This document shows positions 1 through 64,000 of a stretch of 64,000 nt of DNA, piece after piece. Position 1 is the stretch's first letter. Every line of letters begins with the position of its first letter. A program made the translations under genes and the position numbers. The notes under the pieces are model-generated. The model did not search any database and had not been told where the DNA came from. It saw nothing but the letters and a program-made list of their open reading frames with translations. The stretch covers positions 39,497 through 103,496 of the forward strand of contig JAITVV010000067.1 of assembly GCA_031285625.1 (NCBI GenBank), in the 5' to 3' direction. This DNA is from Prevotella sp. (GTDB lineage: Bacteria > Bacteroidota > Bacteroidia > Bacteroidales > Dysgonomonadaceae).

Positions 1-425
1 TCTTAACTTCGCTAATGAATAACAGAAGGCGGGAAATAGAACTATTCTTAAGAAAGCCATTTTTGCCTATTCAACAATCGAATATGAATAAGGCAGATGA
101 ACAGTTCTTGAATAAAATAATAGAAATAATAAACGAAAATATTACTGATTCTAATTTTAATGTAGAAAGTTTAGCGGATCTAATACATATGAGCCGTTCA
201 AGTCTTCACCGTAAGCTAAAGTCAACAATAGACACCACACCTACCGATTTCATAAGGCTGGTGCGTTTACAAGAAGCAGCAAAATTGATACAGGAAGGAA
301 AATACAGGATAAATGAAATCTGCTATTTGGTAGGAATTAATTCACCATCCTATTTTATTAAGTTATTCCAGAGCCAGTATGGAATGACACCTAAAGAATT
401 TGAAAAGCAACAGAAAGGAAAATAA
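1..425 (+). CDS. C-terminal AraC-type HTH domain of a hybrid two-component system sensor/regulator (5' truncated by window edge)
   Basis: Frame is open to the window start; 'DEQFLNKIIEIINENITDSNFNVESLADLIHMSRSSLHRKLK...YLVGINSPSYFIKLFQSQYGMTPKEF' is the typical Bacteroidetes HTCS output domain. Confidence 0.85.
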   Translation, partial: LTSLMNNRRREIELFLRKPFLPIQQSNMNKADEQFLNKIIEIINENITDSNFNVESLADLIHMSRSSLHRKLKSTIDTTPTDFIRLVRLQEAAKLIQEGKYRINEICYLVGINSPSYFIKLFQSQYGMTPKEFEKQQKGK

Positions 426-1421
426 CTATCGGAAAGAATAGGTAATTACATCCGTTTTCTCCTCTTTGGGCTCGAGTATATTTGATGCGAAATCAGTATG
501 ATTCATAGCATCAGGATAATATTGAGCTTCCAGGCATAGCCCTTGGAAAGGTAGAAATTGTCCGGTTAAGAAATCTCCGGTATAAAACAGGATGCCAGGC
601 ATAGTAGAATAAACATCCAATACTCTGCCAGAAGTAATATCTTTTACCGAACCAAGAACCTCCTTATTATCTTGTCTGATAAAATAAGCATTATATCCTT
701 CCAGATTATCTTTTTTCAGCAATGACATCTCATTTACTGTTCTATAATCACTAAAATCAAAAGCAGTGTTCTTTATATAGAGTATGCGCCCTGTAGGTAA
801 AAATTCATTATCAGTTTCCAGATACTTTTCAGCATTTACTTTCAGTTGATTATCAAGAATAGTATTTTTCGTACTGGAAAGATTAAAATAAGCATGATTT
901 GTGAAATTAACAGATGTTCTCTTATCTGATAAGGCTTTATATTCAATCTGTAAATCATTAGTATCGGAAAAAGAGTAGGTTACCCGGAGTTTCAAGTTTC
1001 CGGGGAACCCACCTTCTCCATCCGGACTTTCGGTGTAGAAAGTCACACTTTCATTGTTGATATAGTAGTTGAATATTTTCTTATTTAGTCCATTAAATCC
1101 TCCATGATTGGAGTTCTTACCGTCGTTTTTATCCAAATGATATACTATGCTATCCATTGAGAAACAGGCATTGGATATACGGTTAGAAACTCGTCCAATA
1201 GTAGCACCCAGATAAAAAGTATCTGAAAGATAGTCTTCTAATTTATTATATCGTAAAACAACATTAGAAAGCACTCCTTTCTTATCAGGAACAACAATAG
1301 ATACAACACTCGCACCTATATTTGTGACCTCAGCATATGCACCCGAAGAATTAGAAATGCGGAATAATGCAATCTCTTGTCCTCCGCGAAAAATGCTTTC
1401 CTGTTTTACTATATTTACCAT
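426..1421 (-). CDS. galM: Aldose 1-epimerase (galactose mutarotase)
   Basis: Motifs GATIGRVSNRI, NHGG, GFPGNL, NFTNHAYFNL, GLCLEAQ. Confidence 0.92.
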   Translation of the reverse strand: MVNIVKQESIFRGGQEIALFRISNSSGAYAEVTNIGASVVSIVVPDKKGVLSNVVLRYNKLEDYLSDTFYLGATIGRVSNRISNACFSMDSIVYHLDKNDGKNSNHGGFNGLNKKIFNYYINNESVTFYTESPDGEGGFPGNLKLRVTYSFSDTNDLQIEYKALSDKRTSVNFTNHAYFNLSSTKNTILDNQLKVNAEKYLETDNEFLPTGRILYIKNTAFDFSDYRTVNEMSLLKKDNLEGYNAYFIRQDNKEVLGSVKDITSGRVLDVYSTMPGILFYTGDFLTGQFLPFQGLCLEAQYYPDAMNHTDFASNILEPKEEKTDVITYSFR

Positions 1422-3377
1422 TTATTGAAGGTATATTCTCATTGCAAGACCTCCGCCCTGAGCCAGAGGAATTGTCATCTTACTGTCAGAATTTATGGAT
1501 TGAGTTTCGAATGTATAATGAGTAGCCCACAGTCCGGCATCGTCTCCATCCTTGTAGATATCTACCTGATACTGTTTGTCTTTATCTAGGAATGAAAAAT
1601 CAACAGTGAGATTCCGTGCTGTCCAATCTGTCATACCGCCAATATACCAATTATCACCTTTTTGCTTTGCAGTAAGTACATATTCACCAACTTTGGCATC
1701 GAGTACCACTGTATTATCAAATGTTACAGGTACGTCTGATAAAAACTTCATTACCTTGGCGTCTTTCCGGTATTCAGATGGTGAATCACATAACATAGCC
1801 AGATATTGGTCATAAATAACAAACATAGCCAGTTCATGGCATCGTGTACCCTGTGCAAAAGGCAGCCCCGGGTCGAGTGGCTTGAACAACTGAGGCGAAC
1901 AATTACGCATTGCCCCCGGAGTATAGTCGAGCGTACCGCCCAGCATACGGGTAAACGGAAAAGTAACATGATGCTTCGGATTGGCTGTCAAGTCCCATTT
2001 AGAACATTCTGCACCCCGCACGGCTTCATAATTCACTATATTCGGGTACATACGTTGCATTCCTGTTGGCTTGCTACAGCCATGGAAATTAACCATCAAC
2101 TTATTCTCTGCTGCTTTACGTGCAATTGTTTCATACCAATCCATTGCCAGTTGATCATCCCTGTCAAAAAAATCGACCTTGATACCCACTGCTCCCCAGT
2201 CGTGCATCATTTTCAGATATTCATCAGCTTTATCTGTAAGAGCCATGGCTACACACCAGAGAAATACGCCTACATTCTTGGATTTACCATAATTGATTAT
2301 TTCTTTTATATCCACTTTAGGGTTCACCTGCGTCAAATCGAAGATATGTGACCAGCCTGCATCAATCATCAGGTATTCCATATTATTTTCGGCAGCAAAG
2401 TCTATATAGTGTTTGTATAGGGCTGTATTTCTGTTCGCCATGCCCGATGGAATATCGGCTCCCGGAAGCATAGCATCGTGCCACCATTCCCAGGCAGCTT
2501 TGCCGGGTTTAATCCATGATACATCCGTTAATACCTGAGGTGTTGCCAGTTTGTAAACCAGCTCATTTGTAAGAAGTTCTTTATCATCGTCTGTTGCAAT
2601 AATCACACGCCATGGAAATTCCCTGTCGCCATTCGTTTCGGCAATGTAATCCCTTGTGCGTTGTACAACAGATACAAATCCCCAACTACCGAGAGCCGTA
2701 CTATCGGGGTATTGCGCAAAATCACCTTTAAAGCCAGTTCCTTCTTTCTCAAGATACATACCGGGGTAATCCCTTACATCTGATTCTGCTACTACAACCT
2801 TTACATTATCCGGCATAGTAAACAGTACCGGAGTAATAGACCTTTTACCATCTGTAATTGCCGATGCACTACTATAATCCATATGCATTAATTCCCACGA
2901 TGTATAGTTGGATGTTTCCTGAAAGATAACAGCAGGGTCATTTGCAATATTTACATTCACTATTTCATTATTTACCATTATCTTTTCACCCAAATTAGTA
3001 ATAAGCCTGTATGCTACACCTTCATTGTAAGCTCTGATAATCAATGAATAGTCTCCTTCAAAATCTATCCTTGTTTCGTTAAAATTATCTGATAATGATT
3101 TGAATTTGCCATACAATGGTTCTATCATTTCATTTACCGACCGTGAGTGAATAGTTCTTATCTTAGGATTCACTCCCAGCATCTTACCCTCGACATTAAG
3201 CCCTATTACCGATGGTTTTATAATTTCTTTTTCTTTAAATAAAACCTTGTAGGATAGAGAATCTTTTGTTTCAATAACTACCCTCAACTTTGAACCGGGA
3301 GAAACAACTTCAATATTCTCTTTCCCACAAGATGTAAGAAAGAGAATACATACTAGTATGATGTTTAAATATTTCAT
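1422..3377 (-). CDS. Glycoside hydrolase family 97 lipoprotein, retaining (alpha-galactosidase) subtype
   Basis: Lipobox LTSC; SWIKPGK, YLMIDAGW, GIKVDF (Asp nucleophile type), NFHG, YEAVRG, LDYTPG. Confidence 0.88.
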   Translation of the reverse strand: MKYLNIILVCILFLTSCGKENIEVVSPGSKLRVVIETKDSLSYKVLFKEKEIIKPSVIGLNVEGKMLGVNPKIRTIHSRSVNEMIEPLYGKFKSLSDNFNETRIDFEGDYSLIIRAYNEGVAYRLITNLGEKIMVNNEIVNVNIANDPAVIFQETSNYTSWELMHMDYSSASAITDGKRSITPVLFTMPDNVKVVVAESDVRDYPGMYLEKEGTGFKGDFAQYPDSTALGSWGFVSVVQRTRDYIAETNGDREFPWRVIIATDDDKELLTNELVYKLATPQVLTDVSWIKPGKAAWEWWHDAMLPGADIPSGMANRNTALYKHYIDFAAENNMEYLMIDAGWSHIFDLTQVNPKVDIKEIINYGKSKNVGVFLWCVAMALTDKADEYLKMMHDWGAVGIKVDFFDRDDQLAMDWYETIARKAAENKLMVNFHGCSKPTGMQRMYPNIVNYEAVRGAECSKWDLTANPKHHVTFPFTRMLGGTLDYTPGAMRNCSPQLFKPLDPGLPFAQGTRCHELAMFVIYDQYLAMLCDSPSEYRKDAKVMKFLSDVPVTFDNTVVLDAKVGEYVLTAKQKGDNWYIGGMTDWTARNLTVDFSFLDKDKQYQVDIYKDGDDAGLWATHYTFETQSINSDSKMTIPLAQGGGLAMRIYLQ

Positions 3378-5545
3378 CTTACACTATTAATTTGTAGAAC
3401 AACACTTTCGTACTCGTTATACATAGGGAATGTTAGCCCTACTGTCATAAGATAATCTCCGCTAAATTCCTTGCCTTCGTATGCTGAAGAGCGTGACCAG
3501 TCCGGCGAAACTTTATTGATTTCTTTTAATGTATATTTTTTATCCGGGTCGAGTCCCTGAAGGTATACTGTCTGTGTATTTGGTTTGATTTCCTTTCTTA
3601 CGAGGAAATTAAATACTATAGCTTCGTTCTTGTCTTCGGATGCGTACATGAAAACAGTCCGGTTATTCTTATAAGGAGACAGTATTCTGTAAAGGTCCCC
3701 ATGCAGAACCGTTCCTCTTATCTGCTTATACGTTTCTATCGCATTTCTGGAGAAAACCTTCTCGTCTTCCGTCATTTGCACCGGCTGTAAATCCATGCCC
3801 AGTTTGGCTGCCATAGCAATATCGAAACGATATTTTAGAGGAGTGCTGCGGCCTGAAATATGGTTTGGTGATACTGATACGTGGCTTGCCAGCCCAACAG
3901 TAGGGAAGAAATATTGCGCACCCCATTGTGTGAAAATCCGTTGTAGTGGGTCGTTATTATCACTAATCCAGTATTCATCGAAATTCTTCATAGATGCATA
4001 ATCGATACGTCCGCCACCACCAGAGCATAGCATAAATGTCACATCGGGATATTTCACCCTTATCTTATTCATTATTTCCAGCAAGGCATTGCTGTAATCT
4101 ATCCACAGATGCGATTGCCTGTCAGCAGGGAGATACGATGAGCCCGGATTATGTACAAACCTGTTACAATCCCATTTTACATAATCTATACCCGGATTTT
4201 GCTTCAAGATATTATCTACAGTGTTGTATACAAACTCCTGCACTTTAGGGTTGCTCAGGTCGAGTATCAACTGGTTGCGTTGTTCAGTACGTTCCCTGTG
4301 TGGCTGCGCGATTACCCAATCGGGATGCTTTTCATACAGTTCACTTTTTGGGTTTACCATTTCAGGCTCTATCCATATACCAAATTTCAGACCTCTCTTA
4401 TGCGATTCATTTATCAGATATGGAATACCATTCGGTAATTTTTTCTTATTTGTCTGCCAGTCTCCAAGTCCAGCATTATCACCATTGCGCGGATATTTAT
4501 TACCGAACCAGCCATCATCCAGAAGGAATAATTCAAAGCCCATCTTAGAAGCGTCATCAATAATCTGAGTCAACTTCGGTTCGTCAAAATCGAAATAAGT
4601 TGCTTCCCAGTTATTCAGCAGGATACTTCTGTCTTTATTTCCGTTTTTAATACCATACTTGCGCGCCCAGCGATGGAAATTGCGGGTAACTTCGCCACTG
4701 CCCTCACTGCTGTATGTGTACAGCAATGCAGGAGTCTTAAATGATTTGTCTTTGTCCAAAGTATATGCTGAGGCATAAGGATTTATTCCTGACAACACAC
4801 GTAGTTTCTGGTCATTATTCACCTCGAAGCAAAACTGAAAGCTTCCGGGCCATGCCAATGTACCTCCTATCACCTCGCCGTGATTTTCTTCGACAGGGTT
4901 ACCCAGCGATAAAAGGAAACACGGATGTGTATATTGGTTTGACCTTACACCTAGTTTGGAATCAATCATTTTTATTCCTGCTGTTAATTCCTGCTCAGCT
5001 ATATTCATTTCTTCTGACCAGTCTCCGTGAAACTGGCTTACATAATAATTCTTGGCATAGAAAAACAAATCAGATGATGCAAAGTTTTCAAGTCTTACAC
5101 TCTTATTTTCTGCATTGCGTATCTCTGTCCATTGCTCGATAATATTTTCTTTCTGATAAGCATTGTAATGCAAATCAACATACAGTCCATAATATGCATC
5201 TTTCAACGATACTACAGTATGAATAATATTATCGCTCGGCCTGTCAGATTTTGAGGATACATAAACCAGTTCGGTAGACGTATTTCCGTCTGCATGAGTT
5301 GCCCTCAATGCTGCTTCGAATACATGGTTGGTACCAAATGTAGAATATGCACTGTAATCTTTTAGCGGAACTTTTCCCAGTTCGTCCAAGTGTTTGATTT
5401 TCTTACCGAAATAAGTCTGTTCCAGCTTTTTCTTTTCATTTACTTTCAGCAACAGACATGTATTGTCCGTTGTTATTGTTATGTAATCATTTGCAAATAC
5501 CCCAATAGAAAACAGAAGGCATAATGTTGTAATCAGTTGTCTCAT
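3374..5545 (-). CDS. Alpha-galactosidase, GH36
   Basis: Signal peptide; LLNNWEATYFDF, FLLDDGWFG, GIWIEPEMV, YVKWDCNR, CSGGGGR, WISDN. Confidence 0.93.
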   Translation of the reverse strand: MRQLITTLCLLFSIGVFANDYITITTDNTCLLLKVNEKKKLEQTYFGKKIKHLDELGKVPLKDYSAYSTFGTNHVFEAALRATHADGNTSTELVYVSSKSDRPSDNIIHTVVSLKDAYYGLYVDLHYNAYQKENIIEQWTEIRNAENKSVRLENFASSDLFFYAKNYYVSQFHGDWSEEMNIAEQELTAGIKMIDSKLGVRSNQYTHPCFLLSLGNPVEENHGEVIGGTLAWPGSFQFCFEVNNDQKLRVLSGINPYASAYTLDKDKSFKTPALLYTYSSEGSGEVTRNFHRWARKYGIKNGNKDRSILLNNWEATYFDFDEPKLTQIIDDASKMGFELFLLDDGWFGNKYPRNGDNAGLGDWQTNKKKLPNGIPYLINESHKRGLKFGIWIEPEMVNPKSELYEKHPDWVIAQPHRERTEQRNQLILDLSNPKVQEFVYNTVDNILKQNPGIDYVKWDCNRFVHNPGSSYLPADRQSHLWIDYSNALLEIMNKIRVKYPDVTFMLCSGGGGRIDYASMKNFDEYWISDNNDPLQRIFTQWGAQYFFPTVGLASHVSVSPNHISGRSTPLKYRFDIAMAAKLGMDLQPVQMTEDEKVFSRNAIETYKQIRGTVLHGDLYRILSPYKNNRTVFMYASEDKNEAIVFNFLVRKEIKPNTQTVYLQGLDPDKKYTLKEINKVSPDWSRSSAYEGKEFSGDYLMTVGLTFPMYNEYESVVLQINSVR

Positions 5546-8500
5546 TTTTCAATATTGTTTAATATAAGTTGACTATCCAAATGGTTTATATCCAGTTCTT
5601 TCACTTTTCCCAGATATTCTTTTGCTTTCTTTAGGTTGCCAAGTCCCAGATGACCGAGACCCATTACATAGTAACAGTGTATCTGGTTACGAACGCTCAA
5701 GTCATCTTCCCATATAGCCAGATCTGGCAAAGAAACTGCAAAATAATCAATACGGCAGTTATCAAACAAATGTTTTTCACCATGGTCTACCAGTTTATTG
5801 TAGCGGCTATGAGCTTTATCGGCATTTCCCAGAGCTGCCCAGGCTAATCCCTGATAATAAATCTTATCTGGTTGCTGGTCGTTGTAGAAAAATGCCTGTT
5901 GCGGCTCTGATGAACCAACAGTGGCTTTCTGCAAGAAGAACTGAGCTTTTTGCTCATCACCCAAGCTTCTGTATGCAATACCTTTGTAGTAATCTATATC
6001 ATTTTCTTCTGCATTTGCCAGTTTACCTTCTCCCAGATTGTGAGGATAAGTATCTGTCTCATGAAGAAGTTTCAATGCCTCCTCATATCGTTTATCTGCA
6101 ATAGCCTGTTTCGCCAGTTCTATCCTGCAAATTGTATATTGTTTGGTAATTTTGCCTTCGCCACCTTCCCATGGATGGAATTTACGGGCATTGATAAGCT
6201 CCATCGCTTCTTTATATCTCCCCAACTGGTTATAAAGGGTGATGCGTTCAATACAAAGGTCGTCACGCTGCTCTGTTAGTGCAGGATATTTTTCGAGTAA
6301 AGCTAATCTTTCACTATGTGAAACTCCTCTTTTTTTGTAAAGCTGGTCAAGTTCCATCAGCAGGCGTGAATCCGTAGAATCCAGTTCAAATGCTTTTTCC
6401 AGTAATACTCTTGCTTCCTGTTTTTTGTCATATTTATTGTAATATGCCAAAGCAAGATTACGCAATACAGTAGGGAATTTATCATTCAATTCTATAGATT
6501 TTTCCCAACATGCACGGGCTTCATCATACTGACGGGCAGCATACCAGAAGTTACCAAGATAGTAAGGCGCCAGAGAATCCAAAGGGTTAACTTCTGTCGC
6601 ATCTAGTAAAATATTTACTTCTTCTATACGATTTGGGAAGCACTTTTCAGGGGACATCTTAGATGCTTTTACATAATACTCTTTCGCTTTTGCAGTATTA
6701 CCCGACAGAGAAGCAAAATAGCCTAATGTATAATAAATCATTGGATAAACTTTATTCTCATCAGTAATGCAGAGTGAAAGCAGTTGACTTGCTTCTTCAT
6801 ACATTCCCGCTCCGGCAAAATCGAGCGCATATTCTATATAAGGGTGTGTTGCACCTCTCATCAATGCTTTCAGTTCTTCCAGTTCTTTCGGGTCATTGGT
6901 CAATAAGTATCTTTCATAGCGACAACCCATATTGAATTTATCAATTTTCAATGATTCTTCAATCAATGAGATAGCCTCCTCCTTTCTTCCAAGCTTCCTC
7001 AAAATAGATGCTTTGAGCTGACGTGCCTTATGATTATGCCAGTTTCTGATTAAGCTTCTGTCTACTCTGTCCAAGGCATCTTCAAACAAACCTCTTTCTG
7101 TATCGATACGTGCCAAGGCATAATAGCCAGAATCCTGCCATGCAGCATTCCATGTCGCCTTAAAGAATGCACTGTATGCTTCATCTTTTTTACCCTGCAT
7201 AGTCAGGCACCAGCCCAGATTATAATGAGGCTCACCATCATACGGATTAGGGCTGCGCTCAATCTGAGTTTCTATTGCCCTGCGTAAAAAAGATTCTGCT
7301 TTGGCGAATTGTCCTCTGCGCATCAGTAAAAGCCCCATTGCATTGTTGCAGCGGATATCACCCGGTTCACGGCTTAAGGCTTCCATATAATAATCAATAG
7401 GATTGTAGGTAGCATGGCGGTATTGTTCCAAATGAAGCCCTGTAAGATAAAGCTGTTCCATAGAAGCAATGTCCTTAGGGTCTTTTGCTGCTTTTGCAGG
7501 GTCAGGAGTTGGTTTTATTTCGGGTTTATCGGCCTGATAGGTCAATAGTTCTTTTCCATCTGATGTATATAGTTCAAATATCAGGTTCTCAGGAAGTATC
7601 TCACCTACTGTAACTTCTTTCAGGTAAGATTCTGCTGGAGAAGTATTTGTATAATCATCAAGGAATATCTTTCCATCTGTATTTTTTAGGATAACACGTA
7701 GATTCTTAAATTCAGAAGTTGTATACAGTATGACGTTAGCCTTGCCACCCTCTATTTCGATATTTACAATAGCGTCTTTATTGGCATTTTTTACATAACC
7801 TACTTCGGCATATGGCATGAAATACTGTACCCATGATTTTTCCTCATTGGGTTGCAGCCATGTAAAGTCGGGCTGATTGTCGGTATAAACCCCTGTCATC
7901 AGTTCTATGTACGGGCCATCTTCATCTGTCAGGTTCCTGTCCCATGCTATACCGAAATCGCCATTTCCCCATGTCCATTGTTTTTTACCGGGAGAAACAT
8001 TATGATTGGCAACATGCAGCAGTCCTCCCTTTGCGTCATCTTCATAGCCGCCTACAAAGTCGAATTTTGATTCGATAGCCATATAGGAAGTAGGTACAGG
8101 GATATTTTTATATTTAGAAATATCTACCCCTGCAGAATAATCCTGTTTGTAATATTCACCTGTGGCGATAGGAAAATTAGATACGGCACGCTTACCATGG
8201 TCAAATACAGCATGTACATCCGGCGGAAATACCGATTTGTATCCATCATTTACCACCACGGCAGGATTTGCCCACCACAGGAATGTTTGTGGGAACGCCG
8301 TACGGTTATACACTTTCACGTTAATCTCAATATACGCTTTACCCGGATAAAGAGTAAAACCCTGCATACCTTTGGTGCGGAACATACGTTCTACTTCATT
8401 GCACCATACTGTAACACTTCCATCCTTATTTTCTTCTATCAGGTAGTCTGTAGGCAGGAAGGTGCTTGGACGGTGATGTTGCGGCCAGTTGAACTCAATT

Positions 8501-8886
8501 CCCCCCGATATCCACGGACCGGTAAGACCAACCAATGCCGGCTTGATTACCTGATTATAATATACGAAGTGGCGTTGTTTTACTTTGTCATATGCCATTT
8601 GTATACGTCCCCCAAGTTCGGGCATTATCATCACTTTGATATACTCGTTCTCAATAAACAATGCCTTATATTGTTTATCTTTCTTCTCGTCAGAAACCTT
8701 TTCAACTACCGGATAGGGATATACGACTCCTGAACTTCCCTGATAGACACGTTTCTCTAAAAATATAGGATTCTTTTCTTCCTCTCCTATTTCATATGTA
8801 GGCAGCATGATGTTCTCTTCCCATGCACGCACTACATTCTTTTCATTCACAGTGGATTGAATCAGATAATTAGTTATCTTTTCCAT
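5542..8886 (-). CDS. DUF5107 domain plus TPR-repeat protein (YphG-like), no signal peptide
   Basis: N-terminal RVYQGSSGVVYPYP, ELGGRI, GPWISGGIEFNWPQHHRP; C-terminal half is a long TPR array. Confidence 0.8.
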   Translation of the reverse strand: MEKITNYLIQSTVNEKNVVRAWEENIMLPTYEIGEEEKNPIFLEKRVYQGSSGVVYPYPVVEKVSDEKKDKQYKALFIENEYIKVMIMPELGGRIQMAYDKVKQRHFVYYNQVIKPALVGLTGPWISGGIEFNWPQHHRPSTFLPTDYLIEENKDGSVTVWCNEVERMFRTKGMQGFTLYPGKAYIEINVKVYNRTAFPQTFLWWANPAVVVNDGYKSVFPPDVHAVFDHGKRAVSNFPIATGEYYKQDYSAGVDISKYKNIPVPTSYMAIESKFDFVGGYEDDAKGGLLHVANHNVSPGKKQWTWGNGDFGIAWDRNLTDEDGPYIELMTGVYTDNQPDFTWLQPNEEKSWVQYFMPYAEVGYVKNANKDAIVNIEIEGGKANVILYTTSEFKNLRVILKNTDGKIFLDDYTNTSPAESYLKEVTVGEILPENLIFELYTSDGKELLTYQADKPEIKPTPDPAKAAKDPKDIASMEQLYLTGLHLEQYRHATYNPIDYYMEALSREPGDIRCNNAMGLLLMRRGQFAKAESFLRRAIETQIERSPNPYDGEPHYNLGWCLTMQGKKDEAYSAFFKATWNAAWQDSGYYALARIDTERGLFEDALDRVDRSLIRNWHNHKARQLKASILRKLGRKEEAISLIEESLKIDKFNMGCRYERYLLTNDPKELEELKALMRGATHPYIEYALDFAGAGMYEEASQLLSLCITDENKVYPMIYYTLGYFASLSGNTAKAKEYYVKASKMSPEKCFPNRIEEVNILLDATEVNPLDSLAPYYLGNFWYAARQYDEARACWEKSIELNDKFPTVLRNLALAYYNKYDKKQEARVLLEKAFELDSTDSRLLMELDQLYKKRGVSHSERLALLEKYPALTEQRDDLCIERITLYNQLGRYKEAMELINARKFHPWEGGEGKITKQYTICRIELAKQAIADKRYEEALKLLHETDTYPHNLGEGKLANAEENDIDYYKGIAYRSLGDEQKAQFFLQKATVGSSEPQQAFFYNDQQPDKIYYQGLAWAALGNADKAHSRYNKLVDHGEKHLFDNCRIDYFAVSLPDLAIWEDDLSVRNQIHCYYVMGLGHLGLGNLKKAKEYLGKVKELDINHLDSQLILNNIEK

Positions 8887-8925
8887 TATGCTTTTGCTTT
8901 TTGATTAAATGTTTAACAAAAAATA

Positions 8926-10302
8926 CTATTTAGTGAGCTCTTTTTCTATTTCTTCAAGAGATTTGCCTTTTGTTTCAGGAAGGTTTTTCTTCACGAAAAC
9001 AAATCCTAGCAGACAGATAATTCCATATAGCCAGAATGTGCCATATGCGCCTAATCCGTTATTTAACAGTGGGAATGTATACGTTAATACAAAACATGCT
9101 GTCCATAAAGAGAATGTGGATACTGCCATCGCCATTCCCCTGATGCGGGTTGGGAATATTTCAGAGATAACCACCCATGTGATAGGCGCTAATGTCATCG
9201 CATAGCATGCAATTGCCAGCATAACTAATACTAGTACAGCCATACCCGATATCTGGAAATAGTAGCATGCACCGAGAATTGCATAAATACATGCCAAGCC
9301 AATTGCGCCAAACAGAAGCAATGATCTGCGTCCCAGTTTGTCAACAGCATACATACCAACAATAGTAAATATTACATTTGTTACCCCTGTTATAACTATA
9401 TTGAACAGAATATCGGAAACACCATAACCTGCTGCAGAGAATATTTCCTGTGCATAATTAAATATTACATTTATTCCGCACCATTGCTGAAATGCTGCTA
9501 TTACTATTCCAATCAGTAATATTTTAGGCATCTTTCCTTTAAATAGGAGCCTGAAGTCTACTTTTTCTGTCACTTCGGATAATGAAGCACGTAAAGCAGC
9601 CACCTCTGACTGAGCATATTCTTTACCCCCTATTTTGGTGAGGATTTTTTCAGATTTATCAAATTTTAATTGTGTACCAAGCCATTTAGGGCTTTCAGGA
9701 ACAATAAATATCATTATAAAAAAGAATACAGCCGGAACACCGCCTGCCCAGAACATCCACCGCCAACCCATCTGGCCGTTCCAAGATTGCAAAATATCTT
9801 CGCCGGGAGCAATAGGGTCTGCAATCATCCAGTTAACCAGTTGTGCAGATAAAATACCGATAACCACTGTCAGCTGATTGAGAGAAACAAATTTACCTCT
9901 CACATTGGCTGGGGATACTTCGGCTATATACATTGGAGACAGATTTGAAGCAATACCTATGCCAATCCCTCCTAATACCCTATATACTATAAACCATGAT
10001 AATGTGTCGCTGATACCTGTGCCTATGGCGGCTACAATAAATACAAGGGACGCTATTATCATTAATGGTTTTCTTCCGTAACGATCTGATAAACTACCGG
10101 ATACCATTACACCTATCAGGCATCCCAGAATAGCGCTACCCATTACCCATCCTTGCATATAGGGTGAGTCTGTAATATCAAAAAAGACTTCGTAGAATGG
10201 TTTTGCCCCGCCAACAACTACCCAATCGTATCCGAACAGTAGTCCTCCCATAGCAGAGACAAATGTAATAAGCAACAAATAAGAGCTATTCCCTTGTTTC
10301 AT
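8926..10302 (-). CDS. MFS sugar porter (sugar:H+ symporter, XylE/GalP-like)
   Basis: GGLLFGYD, DRYGRK, PMYIAEVSP..RG, PESPKWL, QQWCGIN, PETKGKSLEEIE. Confidence 0.93.
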   Translation of the reverse strand: MKQGNSSYLLLITFVSAMGGLLFGYDWVVVGGAKPFYEVFFDITDSPYMQGWVMGSAILGCLIGVMVSGSLSDRYGRKPLMIIASLVFIVAAIGTGISDTLSWFIVYRVLGGIGIGIASNLSPMYIAEVSPANVRGKFVSLNQLTVVIGILSAQLVNWMIADPIAPGEDILQSWNGQMGWRWMFWAGGVPAVFFFIMIFIVPESPKWLGTQLKFDKSEKILTKIGGKEYAQSEVAALRASLSEVTEKVDFRLLFKGKMPKILLIGIVIAAFQQWCGINVIFNYAQEIFSAAGYGVSDILFNIVITGVTNVIFTIVGMYAVDKLGRRSLLLFGAIGLACIYAILGACYYFQISGMAVLVLVMLAIACYAMTLAPITWVVISEIFPTRIRGMAMAVSTFSLWTACFVLTYTFPLLNNGLGAYGTFWLYGIICLLGFVFVKKNLPETKGKSLEEIEKELTK

Positions 10303-10329
10303 CGTGATATTGATTTAATGTTAGTTTAA

Positions 10330-10337
10330 CAAATGTA
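10330..10337 (-). promoter_or_regulatory. Bacteroidetes sigma-A -7 element (TACATTTG) for the sugar porter operon
   Basis: Matches TAnnTTTG about 28 nt upstream of the ATG at 10302. Confidence 0.6.
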
Positions 10338-10385
10338 AAAGTACTATCTTTATATATACTAAAAATGTAAGTATTTTTCAAAAAC

Positions 10386-11345
10386 ATGGAAAATATTATT
10401 ATTTTAGCAGATCATTTCCTTAACTATCTAAATGTACCAACCATGGAAAATATTGAAATTGCTGATGGTTTCAAAGGTGAGAAAGCAATCGTTACGCCCT
10501 ATAACACAAGAGAATACCAAGAAACAAATGAGATAACGAGACAGTTATTTGTAACACACATTGGCTATTATCCAGATGCAAAATATCATTTTCGCCAAAG
10601 GGTATCTGGCGCAAATGAAAATATTCTCATTTATTGTGAAAAAGGGAAAGGTTGGGTAGAATATAAGGATGAAAAATATATACTATCAGAGAATCAGGCT
10701 TTTATCATCCCAGCAAATGAAGCTCATGTGTATGGCGCAGATATACGTAATCCATGGAGTATATACTGGCTTCATTTTAAAGGCCAGAATACCTATATGT
10801 TCAATTCCATTATTGGCAAATTATTGTCCATACAAGAATCAGATAACAGCAGATACAGTGACCGGATGGTTTTATTTGAGGATATGTATCAAAATCTCGA
10901 AATGGGATATAATCCTGAAAATCTGGAATATATCAGCTTTTGCCTGATGCATTTTTTAGCATCGCTCAAATATCTGACACAATTCAGGGAAATTAAGAAT
11001 GTAAAAGTAGATGATGTGATACAGCAATGTATACACTACATGAAAGATAACCTGGAAAATAAAATAACACTAAAAGATATAGCAGATGCTGTAGGCTATT
11101 CAAGTTCTCATCTGACCACTTTATTTTCCCAAAGGACCTCTTTTTCGCCGATAGTGTATTATAATCAGTTGAAGATACAAAGGGCTTGCTCATTCTTGCA
11201 ATTCTCAGACCTAAAAATTAAAGAGATCGCGTTCCGGCTGGGATATTACGACCCGTTTCACTTTTCCAACGCATTTATTAAGGAGATGGGAATCACGCCG
11301 AAAGAGTATCGTAAAAGATATAGGGAAGAATTACTGGAAAAATAG
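10386..11345 (+). CDS. AraC family transcriptional regulator (ligand-binding cupin plus HTH); true start may be 10443
   Basis: THIGYYPDAKYHFRQR, PWSIYWLHF, C-terminal IKEIAFRLGYYDPFHFSNAFIKEMGITPKEYR; divergent from the sugar operon. Confidence 0.9.
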   Translation: MENIIILADHFLNYLNVPTMENIEIADGFKGEKAIVTPYNTREYQETNEITRQLFVTHIGYYPDAKYHFRQRVSGANENILIYCEKGKGWVEYKDEKYILSENQAFIIPANEAHVYGADIRNPWSIYWLHFKGQNTYMFNSIIGKLLSIQESDNSRYSDRMVLFEDMYQNLEMGYNPENLEYISFCLMHFLASLKYLTQFREIKNVKVDDVIQQCIHYMKDNLENKITLKDIADAVGYSSSHLTTLFSQRTSFSPIVYYNQLKIQRACSFLQFSDLKIKEIAFRLGYYDPFHFSNAFIKEMGITPKEYRKRYREELLEK

Positions 11346-11368
11346 ATTAGTCACTTTTACAAAAAACA

Positions 11369-11398
11369 AAAGCCATATAAGTTTCGTTATATGGCTTT
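11369..11398. terminator. Bidirectional intrinsic terminator between araC and the end of the PKS operon
   Basis: AAAGCCATATAA-gtttcg-TTATATGGCTTT perfect stem with A-rich and T-rich flanks between convergent genes. Confidence 0.8.
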
Positions 11399-11411
11399 CG
11401 TTTTTTAGTTT

Positions 11412-12287
11412 TTAATATCTGCCGATACCCTCTTCTTTAGGGTATTTATAGAATCCTTCTCCCGAAAGATAGCCGAGTTTGCCCTTTTTCAGGAAATTCT
11501 CTTTTATGTATTGCGCAAATAATCTATCTTTCAGTTCTCCATTAACAGCGATATTATATATTGTATTGAGTCCCACAATATCATACATTTCGAATGGTCC
11601 GACAGGTGATCCGGTGGCAATACGCCATGTTTTATCTATAGTTTCCACATCACTGACTCCTTTCAGATAAAGTTCAGACGCCGCGCCCATAAAAGGCATC
11701 AGCAGTGAATTCAGTATATATCCACGTTGTTCTTTTTTTACTATAATGGGTACCATACCTATTGCCTCGGCAAATTCTACCACAGTATCGAAAGATTCAA
11801 CATCCGTCTTGGTGGATTTCATTATCTCGGCAATATTACAATGGAACAGTAGATTGGAGAAATGTAATGATAAGAATTTATGCGGGCGTCCTGTATACTC
11901 CATCAGATGACTTGGCAGCATGGTAGACGAATTTGTCGTGAAAATTGTTTTTTCAGGAGCAACCCTGCCCAGCTCGGTATATAGTTGCTGCTTTGTTGCC
12001 GGATCTTCGGGTACTGCTTCGATAGTTAGGTCAGCATTCCTTACAGCTTCCGAAAGATTGAAGGAATAAGATATATTATTGAAAGCATTTTCTATATCCT
12101 CTTCAGCTGCATTTGCTTCCCTCAGATATATTGTTTTCAGTAAATCCAGATGCTCGATAACTTTACTGTACATATCTGCACTTATATCGTATATAATTAC
12201 GTTGAAACCTTTATAGGCTATCTGAAAAGCGATTTGGGAACCCATATTACCACCGCCTAATACGGTTACATTGGAGATTTTTTCCAT
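11412..12287 (-). CDS. 3-hydroxyacyl-CoA (3-hydroxybutyryl-CoA) dehydrogenase; last gene of the PKS operon
   Basis: VLGGGNMGSQIA Rossmann motif, IEAVPE, TNSST, LHF catalytic His, GYILNSL, GPFEMYDIVGL. Confidence 0.9.
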   Translation of the reverse strand: MEKISNVTVLGGGNMGSQIAFQIAYKGFNVIIYDISADMYSKVIEHLDLLKTIYLREANAAEEDIENAFNNISYSFNLSEAVRNADLTIEAVPEDPATKQQLYTELGRVAPEKTIFTTNSSTMLPSHLMEYTGRPHKFLSLHFSNLLFHCNIAEIMKSTKTDVESFDTVVEFAEAIGMVPIIVKKEQRGYILNSLLMPFMGAASELYLKGVSDVETIDKTWRIATGSPVGPFEMYDIVGLNTIYNIAVNGELKDRLFAQYIKENFLKKGKLGYLSGEGFYKYPKEEGIGRY

Positions 12288-12296
12288 GGTGTATGT

Positions 12297-13904
12297 TTAT
12301 TTATTTAGTTTGTATAAGTGATGTATTTCTATACTTTTTTCGTCTATTGTATTTATAATGGTATCGGAAAGTATCAGTGTATAATTTTCTTTAAAAGCGG
12401 GAAGACTCAGAAAATAATCCTGATTACCTATTTTACGCCTTTTCTGTACTTTGGTACTTCCGTCAAAATTGAGTAAGGATTGAGGAATAAGAACAAACTT
12501 AACTTCCTTATTCTCTATATATTTTGTCTGTTCATCACGCATTTCCGGATATGACTCATAAGTAAGATTAGGAGAAACAAAATAGCGCACATTGGGTACA
12601 ATACGGCATGTGGTAAATAAACTGTTTCCGAGTCCAAAACCGATATTGAGTAATGTAGGGTTCTCTTCTTTCATAATTTCATCATGCAATTTCTGAGTGA
12701 GTAAACCTGGCTCCAGTTCAACTGCAGTACTAGCAATTCTATTATTCCCCAAATCACTTTGACTATAACCCAGATATACAATTGCAGTAGTTAATATTAT
12801 GAGATAGACAGGCGAAACCTGACCTTCCACTTTCACACATTTGGATATATATACGAATAGACTGAGAAGCCCTAAGCCGCTAAAAACAAGAAAAACAACA
12901 GGGTAATACATCTGAAAAACCGGGAACATGAATATAATAATATATAAGGATACCCCAGATAGCAACAATGCCCATTTACCCAAAGTATGTCCAATATGTT
13001 TTAGAGGGAACCAGAAAACTCCAATCAACGTCATAAAAAACAATGAGAATGGATCGAGAAACAGATATACGACACGGAGAAGTATCAGTTGAATAGTACT
13101 TGTGATGGATTGCAATTCGGCATATTTGCGATTTAGTTCTATATAGACGGAATATCCTTCCTGAAGAGCATCATTTACATACAAGTATATAAGGATAGGT
13201 ACTGCAATAACTAAAATTCCGCCAATATATGTAAGCGCATTTATTGCAAAATTCTTAAATTCCTTCTTTAGCAATAGATTCAAAAATATTGCAGCTAAAG
13301 GGAAAAACCAGAAAACGATTAAATTCAGTTTTATAAAAAGTACCATGGAACAAAAAAGACCATGTATAAACATTACAGATGGTTTATGGTAAGACGCATC
13401 CTTTTCTTTAAAATACCTGACAAAGTAAAAGAGGCTGATGCACTCGAAAACAAGGATAAATTCCTCTGCCGAACCTCCCGCTTTCATCATCTTAATAATA
13501 AAGACAGGAAATATAACAGCGACTATATATGCAAATACCCTATCGAGATATAGTTTAGACAGCTTGTATATAAAGTAAACCATGACAAACCAGGCAGTCC
13601 ATTGAATAAGGAACATTCCAAAGAATGAATTATTCGATATAAGATAACCAAAACCGTATATAAAAAAGATAAGTGGTCCTTTGTGATCAAATACCTCTGT
13701 ATAAAGGGCTTTCCCATTAAAAATGCCCTTTGCTACATTAAAATAAATATTCACATCGGCCCACTCATTTGAATAGTATAATGGGGACATATGCGAACAT
13801 ATAACTAATAGAAAAAAAAGATAAAAACCCAAGAGAGCAAGTATCTTCTTTTCGCTCAGCGTATTAAAAAATTCTTTATTCAACATATAAGTTTTTCTGA
13901 TCAA
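12297..13904 (-). CDS. Polytopic membrane protein, probable GT-C fold (ArnT/PMT-like) glycosyltransferase
   Basis: About 11-12 hydrophobic segments; first loop 'DVNIYFNVAKGIFNGKALYTEVFDHKGPLIFFIY' carries the D..Y...LY.D..DHKGP signature; soluble C-terminal domain. Confidence 0.7.
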   Translation of the reverse strand: MIRKTYMLNKEFFNTLSEKKILALLGFYLFFLLVICSHMSPLYYSNEWADVNIYFNVAKGIFNGKALYTEVFDHKGPLIFFIYGFGYLISNNSFFGMFLIQWTAWFVMVYFIYKLSKLYLDRVFAYIVAVIFPVFIIKMMKAGGSAEEFILVFECISLFYFVRYFKEKDASYHKPSVMFIHGLFCSMVLFIKLNLIVFWFFPLAAIFLNLLLKKEFKNFAINALTYIGGILVIAVPILIYLYVNDALQEGYSVYIELNRKYAELQSITSTIQLILLRVVYLFLDPFSLFFMTLIGVFWFPLKHIGHTLGKWALLLSGVSLYIIIFMFPVFQMYYPVVFLVFSGLGLLSLFVYISKCVKVEGQVSPVYLIILTTAIVYLGYSQSDLGNNRIASTAVELEPGLLTQKLHDEIMKEENPTLLNIGFGLGNSLFTTCRIVPNVRYFVSPNLTYESYPEMRDEQTKYIENKEVKFVLIPQSLLNFDGSTKVQKRRKIGNQDYFLSLPAFKENYTLILSDTIINTIDEKSIEIHHLYKLNK

Positions 13905-13913
13905 ATTGTTTTC

Positions 13914-15098
13914 TTAAAGAGCAATCCCTTCCAGCAATTCGGCTGCTTTTCTATTACCTCCTGCTTCGATGAAAGATTGCTGTATTTCTCCGGCCGCCTT
14001 TTTATATGCGGGATTATATAATAATTCATCTACGGCATGCTCAATATCCTTCACGCGCATACGACTATATTTGATACGAATACCACATCCATAGTTTTGA
14101 ATTAATTGTGCTGTATGTGACTGGTCGAATGCCATTGGAATTATCAGCATGGGTATACCATTCATAAAGGTGTCACAAGTTGTATTTAATCCTCCATGTC
14201 CGATTACAACATCAATATGTTTTAATAGCTCGGATTGAGGTACATAACCTTGTACAATAAAGTTATCCGGCCATTCTTCCAAGATATTAGGGTCAGCGGC
14301 AGCAACGACTGTTACAGGTTTATCTTTCAAAGCCTCGATCATACGGCTGAAAAATTCTTTCCGACTGTGAACCAACACTGTACCTATTGATATATATATT
14401 TTAGGTCGATCACCCATTGATTTGAGCCTTTCCCAGTCAAAAGGCGTATTATCGGGCCTTCCTGTCAAAGCCCCTATGAATTTCATATATGGAGGAACAG
14501 AAGCATCATCGAAACCGCAAAACAATTGAGAAGTATAATACATATTCAATTGTTTAGACAATACAAATTCCTCATCCCCCTCAATACCAGCCAATCGTTG
14601 CAACTCTATAATAGATTTATGTACCCATTCTGTAACTTTAGGTGCACTTTGCGGATCATTTAGTGCATTAGGCGTAATTGGCGTTATGGTTGCAAAAGGA
14701 ATATTTTTTAACCGAGCCGCTAATCCTCCGACAAAAGTGATGCAGTCATTTACTATTACATCAGGTTTATACCTATCCACAATCTCATTAAACTCATCTA
14801 TCATCATTTTGGCAAAAGGAATATAAGTATCCTCCAAGCCTAACTTGAGAGCTTCCAGAGCCGGCATATTTGCACCTTTATTCTGTAATAAGATTATACG
14901 TTCTATCTCTTCCTTATTTTTACTTTCAGTCTCCTCCATATAAAAATACTTTGCCCCATCCGGAAATAATTCCATATTGAGCTGAGTCATACCTGCCCAG
15001 GCAACATCATGACCTCTTTCTAAAAGAGTGCGGCCTACGCTTAAGGTTGGATTTATATGCCCCCAGAATGGAGGAACTACAAATAAAAATTTTGCCAT
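13914..15098 (-). CDS. GT1 (MGT/UDP-glycosyltransferase) family glycosyltransferase
   Basis: PPFWGHINP catalytic His; VPQSELL...GHGGLNT...PMAFDQ donor-binding motif. Confidence 0.92.
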   Translation of the reverse strand: MAKFLFVVPPFWGHINPTLSVGRTLLERGHDVAWAGMTQLNMELFPDGAKYFYMEETESKNKEEIERIILLQNKGANMPALEALKLGLEDTYIPFAKMMIDEFNEIVDRYKPDVIVNDCITFVGGLAARLKNIPFATITPITPNALNDPQSAPKVTEWVHKSIIELQRLAGIEGDEEFVLSKQLNMYYTSQLFCGFDDASVPPYMKFIGALTGRPDNTPFDWERLKSMGDRPKIYISIGTVLVHSRKEFFSRMIEALKDKPVTVVAAADPNILEEWPDNFIVQGYVPQSELLKHIDVVIGHGGLNTTCDTFMNGIPMLIIPMAFDQSHTAQLIQNYGCGIRIKYSRMRVKDIEHAVDELLYNPAYKKAAGEIQQSFIEAGGNRKAAELLEGIAL

Positions 15099-15127
15099 CG
15101 GATTATCTTTTAAGGTTATAAACCTAC

Positions 15128-16315
15128 TTATTTTACTAGTATGTTTTCCAATAATTCTACAGCTTTGGCAACACCTCCAGCCTCCTCAAAAGATTTCTGT
15201 ACGGTTTTTGCGTTTTCTGTATATTTACTGTCATTAAGGACTTCGTTTACAGCATCCTGTAAATGTTGAGCCTTAAATCTGTTAAAGTTTAATCTTATGC
15301 CTGAACCACTACTAACAACTGTGCCTGCAACATATGACTGGTCGTAAGCAATAGGTAAAACGACCAATGGTTTAGCAAATGATAATGTTTCACAGACTGT
15401 ATTATGTCCTCCATGACATACAACTGCATCCATATGAGGGATAAGTTTAAGTTGAGGAATACGTTTACAAACGATAAAATTATCTGGTATGTACTCAAAT
15501 AATTCAGGATCGGAAACAATTACTACACCTATCTTTTCATTCTCAAAGGCCTCTGTCACTTTTTTAAGGAATTGTTGCTTTACACTATGGTCAAAGGTTG
15601 TACCTATAGTAACAAGTATTCTGGAGCGATCATTCATTGATTGAAATGTTTTCCAATCAAAATCATCTGGAAAGTCTCCCCTGTTAATTACCGGCCCTAT
15701 AAATTTATAATGATCCGGTAATTCAGCCTCTCCAAATAGTTTTTTAGATGTATATACAATCGTAAGCAATGAAGAACAGTCTAAACGCTTATCATCATCA
15801 ACACCTACACTCTTTTGAAATTTTATAATCTGCTCTCCTTCCCATACATGAACCATAGGTAAAGTATCATTTACCTTGATAGCCGCAGGGGCTGTAACCG
15901 ATGTCACATAAGGGATTCCTTTCTGTATTGCAGCTACCGGTGCTGCAAAGATCTGATGATCGTTAATAATAATATCCGGTTTGTACGAATCTATAAGTTT
16001 CTTTATACCATCCAGCATTCCGGCATTCATCGGGACCAGTACCTCGTCATACAAAAATTTTAAACTATCGAGACCGTAAACAGTTTTTTTACCAAGTTCC
16101 AGCATTTCTGTCTTTATCCTCTCCTTATCTTCCTCGCTTATATCAGCTTCCAATAAGAGAAAAGTGCCTCCATCAGGTATTCTTTTCTCTAATTGGGGAT
16201 CAAAACTAATCCATGCAACTTCATGCCCTTTATTAAGCAATTCGGTTCCGAGGCCTAAGGTAGGATTAACATGCCCTGTAAGAGGTGGAACTATAAATAA
16301 AAATCTGCTTTTCAT
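15128..16315 (-). CDS. GT1 (MGT/UDP-glycosyltransferase) family glycosyltransferase, paralog
   Basis: PPLTGHVNP; IPQLKLI...CHGGHNT...PIAYDQ. Confidence 0.92.
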   Translation of the reverse strand: MKSRFLFIVPPLTGHVNPTLGLGTELLNKGHEVAWISFDPQLEKRIPDGGTFLLLEADISEEDKERIKTEMLELGKKTVYGLDSLKFLYDEVLVPMNAGMLDGIKKLIDSYKPDIIINDHQIFAAPVAAIQKGIPYVTSVTAPAAIKVNDTLPMVHVWEGEQIIKFQKSVGVDDDKRLDCSSLLTIVYTSKKLFGEAELPDHYKFIGPVINRGDFPDDFDWKTFQSMNDRSRILVTIGTTFDHSVKQQFLKKVTEAFENEKIGVVIVSDPELFEYIPDNFIVCKRIPQLKLIPHMDAVVCHGGHNTVCETLSFAKPLVVLPIAYDQSYVAGTVVSSGSGIRLNFNRFKAQHLQDAVNEVLNDSKYTENAKTVQKSFEEAGGVAKAVELLENILVK

Positions 16316-17070
16316 CTCATAAATTCTAAAAGTTTGTCACTAACCCATTGTGGTTTCTGAACAGGTAGATTGTGATCACCTTGTCCTTTCAACAGATACG
16401 AATCCGGAATAATATTTTTCAGGAAATCTCCTGCAAACGAGCAATCTGACTCAGAGCCATATAATAACAGAGTAGGCACTTTGATAGGATTGTTGGACAT
16501 AATGTCAAACAAATCGTTGTCCATATCAAAATCCTCCTTTATGGAGGTATGATTGAACAAGTACTCATAAAGTTTCTTATTCTTTTCTATTTGTCTTTTA
16601 CTCGGCTGCAAAGATGTTGATTCGGCATAGTTATTCAGATATTGATCAAGAAATTCATTACCGTACTTTTGAAGTATCTCCGGAGCATCTCCTTCATCCG
16701 GCTTAGGAGACTCTATTACAGTAAGTTTCTCTATTCTTTTAGGATGAAGCATTGCAGTTTTCAGAGCAATGAGCCCACCATAACTATACCCTACTAAATG
16801 TACCTTCGTCAGATCCAGTTCATTCAGCAGAGCAACCAAGTCTTCTGACATAGCCTCAAGATTATAGCCATTATCAATTCGTTCACTCATGCCATGACTT
16901 TGCAGATCATACAAAACAACATGAAAATATTTGGCCAGTTCCGGAGCTATATTAAAGTAGAATACAGACATATTGGTAAACATACCATGAATCATCACAA
17001 TAGTCTGTGATGCTTCACGGTTCATTTCCAATACATGTATTTTCTTATTGTTTACCTGAATGATCGCCAT
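16312..17070 (-). CDS. Alpha/beta hydrolase (candidate thioesterase or acyltransferase)
   Basis: MIHG oxyanion motif, YDLQSHGMS, GYSYGG nucleophile elbow, C-terminal GDH; ATG at 17070 (ORF track starts at TTG 17073). Confidence 0.85.
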   Translation of the reverse strand: MAIIQVNNKKIHVLEMNREASQTIVMIHGMFTNMSVFYFNIAPELAKYFHVVLYDLQSHGMSERIDNGYNLEAMSEDLVALLNELDLTKVHLVGYSYGGLIALKTAMLHPKRIEKLTVIESPKPDEGDAPEILQKYGNEFLDQYLNNYAESTSLQPSKRQIEKNKKLYEYLFNHTSIKEDFDMDNDLFDIMSNNPIKVPTLLLYGSESDCSFAGDFLKNIIPDSYLLKGQGDHNLPVQKPQWVSDKLLEFMR

Positions 17071-17353
17071 CAACTATAAAGTTTACGATATCACCAATAT
17101 TTAATTTTACAATTTGGTCGAGATCCATGGCAGACAGCCATTTTGCGAAATCTATACCATCTCCATACTTTACTCTTACCTTTTCAGCAAAAGCGACCAG
17201 CTCAATACTGTCCATTTCCAGATCTTTTGTAAAGTTGCTGTCTTGTGTTATATCAAGCTCTTCAGCTATATCTGCACCAATTATATCTGAAATAAATTGT
17301 TTTAATACTTCAAATACCTGGTCTTTTTCGCCCTTTACCATTACTGTGTCCAT
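17045..17353 (-). CDS. Discrete acyl carrier protein
   Basis: Acidic ~100 aa protein with DLEMDSIELV phosphopantetheine site; overlaps both neighbours. Confidence 0.9.
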   Translation of the reverse strand: MDTVMVKGEKDQVFEVLKQFISDIIGADIAEELDITQDSNFTKDLEMDSIELVAFAEKVRVKYGDGIDFAKWLSAMDLDQIVKLNIGDIVNFIVDGDHSGKQ

Positions 17354-20300
17354 CCTATTATAAAGTTTTTATGTTTTAGTGTTTTCACTTCACAATCTTC
17401 TATGATCAAAGTCTCTCCTTCGATTCTCTTCACTTCATATCGCTTAGGGTTTCCTTGAAGTCCAAATCCTAACATTTTACCATATGATTCTTTAGCCACC
17501 CAAAAACGAGTACTCCATTCGGCAATATCTTTGTCCTTAAGCAAATCTAGTTCGTGAGGAGTAAATGATATATCCAGAAAGTCTTTAGTACGTTCCTCTA
17601 TTGTTTCAATATCAATACCTACTGGCTTGTCTGAAACTATACTTACGCTGGTAGATCCTTTATGTGCCAATGAAATTTCCATACCCTCTATTTCATCTAT
17701 ACCGTATACGTAAGGTTTACCATTGTCATCATATTTAATGAAATATTCGATAGGATATGTCACTTTATCTTTCTTATCCTGGACGTATGATCTTAAGCTA
17801 TCTTTCAAAGCTATTCTACTGGCAAGGTAGTCTTTACGCTTATTGAGCGGGATGGTAGCATATCTTTTCTTTTCAGGCTGATTCAGATATCTTTTTCTTA
17901 AGAATTCCAAGACAGCAGTCTTCTTATATTCACCCTCAAAGAAGAATACCCCGGGCACAATTTGTTCTGCCATCAGATTTCTTCCCGGATTCAGGGTAAT
18001 TGTCCATAATCTTTGATCAAATTCGAAACGCCTGTTCTGCCATCCTTTGGCAACACTCCATAGTTTTCCGTCCCGTTTCAAAATCATTTCACATGTTGTA
18101 AAGTCTTTATCTATAGTTTTGCTCAGACAGATACATTCAAACAGCCCTTCCTGATCATGCATATCCTGATAAAATGTAATATCCTGAACCTTTACAGGGA
18201 AAGTTACATTATTTATTTTCAAAATCAAATGTAAATAAAGCCCATATGTCTGTCCCATATTATCTAATAAAGAACCTTTACCTTCCTGTTTCCGTATATA
18301 GGCTCTTATACCTTTTTCGGTTACATGCGTAACTTTTTCTATACCTTGATATTCAACTCCGTGAAACATATAATTTTCATATATATCCTCGGGAGTAGGT
18401 AAATAGCTTATATTTTCACCCAAATCAATATAATTTTCGTAATATGGATCCGGAGTAGGCAGAGTATCTTTTAGAACAACCTCACCCGAGGCAAAATTCT
18501 TAATACCCAGAGAAATGAGTTCTTCAGATTTCCATACACCATTTATTTTCTGGATGAACGGGGTATGGACTTCCATCCATTGAAATACACTTATAGGGCC
18601 TATACTTACTATTTTTTTAGATAAATCCTGCTTATGTGCAGCTTCTGCCAATAGCTCGAAAGTCATAGTCATAGGAATTACCGGATTTAAATCCTCCGGA
18701 CAATCCCAGTACGATGGTTGTTTCACTAATGAGTGTCCCATCAGTGTAGGGTATGTCTCTAATGAAACATATAGATCTTCAACAAAAGATGTCCCTGTTT
18801 TAGCCTGAGTTTTTACAACTACAGGTTCTACTTTCTCAATTACAGGCTGTATTGTATTTATCACCTGAGGCTGAGGCTGAGGTTGTGGTGCAGTTACAGG
18901 TAATGATTTTACCACAGGTACATTTCCATTCGATTCTCCCCTTTCTTTAAATAATCTGGCCAGCTCCATTTGCATCTGGGCCATTTCTTTCATGTTTTCA
19001 TTCAAGGCAGCCATTACCGGATGCGATGTATCTACTGCCAATGAACCGAAATCAACATTAGAAGTAGCTTTCGCACGTTCTTTTACATGTTGGCTTAGAA
19101 TAGGGAATTCTGTCTGAACATCCATAAACATCTGCAACCTCATCCCTTTGCCGGATTTCTTTTTATTCGCCTTTTCTACATTAAGAAAAGACATGTCCAC
19201 ATCGCGGCCTTCGATATAAAGCAGAGCCATTACACGCCTTAATTGTTCCAATGTAGTTCTTTGACTACTAGTTTCAGATATAGCACTGTATGGCTTATTA
19301 GTAAATATATCGTCTACAAATCCGACAAGACTTCCCCCTCCTACTTGAATAAATACACGTGCGTTCTCTTCCTCATAAAGCTTTTCAACTAACTCCCGGA
19401 ATCTTACACCTTCAAGAAGATGCTTCACAGATAGGGCCTTAATATCCTGAGCTTCGGTTGGATAAGGCTCCAATGTATTGGTAGACCACATAGTTACTTC
19501 AGGGTCATTAAACTCAAGATGCTGAAATGAGTCTTCCAAAAGATCAAGCCTGTGTTTTATGAAAGGAGTATGGAATCCCGATTGATACGGTAAAACCTGA
19601 AAGAAAATCTGCTCCTGTTTAAGCCCTTCTGACAACTTCTTTACAGCATCTTCCGTACCACAAAGTAATACCTGATTTGGACAGTTATCATTAGATAAGT
19701 AAAGATCGGGAATTGTATCCAGATACTTTTTCACTCTTTCTCTACCTATACTTACAGCGATGAAGAAAACCCCATCAATCTTGTACTGGCTTGCATCCAG
19801 ACAATTGATAAGTTTTCTGATCGACTTAGCGGATACCATACCTGATGCTTCCACCCCGAACCATTCTCCGAGGCTGTGTCCGGCATTCATATCTGATTTT
19901 AAGTTCAGCGCCTTCAGCGACATATCCATCGCCCTATTTATCCGATATAGCCTTAGTACATTATCTACCATTTCACTCTCACTCGATCTGTATTCCTCTT
20001 CAGGCAGATTAAGTTTGAAATGATTGAGCAAGCTATCTATTTCAGGATTTACAGACGGATCATATCCTGGGTATAAAAAGGCTATTTTCCCTCCGTTTTT
20101 GATAAGTGGTTTGTTAGTATACCAAATATCTTGACGACCTTTCCATACCAAATCTTTCTCTATAAATTTTATTGCTTTTTCTATCCTGTCTGGTGTCGGA
20201 TTAAAGACCACCAAGCGGTAATCTCCATCCTGATTTGCAGATGATGTTTCTCCATTACGAAGGCTTTTTATCAATGCCTCTTTAGTCGGTGCTGTTAAAG

Positions 20301-21735
20301 CAACCACTTTATCCGGGAATGGGCTTCTATCTGCAGTCAGAGATTGCTTCTCTCCATATGCCTCTAATATGACATGTGCATTAATACCGCCAAAACCAAA
20401 TGCATTCACACCCGCAATAAGAGGATATTTGTTTTCATCCCATTCCTGCAACTGTTGTACAGGTTTGAAACGTGTTTTTTCCATTCCTTTAAGGGGGCGT
20501 TCACAATGTAGTGTCGGCGGAATTTGTCTCGTATACAAAGCTAGAACTGCTTTTATCAAACCAAGAATACCAGCCGCAGGCATTGCATGACCAACATTGG
20601 ATTTTACAGAACCTAACAGAACTTCTTTATCACACTCTTCTTTTGGAAAAACCTCTGACAAAGTTTGTAATTCTGTTCTGTCTCCTACAACTGTTGCGGT
20701 TCCATGCGCTTCCAAGTAACCAATCTTAGCTTTGTCCATCCCAGAATCTGTCCAGGCTGTCTCTATAGCAAGTTTCTGACCTTTAACAGCAGGAGCCATA
20801 ACAGCTACACCCGATCCGTCACTACTTACCCCTATACCTCTGATTACGGCGTAGATACGGTCATTATCTGCAACAGCTTTATCCAGAGTTTTCAGGACAA
20901 CAAAACCTCCCCCTTCACCAATCAATAGTCCATCTGCATCTTCACTGAATGGTGTTATACTTTGCTTATGAGATAAAGCACCCAGTTGTGCAAAAATACT
21001 CCAGAACGGAGTATTGTGACCGGCATGTACACCTCCTGCAACAGCAATATCACATCTCCCGCTTTCCAATTCTTTTACACAATGTTCCAAAGCGATCAAA
21101 GAACTGGCACAGGCAGCATCAATTACATATGAAGGTCCCTGCATGTCCAGTTTGTTGGATATAAGGGAAGCAATCAAATTTGGTATAAGTCCAGGCATAG
21201 AGTCGGCCTGATAGCGGCCCCGGGATGCCTGATATTGTTCTTTAATTTTATCTATTTCTTCGTCAGATAGATCCGGTAATGCTTTCTTTACCACTTCGGC
21301 CATCTGATGACTTACATGAACTATATCCATAGCCCGCCATACAGCAGATCCCACATACGCCCCTTTACCAATTACCAAGGCACACTTTTTCAATGATATC
21401 TTCTTGTCAAATACCGATGCATCTTCCAATGCCTGATAAACACTTTTCAGTGTTAACATGTGGGACGTATCCATTCCTTGTACCGCAAGCGGCAGAATAG
21501 AAAACTCCATAGGATCAAATAATATATCCGGAATAAAACCTCCCCGCTTACAATAGAAACGATCTACAGCCGGCTTTCTTGTTTCATCAAAATATCGGGG
21601 ATCTAACCTATCGGCCGGGGCATCCTTAATACAGTCTACCCCATTGATAAGATTATTCCAATATTCAATGTAATTACTTGCTTCAGGAGCGAAGCAAGAC
21701 ATTCCTACAATTGCTATATCTTTTTTATTTTCCAC
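17341..21735 (-). CDS. Type I PKS: KS-AT-DH-PPTase, no internal ACP
   Basis: KS triad DAACASS / EAHGTAT / KSNVGH; AT GHSLGE; DH-like LMGHSLV..P and LLDNMGQ; C-terminal Sfp-type PPTase GKPYV, ISLAH, VGIDIE, FWVAKESYGK. Confidence 0.88.
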   Translation of the reverse strand: MENKKDIAIVGMSCFAPEASNYIEYWNNLINGVDCIKDAPADRLDPRYFDETRKPAVDRFYCKRGGFIPDILFDPMEFSILPLAVQGMDTSHMLTLKSVYQALEDASVFDKKISLKKCALVIGKGAYVGSAVWRAMDIVHVSHQMAEVVKKALPDLSDEEIDKIKEQYQASRGRYQADSMPGLIPNLIASLISNKLDMQGPSYVIDAACASSLIALEHCVKELESGRCDIAVAGGVHAGHNTPFWSIFAQLGALSHKQSITPFSEDADGLLIGEGGGFVVLKTLDKAVADNDRIYAVIRGIGVSSDGSGVAVMAPAVKGQKLAIETAWTDSGMDKAKIGYLEAHGTATVVGDRTELQTLSEVFPKEECDKEVLLGSVKSNVGHAMPAAGILGLIKAVLALYTRQIPPTLHCERPLKGMEKTRFKPVQQLQEWDENKYPLIAGVNAFGFGGINAHVILEAYGEKQSLTADRSPFPDKVVALTAPTKEALIKSLRNGETSSANQDGDYRLVVFNPTPDRIEKAIKFIEKDLVWKGRQDIWYTNKPLIKNGGKIAFLYPGYDPSVNPEIDSLLNHFKLNLPEEEYRSSESEMVDNVLRLYRINRAMDMSLKALNLKSDMNAGHSLGEWFGVEASGMVSAKSIRKLINCLDASQYKIDGVFFIAVSIGRERVKKYLDTIPDLYLSNDNCPNQVLLCGTEDAVKKLSEGLKQEQIFFQVLPYQSGFHTPFIKHRLDLLEDSFQHLEFNDPEVTMWSTNTLEPYPTEAQDIKALSVKHLLEGVRFRELVEKLYEEENARVFIQVGGGSLVGFVDDIFTNKPYSAISETSSQRTTLEQLRRVMALLYIEGRDVDMSFLNVEKANKKKSGKGMRLQMFMDVQTEFPILSQHVKERAKATSNVDFGSLAVDTSHPVMAALNENMKEMAQMQMELARLFKERGESNGNVPVVKSLPVTAPQPQPQPQVINTIQPVIEKVEPVVVKTQAKTGTSFVEDLYVSLETYPTLMGHSLVKQPSYWDCPEDLNPVIPMTMTFELLAEAAHKQDLSKKIVSIGPISVFQWMEVHTPFIQKINGVWKSEELISLGIKNFASGEVVLKDTLPTPDPYYENYIDLGENISYLPTPEDIYENYMFHGVEYQGIEKVTHVTEKGIRAYIRKQEGKGSLLDNMGQTYGLYLHLILKINNVTFPVKVQDITFYQDMHDQEGLFECICLSKTIDKDFTTCEMILKRDGKLWSVAKGWQNRRFEFDQRLWTITLNPGRNLMAEQIVPGVFFFEGEYKKTAVLEFLRKRYLNQPEKKRYATIPLNKRKDYLASRIALKDSLRSYVQDKKDKVTYPIEYFIKYDDNGKPYVYGIDEIEGMEISLAHKGSTSVSIVSDKPVGIDIETIEERTKDFLDISFTPHELDLLKDKDIAEWSTRFWVAKESYGKMLGFGLQGNPKRYEVKRIEGETLIIEDCEVKTLKHKNFIIGWTQ

Positions 21736-21742
21736 TTTCGAA

Positions 21743-24700
21743 TCAAATATTTAAAAAGCCTTTTACATCTTCTGCACCACCCATTACCAATACATGGTTC
21801 TCTTTACCATATTTGAGCTCATTTACAAAATACTCTGCTCCTTCTTTTAATGGGATCAGTGATACTCCACGTTTTTTAAATTCAGCCTCCAGCGTATCGC
21901 TAACCATACCAGTTCCTTTCCACGGTCCCCAGTTGATGGTCAATATTCTGGCATCCATCTTTTCATTTAAGGCTGATGCGATATGATCAAATACACTGTT
22001 AGCAGAAGCATAATCCGATTGTCCTTTGTTACCATAAGATGAGGCTACACTACTGAACATCACAAATAGTTTAAGATCGGGATGTAGTTCATCCAGTAAG
22101 ACATGCAACGGAGTTACTTTTGTAGAATATACTTGTTCGAAAGAATCGAATGTTTTATGTATAAACAACTTATCGTCCAACAAACCAGCTGCATGGAAGA
22201 TTCCGTCTATTCTGCCATAGGTTTCATATGTTTTCTTGATAAAGTCTCTTAATGCTTGTTCATTCTTTATATCTAAAGAAACATAAGTTACTTTTCCACC
22301 CGTCTTTTCTATTTTCGCAACATTCTCATTTATCTGATTAGCTTTGAATATCTTCTGAACTTTTTTCTCTATCTCACCAGGAGATCTCATATTCTCTTCA
22401 CTGATCAGGTATTTACGTATTTTATCTTTAGAATCCAGCGATTTATATTTATCGAATTCAGGAGTCGGTGCTTCAGATCGTCCAACCAGTATGTAATTAC
22501 ATGGATATTCTTTAGACAATTCACTTACCAACTCAGGAGTAATTCCCTGAGCACCACCAAATACAACAACTACAGAATCTTTGTCCAAGGCCAAATGAGA
22601 ACCTCCATTTGGAGTAAGTTCTACAGGTTTAGGATTTGTGAAATATCTTTTCTCATCCTTATATATTATTTCAATATAGGTAGCATCACGTGTGAGTAAC
22701 TCGTCCACTACAATTTGAGCTAAAGATGCTTTATCGAAGACAGAATGCGATACAACAGCACGGAAGTTTATAGCAGGAAATTCATGAGCAAGGCTCTTTA
22801 TCAAACCTGGGAAACCTTGTATCTCTTTCATTTTAGATATACCTTCTGTAGCCTTAATATTTCCAAGTATATCGCTGAATGTATATACCCACTTGATCTT
22901 GGCAAGATCTACATTCTTTATCATATTAAATACTTCCTTGATGCTGTATTTACGAGGGGATGCTGATGAGTTAAGGATCACCAACCCGTCATATTGAGTA
23001 AGGTCTTCATCTCCCTTAATAAGGTCAACAGTAGCTCCATTCAGTTCCATTACTGCCTTAACACTTTCAGCATATTCACCGCCATCATCTGTTAATGCAA
23101 AATGCTTACCATCGATTAGTATTTTTTCTGAATTCAGTATTTTTTCTTCCAGTTCGAAACTCATCCTTATTAAATCGTCTGCTATAGTCTTGCTTGTTGT
23201 AACTGCAGCTTGTTGAGGCTGAGATTGGGACGGTAATTGAGCAGGAGTTTCTTCACTCTTGCTACCATTCGCCAATTCTTCGATCCAGTCTATTAGTCCG
23301 TTAAGTGTTTTTACAGAAGCTAGTTTCTCAATTGTATCTTCTGCATCTTCAATGCTTCCGGATATATTCAATTTATCCCTCAATGATCCTATTATCTCCA
23401 TACGTTTAATAGAATCGATACTTAAATCGGCTTCAAGATCGAGATCTAATCCTAGCATATCGGTAGGATAACCTGTTTTCTCACTTACTGTTTCCAGAAG
23501 CAATGCTTTAATATCTTCCATGGATACTGCTGCAGGAGCAGTAGCTACTACTGGTTGAGTTGCTACTGGCATGCTTTGTGCACTTTGCATTACCGGAGTT
23601 GTACCCTGCTGTTGAACTGGGGCAGAAGCTTGTTCCTGACCGGCTTTAGCTAAGTCTTCGATCCATTCTATCAGTCCGTTAAGTGTTTTTACAGAAGCTA
23701 GTTTCTCAATTGTATCTTCTGCATCTTCCATACTTCCCGATATATTCAGTTTTTCCCTTAATGCACCGATAACCTCCATACGTTTAATAGAATCGATACT
23801 TAAATCAGCTTCAAGGTCTAGTTCTAGACCTAACATCTCGATAGGATAACCTGTTTTTTCGCTGACTGTTTCCAGTAATAATGTTTTTATATCTTCCATG
23901 GATACAGCTGCAGGAGCAGGAGTTGATGCAATCGGTGCTGCTACAGGCTGAACTGCAACCGGCATATTCACTTGCATTACCGAACCTGCGCTTTGCATTT
24001 GAGGCTGAGCCTGACTCATACTTGATTTTGCAAGATCCTCAATCCATTCGATCAGCCCGTTAAGTGTTTTTACGGAAGCCAGTTTTTCGATTGTATCTTC
24101 TGCATCTTCCATACTTCCCGATATATTCAATTTTTCCCTCAACGCACCGATAACCTCCATACGTTTGATAGAATCGATACTTAGATCGGCTTCAAGGTCA
24201 AGTTCAAGACCTAACATATCGATAGGATAACCTGTTTTTTCGCTTACTGTTTCCAGTAATAATGCTTTTATATCTTCAATAGACACGGCAGAAGTAGCTG
24301 AAGCAACTGGTTGAAGTGCAGCTACAGGCATAACCACAGGTTGCGGTTGTGACTGTTGTACCTGTGGAGCAGGAGCTACAGGCAATACTTGTTGCACTGG
24401 GATCGTTTGTATTGGTGCCGAAATATTATTAGCAGGAGTATGACCTAAGTAACCAAGCATTACATCACGCTGGCTCTGAAGCATCATTCTCATGCTATTC
24501 AGATACTCAAGTACTACTTGATCTGAGGAAGAAGATCCCGAAACAGAATTATTATTTGGATTATTGTACATTTCTTTTAAGTTCATTATAGGTTGCGTAA
24601 TAGGATATGCTCCTGTTGATGGCATTTTTCCATTGGCTGGTACAGCATTATGACCATTAACATGCCAAATAATAGGGCTCTTTTTGTATTGTTCAGGTTT

Positions 24701-27700
24701 ATCAATATCTATGATAGTTGCATTACGTTTATCAAAGAGTTTATCGATATCAACAAACTTTCCGGTTGACAGATACTTAGCAATGCTATGTAAGATGAAA
24801 CTTACTCCATTAAAACTCTTATTCTCTGTTTCAAAAGCAGATACTTTATCTCCTAAAATAGATTGCACAAGCCCTGTGAGGACTCTACCCGGTCCTACTT
24901 CCAGAAATACACGGGCACCATCATTATACATATTTTCAACCTGCTTCGTAAACAATACAGGTTTGATAAGATGTTCCGATAATCTATCTTTTATTTCCTG
25001 ACCTTTAGCCGGATAATACTCTGCAGTCGTATTTGACCAAACTGGAAGACTCAATTTCTTAAAGTCAACTGTTTTCAATACATCAGCATACAAATCTTTT
25101 GATTTATGTAAAAGAGGGCTATGGAAAGCACATGCTACATTCAATTCCTTATATGCAATATTTTTCTTGCTTAGCTTTTGCATAAAAGCATTCACACCCT
25201 CAGTAGATCCTGCAAGAACAATTTGCTTATGTGAATTAAAATTCACTGCCCATACTTCTGTTTCCCCTTCCAGTAAAGCATTTACTTCTGCTTCAGGAAG
25301 ACTCACAGCAATCATTTTACCCTTGTCTTCCTCAACTGCATCCAGTATAGACAAAGCTCTCTTACGACTCAACGAGACTAATTCTTCAGCATCAAAAGCT
25401 CCTGCAAAACACAATGCCGGCAATTCTCCATAGCTATGACCAGCGACCATATCCGGCACAATGCCTAATGATTTGAGGAATTCTGCAAAAGCAAAATCTA
25501 CTATACCAAGCAATGGCTGTGCATTTCGGGTATCAGTAATAACCTTCTGCTGCTCTTTACGCGTTTGTTCATCAAAAGTAGCGTAAGGGAATAATATCTT
25601 TTCGTATTCTTTATGCTTAGCCAGCAAACGGCGCATAGCAGGAAATGCAACAAACATATCGCGCGCCATATTCACTCTCTGACTACCCTGTCCGGAGAAC
25701 ATAAAGGCTACTTTACCATCTTTCGCATTTTTCGGATAAATACCATATTCTTCTTTTCCTGCAAGCGCTGTATCAATTTTTTTCAATAATTCACTACTAT
25801 CACTTGCTACTATAGAAAGTTGGATTTCCTTTTTGCTGTATACAGCCAAGCTATAGGCAATATCCTTAATACTGATCTTGTCGTTGTAGCCCAACACATC
25901 TTTTACTTTCTGCAACTGCTGCTTGGCTTCACTTAATGAATCTCCACGGAATACAAAAAGTTCTGATGGCCATAATGGTAAACTGCAACTAGGAACTTCA
26001 GAATTTTTATGGTTCTCCATCACTACGTGGAAATTGGTTCCACCGAATCCGAAAGCACTAACCCCTGCGATTCTTCTCTCGCTATCCCAGTATCCGGAAT
26101 GTGTATTGAATACAAACGGGCTGCTATCCTTATCATAATAAGGGTTCGGTTTATTCAAGTGCAATGTTGGCGGCTGAACTCTATAGTAGATAGATAGAGC
26201 TGTTTTGATAACCCCGGCAATACCGGCAGCACATTTTGCATGTCCTATCTGTGTTTTTACAGAACCTAACAACGACTGGCCTTTGATGGCTCCCGATTCA
26301 AGGAACATATCTGTCAAGGCACGAAGTTCTGTTCTGTCACCGACTACTGTTCCAGTACCGTGAGCTTCTATCATCTCTACCTGTGATGGCAAGATTCCCG
26401 CACTCTGATACGCTCTTTGTAACGCTTTGATCTGACCGTTTCTATTTGGAGCTGTCAACCCAAGACTTTTACCATCACTACTTCCACCAACGCCTTTTAT
26501 AACAGCATATATCTTATTTCCATCACGTTCAGCATCAGCTAATCTCTTCATAACAAGGACTCCTATCCCCTCACCTAATGCTATACCATCCGAGTCTGCA
26601 TCAAACGAAGCTGAATACCCTTTGCGAGATAATGCATGGGTACATGAAAACATCAGGAAGTCATTGATTCCATTATGCAAATCAGTACCTCCGAGAAGTA
26701 CCATATCTGAACGGTTAGAAGATAGCTCTTGGCAACCAAGATCTAGAGCCGCTAGAGAAGATGCACATGCTGCATCTACAGTATAGTTGCGTCCACCCAG
26801 ATTCAGGCGGTTAGCTATTCTACCGGATATTACATTAGATAATACTCCGGCAAATGAATCTTCATTAAGTCGGGGAAGAGAATTTTTTAACTCATCAGGT
26901 AATTCACCCAAAGCCTGTTTGGCATAACCTCTGAAACCATAGCTGGCTGCTAGTTCGGTTGAACCTTCGGCACCGAATATTACGGATGTATTTTCTAAAT
27001 CTACTTCACCAAGATTACCATATCCTGCATCTGTAAGTGCTTGCTTAGCTACCAAAAGACTCAATAACTGAGTTGGCTCTATAGATGCCAGGGATTGTGG
27101 AGTCATACCGAACTCCAGAGGATCAAAATCTATTGTAGGAATAAATCCTCCCCATTTAGACACAACCTTATCAGTATCAGTTGTATTAGGATCATAATAC
27201 AAATCTTTATTCCAACGGCTGTCCGGAACTTCACTTATACAATCTTTACCAAGAACGATATTTCTCCAATATTCCTCAATATTATGCGCATCAGGGAAAA
27301 TACCTGAAATACCCACAATTGCCACATCTAATGGTTCAGCTTGTGAAACAGGTAAAGAAATATCGGGAAGCTGTGTTAAAAGCTCATTGTTATCTATAGC
27401 TACATGTTTATGTAATTCATCCAGGGTCAACACCTTCTGATTGAGCGCAGCAACCTGCCCTATCATGTAAAGACCTTTTTCTTTTTGCTCCTCTTCACCT
27501 AACTTTACAAGATCGGTACCGATACGCTCAATACCTTTTGTAGCAATTCTGGAACGACCAAGATTTAGTTCTTCCAACCTCACCCAGACTTCTTTACTAT
27601 CAAGATTTTGCTCCTGCAACTTTTCCTTTTCTTTCTCAAAATGTTCTGTGAATGGAGATTTTAAAGATTGAGTTTCTTGTCCGGGAGCTGCTTGAAGGAT

Positions 27701-29272
27701 GACTGTACTGTTTTCTTCTATTGCCAATTTCTGGAATCCGGAAAGAATAGCTCTCGAGTCTACAGCTTCTTTGGTATAGAGGTATGAAGAACCCATCAGC
27801 ACTCCCACTTTAGCACCTTTAGCATCCAGTGTGGCAGACATAATAGAAATGAATGCAGAAGAGAAAGCGTCGTGAATTCCACCAGCAAAGAACACACTGA
27901 AGGAAGATAAATTATCTTCTTTCAGTAATCTGTATATCTGCCTTTCCCACAAAACAAAACTGGAAAGAGGACCTATATGTCCTCCACTTTCACGTCCTTC
28001 AAATATAAAGTTTTTCGCATTTTCTTTTAGGAACATATCCAATAATGCCTGTGAAGGCACATGGATAAACGCCTTGATTCCTGCCTTTTCGAAAGGTTTG
28101 GCCAATGAAGGACGACCTCCCGCTATAAGTACTACCGATGGCTTGTACTCCAATATATATTTTGTTTGCTCTTCCCGTTGTTTTGTCGGGATAAAACCAA
28201 GTAACCCCACGCCCCATGTTTTACCTTCAAGTAATCTACTGGATTCTGCTACCAGATTGCGGGCAGCATCACCAGTTGTCATACTCATTGCGATAAATGG
28301 CAGAGCTCCGGCATCTGCAACATTACAAGCAAATTCGGGCACATCACTCACTCTGGCCATTGGCCCTTGAGCTATCGGATACTTAGTGCCCAGATCTTTA
28401 GCTAGCTTGCTGTCAGATTTGATTGTTTGTAATTTTTTAGCTTGTTGTATGTGTCCATATACAGCTTCATGAAAACCTGTAACTAATGCTGACAGGTTTT
28501 TATATTTTTCCACCAGGTCAATAGATATTGCGATATCCTGCCCCATTGGTATGAAATTATTTTTAATTTCGAGACCGCCTAACAAAGGAAGAATATCAGA
28601 GTATTTAGCATTAGCAGGCAATTTAGGAGAGTCATTTCTCTGTAAAACTCTGAAATTATCGATAACAGTAGTTTCACTTCCGCTTAATTTACTAAAAAGA
28701 TTCTTTAGCTCTTTAGCCAAACCACATTCAGGGAATAAGGATATCTGACTATCCATAATAATGCCTTTAGCTCCCAATGCTAGGCATGCAGCTGAAGTAT
28801 GAATTCCTGTCCCTCCCTGCACATATACATTGATGTCTTTGCCAGAACACTTACTGATTATGCTTTGGAAAAGAACAAAAGAAGACTGATCTGCAACCCT
28901 TCCGGCACCTTCATTCCCCTTTACTACAACATTATTCAACCCCTGCCCAATAGCGGACTCAGCTTCATCTAATGAATGTACCTGACAGAACTTCTTAATT
29001 TTTTTCCCGGATGGTACGTCCATCCCAAAAGGAAAAATTACAACATCAACATTTAAGGGTAATTTCAGTTTTGTTGAAGTTTCGTTCACATAACATACCC
29101 CAAAAGGTTTTGTCGTAGATTTTGCTAGAATGTCTAAAGCTTCCTGAGCCTCAGATTCATTCCGTCCAAGATGCAATACAGGATATGCACCCGATTCGAT
29201 TGTTTTTAAAGCTAGTGTCGCGTTTGGTATCTCGAATGGAGATAGAATAAGTAGCTCTTTGTAATGTTGCAT
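21743..29272 (-). CDS. Iterative type I PKS/FAS, PfaA-like: tandem FabK/NMO-like ER barrels-KS-AT-ACPx3-KR
   Basis: YPIAQGPM and EGRESGGHIG (FabK/PfaD-like); KS DAACASS / EAHGTGT / KTQIGH; AT FSGQGSQ, GHSYGE, CAFHS; three DLSIDSIKRME ACPs; KR GGAQGI, HAAGLLDD, GQSDYASAN. Confidence 0.92.
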   Translation of the reverse strand: MQHYKELLILSPFEIPNATLALKTIESGAYPVLHLGRNESEAQEALDILAKSTTKPFGVCYVNETSTKLKLPLNVDVVIFPFGMDVPSGKKIKKFCQVHSLDEAESAIGQGLNNVVVKGNEGAGRVADQSSFVLFQSIISKCSGKDINVYVQGGTGIHTSAACLALGAKGIIMDSQISLFPECGLAKELKNLFSKLSGSETTVIDNFRVLQRNDSPKLPANAKYSDILPLLGGLEIKNNFIPMGQDIAISIDLVEKYKNLSALVTGFHEAVYGHIQQAKKLQTIKSDSKLAKDLGTKYPIAQGPMARVSDVPEFACNVADAGALPFIAMSMTTGDAARNLVAESSRLLEGKTWGVGLLGFIPTKQREEQTKYILEYKPSVVLIAGGRPSLAKPFEKAGIKAFIHVPSQALLDMFLKENAKNFIFEGRESGGHIGPLSSFVLWERQIYRLLKEDNLSSFSVFFAGGIHDAFSSAFISIMSATLDAKGAKVGVLMGSSYLYTKEAVDSRAILSGFQKLAIEENSTVILQAAPGQETQSLKSPFTEHFEKEKEKLQEQNLDSKEVWVRLEELNLGRSRIATKGIERIGTDLVKLGEEEQKEKGLYMIGQVAALNQKVLTLDELHKHVAIDNNELLTQLPDISLPVSQAEPLDVAIVGISGIFPDAHNIEEYWRNIVLGKDCISEVPDSRWNKDLYYDPNTTDTDKVVSKWGGFIPTIDFDPLEFGMTPQSLASIEPTQLLSLLVAKQALTDAGYGNLGEVDLENTSVIFGAEGSTELAASYGFRGYAKQALGELPDELKNSLPRLNEDSFAGVLSNVISGRIANRLNLGGRNYTVDAACASSLAALDLGCQELSSNRSDMVLLGGTDLHNGINDFLMFSCTHALSRKGYSASFDADSDGIALGEGIGVLVMKRLADAERDGNKIYAVIKGVGGSSDGKSLGLTAPNRNGQIKALQRAYQSAGILPSQVEMIEAHGTGTVVGDRTELRALTDMFLESGAIKGQSLLGSVKTQIGHAKCAAGIAGVIKTALSIYYRVQPPTLHLNKPNPYYDKDSSPFVFNTHSGYWDSERRIAGVSAFGFGGTNFHVVMENHKNSEVPSCSLPLWPSELFVFRGDSLSEAKQQLQKVKDVLGYNDKISIKDIAYSLAVYSKKEIQLSIVASDSSELLKKIDTALAGKEEYGIYPKNAKDGKVAFMFSGQGSQRVNMARDMFVAFPAMRRLLAKHKEYEKILFPYATFDEQTRKEQQKVITDTRNAQPLLGIVDFAFAEFLKSLGIVPDMVAGHSYGELPALCFAGAFDAEELVSLSRKRALSILDAVEEDKGKMIAVSLPEAEVNALLEGETEVWAVNFNSHKQIVLAGSTEGVNAFMQKLSKKNIAYKELNVACAFHSPLLHKSKDLYADVLKTVDFKKLSLPVWSNTTAEYYPAKGQEIKDRLSEHLIKPVLFTKQVENMYNDGARVFLEVGPGRVLTGLVQSILGDKVSAFETENKSFNGVSFILHSIAKYLSTGKFVDIDKLFDKRNATIIDIDKPEQYKKSPIIWHVNGHNAVPANGKMPSTGAYPITQPIMNLKEMYNNPNNNSVSGSSSSDQVVLEYLNSMRMMLQSQRDVMLGYLGHTPANNISAPIQTIPVQQVLPVAPAPQVQQSQPQPVVMPVAALQPVASATSAVSIEDIKALLLETVSEKTGYPIDMLGLELDLEADLSIDSIKRMEVIGALREKLNISGSMEDAEDTIEKLASVKTLNGLIEWIEDLAKSSMSQAQPQMQSAGSVMQVNMPVAVQPVAAPIASTPAPAAVSMEDIKTLLLETVSEKTGYPIEMLGLELDLEADLSIDSIKRMEVIGALREKLNISGSMEDAEDTIEKLASVKTLNGLIEWIEDLAKAGQEQASAPVQQQGTTPVMQSAQSMPVATQPVVATAPAAVSMEDIKALLLETVSEKTGYPTDMLGLDLDLEADLSIDSIKRMEIIGSLRDKLNISGSIEDAEDTIEKLASVKTLNGLIDWIEELANGSKSEETPAQLPSQSQPQQAAVTTSKTIADDLIRMSFELEEKILNSEKILIDGKHFALTDDGGEYAESVKAVMELNGATVDLIKGDEDLTQYDGLVILNSSASPRKYSIKEVFNMIKNVDLAKIKWVYTFSDILGNIKATEGISKMKEIQGFPGLIKSLAHEFPAINFRAVVSHSVFDKASLAQIVVDELLTRDATYIEIIYKDEKRYFTNPKPVELTPNGGSHLALDKDSVVVVFGGAQGITPELVSELSKEYPCNYILVGRSEAPTPEFDKYKSLDSKDKIRKYLISEENMRSPGEIEKKVQKIFKANQINENVAKIEKTGGKVTYVSLDIKNEQALRDFIKKTYETYGRIDGIFHAAGLLDDKLFIHKTFDSFEQVYSTKVTPLHVLLDELHPDLKLFVMFSSVASSYGNKGQSDYASANSVFDHIASALNEKMDARILTINWGPWKGTGMVSDTLEAEFKKRGVSLIPLKEGAEYFVNELKYGKENHVLVMGGAEDVKGFLNI
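23270..24285 (-). repeat. Three near-identical ACP-encoding repeats (~250 bp each) with Pro/Ala/Gln-rich linkers inside the large PKS
   Basis: EDIK.LLLETVSEKTGYP..MLGL.LDLEADLSIDSIKRME.IG.LR.KLNISGS.EDAEDTIEKLASVKTLNGLI.WIE occurs three times; DSI codons near 24167, 23786 and 23408; boundaries approximate. Confidence 0.9.
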
Positions 29273-29304
29273 TTTTAATACTGTATAATATTATTGTTGT
29301 TTAT

Positions 29305-29393
29305 GTTGTCTTATCCTCGGATAATAAAATCCAGGACCTATTTGTTGTCTTAGTGTTATCTATTTTTATCTATTACGTGTGTTCGTTGTCTTA
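29305..29393 (-). promoter_or_regulatory. Three evenly spaced 9-bp direct repeats (TAAGACAAC on the coding strand) upstream of the large PKS
   Basis: GTTGTCTTA at 29305, 29344 and 29385 (spacing 39 and 41 bp); function inferred. Confidence 0.5.
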
Positions 29394-29427
29394 TGTCTAT
29401 TGATTTCCTTATATCAAAAATTGTCAA

Positions 29428-30795
29428 TTATGTTAGTGTTACTGCATATGTATTTTTGTTAAATTTGCGTATTTGCCATATATATAATACAACGGCTAAT
29501 ACCGTTGACAAGAAATCAGATAAAGGTATTGAGGCCCAGACTCCATCCAGTTCGAAAAAATACGACAGGATAAATAGAGATGGAACTAAAATAAGAAATT
29601 GCCGTGTCAAGCTTAGAAATACTGATTTGACAGGCATTCCAATAGATTGAAAAAAGTTTGATATCACCATTTGAATCCCGCTTAAAGGGAGCATAATAGT
29701 CAAAATCTTTAATGCCCGCGCAGCCTCTCTTGCTAATGCCTCAGAAGGGTTAAAAGGGCGAACTATTATATTCGAGAAAAATATTCCGCAAACCAAACCC
29801 ACAATCCCGATGCCAATTCCTGCCTTGATGGCCTGATTTACTGTAGAAGCAACCCTGTCGAACCTCTTGGCTCCAAAATTGTATCCCACTATCGGTTGCA
29901 TACCTTGTGTCAATCCTACTATTATAAGTATTATAACCAATGTCAACCTGCTTGCAATAGTATAAGCTTCTATAGCAATACTATCTCCATATATTCTAAG
30001 ACGATTATTAATAAAAAAAACTACAACTGAGGCGGCAAGTTGCATAATAAATGGAGAAAATCCAATGCTTACAATAGCCCAAATAATCTTTTTATCAGGA
30101 CTTATTTTATTCTTATAAAATCTCAATGTACTATTTTGATCCAGAAAATGATACATTATTGGGATCAGGGTAACAAGTGTGGATATCGATGTAGCAACTG
30201 CAGCTCCTTTCATTCCCCATTTGAGAACAAAGATAAATACCGGTGCTAATAGAATATTCGTAATAACGCCCAGAAGCATTGTATACATTGCTTTTTTAGG
30301 ATATCCTGAGGCACGCATAATACTACTTAATGTGTAACTCAAGTTCAAGAAAAGGTTACATGGCAAATAATAGAGGAGAAACTCATGGGCAAAGTGATAA
30401 GTTTCATTGGTTGCTCCGATAGCTAACAATATGGATTCCAGAAAGAGATAAACAAAAAGGATTGACACCCCTGTTAATAAAACGACTAAAAAGAAAGCGT
30501 TTCCTAAAACCCTCTCGGCCTCATCCTTTAGCCCCATCCCCATATAGATGGAAATACGGCTGGCAGCACCTGTACCAACAAACAACCCCAAGGCTGTAAA
30601 AAGCGTCATAACAGGAAGAACAATTCCAAGCCCACCAATGGCATGATCGCCCAAACCGGGGCCATGCCCTATATATATACTATCTATTGTATTATAAATA
30701 GCAACAACCAGGGAGCCTACAATCGCCGGAATAGAATATTCCCAGAGGAGTTTTGTAGTTTGTTCAGTTTCTAATCTATTTAGTCTAGATTCCAT
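29428..30795 (-). CDS. MATE family efflux transporter; first gene of the PKS operon
   Basis: 12-TM pattern; SIPAIVG..YNTIDSIYIG, MRASGYPK, GMKGAAVAT, QPIVGYNFGAK, FFQSIG. Confidence 0.92.
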   Translation of the reverse strand: MESRLNRLETEQTTKLLWEYSIPAIVGSLVVAIYNTIDSIYIGHGPGLGDHAIGGLGIVLPVMTLFTALGLFVGTGAASRISIYMGMGLKDEAERVLGNAFFLVVLLTGVSILFVYLFLESILLAIGATNETYHFAHEFLLYYLPCNLFLNLSYTLSSIMRASGYPKKAMYTMLLGVITNILLAPVFIFVLKWGMKGAAVATSISTLVTLIPIMYHFLDQNSTLRFYKNKISPDKKIIWAIVSIGFSPFIMQLAASVVVFFINNRLRIYGDSIAIEAYTIASRLTLVIILIIVGLTQGMQPIVGYNFGAKRFDRVASTVNQAIKAGIGIGIVGLVCGIFFSNIIVRPFNPSEALAREAARALKILTIMLPLSGIQMVISNFFQSIGMPVKSVFLSLTRQFLILVPSLFILSYFFELDGVWASIPLSDFLSTVLAVVLYIWQIRKFNKNTYAVTLT

Positions 30796-30951
30796 AAATT
30801 AATCTAGCTACAAATAAAGAAATCCGCCATCAATCTATAAAAATATTTATAGTTGATCAAGCAAGACTTCGGCATACTGTAACTTTTGTAAAATAAGGCA
30901 CTTACATCAAAAATAAGCAAAGCTTGTCATCAATATCTTGTTTCCTAGGTG

Positions 30952-30959
30952 CAAATGTA
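30952..30959 (-). promoter_or_regulatory. Sigma-A -7 element (TACATTTG), candidate promoter of the MATE-PKS operon
   Basis: TAnnTTTG match about 157 nt upstream of the MATE ATG. Confidence 0.55.
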
Positions 30960-31062
30960 AACAAAATATATCTTATATAAAAAAATATATATTCAAATTC
31001 TTGGCTATTGAAGCGATTTACTAATAGCCAGCACATTATTTTTCACAAAGCTTGAACAAACT

Positions 31063-31078
31063 ATTGACTAATCAATAA
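31063..31078. promoter_or_regulatory. Putative MarR operator 1 (ATTGA-CTAA-TCAAT palindrome)
   Basis: ATTGACTAATCAATAA just upstream of the marR -7 box TACTTTTG (31086-31093); identical copy at 31554. Confidence 0.75.
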
Positions 31079-31108
31079 TTATTTATACTTTTGTAAAAAT
31101 AATTATAT

Positions 31109-31534
31109 ATGAATAAATTGTATTCGTTGGGATTTCTACTAAACAGAGCCTCATTTTCTTTAGCTAAAGCCTTAAATTCCGAATTCAAAAGACATAATAT
31201 AGATCTACCCCATTCTCAATTTATAGTCTTAAGATGTCTCTACTACAAAGATGCATTAAGCCAGCACGATCTGGCAACTCTTTTATGTAAAGATGCAGCT
31301 GCTATAAAACGGACAATTGATAATCTGGAAACAAAAGGACTCGTTACTAGAAAACAAGTCTCACAAAGACAGAATTCTGTACTGATAACAGAAAAAGGCA
31401 AATTACTAATTCCTTATGCTATTGAACATGGCGAATCTATAATAAAAAAAGTACTGGGACCCGCTACAAATATGGAGACAGAAGCATTGTATAAACTTCT
31501 GGATAAAATATACAACAATGCCGAAAAAATATAA
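31109..31534 (+). CDS. MarR family transcriptional regulator
   Basis: Winged HTH: SQFIVLRCLY, LSQHDLA..LCKDAAAIKRTIDNLETKGLVTR..V.ITEKG. Confidence 0.92.
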   Translation: MNKLYSLGFLLNRASFSLAKALNSEFKRHNIDLPHSQFIVLRCLYYKDALSQHDLATLLCKDAAAIKRTIDNLETKGLVTRKQVSQRQNSVLITEKGKLLIPYAIEHGESIIKKVLGPATNMETEALYKLLDKIYNNAEKI

Positions 31535-31553
31535 TATTTTTTTTGCACAAGCA

Positions 31554-31569
31554 ATTGACTAATCAATAA
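31554..31569. promoter_or_regulatory. Putative MarR operator 2
   Basis: Exact 16-bp copy ATTGACTAATCAATAA between marR and the downstream membrane-protein gene. Confidence 0.75.
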
Positions 31570-31577
31570 ATACTATA

Positions 31578-32075
31578 ATGAAAAAATTTGGAGCAACAGG
31601 AATGAAAATTTTGAAAACATTGCATCTGATATTTGTAATGTTATGGACGGTAGGTGTGATTGCCATGGCAATCTTATTGCTGATGAAAGCTCAATCGGGA
31701 GATGAATTGTTTATGAAATACAAAGCCGTTCGTTTCATTGATGACCTGATCGTAATTCCTACTGCTACTATCACCGTATTAATAGGAATATTATATGGAA
31801 TAAAAAGTAATTGGGGATTTTTTAAACATAAATGGATCACTGTAAAATGGATCGTTAGTATAATCGTAATTGTTGTAGGCACTTTCTATCTTAGCCCTAT
31901 GTTGGATGCTAACCTTGAATTGAGTGATACTCAACGTAATTTAGCCATGAGTAATGCGGAAATGATTAGCCGCGAGAATCAGATATTCTATTGCGGTTGC
32001 ATTTCATCTATAACACTTATACTACTGGTGATTATATCTGTATTCAAACCATGGAAAGCAAAAAAGAAAGTTTAA
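31578..32075 (+). CDS. Four-TM membrane protein (DUF2269-like)
   Basis: LKTLHLI..., WGFFKHKWITVKW, ISVFKPW motifs. Confidence 0.7.
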   Translation: MKKFGATGMKILKTLHLIFVMLWTVGVIAMAILLLMKAQSGDELFMKYKAVRFIDDLIVIPTATITVLIGILYGIKSNWGFFKHKWITVKWIVSIIVIVVGTFYLSPMLDANLELSDTQRNLAMSNAEMISRENQIFYCGCISSITLILLVIISVFKPWKAKKKV

Positions 32076-32089
32076 TCTCTATTTAGCAA

Positions 32090-32689
32090 TTACAGGTTTC
32101 TTACATGCCGCATTAGCTCCTCTTTAATTATAGTGATTCTCAGATTAATGATTTTATCAGCCTCCTGAAATTCCTCATTATCATCCAACCTTTTATGGCG
32201 ACGGACAAATTCATCGAGGCTACTTGAATCAGAATAACCATCAAAAATAATATCCTTTGCATCTTTTGCTTTCCTTATGGTATTGGCTGTATCTATCAGA
32301 GATGGGATAAGCAACATTATGTCAATAACAGTATTCAAATAGTTGAAATCCAACGAACGTCCAAAATCATCCGTTTCGATGATCCTTAGCCACTGATAAA
32401 TAAGACTGACTCTCTCTTTTGTTACACCATTAATAGGTTTGTAATTTCTATCATAAATAGCTTCTCTTATAGCAGAGACTGTTCTGTTGAAATCATACTT
32501 TTCAATCTCATAGTACTCATTAGCCATTTTTTCATCACAACCGGTGATATCCTGTATTTCATTTAATGACTTGGCTTTGAACAGGTAAATACATTTCTCT
32601 ACATCACCTTTATTCTCCATCAGGAGTTGCTTGGCTTCACCTATTGGAATTGGTAATACTTTTCTTAATTCCTTTATCTTGTCTATCAT
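32090..32689 (-). CDS. Hypothetical protein with N-terminal EF-Ts/UBA-like helical repeats
   Basis: ATG at 32689 preferred; IKELRKVLPIPIGEAKQLLMENKGDVEKC resembles the EF-Ts N-terminal UBA-like motif. Confidence 0.55.
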   Translation of the reverse strand: MIDKIKELRKVLPIPIGEAKQLLMENKGDVEKCIYLFKAKSLNEIQDITGCDEKMANEYYEIEKYDFNRTVSAIREAIYDRNYKPINGVTKERVSLIYQWLRIIETDDFGRSLDFNYLNTVIDIMLLIPSLIDTANTIRKAKDAKDIIFDGYSDSSSLDEFVRRHKRLDDNEEFQEADKIINLRITIIKEELMRHVRNL

Positions 32690-32757
32690 TGTTCTTTTTT
32701 CAACAAAGATAATGAAACAATAAATTATTATCTTTACATACACTAAAAACAACCTGT

Positions 32758-33513
32758 ATGAATTCTCAATTTGACATACTCTCGGCTATTTATAATGATA
32801 CAAAGGATAGTAAATATGACTTTGCAGTATTACCCTGGGGCGCAACCGAACCTCACAACTATCATTTACCATACATGACTGACTGTTATTTAGCTCACGA
32901 TATTTCTGTAGACTCAGTTATCAAAGCATACGATCAGGCAGGAGTTAAAGGTATGGTTTTACCAGTTATTCCTTTAGGTTCTCAAAATCCAGGACAACGC
33001 GAACAACCGTTTTGTCTGCATACACGTTACGAAACACAAAAAGCTATACTAACAGATATTGTAGCATCCCTCAGTTATCAGGGTATATCTAAACTTATAA
33101 TTGTAAACGGGCATGGAGGAAATAATTTTATAAATATGATCAGAGATCTGGCCGTTGATTATCCGGATTTCCTAGTCGTCATAAGTAATCTATTTGCTAT
33201 TATTCCTCAAGCAGACTACTTTGAAGAAAAAGATGATCATGCAGGTGAGATGGAGACTTCAGTTATGATGCACTATCACCCTGAACTGGTAAAGTTATCA
33301 TTAGCCGGAGATGGAATATATACACCATTCAAGGCAGAGACTCTCCGCACTGGCATAGGATGGACCCCTCGAAACTGGATGAAAGTATCTCAGGATACGG
33401 GAGTAGGAAACCCAAAAAAATCATCTGCAGAAAAGGGCAAAGCTTATGCAGAAGCTCTTACTCAAAAAATAGCAAAACTATTTATTGAGTTGGTAAAAGA
33501 GGATATATACTAA
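32758..33513 (+). CDS. Creatininase/mycofactocin peptidase-like amidohydrolase
   Basis: LPWGATEPHNYHLPYMTD, VNGHGGN, DHAGEMETS metal-binding motifs. Confidence 0.9.
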   Translation: MNSQFDILSAIYNDTKDSKYDFAVLPWGATEPHNYHLPYMTDCYLAHDISVDSVIKAYDQAGVKGMVLPVIPLGSQNPGQREQPFCLHTRYETQKAILTDIVASLSYQGISKLIIVNGHGGNNFINMIRDLAVDYPDFLVVISNLFAIIPQADYFEEKDDHAGEMETSVMMHYHPELVKLSLAGDGIYTPFKAETLRTGIGWTPRNWMKVSQDTGVGNPKKSSAEKGKAYAEALTQKIAKLFIELVKEDIY

Positions 33514-34118
33514 TATTTTATATTCAGAAAATCATTATAAGTACTGAGTGTCTCGTATTTCCCAACACCGGAAATATCCAATATCTTAGCAGACTCTATA
33601 AGCTCCCACTCATTACTGATTAGCTTATATATTTGCATCTCGTACGGAATACTCACGCTATATTCGGGTTTTACAGATGTTGCATCTTTTTGAAGACAAT
33701 AATAAGGAACATAGCGGCCAATAATACAGAAGTCCTGGATCTTCATTTCCTCACGTATTATCTGATTTATTTTCTTCAAAGATTCTTCACTATAATACTC
33801 TGTCCCATCCGGCTCTGTAGAGAGTTGTATACTATTCTTTTTATCAAAATCCTGATACTTATCACGAATGTCTCTCGTTTTAGGAATATACAGTATTGAG
33901 TATTGCCCCTCATTTTCTTTTACATATGTAGAAAAAGGGATATCCATCAATGGATTCACAGACAATTCACGATGTATATCGAAACCCGCTATTACTTCTT
34001 CTTGCGCCAGCATCTTAAGTTCCTTGATATTCACATCCGGACTTTTCTTATTTTCCTTATTGCATGAAAACATCAGAAGGGCAAGCAAGATGAATAAATT
34101 AATTTTTATAGCCATCAA
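33510..34118 (-). CDS. Hypothetical lipoprotein
   Basis: Hydrophobic signal ending LLMFSC followed by NKENK; no recognisable family. Confidence 0.65.
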   Translation of the reverse strand: MMAIKINLFILLALLMFSCNKENKKSPDVNIKELKMLAQEEVIAGFDIHRELSVNPLMDIPFSTYVKENEGQYSILYIPKTRDIRDKYQDFDKKNSIQLSTEPDGTEYYSEESLKKINQIIREEMKIQDFCIIGRYVPYYCLQKDATSVKPEYSVSIPYEMQIYKLISNEWELIESAKILDISGVGKYETLSTYNDFLNIKY

Positions 34119-34205
34119 ATCTATATTTAGTTAAATCTTATTTCAACAGGAAAGACAAATTTAATATATTTACAGTTATAACTGCAAAATCTAACAAATA
34201 ATGCC

Positions 34206-35810
34206 ATGAACAAATTTAAAGCAATAAGTTTTGTTATCATTCCCAGTGCACTTTTTAACTATAGTTGTGGAAAGAGAGAAAGTCAAAACACGACACAGAC
34301 CCGTCCTAACATTATTTATATAATGACAGATGATCACTCATATCAGACAATAAGTGCTTATGGGCATCCTTTATCTAAACTTGCCCCAACACCAAATCTG
34401 GACCGTCTGGCTAATGAAGGAATGCTTTTTCAACAAGCATTTGTAGAGAATTCGCTATCCACACCCAGCCGGGCCTGCCTTATGACAGGGTTATATAGTC
34501 ATCAAAATGGTCAACGACAATTAGGGACGGGAATTGATTCTACCAAAACATTCTTTTCGGAGCTTTTACAAGAAGCAGGATACCAGACAGCAGTGGTAGG
34601 TAAATGGCATATGCAGTGTGAACCTAAAGGTTTTGATTACTATAAAATATTATGGGACCAGGGAGAATATTACAATCCTGAATTTAGAAGCAAAGATACA
34701 AATGGTAAATATATAAAAGAAGAAGGGTATGCGTCTACATTGATAACAGATCACTCAATAGACTTTCTTGAACATAGAGATAAAGATAAACCTTTTTGCC
34801 TATTGGTTCATCATAAAGCGCCACACCGCAACTGGATGCCTGAGCCACAATATCTGGATCTGTATGAAGATATTGAGTTCCCGGTTCCTGCTACTTTCAA
34901 AGACAATTATTCTACCCGCTGCTCGCCTGCTCATACACAGGATATGACTATAGACAAAACAATGACACTTATATATGATCTAAAAGTTCAGGAATTAAAG
35001 GATACACCTCCATATGATAAAGAATGGAATATAGAAAGCCTACAGTATTCTTTTGACAGAATGACCCCTGAGCAACTGGACTCATGGAATAAATCATACC
35101 ATCCTAAGAATCAAAAGTTCATAGATCAAAAGCTGAAAGGAGACGATCTCCTGAACTGGAAATTCCAACGATATCTCAAAGATTACCTACGTTGTATAAA
35201 GAGTATCGACGATCAGGTAGGAAGGATAATATCTTATCTTGAAGAGCAAGGCTTGATGGATAATACCATCATAATTTATACTTCCGATCAGGGCTTCTAC
35301 ATGGGGGAGCATGGTTGGTTCGACAAACGGTTTATGTATGAAGAATCTTTCCGCACCCCTTTACTTATACGTTATCCAAAAGCAATAAAAGCCGGAACAA
35401 AGACAGATGCTCTCGTACAGAATATAGACTATGCACCGACTATCCTTTCACTGGCAGGCGTAGAAAAGCCTAAAGAAATGAGCGGCACATCGCTAGAAGC
35501 ACTATTTGGAGGAAATAAACCTGCCGACTGGAGGACTAGTCTCTATTATCATTATTACGATTATCCGGCTATACATAGTGTACGCCGACACGACGGTGTA
35601 CGTACCGATCGCTATAAGCTCATTCACTTTTATGGGAAAGGCGAAATGGCAAATGATGAAGATATTGATTGTAATGAATTGTACGACTTACAAACTGACC
35701 CTAATGAACTGAACAACCTATATGGGAAAGCTGGGTATGAAAAAATAACTGCTGAACTGCAAACCGCATTAGATAAATACAGGATAGATCTCAAAGTAGA
35801 TGAATATTAG
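34206..35810 (+). CDS. Ser-type S1 sulfatase lipoprotein (GlcNAc-6-sulfatase-like)
   Basis: PNIIYIMTDDH, S-T-P-S-R formylglycine motif (SLSTPSRACLMTG), GKWH, HKAPHRNW, YTSDQGF.GEHGWFDKRFMYEES. Confidence 0.92.
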   Translation: MNKFKAISFVIIPSALFNYSCGKRESQNTTQTRPNIIYIMTDDHSYQTISAYGHPLSKLAPTPNLDRLANEGMLFQQAFVENSLSTPSRACLMTGLYSHQNGQRQLGTGIDSTKTFFSELLQEAGYQTAVVGKWHMQCEPKGFDYYKILWDQGEYYNPEFRSKDTNGKYIKEEGYASTLITDHSIDFLEHRDKDKPFCLLVHHKAPHRNWMPEPQYLDLYEDIEFPVPATFKDNYSTRCSPAHTQDMTIDKTMTLIYDLKVQELKDTPPYDKEWNIESLQYSFDRMTPEQLDSWNKSYHPKNQKFIDQKLKGDDLLNWKFQRYLKDYLRCIKSIDDQVGRIISYLEEQGLMDNTIIIYTSDQGFYMGEHGWFDKRFMYEESFRTPLLIRYPKAIKAGTKTDALVQNIDYAPTILSLAGVEKPKEMSGTSLEALFGGNKPADWRTSLYYHYYDYPAIHSVRRHDGVRTDRYKLIHFYGKGEMANDEDIDCNELYDLQTDPNELNNLYGKAGYEKITAELQTALDKYRIDLKVDEY

Positions 35811-35820
35811 TGGTTATAAA

Positions 35821-35890
35821 AAGAAAAAGGTTGTCATCACGACAACCAATCTTCATTGTTAACCTTAAATCTAATACCATGAAAAACACA
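35821..35890 (-). ncRNA. Putative small RNA, copy 1 (sigma-A promoter, intrinsic terminator)
   Basis: TATCTTTG -7 box at 35894-35901; body TGTGTTTTTCATGGTATTAGATTTAAGGTTAAC...; GGTTGTC/GACAACC hairpin followed by T-run. Confidence 0.6.
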
Positions 35891-36090
35891 GTACAAAGAT
35901 ATAATATATTTTATGTTATACAACATATTTACCTGATAAAATTATGTTACTTAGCACAATTTAACTATTCTATAATCATAAATAACTGATTATCAATATT
36001 CATAAATATACCTTATTACACATAGTCTTTGCCTATGATTTTAAAAGCTACTATTAGCAAAATTCCAGATAACTGAAGAGCATTAAATAA

Positions 36091-36161
36091 AAAAGAAAAG
36101 GTTGTCATCACGACAACCAATCTTCATTGTTAACCTTAAATCTAATACTATGAAAAACACA
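36091..36161 (-). ncRNA. Putative small RNA, copy 2 (61 of 62 nt identical to copy 1; ECF-like promoter)
   Basis: Core 36100-36161 matches 35829-35890 with one mismatch; upstream GAAC-N17-CGTT (36193 to 36169). Confidence 0.55.
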
Positions 36162-36299
36162 TAATATTAACGTGGCTTCAGTGAAAATAGTTCACTAAAG
36201 GAATGTTAAAAAAGGCAAAACTACCTGATGATTAGTTAATTATAATTTCACATAGCTCAGATCTGTTTCCTACACTGAGTTTGGCTATATCCCAGTTGG

Positions 36300-39200
36300 C
36301 TATATCTCTATTACTTTCCCTAAAGTAATGTAACAAACATATCCTTTCACATCGGTATATCCCATCTTACGAATCTGATCGGCATAATACTTTACCTGAC
36401 GAATATACTTTCTGTCTTCTTTCTCTCCGAATTTATAGTCAATCACAATAACCGCTCCATCTTTTATCATCACACGGTCAGGACGGATAAAGTTGCCTTT
36501 AGGCTGTAATATCTGGATTTCATTTAATACTTTATACTGTCCTGAATACCATGGTGCGACAACAGGGTCAGATAAGTAATTATAAAGCAATACTTTCAGT
36601 TCATTCTTCTGATCTGTAGTTATATCTCCTGAGATATGGTACGCTTCGATAGCGTTATCAATGTCCTCTACCCTCTCTATACGGCTTACCACTTCGTGCA
36701 TCAGTGTACCGTAATCCCTTTGCCCCGTATCAGTAAAATAGTACTTATTCTTTAGTAATAACTTTACCCGTTCGTCATATGGTATGCTCGACAGACTATC
36801 TACACTTATCTCTTGTACAGATGATTTCTTCTCTTGCTTAACCGGTCGGTATCCCTGCCCTACTTCAAAGACAGCACCGTCAAAATATTGATGCAGATTA
36901 AGATGCGACTTCTCATTATCATCTTGATGAGCTGATAAATGAATTGTACTCCAAAGCAATGACGATATATTATTTATTTCTTCCTTTTTTGGCTTAGGAG
37001 CAAAAGCGATCAATTCATTTTTAGCGCGTGTGAATGCGACATACAGTATATTTATATTGTCAATAAAAGCATGTAGTTTTTCATCAAAATATTCATAAGC
37101 AAAGATTGTATTTACCAACTTTTGAGAATATCTGACAGGCACCAGATGCATCTTATTGAATGGTTCTATTTTAGGATGGCACCAAAGAATCGTTGTATGC
37201 TTATGATCTATTTCCCAGTTGCAGAAAGGGATTAACACAACGTTAAAGCCCAATCCTTTAGATTTGTGAATAGTCATGATCTTGATTGCATCCTGCCCAT
37301 CAGGAGTAAAGATCGTTTTGGTTACCCCTGTCTCATCCCACCACTTCAAAAAAGCATCGAGATCGGATGAATTACGAATAGTAAAATCAAGCACCATATC
37401 AAGAAATGACTGAATATACACCTGCTCGTTTTCCTCCATAGAATTATGGAAGAGGTCGAATATTTCTTCTGTCATTTCATACAGGGGAAGCTCACTTATC
37501 CGTTTCAGGCTATTAGCAATATCTTCCGGAAGGTCTTCCTTTGCAGAAAAATATTTTAGTAAGGCTTCTTCTGCACTGATCTGGTTATTATATTTAAAAT
37601 ATTCATACACAGCCAATGCCTTCAAAGATATATCCAGCGGATTATGAAGATATTTTAATATGGCAATAACCAGCTTAATACTTTTAGAGTTACTTACAAA
37701 TAAAGCCTCATCCGAAATTATATCATAGCGGTATTGAGTACCTGTATATTGACTCTTATATTCCAATAAGCAGTTAGCGACCTCAGCCCCCTCTTTTTTT
37801 GTCCGCACCAGGATTGTAATGTCTTTCAGTCCGTAGCCTTTATCCTGCAATACTTCTATCTGCTTGGGAAGCTGTTCCAGTACATAGTCTTTCCAGACAT
37901 ATTCCTCTGTATCTACAAATTCAACTTTCACATATCCCTCATTACCCTTATGGCTTTCAGGGATATCCTGCCCTGCTTCATCATAGGCTTTTATTATACG
38001 GGATGTAAATGGCTTTAATCGTGAATTATCAATATCTTCCAACGAACTATTATAAGTATCCTGGAGCAAGCTGGTACCGGATGAAAAGATTGTGTTATTA
38101 AAAGCAATTACATTTTGTGAACTTCGCCAGTTGGTATCTAATGTTTCATGAATAACACCTTCTTTCCTAAAGTCTATATCCAGTTGTTCATCAAGCAGTT
38201 TCCAGTCGGAGTTACGCCAACGGTATATGCTCTGTTTCACATCGCCAACAATAAAATTCCGGTTACCACTACTCAGGCTATCTTTAACTAATGGGAGAAA
38301 ATTCTGCCATTGCATATTCGATGTATCCTGAAATTCATCTATCATATAGTTATTAACCCGCTGGCCTACTTTCTCATAGATAAAAGGTGAATCATTGCCA
38401 TCGATAATGCGATTAAGCAACTCCGTTGTATCCGAGATCAGCATAATATTGTTTTCAGCGCAATATTCCCGTATCTTTTTATCCACATCGCCCAGTATCC
38501 CCAGCCTGAAAAAATAACGGTTTATTTCATAAGCAGTCTGATACATCAGGGAATTATCAAAATGATTGATAATCCCGAAAACAAACATATTCAGATCATT
38601 ATAAGCATCTTCAATCTTATATTTTACCGAAGCCGGAGTTTTGGAGCTATACCAATTTGTAATATCATTTGCCAATGAACGGAAAGCAGCTGTAGGCTCA
38701 TCATTACCGCCATTCGCCCATCTTACAAAACTAAAAAAAGGCGAGTACGAAACACCCTTAAAATCGTCAGGCTTCAACTCGTAGCTTGTCATTATGTTTA
38801 AAGCTTTTTCAGCCATCTGCTGCAACACACTCTCAAAATTCCGGATAATAGGAAAGAGCATATTTTTATAATTAGCCATCAGCTCTTTGTCTGCTATATC
38901 AGCCTGAACAAGATCACTATAAGCTTTAAAATTTTCCTTAAAGATTTCTTGCGATAGGGATTTTATATCATTGCGGATATTCCAGGTCTCTCCATTTTCT
39001 ACTTTCTCTTCAGAGAAACGGATCAGCCAGTCCAGCAGGAGCTTATTGTCGTTGCGCTCCAGATCATACAACATGGAATCTACTGCCTCACCCAGCACCT
39101 TGTTCGTATCCAGCTCTACATTATATCCTCCACCTAAACCGATTTCGCGGGTAAAGGCACGCATTGTTTGCTGAAAGAATTTATCGATGGTACTTACCGA

Positions 39201-39533
39201 AAATGAAGAATAGTCGTGTAAGATACGCGTTAGTATATCACGGGCTTCTTTTCTTACCTGCTCTTCATTGTAGTTCTTTTCATCAGAGAGCATTTTTATG
39301 TAATCCGATCTGTTTCCTACTGCAAGATTAGCCAGTTCATCTATAATCCTGCCTTTCATCTCATCCGTTGCCTTATTGGTAAAGGTCACAGCTAAGATAT
39401 GCTTATAAGCATACGGAGAAGAGAACAACAGGCGCAGATATTCCTCAGTCAGGCGGTGTGTTTTACCGGAGCCTGCTGATGCCTTATATACAAATAAATT
39501 TACTTTATCTTCAAATAGTCCGTGATTTGGCAT
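36300..39533 (-). CDS. addA: UvrD/AddA-type ATP-dependent helicase-nuclease
   Basis: ASAGSGKT, AVTFTNKAT, IDEFQD, VGDVKQSIYRWR, MTIHKSKGL, YVAFTRA; C-terminal RecB-type nuclease RPDR..IDYK; start moved to ATG 39533. Confidence 0.85.
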   Translation of the reverse strand: MPNHGLFEDKVNLFVYKASAGSGKTHRLTEEYLRLLFSSPYAYKHILAVTFTNKATDEMKGRIIDELANLAVGNRSDYIKMLSDEKNYNEEQVRKEARDILTRILHDYSSFSVSTIDKFFQQTMRAFTREIGLGGGYNVELDTNKVLGEAVDSMLYDLERNDNKLLLDWLIRFSEEKVENGETWNIRNDIKSLSQEIFKENFKAYSDLVQADIADKELMANYKNMLFPIIRNFESVLQQMAEKALNIMTSYELKPDDFKGVSYSPFFSFVRWANGGNDEPTAAFRSLANDITNWYSSKTPASVKYKIEDAYNDLNMFVFGIINHFDNSLMYQTAYEINRYFFRLGILGDVDKKIREYCAENNIMLISDTTELLNRIIDGNDSPFIYEKVGQRVNNYMIDEFQDTSNMQWQNFLPLVKDSLSSGNRNFIVGDVKQSIYRWRNSDWKLLDEQLDIDFRKEGVIHETLDTNWRSSQNVIAFNNTIFSSGTSLLQDTYNSSLEDIDNSRLKPFTSRIIKAYDEAGQDIPESHKGNEGYVKVEFVDTEEYVWKDYVLEQLPKQIEVLQDKGYGLKDITILVRTKKEGAEVANCLLEYKSQYTGTQYRYDIISDEALFVSNSKSIKLVIAILKYLHNPLDISLKALAVYEYFKYNNQISAEEALLKYFSAKEDLPEDIANSLKRISELPLYEMTEEIFDLFHNSMEENEQVYIQSFLDMVLDFTIRNSSDLDAFLKWWDETGVTKTIFTPDGQDAIKIMTIHKSKGLGFNVVLIPFCNWEIDHKHTTILWCHPKIEPFNKMHLVPVRYSQKLVNTIFAYEYFDEKLHAFIDNINILYVAFTRAKNELIAFAPKPKKEEINNISSLLWSTIHLSAHQDDNEKSHLNLHQYFDGAVFEVGQGYRPVKQEKKSSVQEISVDSLSSIPYDERVKLLLKNKYYFTDTGQRDYGTLMHEVVSRIERVEDIDNAIEAYHISGDITTDQKNELKVLLYNYLSDPVVAPWYSGQYKVLNEIQILQPKGNFIRPDRVMIKDGAVIVIDYKFGEKEDRKYIRQVKYYADQIRKMGYTDVKGYVCYITLGKVIEI

Positions 39534-39849
39534 AACCCTCTTTTTGGAGTAATTCCAATATTTTTTTTCTGAAATCGCCTTGTATAATGATCTCCCCATC
39601 TTTAGCCGAACCACCGACACCACATTTTACCTTCAGGAACTTACCTAAAGCTTCCAAGTCTTCACCCGAACCGATAAAACCTGTAATAAGTGTTACAGCT
39701 TTACCTTTCCTGTTACGTTTATCCAACGAAATACGCAATTGCTGTTTCTCCTTGGGCAAAGTATCTTGTTCCTCTTCGTTTTCAGTCTCATATTTAAAAT
39801 CCGGATTTGTGGAATATACCACATTCAGACGATCTTTCCAGTCACTCAT
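39511..39849 (-). CDS. yciH: SUI1/YciH family translation initiation factor
   Basis: VVYSTNPD, RKGKAVTLITGF, KCGVGGSAKDGEIIIQGD; TACTTTTG promoter box at 39873-39880. Confidence 0.9.
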   Translation of the reverse strand: MSDWKDRLNVVYSTNPDFKYETENEEEQDTLPKEKQQLRISLDKRNRKGKAVTLITGFIGSGEDLEALGKFLKVKCGVGGSAKDGEIIIQGDFRKKILELLQKEGYAKSRTI

Positions 39850-40054
39850 AATTATAAGATTATTTATTTATACAAAAGTACGGATTATTTAAAAGCCAGC
39901 TCAATCTTTTTCATATCTACTTATTACTTTTCAGTCTTATTTTAATAAAACACTTATTTTCTGACTTTTATCGAAAAAAGGTGACAAAAGTAACACATTT
40001 TCAACTGTTTTATGCTGTTACCTTTTTCCATACAATAACGCAACTATTCTCCTT

Positions 40055-40135
40055 TGTCATCCTGAGGGACGAAGGATCTCTTTTATCTTTTCTATAAACA
40101 GATGAATCGTGACGCTTCCTATCGTCAACATGACA
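40055..40135. repeat. Degenerate TGTCAT...ATGACA REP-like palindromic element
   Basis: TGTCATCCTGAGGGACGAAGGATCTC ... GACGCTTCCTATCGTCAACATGACA; extra right-arm-like copy at 40270-40297. Confidence 0.6.
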
Positions 40136-40328
40136 AAAGCTAAAAGGTAACAAAAGTGACAGTATTTTATCATTTTTGATTGTTACTTTTTTATTTTAAC
40201 AGAATAACTATCCATAGTATAAGATAAAAAAACAGAATAAAATTTTGGTAATATCGACTCTAAAGGAACGAGATGTTTGACTCCGTTCAACATGACAGAG
40301 AGAGTAAAAAACACTATTAAATCAATAA

Positions 40329-41507
40329 TCAGATTTTCAGCTTCACTCCAACTTTACCTAACAATGCTGTAATACCAATTGTTACGAATGCAAAAACGAC
40401 GCATTTAACCAATCCTACAGGAGAGGCTGTTATTGCTTCCGGTAGTGTAAATGAAGTCAATATAAAAATAGAATATAATAAATATGGTATCAGGTAACAT
40501 GTCAGAGTCGCTGTTCCTGCCGGTTTTATTATATCAAACCATGATGCTTTTCTCTTCATATCGGCTATCCAGTACATAAACACATAAAACAGGATAGATA
40601 TACTGGTACATATGAATAACCAAGTAGGGGTGGCCTGAATTTTAGATATAATCCAGAAGTAATGCGAAACGAATGCAGCTATAAAGAATACGATACCCGC
40701 ACTTGTAGCTATCATCATTTTTTTATTTATACTCAGGTCAGATTTCGATTGGTTAAATAATAAAGAGATTAGCATTCCACACATCGTAAATGCATGGAAA
40801 CACCCATTACCGGGTATGATTCCATCAAAGCTACCCAGCCAGTGGTTTGAGCCTGCAACGCATAATAATATAAACAGTACAAGAGCAATAAAAAGATAGA
40901 TCCGCCTCTTATTTAAATATAGATAGATTATTGCACACAAAAGGTATGTCCATCCGATAAGTCCCAGAATACCCCACCAGCGAGGTTGGAAAATATCTCC
41001 TTTAGGATCTCTATATATGAAGGCTAGTACAACCAGAATTATTACTCCGATAACCTTTAGAATAGAATAGAAATTCTGTTTCTTCTTATCTTCTGTCTTA
41101 GGATAAAGATTCCATATAAGGAAAAAGCCCAGAAGCATAATAATGGTAAAAAGCGGCTTACCAATAGTTGCTTCCCCGTACTCTGTGTTTACTGTAAACA
41201 TTCCCATAGCCAACAGAGCCACAGACCGTATTAATATATGTTTCAATATAGTGATGTTTGAATCTCCTTTTCTTTTCCTTATCTCAATAGCCAAAGGAAT
41301 AGACATTCCCAAGATGAAAAGAAAGGAAGGAAAAACAATATCCGAAAAGCCAAGCATATCTTCATCCGCAGCGGCATGTTCGAGCCAATGCGGCACACCT
41401 GTAATTGACCACAAATCGTTAACGAAGATCATAAAAAACATGGTAAGGGCCCTATATATGTCAATAGATGCTATACGGGCAGGTTTTGTCACAGTAGCAG
41501 AAGTCAT
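40329..41507 (-). CDS. DUF5009 / HGSNAT(NagX)-like membrane acyltransferase
   Basis: RIASIDIYRALTMFFMIFVN, WLEH, GFSDIVFPSFLFILGMSIP, WWGILGLIGW, ISKIQATP. Confidence 0.8.
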   Translation of the reverse strand: MTSATVTKPARIASIDIYRALTMFFMIFVNDLWSITGVPHWLEHAAADEDMLGFSDIVFPSFLFILGMSIPLAIEIRKRKGDSNITILKHILIRSVALLAMGMFTVNTEYGEATIGKPLFTIIMLLGFFLIWNLYPKTEDKKKQNFYSILKVIGVIILVVLAFIYRDPKGDIFQPRWWGILGLIGWTYLLCAIIYLYLNKRRIYLFIALVLFILLCVAGSNHWLGSFDGIIPGNGCFHAFTMCGMLISLLFNQSKSDLSINKKMMIATSAGIVFFIAAFVSHYFWIISKIQATPTWLFICTSISILFYVFMYWIADMKRKASWFDIIKPAGTATLTCYLIPYLLYSIFILTSFTLPEAITASPVGLVKCVVFAFVTIGITALLGKVGVKLKI

Positions 41508-41576
41508 AAATAGTATTTGATATTGGTGTCACAATTACAACAAAGATATGAAAATCATTCTGGATTAAAAAAGAAA

Positions 41577-41604
41577 AGCGAAAGTGCTACAAAACACTTT
41601 CGCT
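41577..41604 (-). terminator. Intrinsic terminator of the GH92 gene
   Basis: AGCGAAAGTG / CACTTTCGCT stem followed by T-run on the minus strand. Confidence 0.75.
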
Positions 41605-41624
41605 CTCCATATATCTATTGCAAA

Positions 41625-43919
41625 TTACTTTGCCGATGCATGTATTACATCTACATTTGTACCCCAGGTTTCAGATGGTTTGTCACCCATAACAAATTCC
41701 AATGTACCACCATTGATTATATCACTGAAATTGATATAATATTTGTCATAGTCTTTTCCATTCAGCGTAACACTCTGGATGTATTTGTTTGCTGCACTAT
41801 TATTCTTAGCTGTTATTTTCAGCGTTTTGCCATCTTTTACTTTAATAGTAGCTTCATCTACAATCGGGCTACCAAAGATATATTTTCCTCCGGCAGGTTC
41901 TACCTGATAGAATCCTAAAGCCGATAAAATATACCATGCTGACATCTGGCCAACGTCTTCGTTTCCGGAAAGTCCTTTTGGTTGATCAAAGTATAATTCA
42001 GACATTACCTGACGTACCTTATCCGCTGTTTTCCATGGCTGACCTACATAAGGATACATATAAATAACATGATGGCTAGGCTCATTGCCATGAGCATACT
42101 GACCGATAAGACCACTGATATCAGGAGATGCATGTTCGCCTAAAGAACCTTCTACGATAAACAATGAATCCAGTTTCTGTACAAATTTTTCATCACTTCC
42201 AAACAAGTCGACAAGACCTTGTATATCATGAGGAACCAGCCATGTATACTGCCATGCATTACCTTCAGTATAATCATTGTCACGGTGAACAGACTCGAAC
42301 GGATTGAATGGAGTACGCCATTTTCCATCAGAAGAAAGGCCTCTCATGAAACCTGTCGATTTATCAAAATAGTGAGCATATGATTTGCTGCGTTTCAAGA
42401 AATATTCATAGTCTTCGGTTTTACCCATCTTCTGAGCCACCTGAGCTATGCTCCAGTCTGCAATGGCATATTCCATACATTTTGCAAGACTTTCAGATTC
42501 GGTATCCTTATCGTAAGGAATATAGCCATATTCTTTCAGGTACTTCAGTCCTCTTTCATCCAGCATGGCTGAATTTTTCATTGCTTCGAAAGCCAGTTCC
42601 TTATCAAATCCGTCATAACCTTTCAATATAGCATCAGCAACGACAGGTATACCGGGATTTCCTACCATACAGTCAGTCTCACAACCTACCAGATGCCATA
42701 CCGGCAATTTACCTTGTTGCTGGTATATTGTAAGCATTGTATTTACCATATCACTCATTTTTTCAGGGTGAATGATAGTCATCAGCGGATGTGCGGCTCT
42801 GTAAGTATCCCACAAAGAGAATGTAGTATAATTTTTGAAAGAACCTTTTTCGTGCATCTTGCCATCAGCTCCGCGATAATCACCGTTTACATCAGAGAAA
42901 TCGGAAGGTGCTATCATTGTATGATATAATGCTGTATAGAATGTTCTTTTTACCTTATCATCGTTAACACTTATCTGAATCTTATTCAGCTCTTCATTCC
43001 AGGCTTTATCTGCATCCGCTATTGTTTGTTGGAAATTCCATCCAGGAAGCTCAGCTTGCATATTCAGTTTAGCATTTTCTATACTTACCGGAGATAATGC
43101 AACTTTTACATACAATTCTTCCTTAGCTGTAGTCTCTCCAAATACTGCCTGTCCTATTACTCCCTCAGCTTTCAGTTCGGTTCCTTCCTTCACATCGTTT
43201 CCTTCAGATACAATAAATTGTTTCATTGGCTTAGAGAACACAGCTGTGAAATACACTTTCTGATCGTTAGCCCATCCTTTCGAATAACGATAACCTGATA
43301 TAGTAGAATCAGTTTCCTGAATTAGATATGTTTCAACAGGCTTATCCCAGTTGATTCTGCTTTTCAGGTCGATAACAACTTTAGCATCTTTCGACTCCGG
43401 AAATATATATTTATGAAATCCGACACGGCTTGTAGCTGTCAGCTCCACATCAATATCATAACGATCCAGATGCACCGCGTAATATCCGGCTTTAGTAGTC
43501 TCTTTTTCGTGACTGAACAATGAATACATTCCCGAGTTAGGGTCAGCAATCTCACCTCTCCCCAATGTAGGGTTTCCTGTAACAGGCATAAGAGCTATAT
43601 CGCAAAGATCGCCAATTCCTGTTCCGCTAAGATGCATGTGTGTGAATCCCCAGATAGTGGAATCGGAAATATGATATCCTGAAACCCAGTCCCAACCTTC
43701 AGTGATATTGGTAGGCCCCAGCTGTACCATTCCAAAAGGAACATTTGCTCCTACAAATACATGCCCATGGTCGCCGGTACCTATATAAGGATCGACATAC
43801 TGCGTGAGATTAGCCAGGTTTCCTTCCTGTTGCTTCGCACCATCACATGAGCTTAAAAAACCGCACAAAACCAAACCTGCAAAGGCCGTTTTTGTAATAC
43901 TGCTAAAATTAAACTTCAT
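41625..43919 (-). CDS. GH92 alpha-mannosidase lipoprotein
   Basis: Lipobox LSSC; VDPYIGT..HGHVFVGANVPFGMVQLGP, FSLWDTYRA, YTEGNAWQY, HGNEPSHH, GNEDVGQMSAWY. Confidence 0.95.
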   Translation of the reverse strand: MKFNFSSITKTAFAGLVLCGFLSSCDGAKQQEGNLANLTQYVDPYIGTGDHGHVFVGANVPFGMVQLGPTNITEGWDWVSGYHISDSTIWGFTHMHLSGTGIGDLCDIALMPVTGNPTLGRGEIADPNSGMYSLFSHEKETTKAGYYAVHLDRYDIDVELTATSRVGFHKYIFPESKDAKVVIDLKSRINWDKPVETYLIQETDSTISGYRYSKGWANDQKVYFTAVFSKPMKQFIVSEGNDVKEGTELKAEGVIGQAVFGETTAKEELYVKVALSPVSIENAKLNMQAELPGWNFQQTIADADKAWNEELNKIQISVNDDKVKRTFYTALYHTMIAPSDFSDVNGDYRGADGKMHEKGSFKNYTTFSLWDTYRAAHPLMTIIHPEKMSDMVNTMLTIYQQQGKLPVWHLVGCETDCMVGNPGIPVVADAILKGYDGFDKELAFEAMKNSAMLDERGLKYLKEYGYIPYDKDTESESLAKCMEYAIADWSIAQVAQKMGKTEDYEYFLKRSKSYAHYFDKSTGFMRGLSSDGKWRTPFNPFESVHRDNDYTEGNAWQYTWLVPHDIQGLVDLFGSDEKFVQKLDSLFIVEGSLGEHASPDISGLIGQYAHGNEPSHHVIYMYPYVGQPWKTADKVRQVMSELYFDQPKGLSGNEDVGQMSAWYILSALGFYQVEPAGGKYIFGSPIVDEATIKVKDGKTLKITAKNNSAANKYIQSVTLNGKDYDKYYINFSDIINGGTLEFVMGDKPSETWGTNVDVIHASAK

Positions 43920-44294
43920 TGTATTGTATATTTGATTAATTAGATTTTTTGGACAGGTGTATATTGATAAAAAAATTCAAAAAGGGTAAATTATTTAAAG
44001 GCAATTAGTAATAATATTTAAATATTTATCTGTAAAGCGATTGTGTGAAACTTTACAAATGAAAGCAGTAACCCATATTTCAGGCTGCAAAGTTATTTAT
44101 TTTAATTGAATTTCATTCTTCAAAGCTATTAATTACTTCATTTTTTCTTTTTTTTCACAAATAGAGATTCAGTTAAGTCCATCAGAACAAATCAGATAGT
44201 TTGCGATAAACTATAGCATTAGTAAATTAATTTTATCTTTGTGAAGCCTTTATCCACAAAGGATAAACAGAAACCAGCAGAGGGTCTGTCGAAT

Positions 44295-46613
44295 ATGAAA
44301 TACCTTTTTATCTTAATCCTGCTACTTGTTAGTACAATTGCTTTCTCCCAAAAGCGATATACATTTAATGGCAAGGTCTGTAGTGAAGATAATAAGGAGT
44401 TTCTTACCGGGGTTTCTGTTAGTATCAGTGAGCTCCCTCACGAAGGAAGTTTTAGTGATAAAGACGGAAAATTTTCGTTAAGTCTCCCCCAAGGAGAATA
44501 CTCCTTCACATTTAAATTACTGGGATACAACCCTAAACAGATAGAGATAAAACTGGATAAAGATATATTTCAGAAGATAGAACTAAACAGGGAGATAGTC
44601 TCATTAAATGAAATTGAGATATCGGCTGAAAGAACAGACGGGAATGTAAAAAACGTTCAATCCGGAGTTGAAAAACTAAAAATTGAGACTATAAATAAGA
44701 TTCCTGTACTACTGGGTGAAAAAGATATTCTGAAAACGATACAATTACTCCCCGGTGTGCAGACAGCCGGGGAAGGTAATATCGGCTTTTATGTAAGAGG
44801 GGGTAGCAACGATCAGAATCTTATTCTTCTGGATAATGCAGTGGTTTATAATCCATCACATTTATTCGGTTTTTTCTCCACATTCAATTCTGATGTCGTA
44901 GATAACATGACTATCTATAAAGGCTCGATGCCTGCCCAGTATGGCGGACGCCTTTCGTCCACACTAGATGTGAGTATGCGCGATGGCAATCTTAAGGATT
45001 ACCATATGACCGGAGGAATAGGGCTAATTTCTTCCAGATTAACATTTGAAGGGCCAATACAAAAAGAAAGGTCATCATTTATCGTATCAGCCAGACGGAC
45101 TTACGCCGATGCACTGGCCCATGCTATAGGAGTCGAACAAATAAAAGATTCCAAGTTGTACTTTTATGATTTGAATGTAAAACTCAGTTATGTATTATCC
45201 AATAAAGATAAACTTACTTTTACAGCTTATTATGGAAAAGACAAACTAGGACTTAACCAGGTAGCTATGATGGATTGGGGAAATACGATAGCCAGCTTAA
45301 AGTGGAATCATATTTTCGATTCTAAAAGGGCATCTGCAACAACCCTCTCATATACAGATTATACGTATAATGTAAGTGTAGACCTGACCACAGGGCTTAA
45401 TGTTGCATCACATATCCGGGATTTCAACCTTAATCAGGAATTCAGCCTTTATCCGAATGATAAGAATGCAATAAAGCTCGGATTTAACTCAATCTATCAT
45501 CAGGTAGTCCCAGGAGAGCTTTCAAGCAAGGATCCCTCCAAACTTAATGTTTCTCCATACACACACCGCTATTCGTGGGAGAATACGCTTTATGCATCGA
45601 ACAGTATGAAAGTAAGTGATAAACTTGAACTAAGTTATGGACTGCGACTTTCTTCATTTAGTGTAATGGGAGGAGGAGACTATTATAACTTTGACAAAGA
45701 TGATCAATCTATAACGGATACAATTCCGACAAAGAACGGCCAGTTCTTCAAAACATATTGGAATATTGAACCACGCCTGTCGGTGGCCTATCAGTTAACA
45801 GATGCATCCTCACTTAAAGCTGCGTATTCCCGTACTGCCCAGCATTTGCATCTTCTGACTACATCTAATTTGTCGAGCCCTATCGACAGATGGATATCAA
45901 ATACAAATTATATAAAACCCGAAATAGCCAACCAGATATCACTGGGTTATTTTCGCAACTTCGCTGATGATATGTTTGAATTCAGCGCTGAAGTATATTA
46001 CAAAGATCTAAAAAACCAAATAGATTATAAAGATGGAGCCGATGTTGCTGCACGGGAGATTATCGAAACAGAGCTACTCTTTGGTAAGGGACGGGCTTAC
46101 GGGCTGGAACTGTTCCTGAAGAAGAAGTTTGGCCGATTCAATGGCTGGCTGGGATACACACTGTCGCGAACCGAAAGAAAGATAGATAAAATTAATGATG
46201 GCAAGTGGTATGTTGCTAACCAGGATCGCACACATGATATTTCAGCTGTAGGTATCTATGAGCTTAGCAAGAAGTGGACGCTATCTGCCACATGGGTGTT
46301 TGCAACGGGTAATCCTACAACATTCCCTTCACAAAAATATATAGTAGACGGACATGCTATCTATTATTATGAGGGGCGAAATAATAGTCGTGCACCATCA
46401 TATCACCGGCTTGACCTAGGAGCCGTTTGTCTCTTAAAACAGACGAAGCGCTTTTCTTCCGAATTGTCTTTCGGGCTCTACAATACCTATGCCCGAAAAA
46501 ACCCTTACATGTTCGGATTCAGGCAAAATGAGACAGAGCGAGCAAGGTCGGAATCATATATGATCTACCTTTTTAGCGTTGTTCCTTCTATTTCGTGGAA
46601 CTTTAAATTTTGA
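44295..46613 (+). CDS. TonB-dependent outer membrane receptor (non-SusC)
   Basis: Signal peptide from ATG 44295, preceded by TATCTTTG at 44234-44241; plug motifs LLPGV, VRGG..DQNL, YGGRLSS; C-terminal Phe. Confidence 0.9.
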   Translation: MKYLFILILLLVSTIAFSQKRYTFNGKVCSEDNKEFLTGVSVSISELPHEGSFSDKDGKFSLSLPQGEYSFTFKLLGYNPKQIEIKLDKDIFQKIELNREIVSLNEIEISAERTDGNVKNVQSGVEKLKIETINKIPVLLGEKDILKTIQLLPGVQTAGEGNIGFYVRGGSNDQNLILLDNAVVYNPSHLFGFFSTFNSDVVDNMTIYKGSMPAQYGGRLSSTLDVSMRDGNLKDYHMTGGIGLISSRLTFEGPIQKERSSFIVSARRTYADALAHAIGVEQIKDSKLYFYDLNVKLSYVLSNKDKLTFTAYYGKDKLGLNQVAMMDWGNTIASLKWNHIFDSKRASATTLSYTDYTYNVSVDLTTGLNVASHIRDFNLNQEFSLYPNDKNAIKLGFNSIYHQVVPGELSSKDPSKLNVSPYTHRYSWENTLYASNSMKVSDKLELSYGLRLSSFSVMGGGDYYNFDKDDQSITDTIPTKNGQFFKTYWNIEPRLSVAYQLTDASSLKAAYSRTAQHLHLLTTSNLSSPIDRWISNTNYIKPEIANQISLGYFRNFADDMFEFSAEVYYKDLKNQIDYKDGADVAAREIIETELLFGKGRAYGLELFLKKKFGRFNGWLGYTLSRTERKIDKINDGKWYVANQDRTHDISAVGIYELSKKWTLSATWVFATGNPTTFPSQKYIVDGHAIYYYEGRNNSRAPSYHRLDLGAVCLLKQTKRFSSELSFGLYNTYARKNPYMFGFRQNETERARSESYMIYLFSVVPSISWNFKF

Positions 46614-46615
46614 TT

Positions 46616-47416
46616 ATGGGTAAATATATTGCATTAATTCTCCTACTTGTATCTTTCGCAGCCTGTGAAAAGGTTATAGACATTGATCTTCCTACCTCCG
46701 ATCAAAAGGATGTGGTCGATGCAGCAATTATGGAGAATTCTTCATGCATTATATTCTTGACAAAGTCACAAGAGTTTTATGAGGATTTTTCTTATCCCCG
46801 AATATCCGGTGCAAAGATTGAGCTATCTGACGATCAGGGGAATAGCGAAATATTAAAAGAGAGCGGTAAAGAAGAAGGAATATATAGTTCAATGATGACA
46901 GGTGAAGTAGGGCGCACATACAAATTAAAGATTACGACAGGGAACAATATCTATGAAGCGTCTGCCACAATACCCAGAACTGTTCCAATAGACAGTATAT
47001 ACATTTATGATATTAAGATAGGGAAAGATCGTATCTATTCTCCGTGTATTGTTTTTCATGATCCTATCGAAACGGAAAATTACTACTACACGACATTGGC
47101 TGTAAATGGTAAAACAATGAAGTCAATATATCTGGATGATGATGAATTCCGCAATGGATTAAAGGTTGAGAATATATTATTTTTTGATAAAGAGGACAAT
47201 AATGACGAGAAACTTAAAGTAGGTGATCATTTAAGAATAGAAATGCAATCTCTGGATAAAGGGATGTACACGTTCTACAAATCATTGAGAAGTATAGCTG
47301 CCAGCGGATCAACCAACCCCATAACAAACATTACTGGTGGCGCACTGGGTTGCTTCAAAGCATATAATCCCAGTTATATAGAAATGGTAATAAGCAAAGA
47401 TGATATAACTGAATAA
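46616..47416 (+). CDS. DUF4249 family lipoprotein, partner of the TonB receptor
   Basis: Lipobox FAAC-EKVIDIDL; C-terminal NPITNITGGALGCF. Confidence 0.8.
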   Translation: MGKYIALILLLVSFAACEKVIDIDLPTSDQKDVVDAAIMENSSCIIFLTKSQEFYEDFSYPRISGAKIELSDDQGNSEILKESGKEEGIYSSMMTGEVGRTYKLKITTGNNIYEASATIPRTVPIDSIYIYDIKIGKDRIYSPCIVFHDPIETENYYYTTLAVNGKTMKSIYLDDDEFRNGLKVENILFFDKEDNNDEKLKVGDHLRIEMQSLDKGMYTFYKSLRSIAASGSTNPITNITGGALGCFKAYNPSYIEMVISKDDITE

Positions 47417-47448
47417 ATCAGTATATTTGTGTTTTTAATAATTACAGT

Positions 47449-47679
47449 ATGTTTAAATTCCTCGGACTATTATTAATAATCGGACTCTTAGGATTCCTTA
47501 TATTAGGTGTATTCTTGGGTAGAGTCATTCGTTTTTTTGGTCCGTCATCAGATAGGGCAAAAGCTAATCGCCGTCAATCTAATAACCGATCAACGACCAA
47601 TACGAATACACCGCAGAAAAAATTCTCTAAGAATGAAGGTGAATATATTGGTTATGAAGAAATAAAAGATGATGAATAA
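47449..47679 (+). CDS. Small membrane protein (DUF4834-like)
   Basis: N-terminal TM helix; C-terminal KKFSKNEGEYIGYEEIK; TATATTTG box at 47422-47429. Confidence 0.7.
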   Translation: MFKFLGLLLIIGLLGFLILGVFLGRVIRFFGPSSDRAKANRRQSNNRSTTNTNTPQKKFSKNEGEYIGYEEIKDDE

Positions 47680-47740
47680 GATTATATAGCTTTACAAACG
47701 GCTAAGTCTTTCCCAGTCAAACACTATAAAAACAAACTTT

Positions 47741-49203
47741 ATGGATATCACAAGTAGCTTCAAGGATATTGAATTCCGTAATTTTATTATTCAAACTTAT
47801 TGTGATGGGAAAGCTATAAAAAAAGTGATGTAGAGCATATAACCGAGATGGTTATACCACAACAAAGTTATTTTACATCTGAAAACAATAAGGGTGAATT
47901 AGTCACAAGTATGACATCCGGCTTCCCGATCCATAGCTTAGAAGGTATTGAACATTTTACAGCACTCGAAATACTTATATGTTCGCATAACAAAACAATC
48001 GAAAAATGGGATTTGAGTAATAACAAGAACCTAAAGAGATTCCATTGTTCCAATAATAATTTTACAGAGTTATATCTTAATGAAGCTAGTATTGAAGAGT
48101 TAGACTGTTCACATAACCCCTTGACAGGATTGCCTCTTCATAAATTTCCTGACTTAAAAATACTGAACTGCGGGGCTTGCAAAATATCAGAAATATCATT
48201 AGGGAATAATTTGCTATTAGAAATATTGATCTGTAGATACAATCCACTTGAAAGTATAGATATCAGCAATAATCCGAATCTTAAAGTTTTAGATTGTAAT
48301 AGTACAAAACTATTACAATATTTACATACAGATAAAAATACAAATTTAGAAGAGCTAGATTGTGGTTTCAATGCATTATCCAATTTAGATACCAGGTCAT
48401 TAACAAACCTGAAAAAGCTTGTTTGTTACCATAATAAACTAACAGAATTGAACTTATCTGAAAATAAACAGCTGGAATATCTTAGCTGTATGACCAACCT
48501 GTTAACCCATTTAGACATAAGTTGCAATGCAAAGCTCATCAATCTGGATTGTTCTTCTAATCAGCTGAAAGGCCTTGATATAAGTAAGAATATCAATTTA
48601 AAGACATTGGATTGTAACAACAATCAATTAACCAAGATCGATCTGACAAAGAATACAGAACTAACCATACTGAAAGTATTTAATAATGAACTAACCGAAA
48701 TAGATATATCTCAGAATAAAATGATGGAACGATTTATCTGTTCCGACAATAAACTAACCATAGTTCCAGATATATCTGAAAATAAACTGATCAGTTATTT
48801 TAGTTATACAGGAAATCCCATAATAGAGCCCGATCATACAATAAAAGGTGTTGGAACTTTTGTATACGACAATAGTTCGATAGAATACGGGCTGGAGTCA
48901 GATGGCTTTCATATAACAGTGAATGTATCTAATCTGGCAGGAATAAAAAGATTATCAGCTACAATAAAAAAAGTTATTGCTAACCTGAATAATTTTAAAA
49001 CACAAATAATAGAATTCCTTAAAAAGAATTATCCTGAAGAAGACTCTTCCGATTTAGTCTTTCAACTTATTGTATTCGAACCAAATAAAACCTTTAAACT
49101 AGCTTATGATGCAGGAGATTCTCCGGCAGGAAGGCTATATTTATATTTTGAATTTGATAAAAATATGAACCTTAAAGAAGAAATAATTTACGAGACTTAT
49201 TAA
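47741..49203 (+). pseudogene. Leucine-rich repeat protein gene split by a frameshift at an A7 run (47818-47824); downstream ORF 47848-49203 intact
   Basis: ATG 47741 gives MDITSSFKDIEFRNFIIQTYCDGKAIKK then stops at 47831; one extra A gives ...IKKSDVEHITEM in frame with the LxxLxCxxNxLxxLD repeats. Confidence 0.65.
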
Positions 49204-50159
49204 TCAATTATTTTTTCCGAGTCCTCAAAATTTATTTTTTCATCTATAATATATTCCGGCCTGCTTTTTACTTCATCAAACAAGACTCCAATGTATTGTC
49301 CCAATACACCAATAGTTAATAACTGAACTCCACCAAAGAAGATAATAAGAATAACAGTAGAAGACCAACCTGTAATTACGTCAGTAAAGTCAAAAAGATA
49401 TCCCAGCCAGACCCAAAGGGCATATATGATCCCGATAAAAAAGGCAACGGACCCCAGACTAATTGAAAGTATCAAAGGTTTTTTCGAAAAATAGAGTAAT
49501 GCCTTCTTTGCAAAAGCAAACATTTTCTTGAATGGATACTTTGTTTCTCCGGCAAAGCGTGCATCCCTATTATAATAAAATGGCACTTGTTTAAATCCGA
49601 TCCAACTGATTAAGCCCCTTATATATTTCCCTTTTTCCTTTAACCCATTAAAGGCATCGATAGCCTTTCTGTCTACAAGCCTGAAATCTCCGGTATCTTG
49701 AGGAAATTCGACTTCTGAGAGATTATTCATCGTTTTATAAAAAAGCTTTGCAGTCAATTTCTTGAAGGCAGTTTCACCATCACGTTTTTTCCTTACACAA
49801 AATACAACACTGGCTTCCTCTCTACGATGAGTTTCTACCAACTCAGGAATAAGCTCCGGAGGGTCTTGCAGATCAGCATCAATAATAACGGCTAAATCAC
49901 TTTTGCAATTATTCATTCCAGCTGTGACGGCCGGCTGGTGACCAAAATTTCTGGAAAAATGAATAACCTGTACCTTTTCGTCCTGAGAGGCTATATGGTT
50001 TAGAATATATTTTGTATTGTCTTTACTGCCATCATTGATGAAAATTATATATCCATCTGTATCTTTCAGGGAAAGCAGGGCTTGCTTTGTCCTCTTATAA
50101 AATTCTTGTATAACGGCCTCTTCGTTATAACAAGGAACAATAACAGAAAGTGTTTGCAT
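49200..50159 (-). CDS. GT2 polyprenol-phosphate glycosyltransferase (GtrB/ArnC-like)
   Basis: VIVPCYNEE, INDGSKD, FSRNFGHQ, IDADLQDPP, TGDFRL, two C-terminal TM helices, EVKSRPEY. Confidence 0.9.
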   Translation of the reverse strand: MQTLSVIVPCYNEEAVIQEFYKRTKQALLSLKDTDGYIIFINDGSKDNTKYILNHIASQDEKVQVIHFSRNFGHQPAVTAGMNNCKSDLAVIIDADLQDPPELIPELVETHRREEASVVFCVRKKRDGETAFKKLTAKLFYKTMNNLSEVEFPQDTGDFRLVDRKAIDAFNGLKEKGKYIRGLISWIGFKQVPFYYNRDARFAGETKYPFKKMFAFAKKALLYFSKKPLILSISLGSVAFFIGIIYALWVWLGYLFDFTDVITGWSSTVILIIFFGGVQLLTIGVLGQYIGVLFDEVKSRPEYIIDEKINFEDSEKIID

Positions 50160-50363
50160 ATCATTAGTTTTCTAATAGACAATACTTTGTCAATATATTA
50201 AACAGGTTATTTCAAAGAAGTCCGTTTAGTATTTCTAAATATCAAAGATAAGATAATTTTCAGTAACACTCAAGCGATTAGAAATCCTGGTTAACAAATC
50301 ACTGATAAAGTTTTTTATACTTCTCATCATTATCTGTGACTCTATAAATAAGAAACCTAGATT

Positions 50364-51512
50364 CTATGTATCTTTTTCACAAAAAAAAGTTTCAATTGAC
50401 TTTAGGATATATTTAAGATCACTCTGCGACAATTCATAAAACAATGGTAGCCGTAGTAAACAATCTGTAAATTTATCACTATTTTCCAATTCCCGTCCAT
50501 CATGTTTACCTTTGTAAAAATCGCTACTGTGAAGGCTTAAATAATGAAAAACAGCCGATATACCTCTACTTCTCAGATAGTCGATCAATAGGATTCGCTC
50601 CTCAAGCGAATTTAGAATCAAGCAAAATGTATGCGCATTATTAGTAACATATTGCGGAATCTCTGGGAAACGGAAATATCCTTTATCAACTAATGGCTTT
50701 AAAGCATCAAAATATGCATTCCAAATTTGTTTCCTCTTCAATTGGATTTCATCTAAATGTTCAATTTGGGCCCATAGAAATGCTGCAATAATTTCTGAAG
50801 GTAGAAAAGAACTACCCGTGTCAACCCAACCATATTTATTTACTTCGCCCCGAAAGAATTCAGCACGATTAGTACCCTTCTCCCAAATAATTTCTGAACG
50901 ACGAACAAAACGTTCGTCATTAACAACCAACATTCCACCCTCTCCTGAAATAATATTCTTTGTTTCATGAAAGGAGAAAGCGGCCAAATGTCCAATACCA
51001 CCTAATGCCATTTTCTTACCAGAAGAGAAGTAGTAAGAATCTATTGCTTGCGCCGCATCTTCGATAACAAGCAAATTATATTTAGCAGCTAACGACATTA
51101 TCTTTTCCATATCACAAGCCATACCTGCATAGTGTACAGGCACAATGGCTTTTGTTTGTGGAGTAATCAATGCTTCTATTGTTTCCGCATCTATATTGGG
51201 ATGATTGGTTTGACTATCGGCGAAAACGATCTTTGCTCCTTGCCTTACAAATGCCAATGCAGTTGAAACAAAGGTATAACTAGGAATAATGACTTCGTCC
51301 CCCGGTTCAATATCTGCTAATATAGCACACATCTCCAATGCATCAGTGCATGATGTCGTTAGTAAACATTTTTTAAAATTGTATTTTTCTTCAAAAAACT
51401 GTTGGCATTTTTTTGTAAATTCTCCATTCCCTGAAATTTTTCCGGAATGTATGGCTTGCTCAATATATTGAGTCTCTTTACCCGTAAGATAGGGTTTATT
51501 AAATAGTATCAT
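50364..51512 (-). CDS. wecE: dTDP-4-amino-4,6-dideoxygalactose transaminase
   Basis: ISGNGEFTKKC, LLTTSCTDALEM, EDAAQ, FSFHETKN, EKGTNR..FFRGEVNKYGWVDTGSSFLPS. Confidence 0.9.
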   Translation of the reverse strand: MILFNKPYLTGKETQYIEQAIHSGKISGNGEFTKKCQQFFEEKYNFKKCLLTTSCTDALEMCAILADIEPGDEVIIPSYTFVSTALAFVRQGAKIVFADSQTNHPNIDAETIEALITPQTKAIVPVHYAGMACDMEKIMSLAAKYNLLVIEDAAQAIDSYYFSSGKKMALGGIGHLAAFSFHETKNIISGEGGMLVVNDERFVRRSEIIWEKGTNRAEFFRGEVNKYGWVDTGSSFLPSEIIAAFLWAQIEHLDEIQLKRKQIWNAYFDALKPLVDKGYFRFPEIPQYVTNNAHTFCLILNSLEERILLIDYLRSRGISAVFHYLSLHSSDFYKGKHDGRELENSDKFTDCLLRLPLFYELSQSDLKYILKSIETFFCEKDT

Positions 51513-51543
51513 TTATCTGTTATTACTATACTTTGTTTCTACT

Positions 51544-52890
51544 TCATACTAACAGATATGCAGAATCTGGTGTATAAGTATTATCAGGTGAATAGATAAT
51601 CCAATCAGTTAATACCTCTAAAGGATATATACCCAGATCTCCCTCGTGCAAATTAGATATCCAATATGGCTGGTTCAATAATTTTCCTTTAATCTGATTA
51701 TTTTCTATAGATAACACATCATACCACAAATGTTCTTTTTCACTACCTGACTCAGGGTCATCAACAGTCAACCCCAGTTTAACAAGGAATGTCCAACCCG
51801 GTTTTTCGTCTTCTTTTGGTCCGAATAAATTCTTTAAGAAAGATTTTTTCTCAGGCTTCTTATATTCTCTTGTAAATATTCTCTCAAATGAAGAAAAACG
51901 CTCTTTAGCCAATGCGCTCATCCTGTTTGTTTCCTCATTCGTAATATAATAGATAGGATTTTCGGCAAGAGTAGAGGCATAGATTTCCGGGGAAATCATA
52001 TTTCCATCTTCTACTGCAAAAAGAATACCTGAAGGTTCGGCATGTACATTATCTGCCTCATCGCGATCAGCTGCACCTCCCAAAATATTTTTTGGAAGAT
52101 CTTTTAATGCTTCTTCCCACCTTAGCCAGCAAAGATTGATCCCCATCCCGTCATATCCAATAGTGAATCTTTCCTTTTCTTTAGCCGGATCTGACAAGAA
52201 TTTCTTCACCGTCATATTTATCAGTGTATTCATTTGCTCTGCACCCTGGCTAAAGTTAAGCATCTCCAGTTCGACCGAACCACAACGATGCAACCCATGT
52301 GTATGGAACCAATAGCGACGATTACCATTTTCACCATCTTCATCGTATACACAATGCAAAGTGTACAAATAGTCAGGAGAAGGCGGTACAGCAGAATCGG
52401 CTGCCATACTTAGCCACTTCGCCGAAAGGAGCCTATAGGACATAAAATCAATAACCAGACTTGCATCCGGAACGATTGCATTCAATACCTTCAGCTGCAA
52501 ATGGAACGAACTAAGCGGATCGAGCTCAAAATACATCGATGTTTCCAAAAAATATTCTTGTTCGGTCGCTTTCTGTATCGAAGCCTCATCTATGGAATTG
52601 GCAAAGCCATAGTCATTGAGATTTATATTTTTTGTTTCACAAACATATAAATCTATATTGAAAGTAGCTTCTTGATATTCGATTTCAGCATTGAAACTCA
52701 TAACAGAAAATTCTATATCTACTTCCGCTTTATTGAATGATACTAATTTAAAATCTTTATTAAGAGCTAGTGATTTTTCTATTTGTGCAGCTTCGAATTT
52801 AAAATTCTTATTTCCGGGATAAATTCCCATTGAAGAGGCCAGCCCAGTTTCACCTTCAGCCAACAAGTCATATTTTTCCTGATTATCCAT
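51544..52890 (-). CDS. DUF4026-like protein with C-terminal DUF2314-like domain
   Basis: WFHTHGLHRCG.ELE; C-terminal KEHLW...GKLLNQPY...LTDW. Confidence 0.7.
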   Translation of the reverse strand: MDNQEKYDLLAEGETGLASSMGIYPGNKNFKFEAAQIEKSLALNKDFKLVSFNKAEVDIEFSVMSFNAEIEYQEATFNIDLYVCETKNINLNDYGFANSIDEASIQKATEQEYFLETSMYFELDPLSSFHLQLKVLNAIVPDASLVIDFMSYRLLSAKWLSMAADSAVPPSPDYLYTLHCVYDEDGENGNRRYWFHTHGLHRCGSVELEMLNFSQGAEQMNTLINMTVKKFLSDPAKEKERFTIGYDGMGINLCWLRWEEALKDLPKNILGGAADRDEADNVHAEPSGILFAVEDGNMISPEIYASTLAENPIYYITNEETNRMSALAKERFSSFERIFTREYKKPEKKSFLKNLFGPKEDEKPGWTFLVKLGLTVDDPESGSEKEHLWYDVLSIENNQIKGKLLNQPYWISNLHEGDLGIYPLEVLTDWIIYSPDNTYTPDSAYLLV

Positions 52891-53090
52891 AGTTGAAAAT
52901 AATGATGTGTAAGTTTTTCGATTAATTATTAGTTGTTCTTAGCGACCCTGTACAATAATAAGATAGTCATGCATTTACTCGCTATTTGAAAGCATTCTTT
53001 TTTTATATACACAAACTTAGTGAAAATATCAGTAGATATAACTAATCGAATAACGTTTTTGTATTAATTCTGCCAGAATCTTTTACATAA

Positions 53091-53118
53091 AAAAAGACTG
53101 CCCTATAGACAGCCTTTT
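53091..53118 (-). terminator. Intrinsic terminator at the end of the susCD-GH97 operon
   Basis: Minus strand AAGGCTGTC-TATA-GGGCAGTCTT followed by T-run. Confidence 0.7.
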
Positions 53119-53135
53119 CCAAGTTAACCCTAAAA

Positions 53136-55133
53136 TTATTGTTTGAGGATCATTATAGCTGTTCCTCCACTCGTGGCCAGTTCTAATTTTAGAACTGTAT
53201 CGGATGTCACATCCAATTCTTCTATTTCTACCCGATAAGGATTTGTCTTATAGTCAGCATCCTTACCATCTTTGAATATCTTAGCTTTATATTTTGCTCC
53301 GTTATCAAGGAATGTGAGAGGTAATGACAAATTGCGTTTTTCTGCATTTGTTATACTGCCTATAAACCAGTTTTCACTATCCCTGTCTTTACGTGCAATG
53401 GTTACATATTCTCCTATCTTAGCATCCGGCACTACAGTCTTCGCCCAGTTAGCAGGGCAAGAAGTTATAAATTCAAACTCAGGCCTGTTTTCGTAGTTTT
53501 CAATCATATCCGATGCCATCTGTAACGGACTGTATATGACTACCGAAAGAGCCAGTTGCTTAGCTATAGTAGTCTGTACCCGTGTATTAGGAAATACAGG
53601 ATTGGAGAAGTTGAATGTACCCGGTGTAAAGTCCATAGGTCCGGCCAGTCCGCGAGTAAACGGAATAATCGTTGTATGTTCGGGAGGATTGCCACCATCC
53701 TGAGACCATGCATCATATTCCTGTCCACGTAACCCTTCCTGTGTCATCAGATTAGGCCATGTACGCTGTAGCCCTGTAGGCATCACCGGTTCATGATTAT
53801 CTATCATTATATGATATTTAGCCGCAGTTTCTATCACCTTACGGTAGTGGCGAACTGCATATTGACTGCTATGCATTTCTTTTCCATCCAATAATGGGCT
53901 CACATAACCTGTTTTCACAGCATTTACTCCATACCTCTGATATAGAGAAAAAGCACTATCCAACTGGTTTTCGTAATTAACTGTAGAGCCTCCGGTTTCG
54001 TGATGACCTACCAACCTTACGTTTTTCATTGCTGCATACTTTGTAATCTTTTCCAGATCAAAATCAGAATATGCTTTTGTAAAACTGAATTTATCACCTT
54101 CCTTTGTCCAGTCATTCTGCCAGCCATCATTCCATCCCTCAACCAATACACCAGAGAACCCGTGTTTTGCTGCGAAATCAATATATCTAATTGTATTTTC
54201 GGTAGTTGCTCCATGCTTAGGCCCCTGGTACCATGTATATTTTTCCATATGCATCCCCCACCAGATACCAATATAACGTCCCGGTTTGATCCAGGAAGTG
54301 TCCTCAATCTCACAAGGCTCATTCAGGTTGAGCATCAGACGGGAAAGAATTAGATCACCCGGCTTATTTGCAATAATAATTGTTCTCCATGGGGTGACTC
54401 CCGGAGCTTTCATAAATACCTTCTCTCCAGTAGACCATGGACTCAGATAAGTTTTTAGCACAGAAGTGTTATTCTCCGGCATAAGGTTCATAGCTGCGTA
54501 ATCAGTCAGATTAGCTTCGTGAATAGTCAGATATAAACCATCTTTAGTTTCCATTGTTAAAGGTGTACATACCGTATCCAGTTCATTTGCAGGAGCAGCT
54601 TTATATAAGCCCTCATAGTACTCAGTATCATATGGTATAGACCATGCTTTATGATTATCAGCTAAAGCAAATTCAGTCAATTCATCCATTATGATAAAAT
54701 CTTTCAGGTTTTCCTGTTCAGGAAATTCATACCGAAACCCTACACCATCATCGAAGACCCGAAATACAACTGATAATTTACGTTTTAATCCGGCAGATTC
54801 TTCCATATCCACCTTCAACTGGTTATATTTATTATCCACTGTTGTTTCCTCTCCCCATGACTGAGTCCATGTATCGCTGAAAGAAGATTCCTCAATATTT
54901 GTAATCTTAAAGTTCTTATTAAGTTCTGAGTCCTTTAGCACAAAGCCCAAAAGAGATTTATTTAATATTACCTTGTCATTTTTGTCTACAGAGTAATATA
55001 ATTTTCCTTCTTCTATTCCCACATGCACACGAATACTTCCATCCGGAGATGAAACTAATGGTTGTTTATTATCCGAAGAGCATGCTGTGAAGCAGATAAG
55101 TGCTAAAAAGAGTAGTTTTAGTAGCTGTTTCAT
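53136..55133 (-). CDS. GH97 alpha-glucosidase lipoprotein, inverting SusB-like subtype
   Basis: Lipobox FTAC; YIGIWWGMH, HGATTEN, GVLVEGWN, GHHET, AVKTGYV, EGLRGQEY, GPMDFTPG. Confidence 0.9.
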   Translation of the reverse strand: MKQLLKLLFLALICFTACSSDNKQPLVSSPDGSIRVHVGIEEGKLYYSVDKNDKVILNKSLLGFVLKDSELNKNFKITNIEESSFSDTWTQSWGEETTVDNKYNQLKVDMEESAGLKRKLSVVFRVFDDGVGFRYEFPEQENLKDFIIMDELTEFALADNHKAWSIPYDTEYYEGLYKAAPANELDTVCTPLTMETKDGLYLTIHEANLTDYAAMNLMPENNTSVLKTYLSPWSTGEKVFMKAPGVTPWRTIIIANKPGDLILSRLMLNLNEPCEIEDTSWIKPGRYIGIWWGMHMEKYTWYQGPKHGATTENTIRYIDFAAKHGFSGVLVEGWNDGWQNDWTKEGDKFSFTKAYSDFDLEKITKYAAMKNVRLVGHHETGGSTVNYENQLDSAFSLYQRYGVNAVKTGYVSPLLDGKEMHSSQYAVRHYRKVIETAAKYHIMIDNHEPVMPTGLQRTWPNLMTQEGLRGQEYDAWSQDGGNPPEHTTIIPFTRGLAGPMDFTPGTFNFSNPVFPNTRVQTTIAKQLALSVVIYSPLQMASDMIENYENRPEFEFITSCPANWAKTVVPDAKIGEYVTIARKDRDSENWFIGSITNAEKRNLSLPLTFLDNGAKYKAKIFKDGKDADYKTNPYRVEIEELDVTSDTVLKLELATSGGTAIMILKQ

Positions 55134-55155
55134 AAATTATATTTTTTGCATAAAA

Positions 55156-55190
55156 GAGTACGGACATAGATAAATCCATGATCCGCACTC
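55156..55190 (-). terminator. Hairpin between susD and GH97 (partial terminator or processing site)
   Basis: GAGTGCGGA...TCCGTACTC followed by TTTT on the minus strand. Confidence 0.55.
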
Positions 55191-55201
55191 AACCTTAAAA
55201 T

Positions 55202-56722
55202 CTAATAACCCGGATTTTGTTTTAGGTTTTTATTCAATTGTAATTGTGATACCGGAATTGGACATAAACCTCTTGTCTTATCTGATGCTTCTTTTTGCCA
55301 CCAAGGCTCGAAGAATGTACCAAAACGGATATTTACCGTACGGCGTATTCCTTCAAACACAAATTCGTGTCTCCATTCTTTATCCAACGATTCTAATGTA
55401 AGATCGGAAAGATCTGTCAGACCTGCCCTGTTTCTCAACTCATTAACTAGAGGCAGAGCACTTGATTTCGAACCCATACGGAAAAGGGCTTCAGCCTTAG
55501 ACATCACTATTTCTGCATAGCGAATCAAAACAAGATCATGGTCGCGTTCCCATTGGTCATCTGCTTTAACTTCATACTTATGAAGACGAGCTCCTTCATT
55601 CTGAGGTGACTCCATTATAGTTGTTATTTCTTCAGTATAATCTAAAGGCATACCGTTCGCCATCTTGATTACTTCCCCTGTAGCCAAACTGATTTGAGGG
55701 CCAATAAGTAATGAATTGCGACGTATATCATTTGCATCGAAAGAAGAATACAGACCCGGTTGTGCACAGATACCATTACCACACCATGGGTAGCTGCCAT
55801 CTTTAGAGAAAGCATATTTTTGCTCATAGTGGTATGTCATCGATGCCAGATAATTACCTACAGTTCCGGCTTTGTGATCGTAAGGTACAGAGAAGATTAT
55901 TTCATTCGAAATTTCATTGTTTGTCTTGAAACTTTCAAAATAGTTATCCTCGATTATATATCCTGTTACTTTGTCGCAAGCATTGACACAATCCTGCCAG
56001 CGTGGAGTTCCTGTATATACTTCTGCATTCAGATACAAGCGAGCCAATATACTATATGCAACACCTTGTGTAAATTTGCTGTAAGTTTTGGTAGCAGGCA
56101 ACAAATCTACAATAGCTTTCAACTCATCTTCTACAAACTTGAAAACTTCTTCACGTGGTGTATTAGCCGGATATTCCGCATCTTTTTTAAATTCAGTTAC
56201 CAATGGTACATTTCCAAACTGATCAAGTAACAGATAGTAGTAATAAGCACGAAGCCCCCTAAGCTCAGCATTTGTTTTATCTTTCGCCTCTTTGGTCATA
56301 AGAGATTGCTCAACCTGATATATAGCTGCATTTATGGTAGCAATACCTTGGTAGCAATATTTCCAGTTAGCAGAGAATAAGACATTATTGGCAGTCCAGG
56401 TATGTTGTTGAAGCTCGCGATACCTGCCCCCGTCACCCCAGTCTCCTCCCACACGTGTGGGAATAGTTGCTTCATCGGATACACACTCGTTGACAAAGAA
56501 TATGAACTCACCTGTTGGATAACAGTTTGTTCCACCCTTGTCAGAATCACTAAAACCTCTTAATGTAGTATAAGCCCCTGAAATTACAGCTTGCATCTCT
56601 TTTTCAGATTTGCCTGTACCATCCATCGGGTTCCTATCATATACCGTTTCATCTAGATTGGTACAGGAAGAAACTGTTAATATAGCAGTTAATGCTAAGA
56701 GTGATAATATTTTATTTTTCAT
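55202..56722 (-). CDS. susD: SusD/RagB family glycan-binding lipoprotein
   Basis: Lipobox VSSC; LRAYYYYLLLDQFGNVPL, LARLYLNAEVY, IRYAEI, EFVFEGIRR, C-terminal QNPGY. Confidence 0.95.
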   Translation of the reverse strand: MKNKILSLLALTAILTVSSCTNLDETVYDRNPMDGTGKSEKEMQAVISGAYTTLRGFSDSDKGGTNCYPTGEFIFFVNECVSDEATIPTRVGGDWGDGGRYRELQQHTWTANNVLFSANWKYCYQGIATINAAIYQVEQSLMTKEAKDKTNAELRGLRAYYYYLLLDQFGNVPLVTEFKKDAEYPANTPREEVFKFVEDELKAIVDLLPATKTYSKFTQGVAYSILARLYLNAEVYTGTPRWQDCVNACDKVTGYIIEDNYFESFKTNNEISNEIIFSVPYDHKAGTVGNYLASMTYHYEQKYAFSKDGSYPWCGNGICAQPGLYSSFDANDIRRNSLLIGPQISLATGEVIKMANGMPLDYTEEITTIMESPQNEGARLHKYEVKADDQWERDHDLVLIRYAEIVMSKAEALFRMGSKSSALPLVNELRNRAGLTDLSDLTLESLDKEWRHEFVFEGIRRTVNIRFGTFFEPWWQKEASDKTRGLCPIPVSQLQLNKNLKQNPGY

Positions 56723-56742
56723 AATTTTTCAGTTTTCAATGA

Positions 56743-59706
56743 TTAGAATGAAAGATTTACACCAAATGAGAATGTAGTTGGACGCGGATAAGAATCGAAA
56801 CGATCGATACCTGGAGAAGCCGTAACATCGCCGCTGCTGCTCATTCGAAGATCTGTTCTCACCTCAGGATCTATACCCGAATATCCTGTAATTACAAATA
56901 AGTTTTCTCCGGTCACATAAAATCTGATCTTATCAAATCCTACTTTCTTCATATCCATAGGCAATGTATATCCTAATGTAACTGATTGCAGGCGGAAGAA
57001 TGAACCATTTTCTACCCAATAGCTAGAAAACTTAGGATCCTGTGCACTGGATATACCTGATGTAGATAAGTCTTTTAGTATATTTTGGCTTTGAACGCGG
57101 GCAATATTTGAAAGCCCCATTGCTGTTCCGTTCAATACCTTTTGTCCAAACATACCATAGCCAGAGATATTCATATCAAAATGACGATATGTAAAGTTCA
57201 TTGCTATACCCAAATTCACCTTAGGCTGTGCACTTCCTAAATACTCATCTACCGGATTACCATCGGCATCTCTATTGTCGAATATATATTTACCATCGGC
57301 ATCTATACCACTACACTTTGGTCCATAAAATGCTCCTAATGGATAACCTTCCATTATGCGTTGGCTATAAACCCCTGAGAAACCTTGTAAACCATGTAAA
57401 GAACCAATTGCAAAACCATCAGAACTAAATGAACTGTTAGATAGTTTAGTTATTTCCTGGTCATTATAAGAGAATGTCAGATTTGTATCCCATGAGAAAT
57501 CTTTTGTTTTTATAATATTGCTACCCAATGTAAGCTCAATACCCTTGTTAGAAAGAGTTCCTACATTCGCAAGCATCGTATTTCTCAGATAAGGGGGCTG
57601 AGCTACAAGATATGTCCATAATAGATCTTTTGTTTTTTTACTATATAGTTCTATCGAACCGCTTACTCTGTTGAATAATGAGAAATCGATACCCACATTG
57701 AACTGCTGGGTAGATTCCCATTTTAAGTCAGGATTAGAGTTCTGTGCAGGCACATAAGAGTTTATCCACTGACCTGTAGACGGATCCATATAAGAAGTCG
57801 TAGAAAGTAATGGAAGCGATTTATATTCACCTATATCACCTTGATTACCAGTAACACCATAACCAACGCGAAGTTTCAGATTATCAAGCCATGATGAAGT
57901 GCCTTCCATAAATGCTTCTTCCGATACTCTCCATGCCACAGATACAGAAGGAAACAAACCCCATTTATTATTATCTCCGAAACGGGAAGAACCATCATTA
58001 CGCAGTGTTGCTGTCATCATATATTTATTCTTCAAGCTGTAATTCACACGTCCGAAGAATGAAACCAGATTTGCTTTAGATCTGTAAGAAGATACATCTC
58101 CCTGTCTGATATCAGACCCTGCAGCCATATTGTTATAAGAGAACTCATCTGTATCATATCCACGACGAACCGAACCAAATCCTTCTGCCACATATTCAAG
58201 ATATGAATAACCAGCCATAAGGTTCAACCTGTTATCTTTATTGATTTCTTTATCATATGTCAGATATGTCTCTAACTGCATATTGCGTGTCTCATCCATA
58301 TTCCTTTGTGCGCGTCCCTTTTCAGTCTCACCGTCTAGTTTTGCGTAAGTTGGTACATAAAGGCGAGTCTGTAATGAATTATATTCATAAGAACCATTTG
58401 CCGAAGCCTTCAACCCATCAATTATAGATAGCTCTACTTTTCCATATCCTAAAAAGCGAGTACGTGAATTTGAGGCATTTCTGTTAGTTGCAATTTCAAG
58501 AGGATTTTCAGTATTGGTTCCGGCAATCTGGGTAAAGTTGCCGTTCTCATCGTATACAGGAGTTGTTGGATTCTGATTAGCAATACGTTCAAACACACGG
58601 CTATCGTATGGTTGCCAGTTATCACGGCTACCAGACACACCCGCTTCAAGTTTCAGACGTCTGTTCAAACCATACTGGTGAGCAGATACGCTACCAGCCA
58701 GCCTGTTCATACGGCTTTCTTTCATTACTCCCTGGCTATTCAGGTAAGTAATGGAAGCACTATAACCGCTTTCCTTGCTTACATTGCTGAAATAGATATT
58801 ATGTGAATGGGTAAATGCCGTACGTTCCAATTCTTTTTGCCAATCTGTGTCTGCACCATAGTCTACAGGATTGCTGATATTATTATCTTTTACATATGAT
58901 CTCCATTCACTTGCAGAAAGAAAATCAAGATGTTTTGGTGCATATCCTACTGCGGCATAACCATTATATTGGATACTGCGTGACTCCCTGTCACTTGAAC
59001 GGCTTGTAGTAATAATGATAACACCATTGGCACCACGAGAACCATATATAGCTGACGATGAAGCATCTTTCAGCACATCGATAGATAAAATTTCTGATGG
59101 CTGCACTGTATTGATATCAACTCCAGGTATACCATCAACCACGATTAATGGAGAGTTGCTGGCTGCCAAAGATGTTCCTCCTCTCAAACGGATAGAAGCT
59201 CCTGCTGAAGGATCTCCTGAACTCTGCACAACAGACAATCCGGATATTTTACCTTGCAATACTTGTTCTGCGGAAGTAATAACCCCTTTCTTCAAATCAT
59301 CCTGTCCTACTGAGGCTATAGAGCCGGTAAGATCTGATTTACGCATAGTTCCATAACCGACACCGACAATTACAGTTTCCTGTAAAGCTATAGCATTCTC
59401 GGTAAGAACTATCTTCATACCTGCTCCTGCTGTAGCCGTAATCGGATTAAATCCTATATACGAAAACTCAAGAGTACTTCCTGACGGGCAGTTTAATTCA
59501 AAATTACCATCCAGATCGGTCAAGGTACCTATTGTGGAATTTCCTTCTACCTTGACAGTAACTCCGGTTAAAGGATCATTATTCTCATCTGTAACAACTC
59601 CTGTCGCTGTAACATTCTGCGCAGATAATTGCATACTCATTCCTGTAAAAAACAATGCAAAAAAGAATAAGCGCATCAAATATTTATGTAATTCGTTCAA
59701 TTTCAT
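56743..59706 (-). CDS. susC: SusC/RagA family TonB-dependent transporter
   Basis: VGYGT.RKSDLTGSI, IRLRG..SL, PLIVVDG, VLKDASSSAIYGSRGANGVIIITT, DGSSRFG, LKWE, YPRPTTFSFGVNLSF. Confidence 0.96.
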   Translation of the reverse strand: MKLNELHKYLMRLFFFALFFTGMSMQLSAQNVTATGVVTDENNDPLTGVTVKVEGNSTIGTLTDLDGNFELNCPSGSTLEFSYIGFNPITATAGAGMKIVLTENAIALQETVIVGVGYGTMRKSDLTGSIASVGQDDLKKGVITSAEQVLQGKISGLSVVQSSGDPSAGASIRLRGGTSLAASNSPLIVVDGIPGVDINTVQPSEILSIDVLKDASSSAIYGSRGANGVIIITTSRSSDRESRSIQYNGYAAVGYAPKHLDFLSASEWRSYVKDNNISNPVDYGADTDWQKELERTAFTHSHNIYFSNVSKESGYSASITYLNSQGVMKESRMNRLAGSVSAHQYGLNRRLKLEAGVSGSRDNWQPYDSRVFERIANQNPTTPVYDENGNFTQIAGTNTENPLEIATNRNASNSRTRFLGYGKVELSIIDGLKASANGSYEYNSLQTRLYVPTYAKLDGETEKGRAQRNMDETRNMQLETYLTYDKEINKDNRLNLMAGYSYLEYVAEGFGSVRRGYDTDEFSYNNMAAGSDIRQGDVSSYRSKANLVSFFGRVNYSLKNKYMMTATLRNDGSSRFGDNNKWGLFPSVSVAWRVSEEAFMEGTSSWLDNLKLRVGYGVTGNQGDIGEYKSLPLLSTTSYMDPSTGQWINSYVPAQNSNPDLKWESTQQFNVGIDFSLFNRVSGSIELYSKKTKDLLWTYLVAQPPYLRNTMLANVGTLSNKGIELTLGSNIIKTKDFSWDTNLTFSYNDQEITKLSNSSFSSDGFAIGSLHGLQGFSGVYSQRIMEGYPLGAFYGPKCSGIDADGKYIFDNRDADGNPVDEYLGSAQPKVNLGIAMNFTYRHFDMNISGYGMFGQKVLNGTAMGLSNIARVQSQNILKDLSTSGISSAQDPKFSSYWVENGSFFRLQSVTLGYTLPMDMKKVGFDKIRFYVTGENLFVITGYSGIDPEVRTDLRMSSSGDVTASPGIDRFDSYPRPTTFSFGVNLSF

Positions 59707-59722
59707 AGGTTTCTCATTTTAA

Positions 59723-59863
59723 TTATAGATTTAAGACTTTGTTAATAGAACATTTATCTGTCAATTTATGACTCAAGCCGGGGAGACTTACATCACTGGT
59801 ATCACTACGAGCTACAAACAACAACATGATAGCCTGAATAAAATGCGTTGATAAGACTTTCAT
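59723..59863 (-). other. 46-codon upstream ORF in the susC 5' leader
   Basis: MKVLSTHFIQAIMLLFVARSDTSDVSLPGLSHKLTDKCSINKVLNL*, lying between the TACATTTG box (59944-59951) and the susC ATG, ending 16 nt before it. Confidence 0.35.
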
Positions 59864-59943
59864 TGGTACAAATTTTGGTTAATTAATATGAAGTATTAGA
59901 AAATATACAAATGACAAAATATGATTTTCCATATGTATTGATG

Positions 59944-59951
59944 CAAATGTA
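59944..59951 (-). promoter_or_regulatory. Sigma-A -7 element (TACATTTG) of the susC operon
   Basis: TAnnTTTG match about 240 nt upstream of susC. Confidence 0.55.
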
Positions 59952-60086
59952 GTTTTGGTAAATAACAAGAAGAAATTCCCTATGAAATATATAAGCTTTT
60001 TTTTACTCAACAATCACATTAAACATTAATTACTAAACATTTACACATTTACCTTTTCATAAAAAATATAACCTAAATATAAAAGA

Positions 60087-60112
60087 AAAAAGAGCCTGAT
60101 CAGGCTCTTTTT
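60087..60112. terminator. Perfect 26-bp palindrome, terminator of the susR-like gene
   Basis: AAAAAGAGCCTGATCAGGCTCTTTTT immediately downstream of the stop at 60138. Confidence 0.8.
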
Positions 60113-60137
60113 ATTATAAATATGTTAAAAACAAGTG

Positions 60138-61760
60138 TTATTGTGGAGTTGTCCGCACTGTTTTTATCTCCATTATTTTCTGTTCAAATTGTTCATTCGG
60201 TATAATCGATTTATTCTTAACCTTTGTCTTATACGTGTTAATAGTATTTACTGAATAATCCAGAAATCTGGCAATCCTCTCACTTTCATGAATTCCAAGA
60301 CGTATAAGTGCAAATATCCTCAATTCAGGAGTCAACCCTTTATTAAGATCAAAGCTAATGACATCTTCAGGTTTAAACAGTCGGTTATACTCCTCTATAA
60401 AATCCGGAAATAGCCTCAAGAATGTCTGATCGAAGGAGGAATACATATTTTCCCGTTCTTTCTTCAAATCCGACTCTTTCAGGTAAGAGTGTATATCATC
60501 GAATTGACGAGCCTTCACTTTTCGGTTAATAGTCTTATATAAACTCTCCAGTCTATCAATGTATTCAGATTTTCCATATAATGACTGAACGACGTATTCG
60601 TCCTTTATCTCATTAGCTTCTATTAATTTCGAATTTGTAGATTGCAGGCTCTTATTCTGTGATTGAATTGTTCGCTTGGCTCTCCTCAGTTTCTTTACCT
60701 GCTTATAGATAATAATAGTAGAAACCAAAACCAGTATAAACATCAGCGAAACCACAGCAGCAAAAATTATAAGATTATTACGCTGATTTTCTACCATTTG
60801 CAAGTGCTCACGCTCTATAATAGGTAAAATCGCACTAATCTGTATCTTACGGTGGCGTGCATTATAGAAATTTGCATCTTCCATAGCAATACGCACATAA
60901 CGGTTTGCCCGTGTCACATCTCCTGCTTCATACAACAGATTGGCCAGATTTTGTAGAGCCACAGCCTCTTTGGTAGCGGACTTTATATCGTATATTGCAG
61001 CCTGTATCAGATAATACATCCCTTTTTGTCCATCACCCATCGAACCATACATAAACCCCATGCTCGAAGTTGCAATCGCAGCAGTATGATCATCTATATT
61101 TGGCGAATGTAGTAATGTCTGAAAGGCCTCGATTGCTGCAGGAAAATTTCTTTGCTGCATCCGCTTCAGTCCAACAGTATTCCACATTTTGGGAGATTCA
61201 ATAGGTAAATATGTTATGGCTGAATCGCAATATTGTATCCCAACTCTGATATATTCGCTACTAAAAGGTTCTCCATTATTATAATCGGCCATATCATAAT
61301 ATAGCCTTGCCAGTTGGGCATAATATTCTTTCTTTATCGCTTCGGATGCATTTTTCACGTCTATTGAATTCATTATATCAGAAGCTTCCTTGAACAAACC
61401 CGAGGAAAGGTAACAAAATGCAATCAGACCTTTGGCCGCCATAACCTTCTCCGGGTCGGATATTAATGTTGCCACATGCAGGCATCTATGTGCATATACA
61501 TATGCAGAATCATATTTATATGATTTGTATTCGTCAAACAAAGTACTATAGGTTTCTAATTTCTCCCGGTCATCAGATTGTGACAATAGGCTTTGTTTTA
61601 ATATTGCTATTTTCTTCTCTTTGAGCTGTACATAATGATCTTTCTGCTCTATATATTTATCCAATTCTTTCAAAGACTGACCTATATTTTCAAAATCTGC
61701 TGAAAACATATAACCAAAATAGAAATAAGAGAAGAAAAATATAATCAGAAGTCTTTTCAT
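60138..61760 (-). CDS. susR: SusR-like membrane-anchored transcriptional regulator (TPR sensor, TM, DUF6377/HTH)
   Basis: Signal peptide, TPR sensor, one TM helix, EANEIKDEY, FDQTFLRLFPDF, ELRIFALIRLGI..SERIARFLDYSVNTINTYKTKVKNK. Confidence 0.85.
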   Translation of the reverse strand: MKRLLIIFFFSYFYFGYMFSADFENIGQSLKELDKYIEQKDHYVQLKEKKIAILKQSLLSQSDDREKLETYSTLFDEYKSYKYDSAYVYAHRCLHVATLISDPEKVMAAKGLIAFCYLSSGLFKEASDIMNSIDVKNASEAIKKEYYAQLARLYYDMADYNNGEPFSSEYIRVGIQYCDSAITYLPIESPKMWNTVGLKRMQQRNFPAAIEAFQTLLHSPNIDDHTAAIATSSMGFMYGSMGDGQKGMYYLIQAAIYDIKSATKEAVALQNLANLLYEAGDVTRANRYVRIAMEDANFYNARHRKIQISAILPIIEREHLQMVENQRNNLIIFAAVVSLMFILVLVSTIIIYKQVKKLRRAKRTIQSQNKSLQSTNSKLIEANEIKDEYVVQSLYGKSEYIDRLESLYKTINRKVKARQFDDIHSYLKESDLKKERENMYSSFDQTFLRLFPDFIEEYNRLFKPEDVISFDLNKGLTPELRIFALIRLGIHESERIARFLDYSVNTINTYKTKVKNKSIIPNEQFEQKIMEIKTVRTTPQ

Positions 61761-61800
61761 GTAATTAAGGAAGTAAGATTTATGGCTAACAATACAGAAT

Positions 61801-62571
61801 TTATTTCATCATTTCCCTCAGTTTGATTTTCGTTAAGGCCTGTTTAGTATTTAATGGGAAATCAGCATCCATCATCCATGCATAGAAGCTAGGTTCTTTC
61901 TTCAAAACTTCGGCTACCGGTTTACCTTTATGCTTGCCAAAATTAAATATCTCTATGCCGTTTTCGTCTTTTATAATACGCCCGGCAAGATCTACATTAT
62001 TATTAAAGAAAGAGAATTCGGAAGCAAGTTTCTCAATATCATTCTCCAGATCAGGATATTTATCCAACTGAGCTTTTAGAACTTCATATGTTGCCAACGT
62101 GTCTGCTTCGGCAGAATGGGCATTGTCTAAATTCTTATCACAATAAAACTTATACGCAGCTTCCAAAGTGCGTTGTTCCTTCTTATGGAAAATAATCTGA
62201 ACATCTATCATTTTTCTTTTAGTGAAATCAATATCCACATCTGCACGTAGAAACTCTTCCACTAACAGAGGAATATCAAAGCGGCTGGAATTAAATCCTG
62301 CCAGATCACAACCTTCCATCTGATCAGCCAGGGATTTGGCTATCTGCTTAAATGTTGGACAGTCCTTTACATCTTCATCCGATATACCATGTATAGCTGT
62401 AGATGTAGCCGGAATTGGCATTTCGGGATTGAGACGCCTTGTTTTTATCTCCTGTTTTCCATTTGGAAACACTTTCAGGTAAGAGATTTCAACAATTCTG
62501 TCCTTTACTGTATCAGTTCCTGTTGTTTCAAGATCAAAAAATATAAGCGGATTTTTCAGATTGAGTTCCAT
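61801..62571 (-). CDS. dnaQ: DEDDh 3'-5' exonuclease, DNA polymerase III epsilon-like
   Basis: FFDLETTG, GFNSSRFD, AHSAEAD; C-terminal FNFGKHKG; follows dnaN. Confidence 0.85.
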   Translation of the reverse strand: MELNLKNPLIFFDLETTGTDTVKDRIVEISYLKVFPNGKQEIKTRRLNPEMPIPATSTAIHGISDEDVKDCPTFKQIAKSLADQMEGCDLAGFNSSRFDIPLLVEEFLRADVDIDFTKRKMIDVQIIFHKKEQRTLEAAYKFYCDKNLDNAHSAEADTLATYEVLKAQLDKYPDLENDIEKLASEFSFFNNNVDLAGRIIKDENGIEIFNFGKHKGKPVAEVLKKEPSFYAWMMDADFPLNTKQALTKIKLREMMK

Positions 62572-62585
62572 AATCTTTTACGAAA

Positions 62586-62626
62586 AAACTTTATCATTCC
62601 ATCATTTAGGCAGAATGATAAAGTTT
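62586..62626. terminator. 14-bp inverted repeat between dnaN and the exonuclease gene
   Basis: AAACTTTATCATTC-13 nt-GAATGATAAAGTTT; T-run follows on the minus strand. Confidence 0.5.
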
Positions 62627-62656
62627 GTTTATATGATTTTATATAATAATTATCTT

Positions 62657-63781
62657 TTAATCGTTAAGCATCATTGGCATGAGCAACATCAGCAAATCTT
62701 CATTTTCTTCATTCTCTGTAGGAATAATAAGTCCTGCACGAGAGGGATCCGATAGTTCTAAAGAAATATCCGAAGAAGGAATGTTATTCAATATTTCAAT
62801 AAGGAAATTCGATTTAAACCCTATATTCATAGGTGTTCCTGAATATTCACATGGAATAGTTTCTTCTGCAGCTGTAGAGAAATCGATATCCTGAGCTGAA
62901 ACAACTATATCCTTATCTGATAACTGAAGCCTGATTAAATTACTTGCCTGATTAGAGAAAACAGAAACACGTTTCAATGCATTCAGGAAAGATAGGCGAT
63001 CCAGAATCACTTTATTAGGATTGTTTTGAGGTATTACCGAATTATAATTTGGATAACGACCTTCTATAAAACGGCAAGTCATTGTATAGCTCGACATCTT
63101 AACATAAGCATTATTTTCATCAAATCTGATCTCTACCGTTTCAGATTCTTTAGGCAAAATAGAACGTAAAAGGTTAGCCGGCTTCTTTGGAAGAATAAAT
63201 GAGGCTCTCTCATCTCCTTTTGCCGATAATGTTTTACAACGAACAAGCTTATGTCCATCCGATGCTACAAAAGTAAGGTCTTCTGTTGTTATATCAAAGT
63301 ATACCCCATTCATAACCGGACGAAGTTCATCATCTGCACTGGCAAAGAATGTACGATTAATACCTGAAAATAATACCTGAGGAGCTATATTCAAAGTAAC
63401 GGCTGTTTCCTTCAATTCCTTAGGCTGAGGATAATCTTCCCCACTTTGGCCAATAAAATTATATTTACCATTATGAAAAAAGATAAATGTTTCCAGATTA
63501 TCACTGTTAATTTCAAATGTAAGAGGCTGCTCAGGCAATTCCTTCAGAGGGTCTAACAGATTCTTTGCATTAACGGCAAACTTGCCATTACCTTCCGCTT
63601 CATTTACTTCGATAGAAGTAACCAAGCGGGTTTCTGAATCTGCAGCTGTAAGCGAAAGTGTAGAACCATTCAGTTCCAAGAGGAAACAGTCAAGTATAGG
63701 TAATGTGTTTTTTGAATTTATAACCTTGCTTATTGCTTGCAAATGGCTTAACAATGCAGTACTGGAAACAACAAATCTCAT
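62657..63781 (-). CDS. dnaN: DNA polymerase III beta sliding clamp
   Basis: NTLPILDCFL, RPVMNGVY, VASDGHKL, IEGRYPNY, IGFKSNFL, LLMPM; TATATTTG box at 63827-63834. Confidence 0.97.
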   Translation of the reverse strand: MRFVVSSTALLSHLQAISKVINSKNTLPILDCFLLELNGSTLSLTAADSETRLVTSIEVNEAEGNGKFAVNAKNLLDPLKELPEQPLTFEINSDNLETFIFFHNGKYNFIGQSGEDYPQPKELKETAVTLNIAPQVLFSGINRTFFASADDELRPVMNGVYFDITTEDLTFVASDGHKLVRCKTLSAKGDERASFILPKKPANLLRSILPKESETVEIRFDENNAYVKMSSYTMTCRFIEGRYPNYNSVIPQNNPNKVILDRLSFLNALKRVSVFSNQASNLIRLQLSDKDIVVSAQDIDFSTAAEETIPCEYSGTPMNIGFKSNFLIEILNNIPSSDISLELSDPSRAGLIIPTENEENEDLLMLLMPMMLND

Positions 63782-63961
63782 ATTTTCAGTGTATTTTAAA
63801 TTATTTTCCTTATGATATTAATAGAGCAAATATAGGTATTTTTTTCATTACATAAGTATTTTTTTCCTGTGATATAGAATCAATATTAATTCTGCCTGTA
63901 TCTTTCTGATAATAATTTTAAAAGTCAATCTATTCTGTTTGTTTTTTTCTTAAAACAAACA

Positions 63962-63992
63962 AGTCCCTCTTAGTGTAATACTAAGAGGGACT
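63962..63992. terminator. Strong hairpin, probable terminator of a gene beyond the window
   Basis: AGTCCCTCTTAGT-gtaat-ACTAAGAGGGACT with A/T-rich flanks. Confidence 0.7.
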
Positions 63993-64000
63993 CTTCTTTA

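Follow-up and report, generated by a model that had tools for sequence, protein, structure and literature searches.

Synthases resembling the PUFA synthase Pfa (pfaABCDE) provide the closest described relatives of the cluster analysed here. In the comparison given in PMC3098273, the heterocyst glycolipid (hgl) synthase of Nostoc/Anabaena is placed as Type F, without FabA-type dehydratase/isomerase domains, with hglC being KS-CLF-AT. [quoted passage not shown]

The locus lies in a 64,000-nt stretch of a Dysgonomonas genome (the window), where ORF calling gives nine co-oriented minus-strand genes at 11412-30795. With a probability put at roughly 0.55, they encode a self-priming, iterative PUFA-synthase-like type I FAS/PKS that together with glycosylation would yield a glycosylated long-chain saturated or hydroxylated acyl lipid. 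The ORF coordinates show a gap of 155 bp between the MATE gene and PKS1, 7 bp between PKS1 and PKS2, overlaps of 13 bp between PKS2 and the free ACP, 29 bp between ACP and hydrolase (taking the TTG start of the latter) and 4 bp between hydrolase and first GT1, a 29-bp gap between the two GT1 genes, and 9 bp on either side of the GT-C gene, the last separating it from the HCDH gene. A Bacteroidetes-type -7 promoter motif, TAnnTTTG (TACATTTG, 30952-30959, minus strand), precedes the MATE start codon by about 157 nt and is a plausible promoter; the window contains 92 copies where 74 are expected, and the motif by itself says little. An intrinsic terminator (11369-11398, minus strand) with a 12-bp stem, a 6-nt loop and a T-run directly follows the HCDH stop codon. 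Tight spacing, a single promoter motif and a single terminator fit a predicted nine-gene operon, with the 155-bp gap counting against a single unit. The sequence-only reading had placed nine co-oriented genes between this box and this terminator, closely packed from the large PKS onward with overlaps at PKS2/ACP and hydrolase/GT1; the ORFs, motif and hairpin are all found and the packing is reproduced. A divergently transcribed MarR-family regulator gene (31109-31534, plus strand; PF01047 46.1 bits) adjoins, for which no counterpart is present in the flanks of related loci, and its membership of the cluster is uncertain.

PKS1 (2509 aa, 21743-29272, minus strand, as are all features that follow) is PfaA-like, scoring 1077.4 bits against TIGR02813 (NCBIfam cut-off 1010.1), and is arranged as a fusion of PfaD-like and PfaA-like parts in the order ER-like TIM barrel, ER, KS, AT, three ACPs and KR, with the motifs DAACASS, GQGSQ, GHSYGE and YASAN all present. 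The N-terminal residues 1-290 (28403-29272), termed ER*, form a second NMO/FabK-like segment with an NMO match below cut-off (18.5 bits, E 1.4e-3) and E about 5e-3 against the FabK structures 7l00 and 9pl0, faintly suggesting a degenerate ER-like TIM barrel. Residues 291-620 (27413-28402) are a FabK/PfaD-type FMN enoyl reductase (PF03060 65.6 bits; TIGR03151 FabK 97.6 bits; E 3e-15 against 7l00). The ketosynthase KS1 (residues 649-1039, 26156-27328) has its active-site Cys in DAACASS and is followed by the acyltransferase AT1 (residues 1190-1470, 24863-25705), whose motifs (GQGSQ, GHSYGE, Arg and CAFHS) are of the malonyl type, the three tandem ACP domains (23268-24326) with LSIDSIKR phosphopantetheine sites at residues 1700, 1827 and 1953, and the ketoreductase (residues 2234-2452, 21917-22573; PF08659 113.2 bits; YASAN motif).

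PKS2 (1464 aa, 17341-21735) begins with a ketosynthase, KS2 (residues 5-412, 20500-21723), in which Cys-His-His is intact (DAACASS, HGTAT, GHAMPAAG) as in KS1, ruling it out as a chain-length factor. In the acyltransferase-fold domain AT2 (residues 599-799, 19339-19941), GHSLGE and the His are kept; alignment of both AT domains with the host's own FabD shows that the GQGxQ loop and conserved Arg found in AT1 are missing. Since AT2 lacks these malonyl-recognition elements, the KS-AT portion of PKS2 is, on its motifs, not an ordinary extender-loading pair. The dehydratase (residues 970-1295, 17851-18828) is found neither by Pfam nor by PDB sequence search. It is a double-hotdog PKS-type domain by its AlphaFold model (pLDDT 85.3), for which the top Foldseek matches are all PKS DH domains (MlnB DH at E 5e-13, CurJ, MAS-like PKS), and by the invariant H1001 (HSLxxQP) and D1158 (LLDNxGQ). 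The C terminus is an Sfp/ACPS-type PPTase (residues 1371-1446, 17398-17625; PF01648 47.1 bits) with NGKP and ISLAH, conforming to the x(G/D)xP and hShxH motifs. The earlier assignment of PKS2 as KS-AT-DH-PPTase thus stands for its domains, with the AT atypical; across the cluster all of the domain calls are reproduced, the DH and GT-C by fold only and ER* below cut-off.

Downstream of PKS2 the free-standing ACP (102 aa, 17045-17353; PF00550 22.6 bits, cut-off 20.8) has D48-S49 invariant in 17 orthologues. The alpha/beta hydrolase (253 aa, 16312-17073; PF00561 88.2 bits), with S97 (GYSYG) and H234 invariant in 19 orthologues and a PF00975 Thioesterase match of 23.4 bits, below cut-off, is a candidate chain-release enzyme. 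The first GT1-family glycosyltransferase (15128-16315) is UDPGT/macrolide-GT-like (PF00201 53.7 bits; PF06722 56.1 bits) and the second (13914-15098) matches PF00201 at 75.7 bits. The next protein (12297-13904) falls just below the PMT_2 cut-off (25.5 against 26.1 bits) and its homologues carry the source names GT39/ArnT family. The GT-C-like call made for it earlier is confirmed by fold, as 22 of 22 Foldseek matches of its AlphaFold model (pLDDT 83.7) at E <= 1e-3, including AglB, ALG9/12, ArnT, STT3 and DPY19, are GT-C enzymes or complexes containing one, and it is a GT39/ArnT-like membrane glycosyltransferase. The last gene (11412-12287) encodes an NAD-dependent 3-hydroxyacyl-CoA dehydrogenase family protein (HCDH; NF006143 379.8 bits, cut-off 312), and the first (29428-30795) a 455-aa MATE-family transporter (PF01554 160.5 bits; TIGR00797 184.9 bits, passing the cut-off of 147.4).

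The cluster resembles Pfa in the KS-MAT-tandem ACP-KR order of PKS1, the PfaD/FabK-type ER and the dedicated PPTase, its catalytic functions being packed into just two proteins. It differs in having the ER fused to the PfaA-like N-terminus and the PPTase joined to PKS2, and in the attached GT1, GT-C and MATE genes. Domain and profile searches and motif inspection of the nine cluster proteins reveal no FabA-type dehydratase/isomerase and no chain-length factor, and hence no KS-CLF pair, the DH being of the PKS type; the domain and profile searches likewise reveal no thioester-reductase domain in the nine. By analogy, the Hgl pathway is the closest functional counterpart, likewise a pfa-like synthase without a FabA-type dehydratase/isomerase, whose lipid receives sugars and is exported into a layer of the envelope. 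Where hglC is described as KS-CLF-AT (PMC3098273), the cluster has the intact KS2 followed by DH-PPTase, and it adds a GT-C protein to its two GT1s and has a MATE protein as exporter. With no terminal reductase an acid, rather than the alcohol of Hgl, would be expected. As ArsA/ArsD are presented in PMC4824345 and PMC3098273, they share with the cluster the M-T secondary-lipid branch and PPTase motif class and pass very-long saturated chains to tailoring enzymes, these being type III PKSs there and glycosyltransferases here. The cluster's family is probably the Type N of PMC3098273, judged by description of the C. gleum and C. pinensis loci, with which it shares its occurrence in Bacteroidota, tandem ACPs encoded by a pfaA-like gene, a PPTase of the x(G/D)xP and hShxH motif class alongside, and an uncharacterised product.

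Relatives of PKS2 occur in 539 species genomes, and the six-gene core (PKS1, PKS2, ACP, hydrolase, GT1, GT1) is preserved in collinear order in 78 of 80 inspected loci, drawn from Dysgonomonas, Tannerellaceae, Apibacter, Chryseobacterium (more than 50 genomes), Flavobacterium, Sphingobacterium, Pedobacter, Mucilaginibacter and Taibaiella; the remaining pair (L032 and L056) run into contig edges. The synteny that the sequence-only reading proposed to look for is present, and the architecture, which that reading presented in a Bacteroidales genome, is not confined to this one, given this spread and the published antiSMASH regions. One locus, L038 (NZ_JAOAMU010000002.1, 512554-536774), falls within C. 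herbae region 2.2 (495,527-554,653), with 47-55% identity to the window over the core and, belonging to clade B, different accessory genes. The cluster is thus a local variant of a family widespread in Bacteroidota and already catalogued as an orphan. A MATE gene lies upstream of PKS1 in nine of the ten clade-A loci (L007-L016; the exception, L012, is cut by the contig end) and in none of the 70 loci L017-L086, and MATE and GT-C accompany the core in every clade-A locus reaching far enough. Soil Bacteroidota loci have instead two or three PapA/condensation-like acyltransferases (PF00668, PF16911 matches) and no transporter gene in the block; the window's cluster has no PapA-like gene. Its peculiarity is the accessory set of MATE, GT39/ArnT-like GT-C and cluster-specific HCDH in place of the PapA-like proteins, which accompany Chryseobacterium-type loci lacking all three. 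Mycobacterial PGL/PDIM and acyl-trehalose pathways likewise combine PKS, PapA acyltransferases and GT1 glycosyltransferases, and the soil-clade relatives resemble them in logic only, as the synthase sequence families differ.

Counting the window's own genome each time, the cluster is present in 4 of 35 genomes of the genus and in 2 of 401 sampled genomes of the order and 3 of 401 of the phylum; being rare and patchy, it cannot belong to the core make-up of the envelope. The window's flanks have nothing in common with those of its closest relatives, indicating that what is conserved as a unit is the block of nine genes. HCDH appears cluster-specific, with close orthologues (78-79%) only in the three of three other cluster-bearing genomes of the genus and no full-length copy, only one relic, in the 31 cluster-less ones. 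Its position inside the cluster varies by lineage among three places.

From the domains, folds, motifs, gene order and distribution we infer the chemical steps, chain length, sugars and destination of the product. The PPTase of PKS2 would activate the three tandem ACPs and the free ACP, AT1 would load malonyl units, and KS1 and KS2, both with intact catalytic residues, would elongate the chain, with KR, PKS-type DH and FabK-type ER reducing in every round; lacking a FabA-type dehydratase/isomerase, the system should introduce no cis double bonds. AT2 and the free ACP may handle a non-malonyl acyl group in priming or hand-over, and the hydrolase would free the chain. On the cytoplasmic side the two GT1s are predicted to use nucleotide sugars to glycosylate either a hydroxyl that has been retained or the carboxyl group. 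In the Dysgonomonas/Apibacter variant the MATE protein (MOP superfamily) could then export the glycolipid through the inner membrane, on whose outer face the GT-C protein could attach one more sugar, taken from a polyprenyl-phosphate donor; the dedicated HCDH could convert a hydroxy group of the chain to a keto group or the reverse. The cell envelope is the favoured destination. This logic of a full reductive cycle, carrier activation, release, two cytoplasmic glycosylations, export and an extracytoplasmic GT-C had been proposed before and withstands the profile, fold and synteny tests; of the "(hydroxy)alkyl glycoside" then predicted the glycoside part is retained, and "(hydroxy)acyl glycoside" fits better as no alcohol-giving reductase is encoded.

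An unlikely though serious alternative is a secreted amphiphile, such as a sophorolipid-like hydroxy-fatty-acid glycoside acting as biosurfactant or antimicrobial, pumped out by the MATE protein instead of serving as a structural lipid of the envelope. The MATE family is mainly familiar for the efflux of small molecules, and its member at the head of this predicted operon, with the adjoining divergent MarR gene, agrees equally well with a secreted compound and with an envelope lipid. Specialised metabolites typically show such a patchy, accessory distribution, and sophorolipid synthesis uses two GT1 enzymes in series on a lipophilic aglycone, an arrangement that the GT1 pair may parallel. However, the MarR gene is not kept beside related clusters, GT-C enzymes work on the outer side of the inner membrane with acceptors held in it, which fits a membrane-anchored product better, and in the transporter-less soil-clade block the PapA/condensation-like acyltransferases would raise the hydrophobicity of the product. 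It is improbable that the synthase supplies other lipids with a fatty acid of ordinary or very long chain length, in the manner of ArsA, with the GTs, MATE, GT-C and HCDH as mere neighbours serving, for example, xenobiotic detoxification by glycosylation or LPS modification. The GT1s do resemble macrolide-inactivating glycosyltransferases, matching NF033129 and TIGR01426 (192.3 bits for the first, below the curated subfamily cut-off of 260), and these sub-threshold matches count against the glycolipid reading; GT39/ArnT-like paralogues of about 45% identity are common outside the cluster in Dysgonomonas and Prevotella, and accessory genes vary between clades. Yet the GT1 pair follows the hydrolase throughout the collinear loci of several Bacteroidota families and is fused in one clade, in loci of Chryseobacterium (one 800-aa protein in L019), Flavobacterium and Sphingobacterium. 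The conserved core order and the fusion in Chryseobacterium argue that glycosylation belongs to the synthase pathway. The GT-C and MATE genes also track the core in clade A, the HCDH orthologue occurs in the genus only with the cluster, and overlapping or near-abutting reading frames favour one unit.

A true PUFA or heterocyst-glycolipid-type synthase, with a polyunsaturated fatty acid or the glycoside of a long-chain alcohol as its product, is very improbable, even with PKS1 above the PfaA subfamily cut-off, tandem ACPs bearing the LSIDSIKR-type site, a FabK/PfaD-type ER and relatives typed hglE-KS by antiSMASH (PMC10459008, PMC11446778). A PUFA synthase was rejected for want of a chain-length factor, KS2 retaining its Cys, and of a FabA-type dehydratase, the sole DH having a modelled PKS double-hotdog fold; an Hgl-type alcohol pathway was rejected for want of a terminal reductase. 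Neither of these two characterised relatives, the PUFAs and the Hgl alcohols, therefore predicts the product. Moreover, the Hgl exporter is of the Dev type (DevBCA), and here the exporter is a MATE protein. At the DNA level the tandem ACPs of PKS1 are 300-nt repeats spaced 378 and 381 nt, at which public assemblies break.

The cluster in the window is an accessory-gene variant, with MATE and GT-C genes and with or without a 3-hydroxyacyl-CoA dehydrogenase (HCDH) gene, of a widespread, flagged and uncharacterized family; the variant occurs in Dysgonomonas, related Bacteroidales and Apibacter and is itself new. Full-length PKS2 homologues are found across Bacteroidota, and a scan of one genome per species gave 539 stretches encoding a PKS2 relative. 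The best 80 of these 539 span Dysgonomonas (D. mossii DSM 22836, 81%), Tannerellaceae and Bacteroidales MAGs and Apibacter, together with many Chryseobacterium, Flavobacterium, Sphingobacterium, Pedobacter, Mucilaginibacter and Taibaiella genomes with PKS2 relatives at 46-48%. In tblastn comparisons with the nine window proteins the six core genes (PKS1, PKS2, free acyl carrier protein (ACP), alpha/beta hydrolase and two GT1 genes) are collinear and co-oriented in 78 of these best 80 loci, and the other two (L032 and L056) end at contig edges.

The family is now defined by this core of six genes together with either of two accessory sets. Within the same best 80 of 539, the MATE gene is present in nine of the ten clade A loci (L007-L016, of which L012 is truncated at a contig edge) and in 0/70 of L017-L086, and the GT-C gene in 10/10 and 0/70, respectively. 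An ORF-family comparison of 18 chosen loci shows that two to three paralogous proteins of ~425 amino acids and a small membrane protein follow the GT1 genes in all ten loci of the Chryseobacterium-to-Taibaiella group (Chryseobacterium, Flavobacterium, Sphingobacterium, Pedobacter, Mucilaginibacter and Taibaiella) and in 0/8 loci of Dysgonomonas/Apibacter type. Three representatives of the 425-amino acid family match the Condensation, PapA_C and alcohol-acetyltransferase families, and the small membrane protein has a weak SecD/SecF_C match. Because these PapA/condensation-like genes follow the synthase/GT1 core (L019:17719-20797, L079:17822-20878 and L082:17804-22158), the product of this sister clade is predicted to be an acylated glycolipid. 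In Chryseobacterium, Flavobacterium and Sphingobacterium loci the two GT1 enzymes are fused into one 800-amino acid protein (e.g. L019:15313-17715), which is good evidence that both GT1s act together.

A maximum-likelihood PKS2 tree of 31 rows (quick search, unrooted, with a midpoint root for drawing only) separates the same two accessory groups with SH-aLRT values of 100 each. Apibacter branches with the Bacteroidales sequences rather than with its fellow Weeksellaceae member Chryseobacterium, and Flavobacterium rows fall within the Chryseobacterium and Sphingobacterium groups. This topology suggests lateral transfer, the direction of which is not inferable from an unrooted tree. The PKS2 of Flavobacterium seoulense lies within Chryseobacterium on very short branches (L068 and L053), and that of Flavobacterium araucananum groups with Sphingobacterium (L022 with L048, L058 and L078); these odd placements point to recent inter-family transfer or mislabeled records.

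In the window the cluster occupies 11412-30795 with all ORFs on the minus strand, as expected for the nine co-oriented genes between a promoter motif and a terminator described from the sequence. The gene junctions are tight, with 7 bp between PKS1 and PKS2, a 13-bp overlap of PKS2 and ACP, a 29-bp overlap of ACP and hydrolase (TTG start), a 4-bp overlap of hydrolase and GT1, 29 bp between the GT1 genes, and 9 bp both from GT1 to GT-C and from GT-C to HCDH; the sole longer gap within the block is that of 155 bp between MATE and PKS1. A TACATTTG motif on the minus strand (30952-30959), ~157 nt 5' of the MATE start, is rated a plausible promoter only, because this motif is frequent in the AT-rich window (92 matches observed vs 74 expected). 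A terminator-type hairpin with a 12-bp stem followed by a T-run (11369-11398) lies directly 3' of the last stop codon. The flanks hold MarR, DUF2269 and creatininase genes on one side and, on the other, an AraC-family regulator (10386-11345, plus strand) that converges on the cluster terminator, with an MFS sugar transporter beyond it (8926-10302, minus strand). None of these flanking genes recurs next to the cluster in the closest relatives, and the unit common to the relatives is the nine-gene block. An OmpR-type response regulator, absent from the window, adjoins the cluster downstream in D. mossii (L008:20862-21575) and lies upstream of MATE in three Apibacter/Flavobacteriaceae loci (L013:523-1227, L014 and L015); it is a possible cluster regulator.

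PKS1 (21743-29272, 2509 amino acids) comprises in Pfam and NCBIfam searches a FabK/NMO-type enoyl reductase (residues 291-620), a KS (649-1039), an AT (1190-1470), three ACPs and a KR (2234-2452). A further enoyl reductase, proposed for the first 290 residues, is possible, with a weak NMO/FabK signal (E 1.4e-3) and matches to FabK structures at E 5e-3. The three ACPs bear LSIDSIKR sites, and a direct-repeat search finds their coding DNA as 300-nt repeats spaced 378 and 381 nt, a region in which Tandem Repeats Finder reports no array. Three ACP copies are present in the window, L009 and L010 and two in the 16 other orthologues examined, and all four public assemblies aligned to the cluster break within the tandem ACP repeats (window 23330-24100). 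Alignment of AT1, the AT of PKS1, with the genome's own FabD shows the GQGSQ loop, GHSxG, the Arg and xAFH all present.

In PKS2 (17341-21735, 1464 amino acids), Pfam and NCBIfam assign residues 5-412 to a KS, 599-799 to an AT-fold domain and 1371-1446, at the C-terminus, to an ACPS-type PPTase, which has the motifs NGKP and ISLAH. Aligned with the host FabD and with AT1, the PKS2 AT (AT2) retains GHSLGE and the His; the GQGxQ loop is deleted and a 5-residue gap lies beside the Arg column, at which no conserved Arg occurs among 11 homologues. AT2 thus lacks in this alignment both the loop and the malonyl-carboxylate-binding Arg of malonyl-CoA:ACP transacylases, and it may be an acyltransferase for a non-malonyl acyl group, acting in priming or hand-over. 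The dehydratase (DH) called in PKS2 could be resolved by fold search only. Residues ~850-1300 are strongly conserved among homologues despite the lack of any match of the DH region in Pfam (including PF14765) or PDB sequence searches. An AlphaFold model of residues 970-1295, aligned with 23 orthologous stretches (pLDDT 85.3), has PKS DH domains as all of its top Foldseek matches, led by the MlnB DH (E 5e-13, TM 0.61/0.73), with further structural matches to CurJ/F/K, MAS-like PKS and PpsC. His-1001 (HSLxxQP) and Asp-1158 (LLDNxGQ) are invariant in alignments of 11 and 24 sequences and fit the expected DH His/Asp dyad, and the modeled domain is a PKS-type double hotdog. With this fold and dyad the reductive set KR-DH-ER is complete.

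The remaining proteins are smaller. The free ACP (102 amino acids) has Asp-48 and Ser-49 invariant among orthologues, and the alpha/beta hydrolase, with a sub-threshold thioesterase match, has invariant Ser-97 (GYSYG) and His-234. The two GT1/UDPGT-type proteins carry the UDPGT C-terminal donor-binding signature of a GT-B protein (PF00201, 53.7 and 75.7 bits vs a cut-off of 19.5) and lie below the cut-off of the TIGR01426 MGT subfamily (192 and 197 vs 260 bits). The MATE transporter is identified by Pfam/NCBIfam. The GT-C protein (529-535 amino acids, membrane) scores 25.5 bits with PMT_2, slightly below the cut-off of 26.1, and its homologues at ~45% identity carry GT39/ArnT-family source names. 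The multi-span GT-C fold suspected from the sequence is borne out by an AlphaFold model from 20 homologues (pLDDT 83.7), for which all 22 structural matches at E <= 1e-3 are GT-C enzymes or GT-C-containing complexes, including AglB, ALG9, ALG12, STT3, DPY19 and ArnT (TMq 0.55-0.57). GT39/ArnT-like GT-C enzymes place catalytic acidic residues on their first extracytoplasmic loop and use a sugar donor linked to polyprenyl phosphate; in the window protein, Asp-44 and Asp-67 are invariant among the 20 homologues.

PKS1 resembles PfaA of the Pfa PUFA synthases (KS-MAT-tandem ACPs-KR) in having three PP-binding domains and in passing the NCBIfam PfaA model TIGR02813 (1077.4 bits vs a cut-off of 1010.1), a score far higher than those with the Pks13 and Pks2 models. 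The cluster also shares with Pfa a PfaD/FabK-type enoyl reductase (NMO/FabK domain) and a dedicated PPTase (ACPS domain). However, Pfa synthases possess in PfaC a KS-CLF pair whose second member, though KS-like, has no active-site Cys, whereas both KS domains of the cluster have DAACASS and both His motifs. There is no chain-length factor (CLF), because both retain this intact Cys-His-His triad, and no third KS-like domain is found in the cluster with Pfam or NCBIfam. Pfa synthases further have a FabA-type dehydratase/isomerase, which has no match in any of the nine proteins with the same two databases, and the only DH of the cluster is the double-hotdog domain. Identity as a PUFA synthase is rejected because of the missing CLF and FabA-type DH. 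In the heterocyst glycolipid (Hgl) pathway a terminal thioester reductase yields a fatty alcohol aglycone. No such reductase (NAD_binding_4-type) occurs among the Pfam matches of the nine proteins, HCDH being of a different family, and where Hgl has an HglC-type KS-CLF-AT the cluster has PKS2 with an active KS followed by AT, DH and PPTase. The cluster therefore fails membership of both Pfa and Hgl on their defining features, namely the CLF, the FabA-type DH and the terminal reductase. It is like Hgl in having a pathway glycosyltransferase and a pfa-like synthase without DH/isomerase domains, as also described for Hgl Type F in PMC3098273, and by analogy the pathway may work like that for heterocyst glycolipids, combining a synthase without isomerizing dehydratases with glycosylation and export.

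The observation behind the sequence-only reading, with its domain calls and complete reductive set, is confirmed and the interpretation is supported in part; its claim of novelty has to be scaled back, as the family had already been flagged in other Bacteroidota. Shulse and Allen define twenty pfa-like "secondary lipid" cluster types, among them Type N of Chitinophaga pinensis and Chryseobacterium gleum with an uncharacterized product, and section 8 of their survey assigns the PPTase motif classes x(G/D)xP (P1a) and hShxH (P1b') to Types M-T (PMC3098273). The cluster agrees with Type N in the Bacteroidetes host, the pfaA homologue and the adjacent PPTase with NGKP and ISLAH (PMC3098273). The Type N genomes C. 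gleum ATCC 35910 and C. pinensis DSM 2588 are not within the best 80 of 539; many other Chryseobacterium genomes there carry the collinear core. Genome-mining papers carry the family merely as "hglE-KS/T1PKS, no known cluster" (PMC11446778, on Sphingobacterium, and PMC10459008); in the latter, an antiSMASH 7 region of Chryseobacterium herbae typed "hglE-KS, T1PKS, terpene" (495,527-554,653), with no similar known cluster, encloses locus L038. The cluster type is not mentioned in a Bacteroidetes genome-mining paper (PMC9248904) or a Flavobacteriaceae paper (PMC7440613), and no product is named in the literature searched, which comprised open-licence PMC papers and bioRxiv, so that subscription journals could be missed. 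From the Type N description, the antiSMASH listings and the lack of a product in these searches, the family is therefore already catalogued, but orphan.

The reading of the cluster as the source of a PKS-made lipid glycosylated by the linked glycosyltransferases is somewhat better than an even bet (approximately 0.55). The synthases would build an acyl chain iteratively that is fully reducible, hence mainly saturated and long, possibly with a retained hydroxyl; the hydrolase would free the chain and the two GT1 enzymes would then glycosylate it. The view that the GT1 genes are chance neighbors of the synthases is rejected, as both the synteny and the GT1-GT1 fusion speak against it. MATE proteins share the MOP superfamily with lipid-linked-sugar flippases, and in the variant of the window the MATE protein would carry the product across the inner membrane, the GT-C enzyme would extend it at the outer face of this membrane and the dehydrogenase would adjust a hydroxy or keto group. 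Within the glycosylated-lipid reading, the GT-C enzyme and the PapA-like acyltransferases of the sister clade favor an envelope-bound over a secreted product. Should the product be an ordinary secreted glycolipid, the result is a useful annotation and nothing beyond; should it be an envelope glycolipid, it would be a new lipid class for a phylum whose surface lipids matter in host interaction.

An undescribed class of bacterial glycolipid, in which a megasynthase-made very-long acyl chain replaces polyprenol as anchor and the glycan is assembled at both inner-membrane faces, with two GT1s inside, a MOP-superfamily MATE flippase and a GT-C enzyme outside, and with a PapA-acylated soil version, is an unlikely outcome; the soil Bacteroidota glycolipid would then parallel the mycobacterial outer-membrane lipids in a Gram-negative phylum. 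The main value of the results is that the product of the family is now readily testable in strains that can be cultured, among them D. mossii DSM 22836, Apibacter mensalis and numerous strains of Chryseobacterium and Pedobacter. With a PKS2 relative encoded in 539 of the species genomes scanned, the family ranks among the orphan megasynthase clusters with the broadest distribution in Bacteroidota.

Queried with the family-specific DH-PPTase half of PKS2, the cluster is present in 4/35 genomes of the genus Dysgonomonas, to which the window belongs, 2/401 sampled across the order and 3/401 sampled across the phylum, each count including the genome of the window. A different large synthase locus occurs in the same genus (L004, G006:C89:11923-31841) with ORFs of 2174 and 2312 amino acids, KS domains 36-41% identical to PKS2 and no DH-PPTase relative. 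HCDH (NF006143, 380 bits vs a cut-off of 312) is taken as an optional cluster member from its pattern of occurrence, being found among the clade A loci in L007, L008, L011 and L016, where its place varies among three sites (following GT-C, preceding MATE and in the GT1/GT-C interval). A search of the 35 genomes of the genus gives a match in 34, with close orthologues (78-79%) beside the cluster in exactly the three other cluster-bearing genomes (G019, G022 and G041) and, apart from G007, only a distant paralogue at 23-27% in the cluster-less genomes. The cluster-less G007 has HCDH-type fragments of 88 and 39 amino acids at 78% identity (L087:9873-10218; G007:C23, about 13873-14218), with no other cluster gene within 10 kb, which may be a scar of cluster loss.

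The cluster is covered at 95-99% identity in two RNA-labeled libraries of one study, X3 and X8. In X3 the depth is flat and contigs extend several kb past both cluster ends and across the divergent promoter region; this signal may stem from DNA carry-over, and a contig spanning several genes does not show a single transcript. X8 gives short contigs scattered across the cluster, one of which bridges the MATE-PKS1 gap (28947-29995). Coverage in X3 is missing over 11389-11433, next to the terminator, and one X8 contig begins at 11379; given that the two runs share a single study, these breaks are at most a hint. Four public runs, labeled insect gut metagenome (one), whole-organism metagenome (two) and with a coded organism name (one), contain DNA matching the whole cluster (window 11250-31200) at 95-99% identity. 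The variant of the window is found in Dysgonomonas and Apibacter, with near-identical DNA in insect-associated metagenomes, and cluster DNA also occurs in a termite-gut run, possibly the source of the window DNA, and in an ant-metagenome run.
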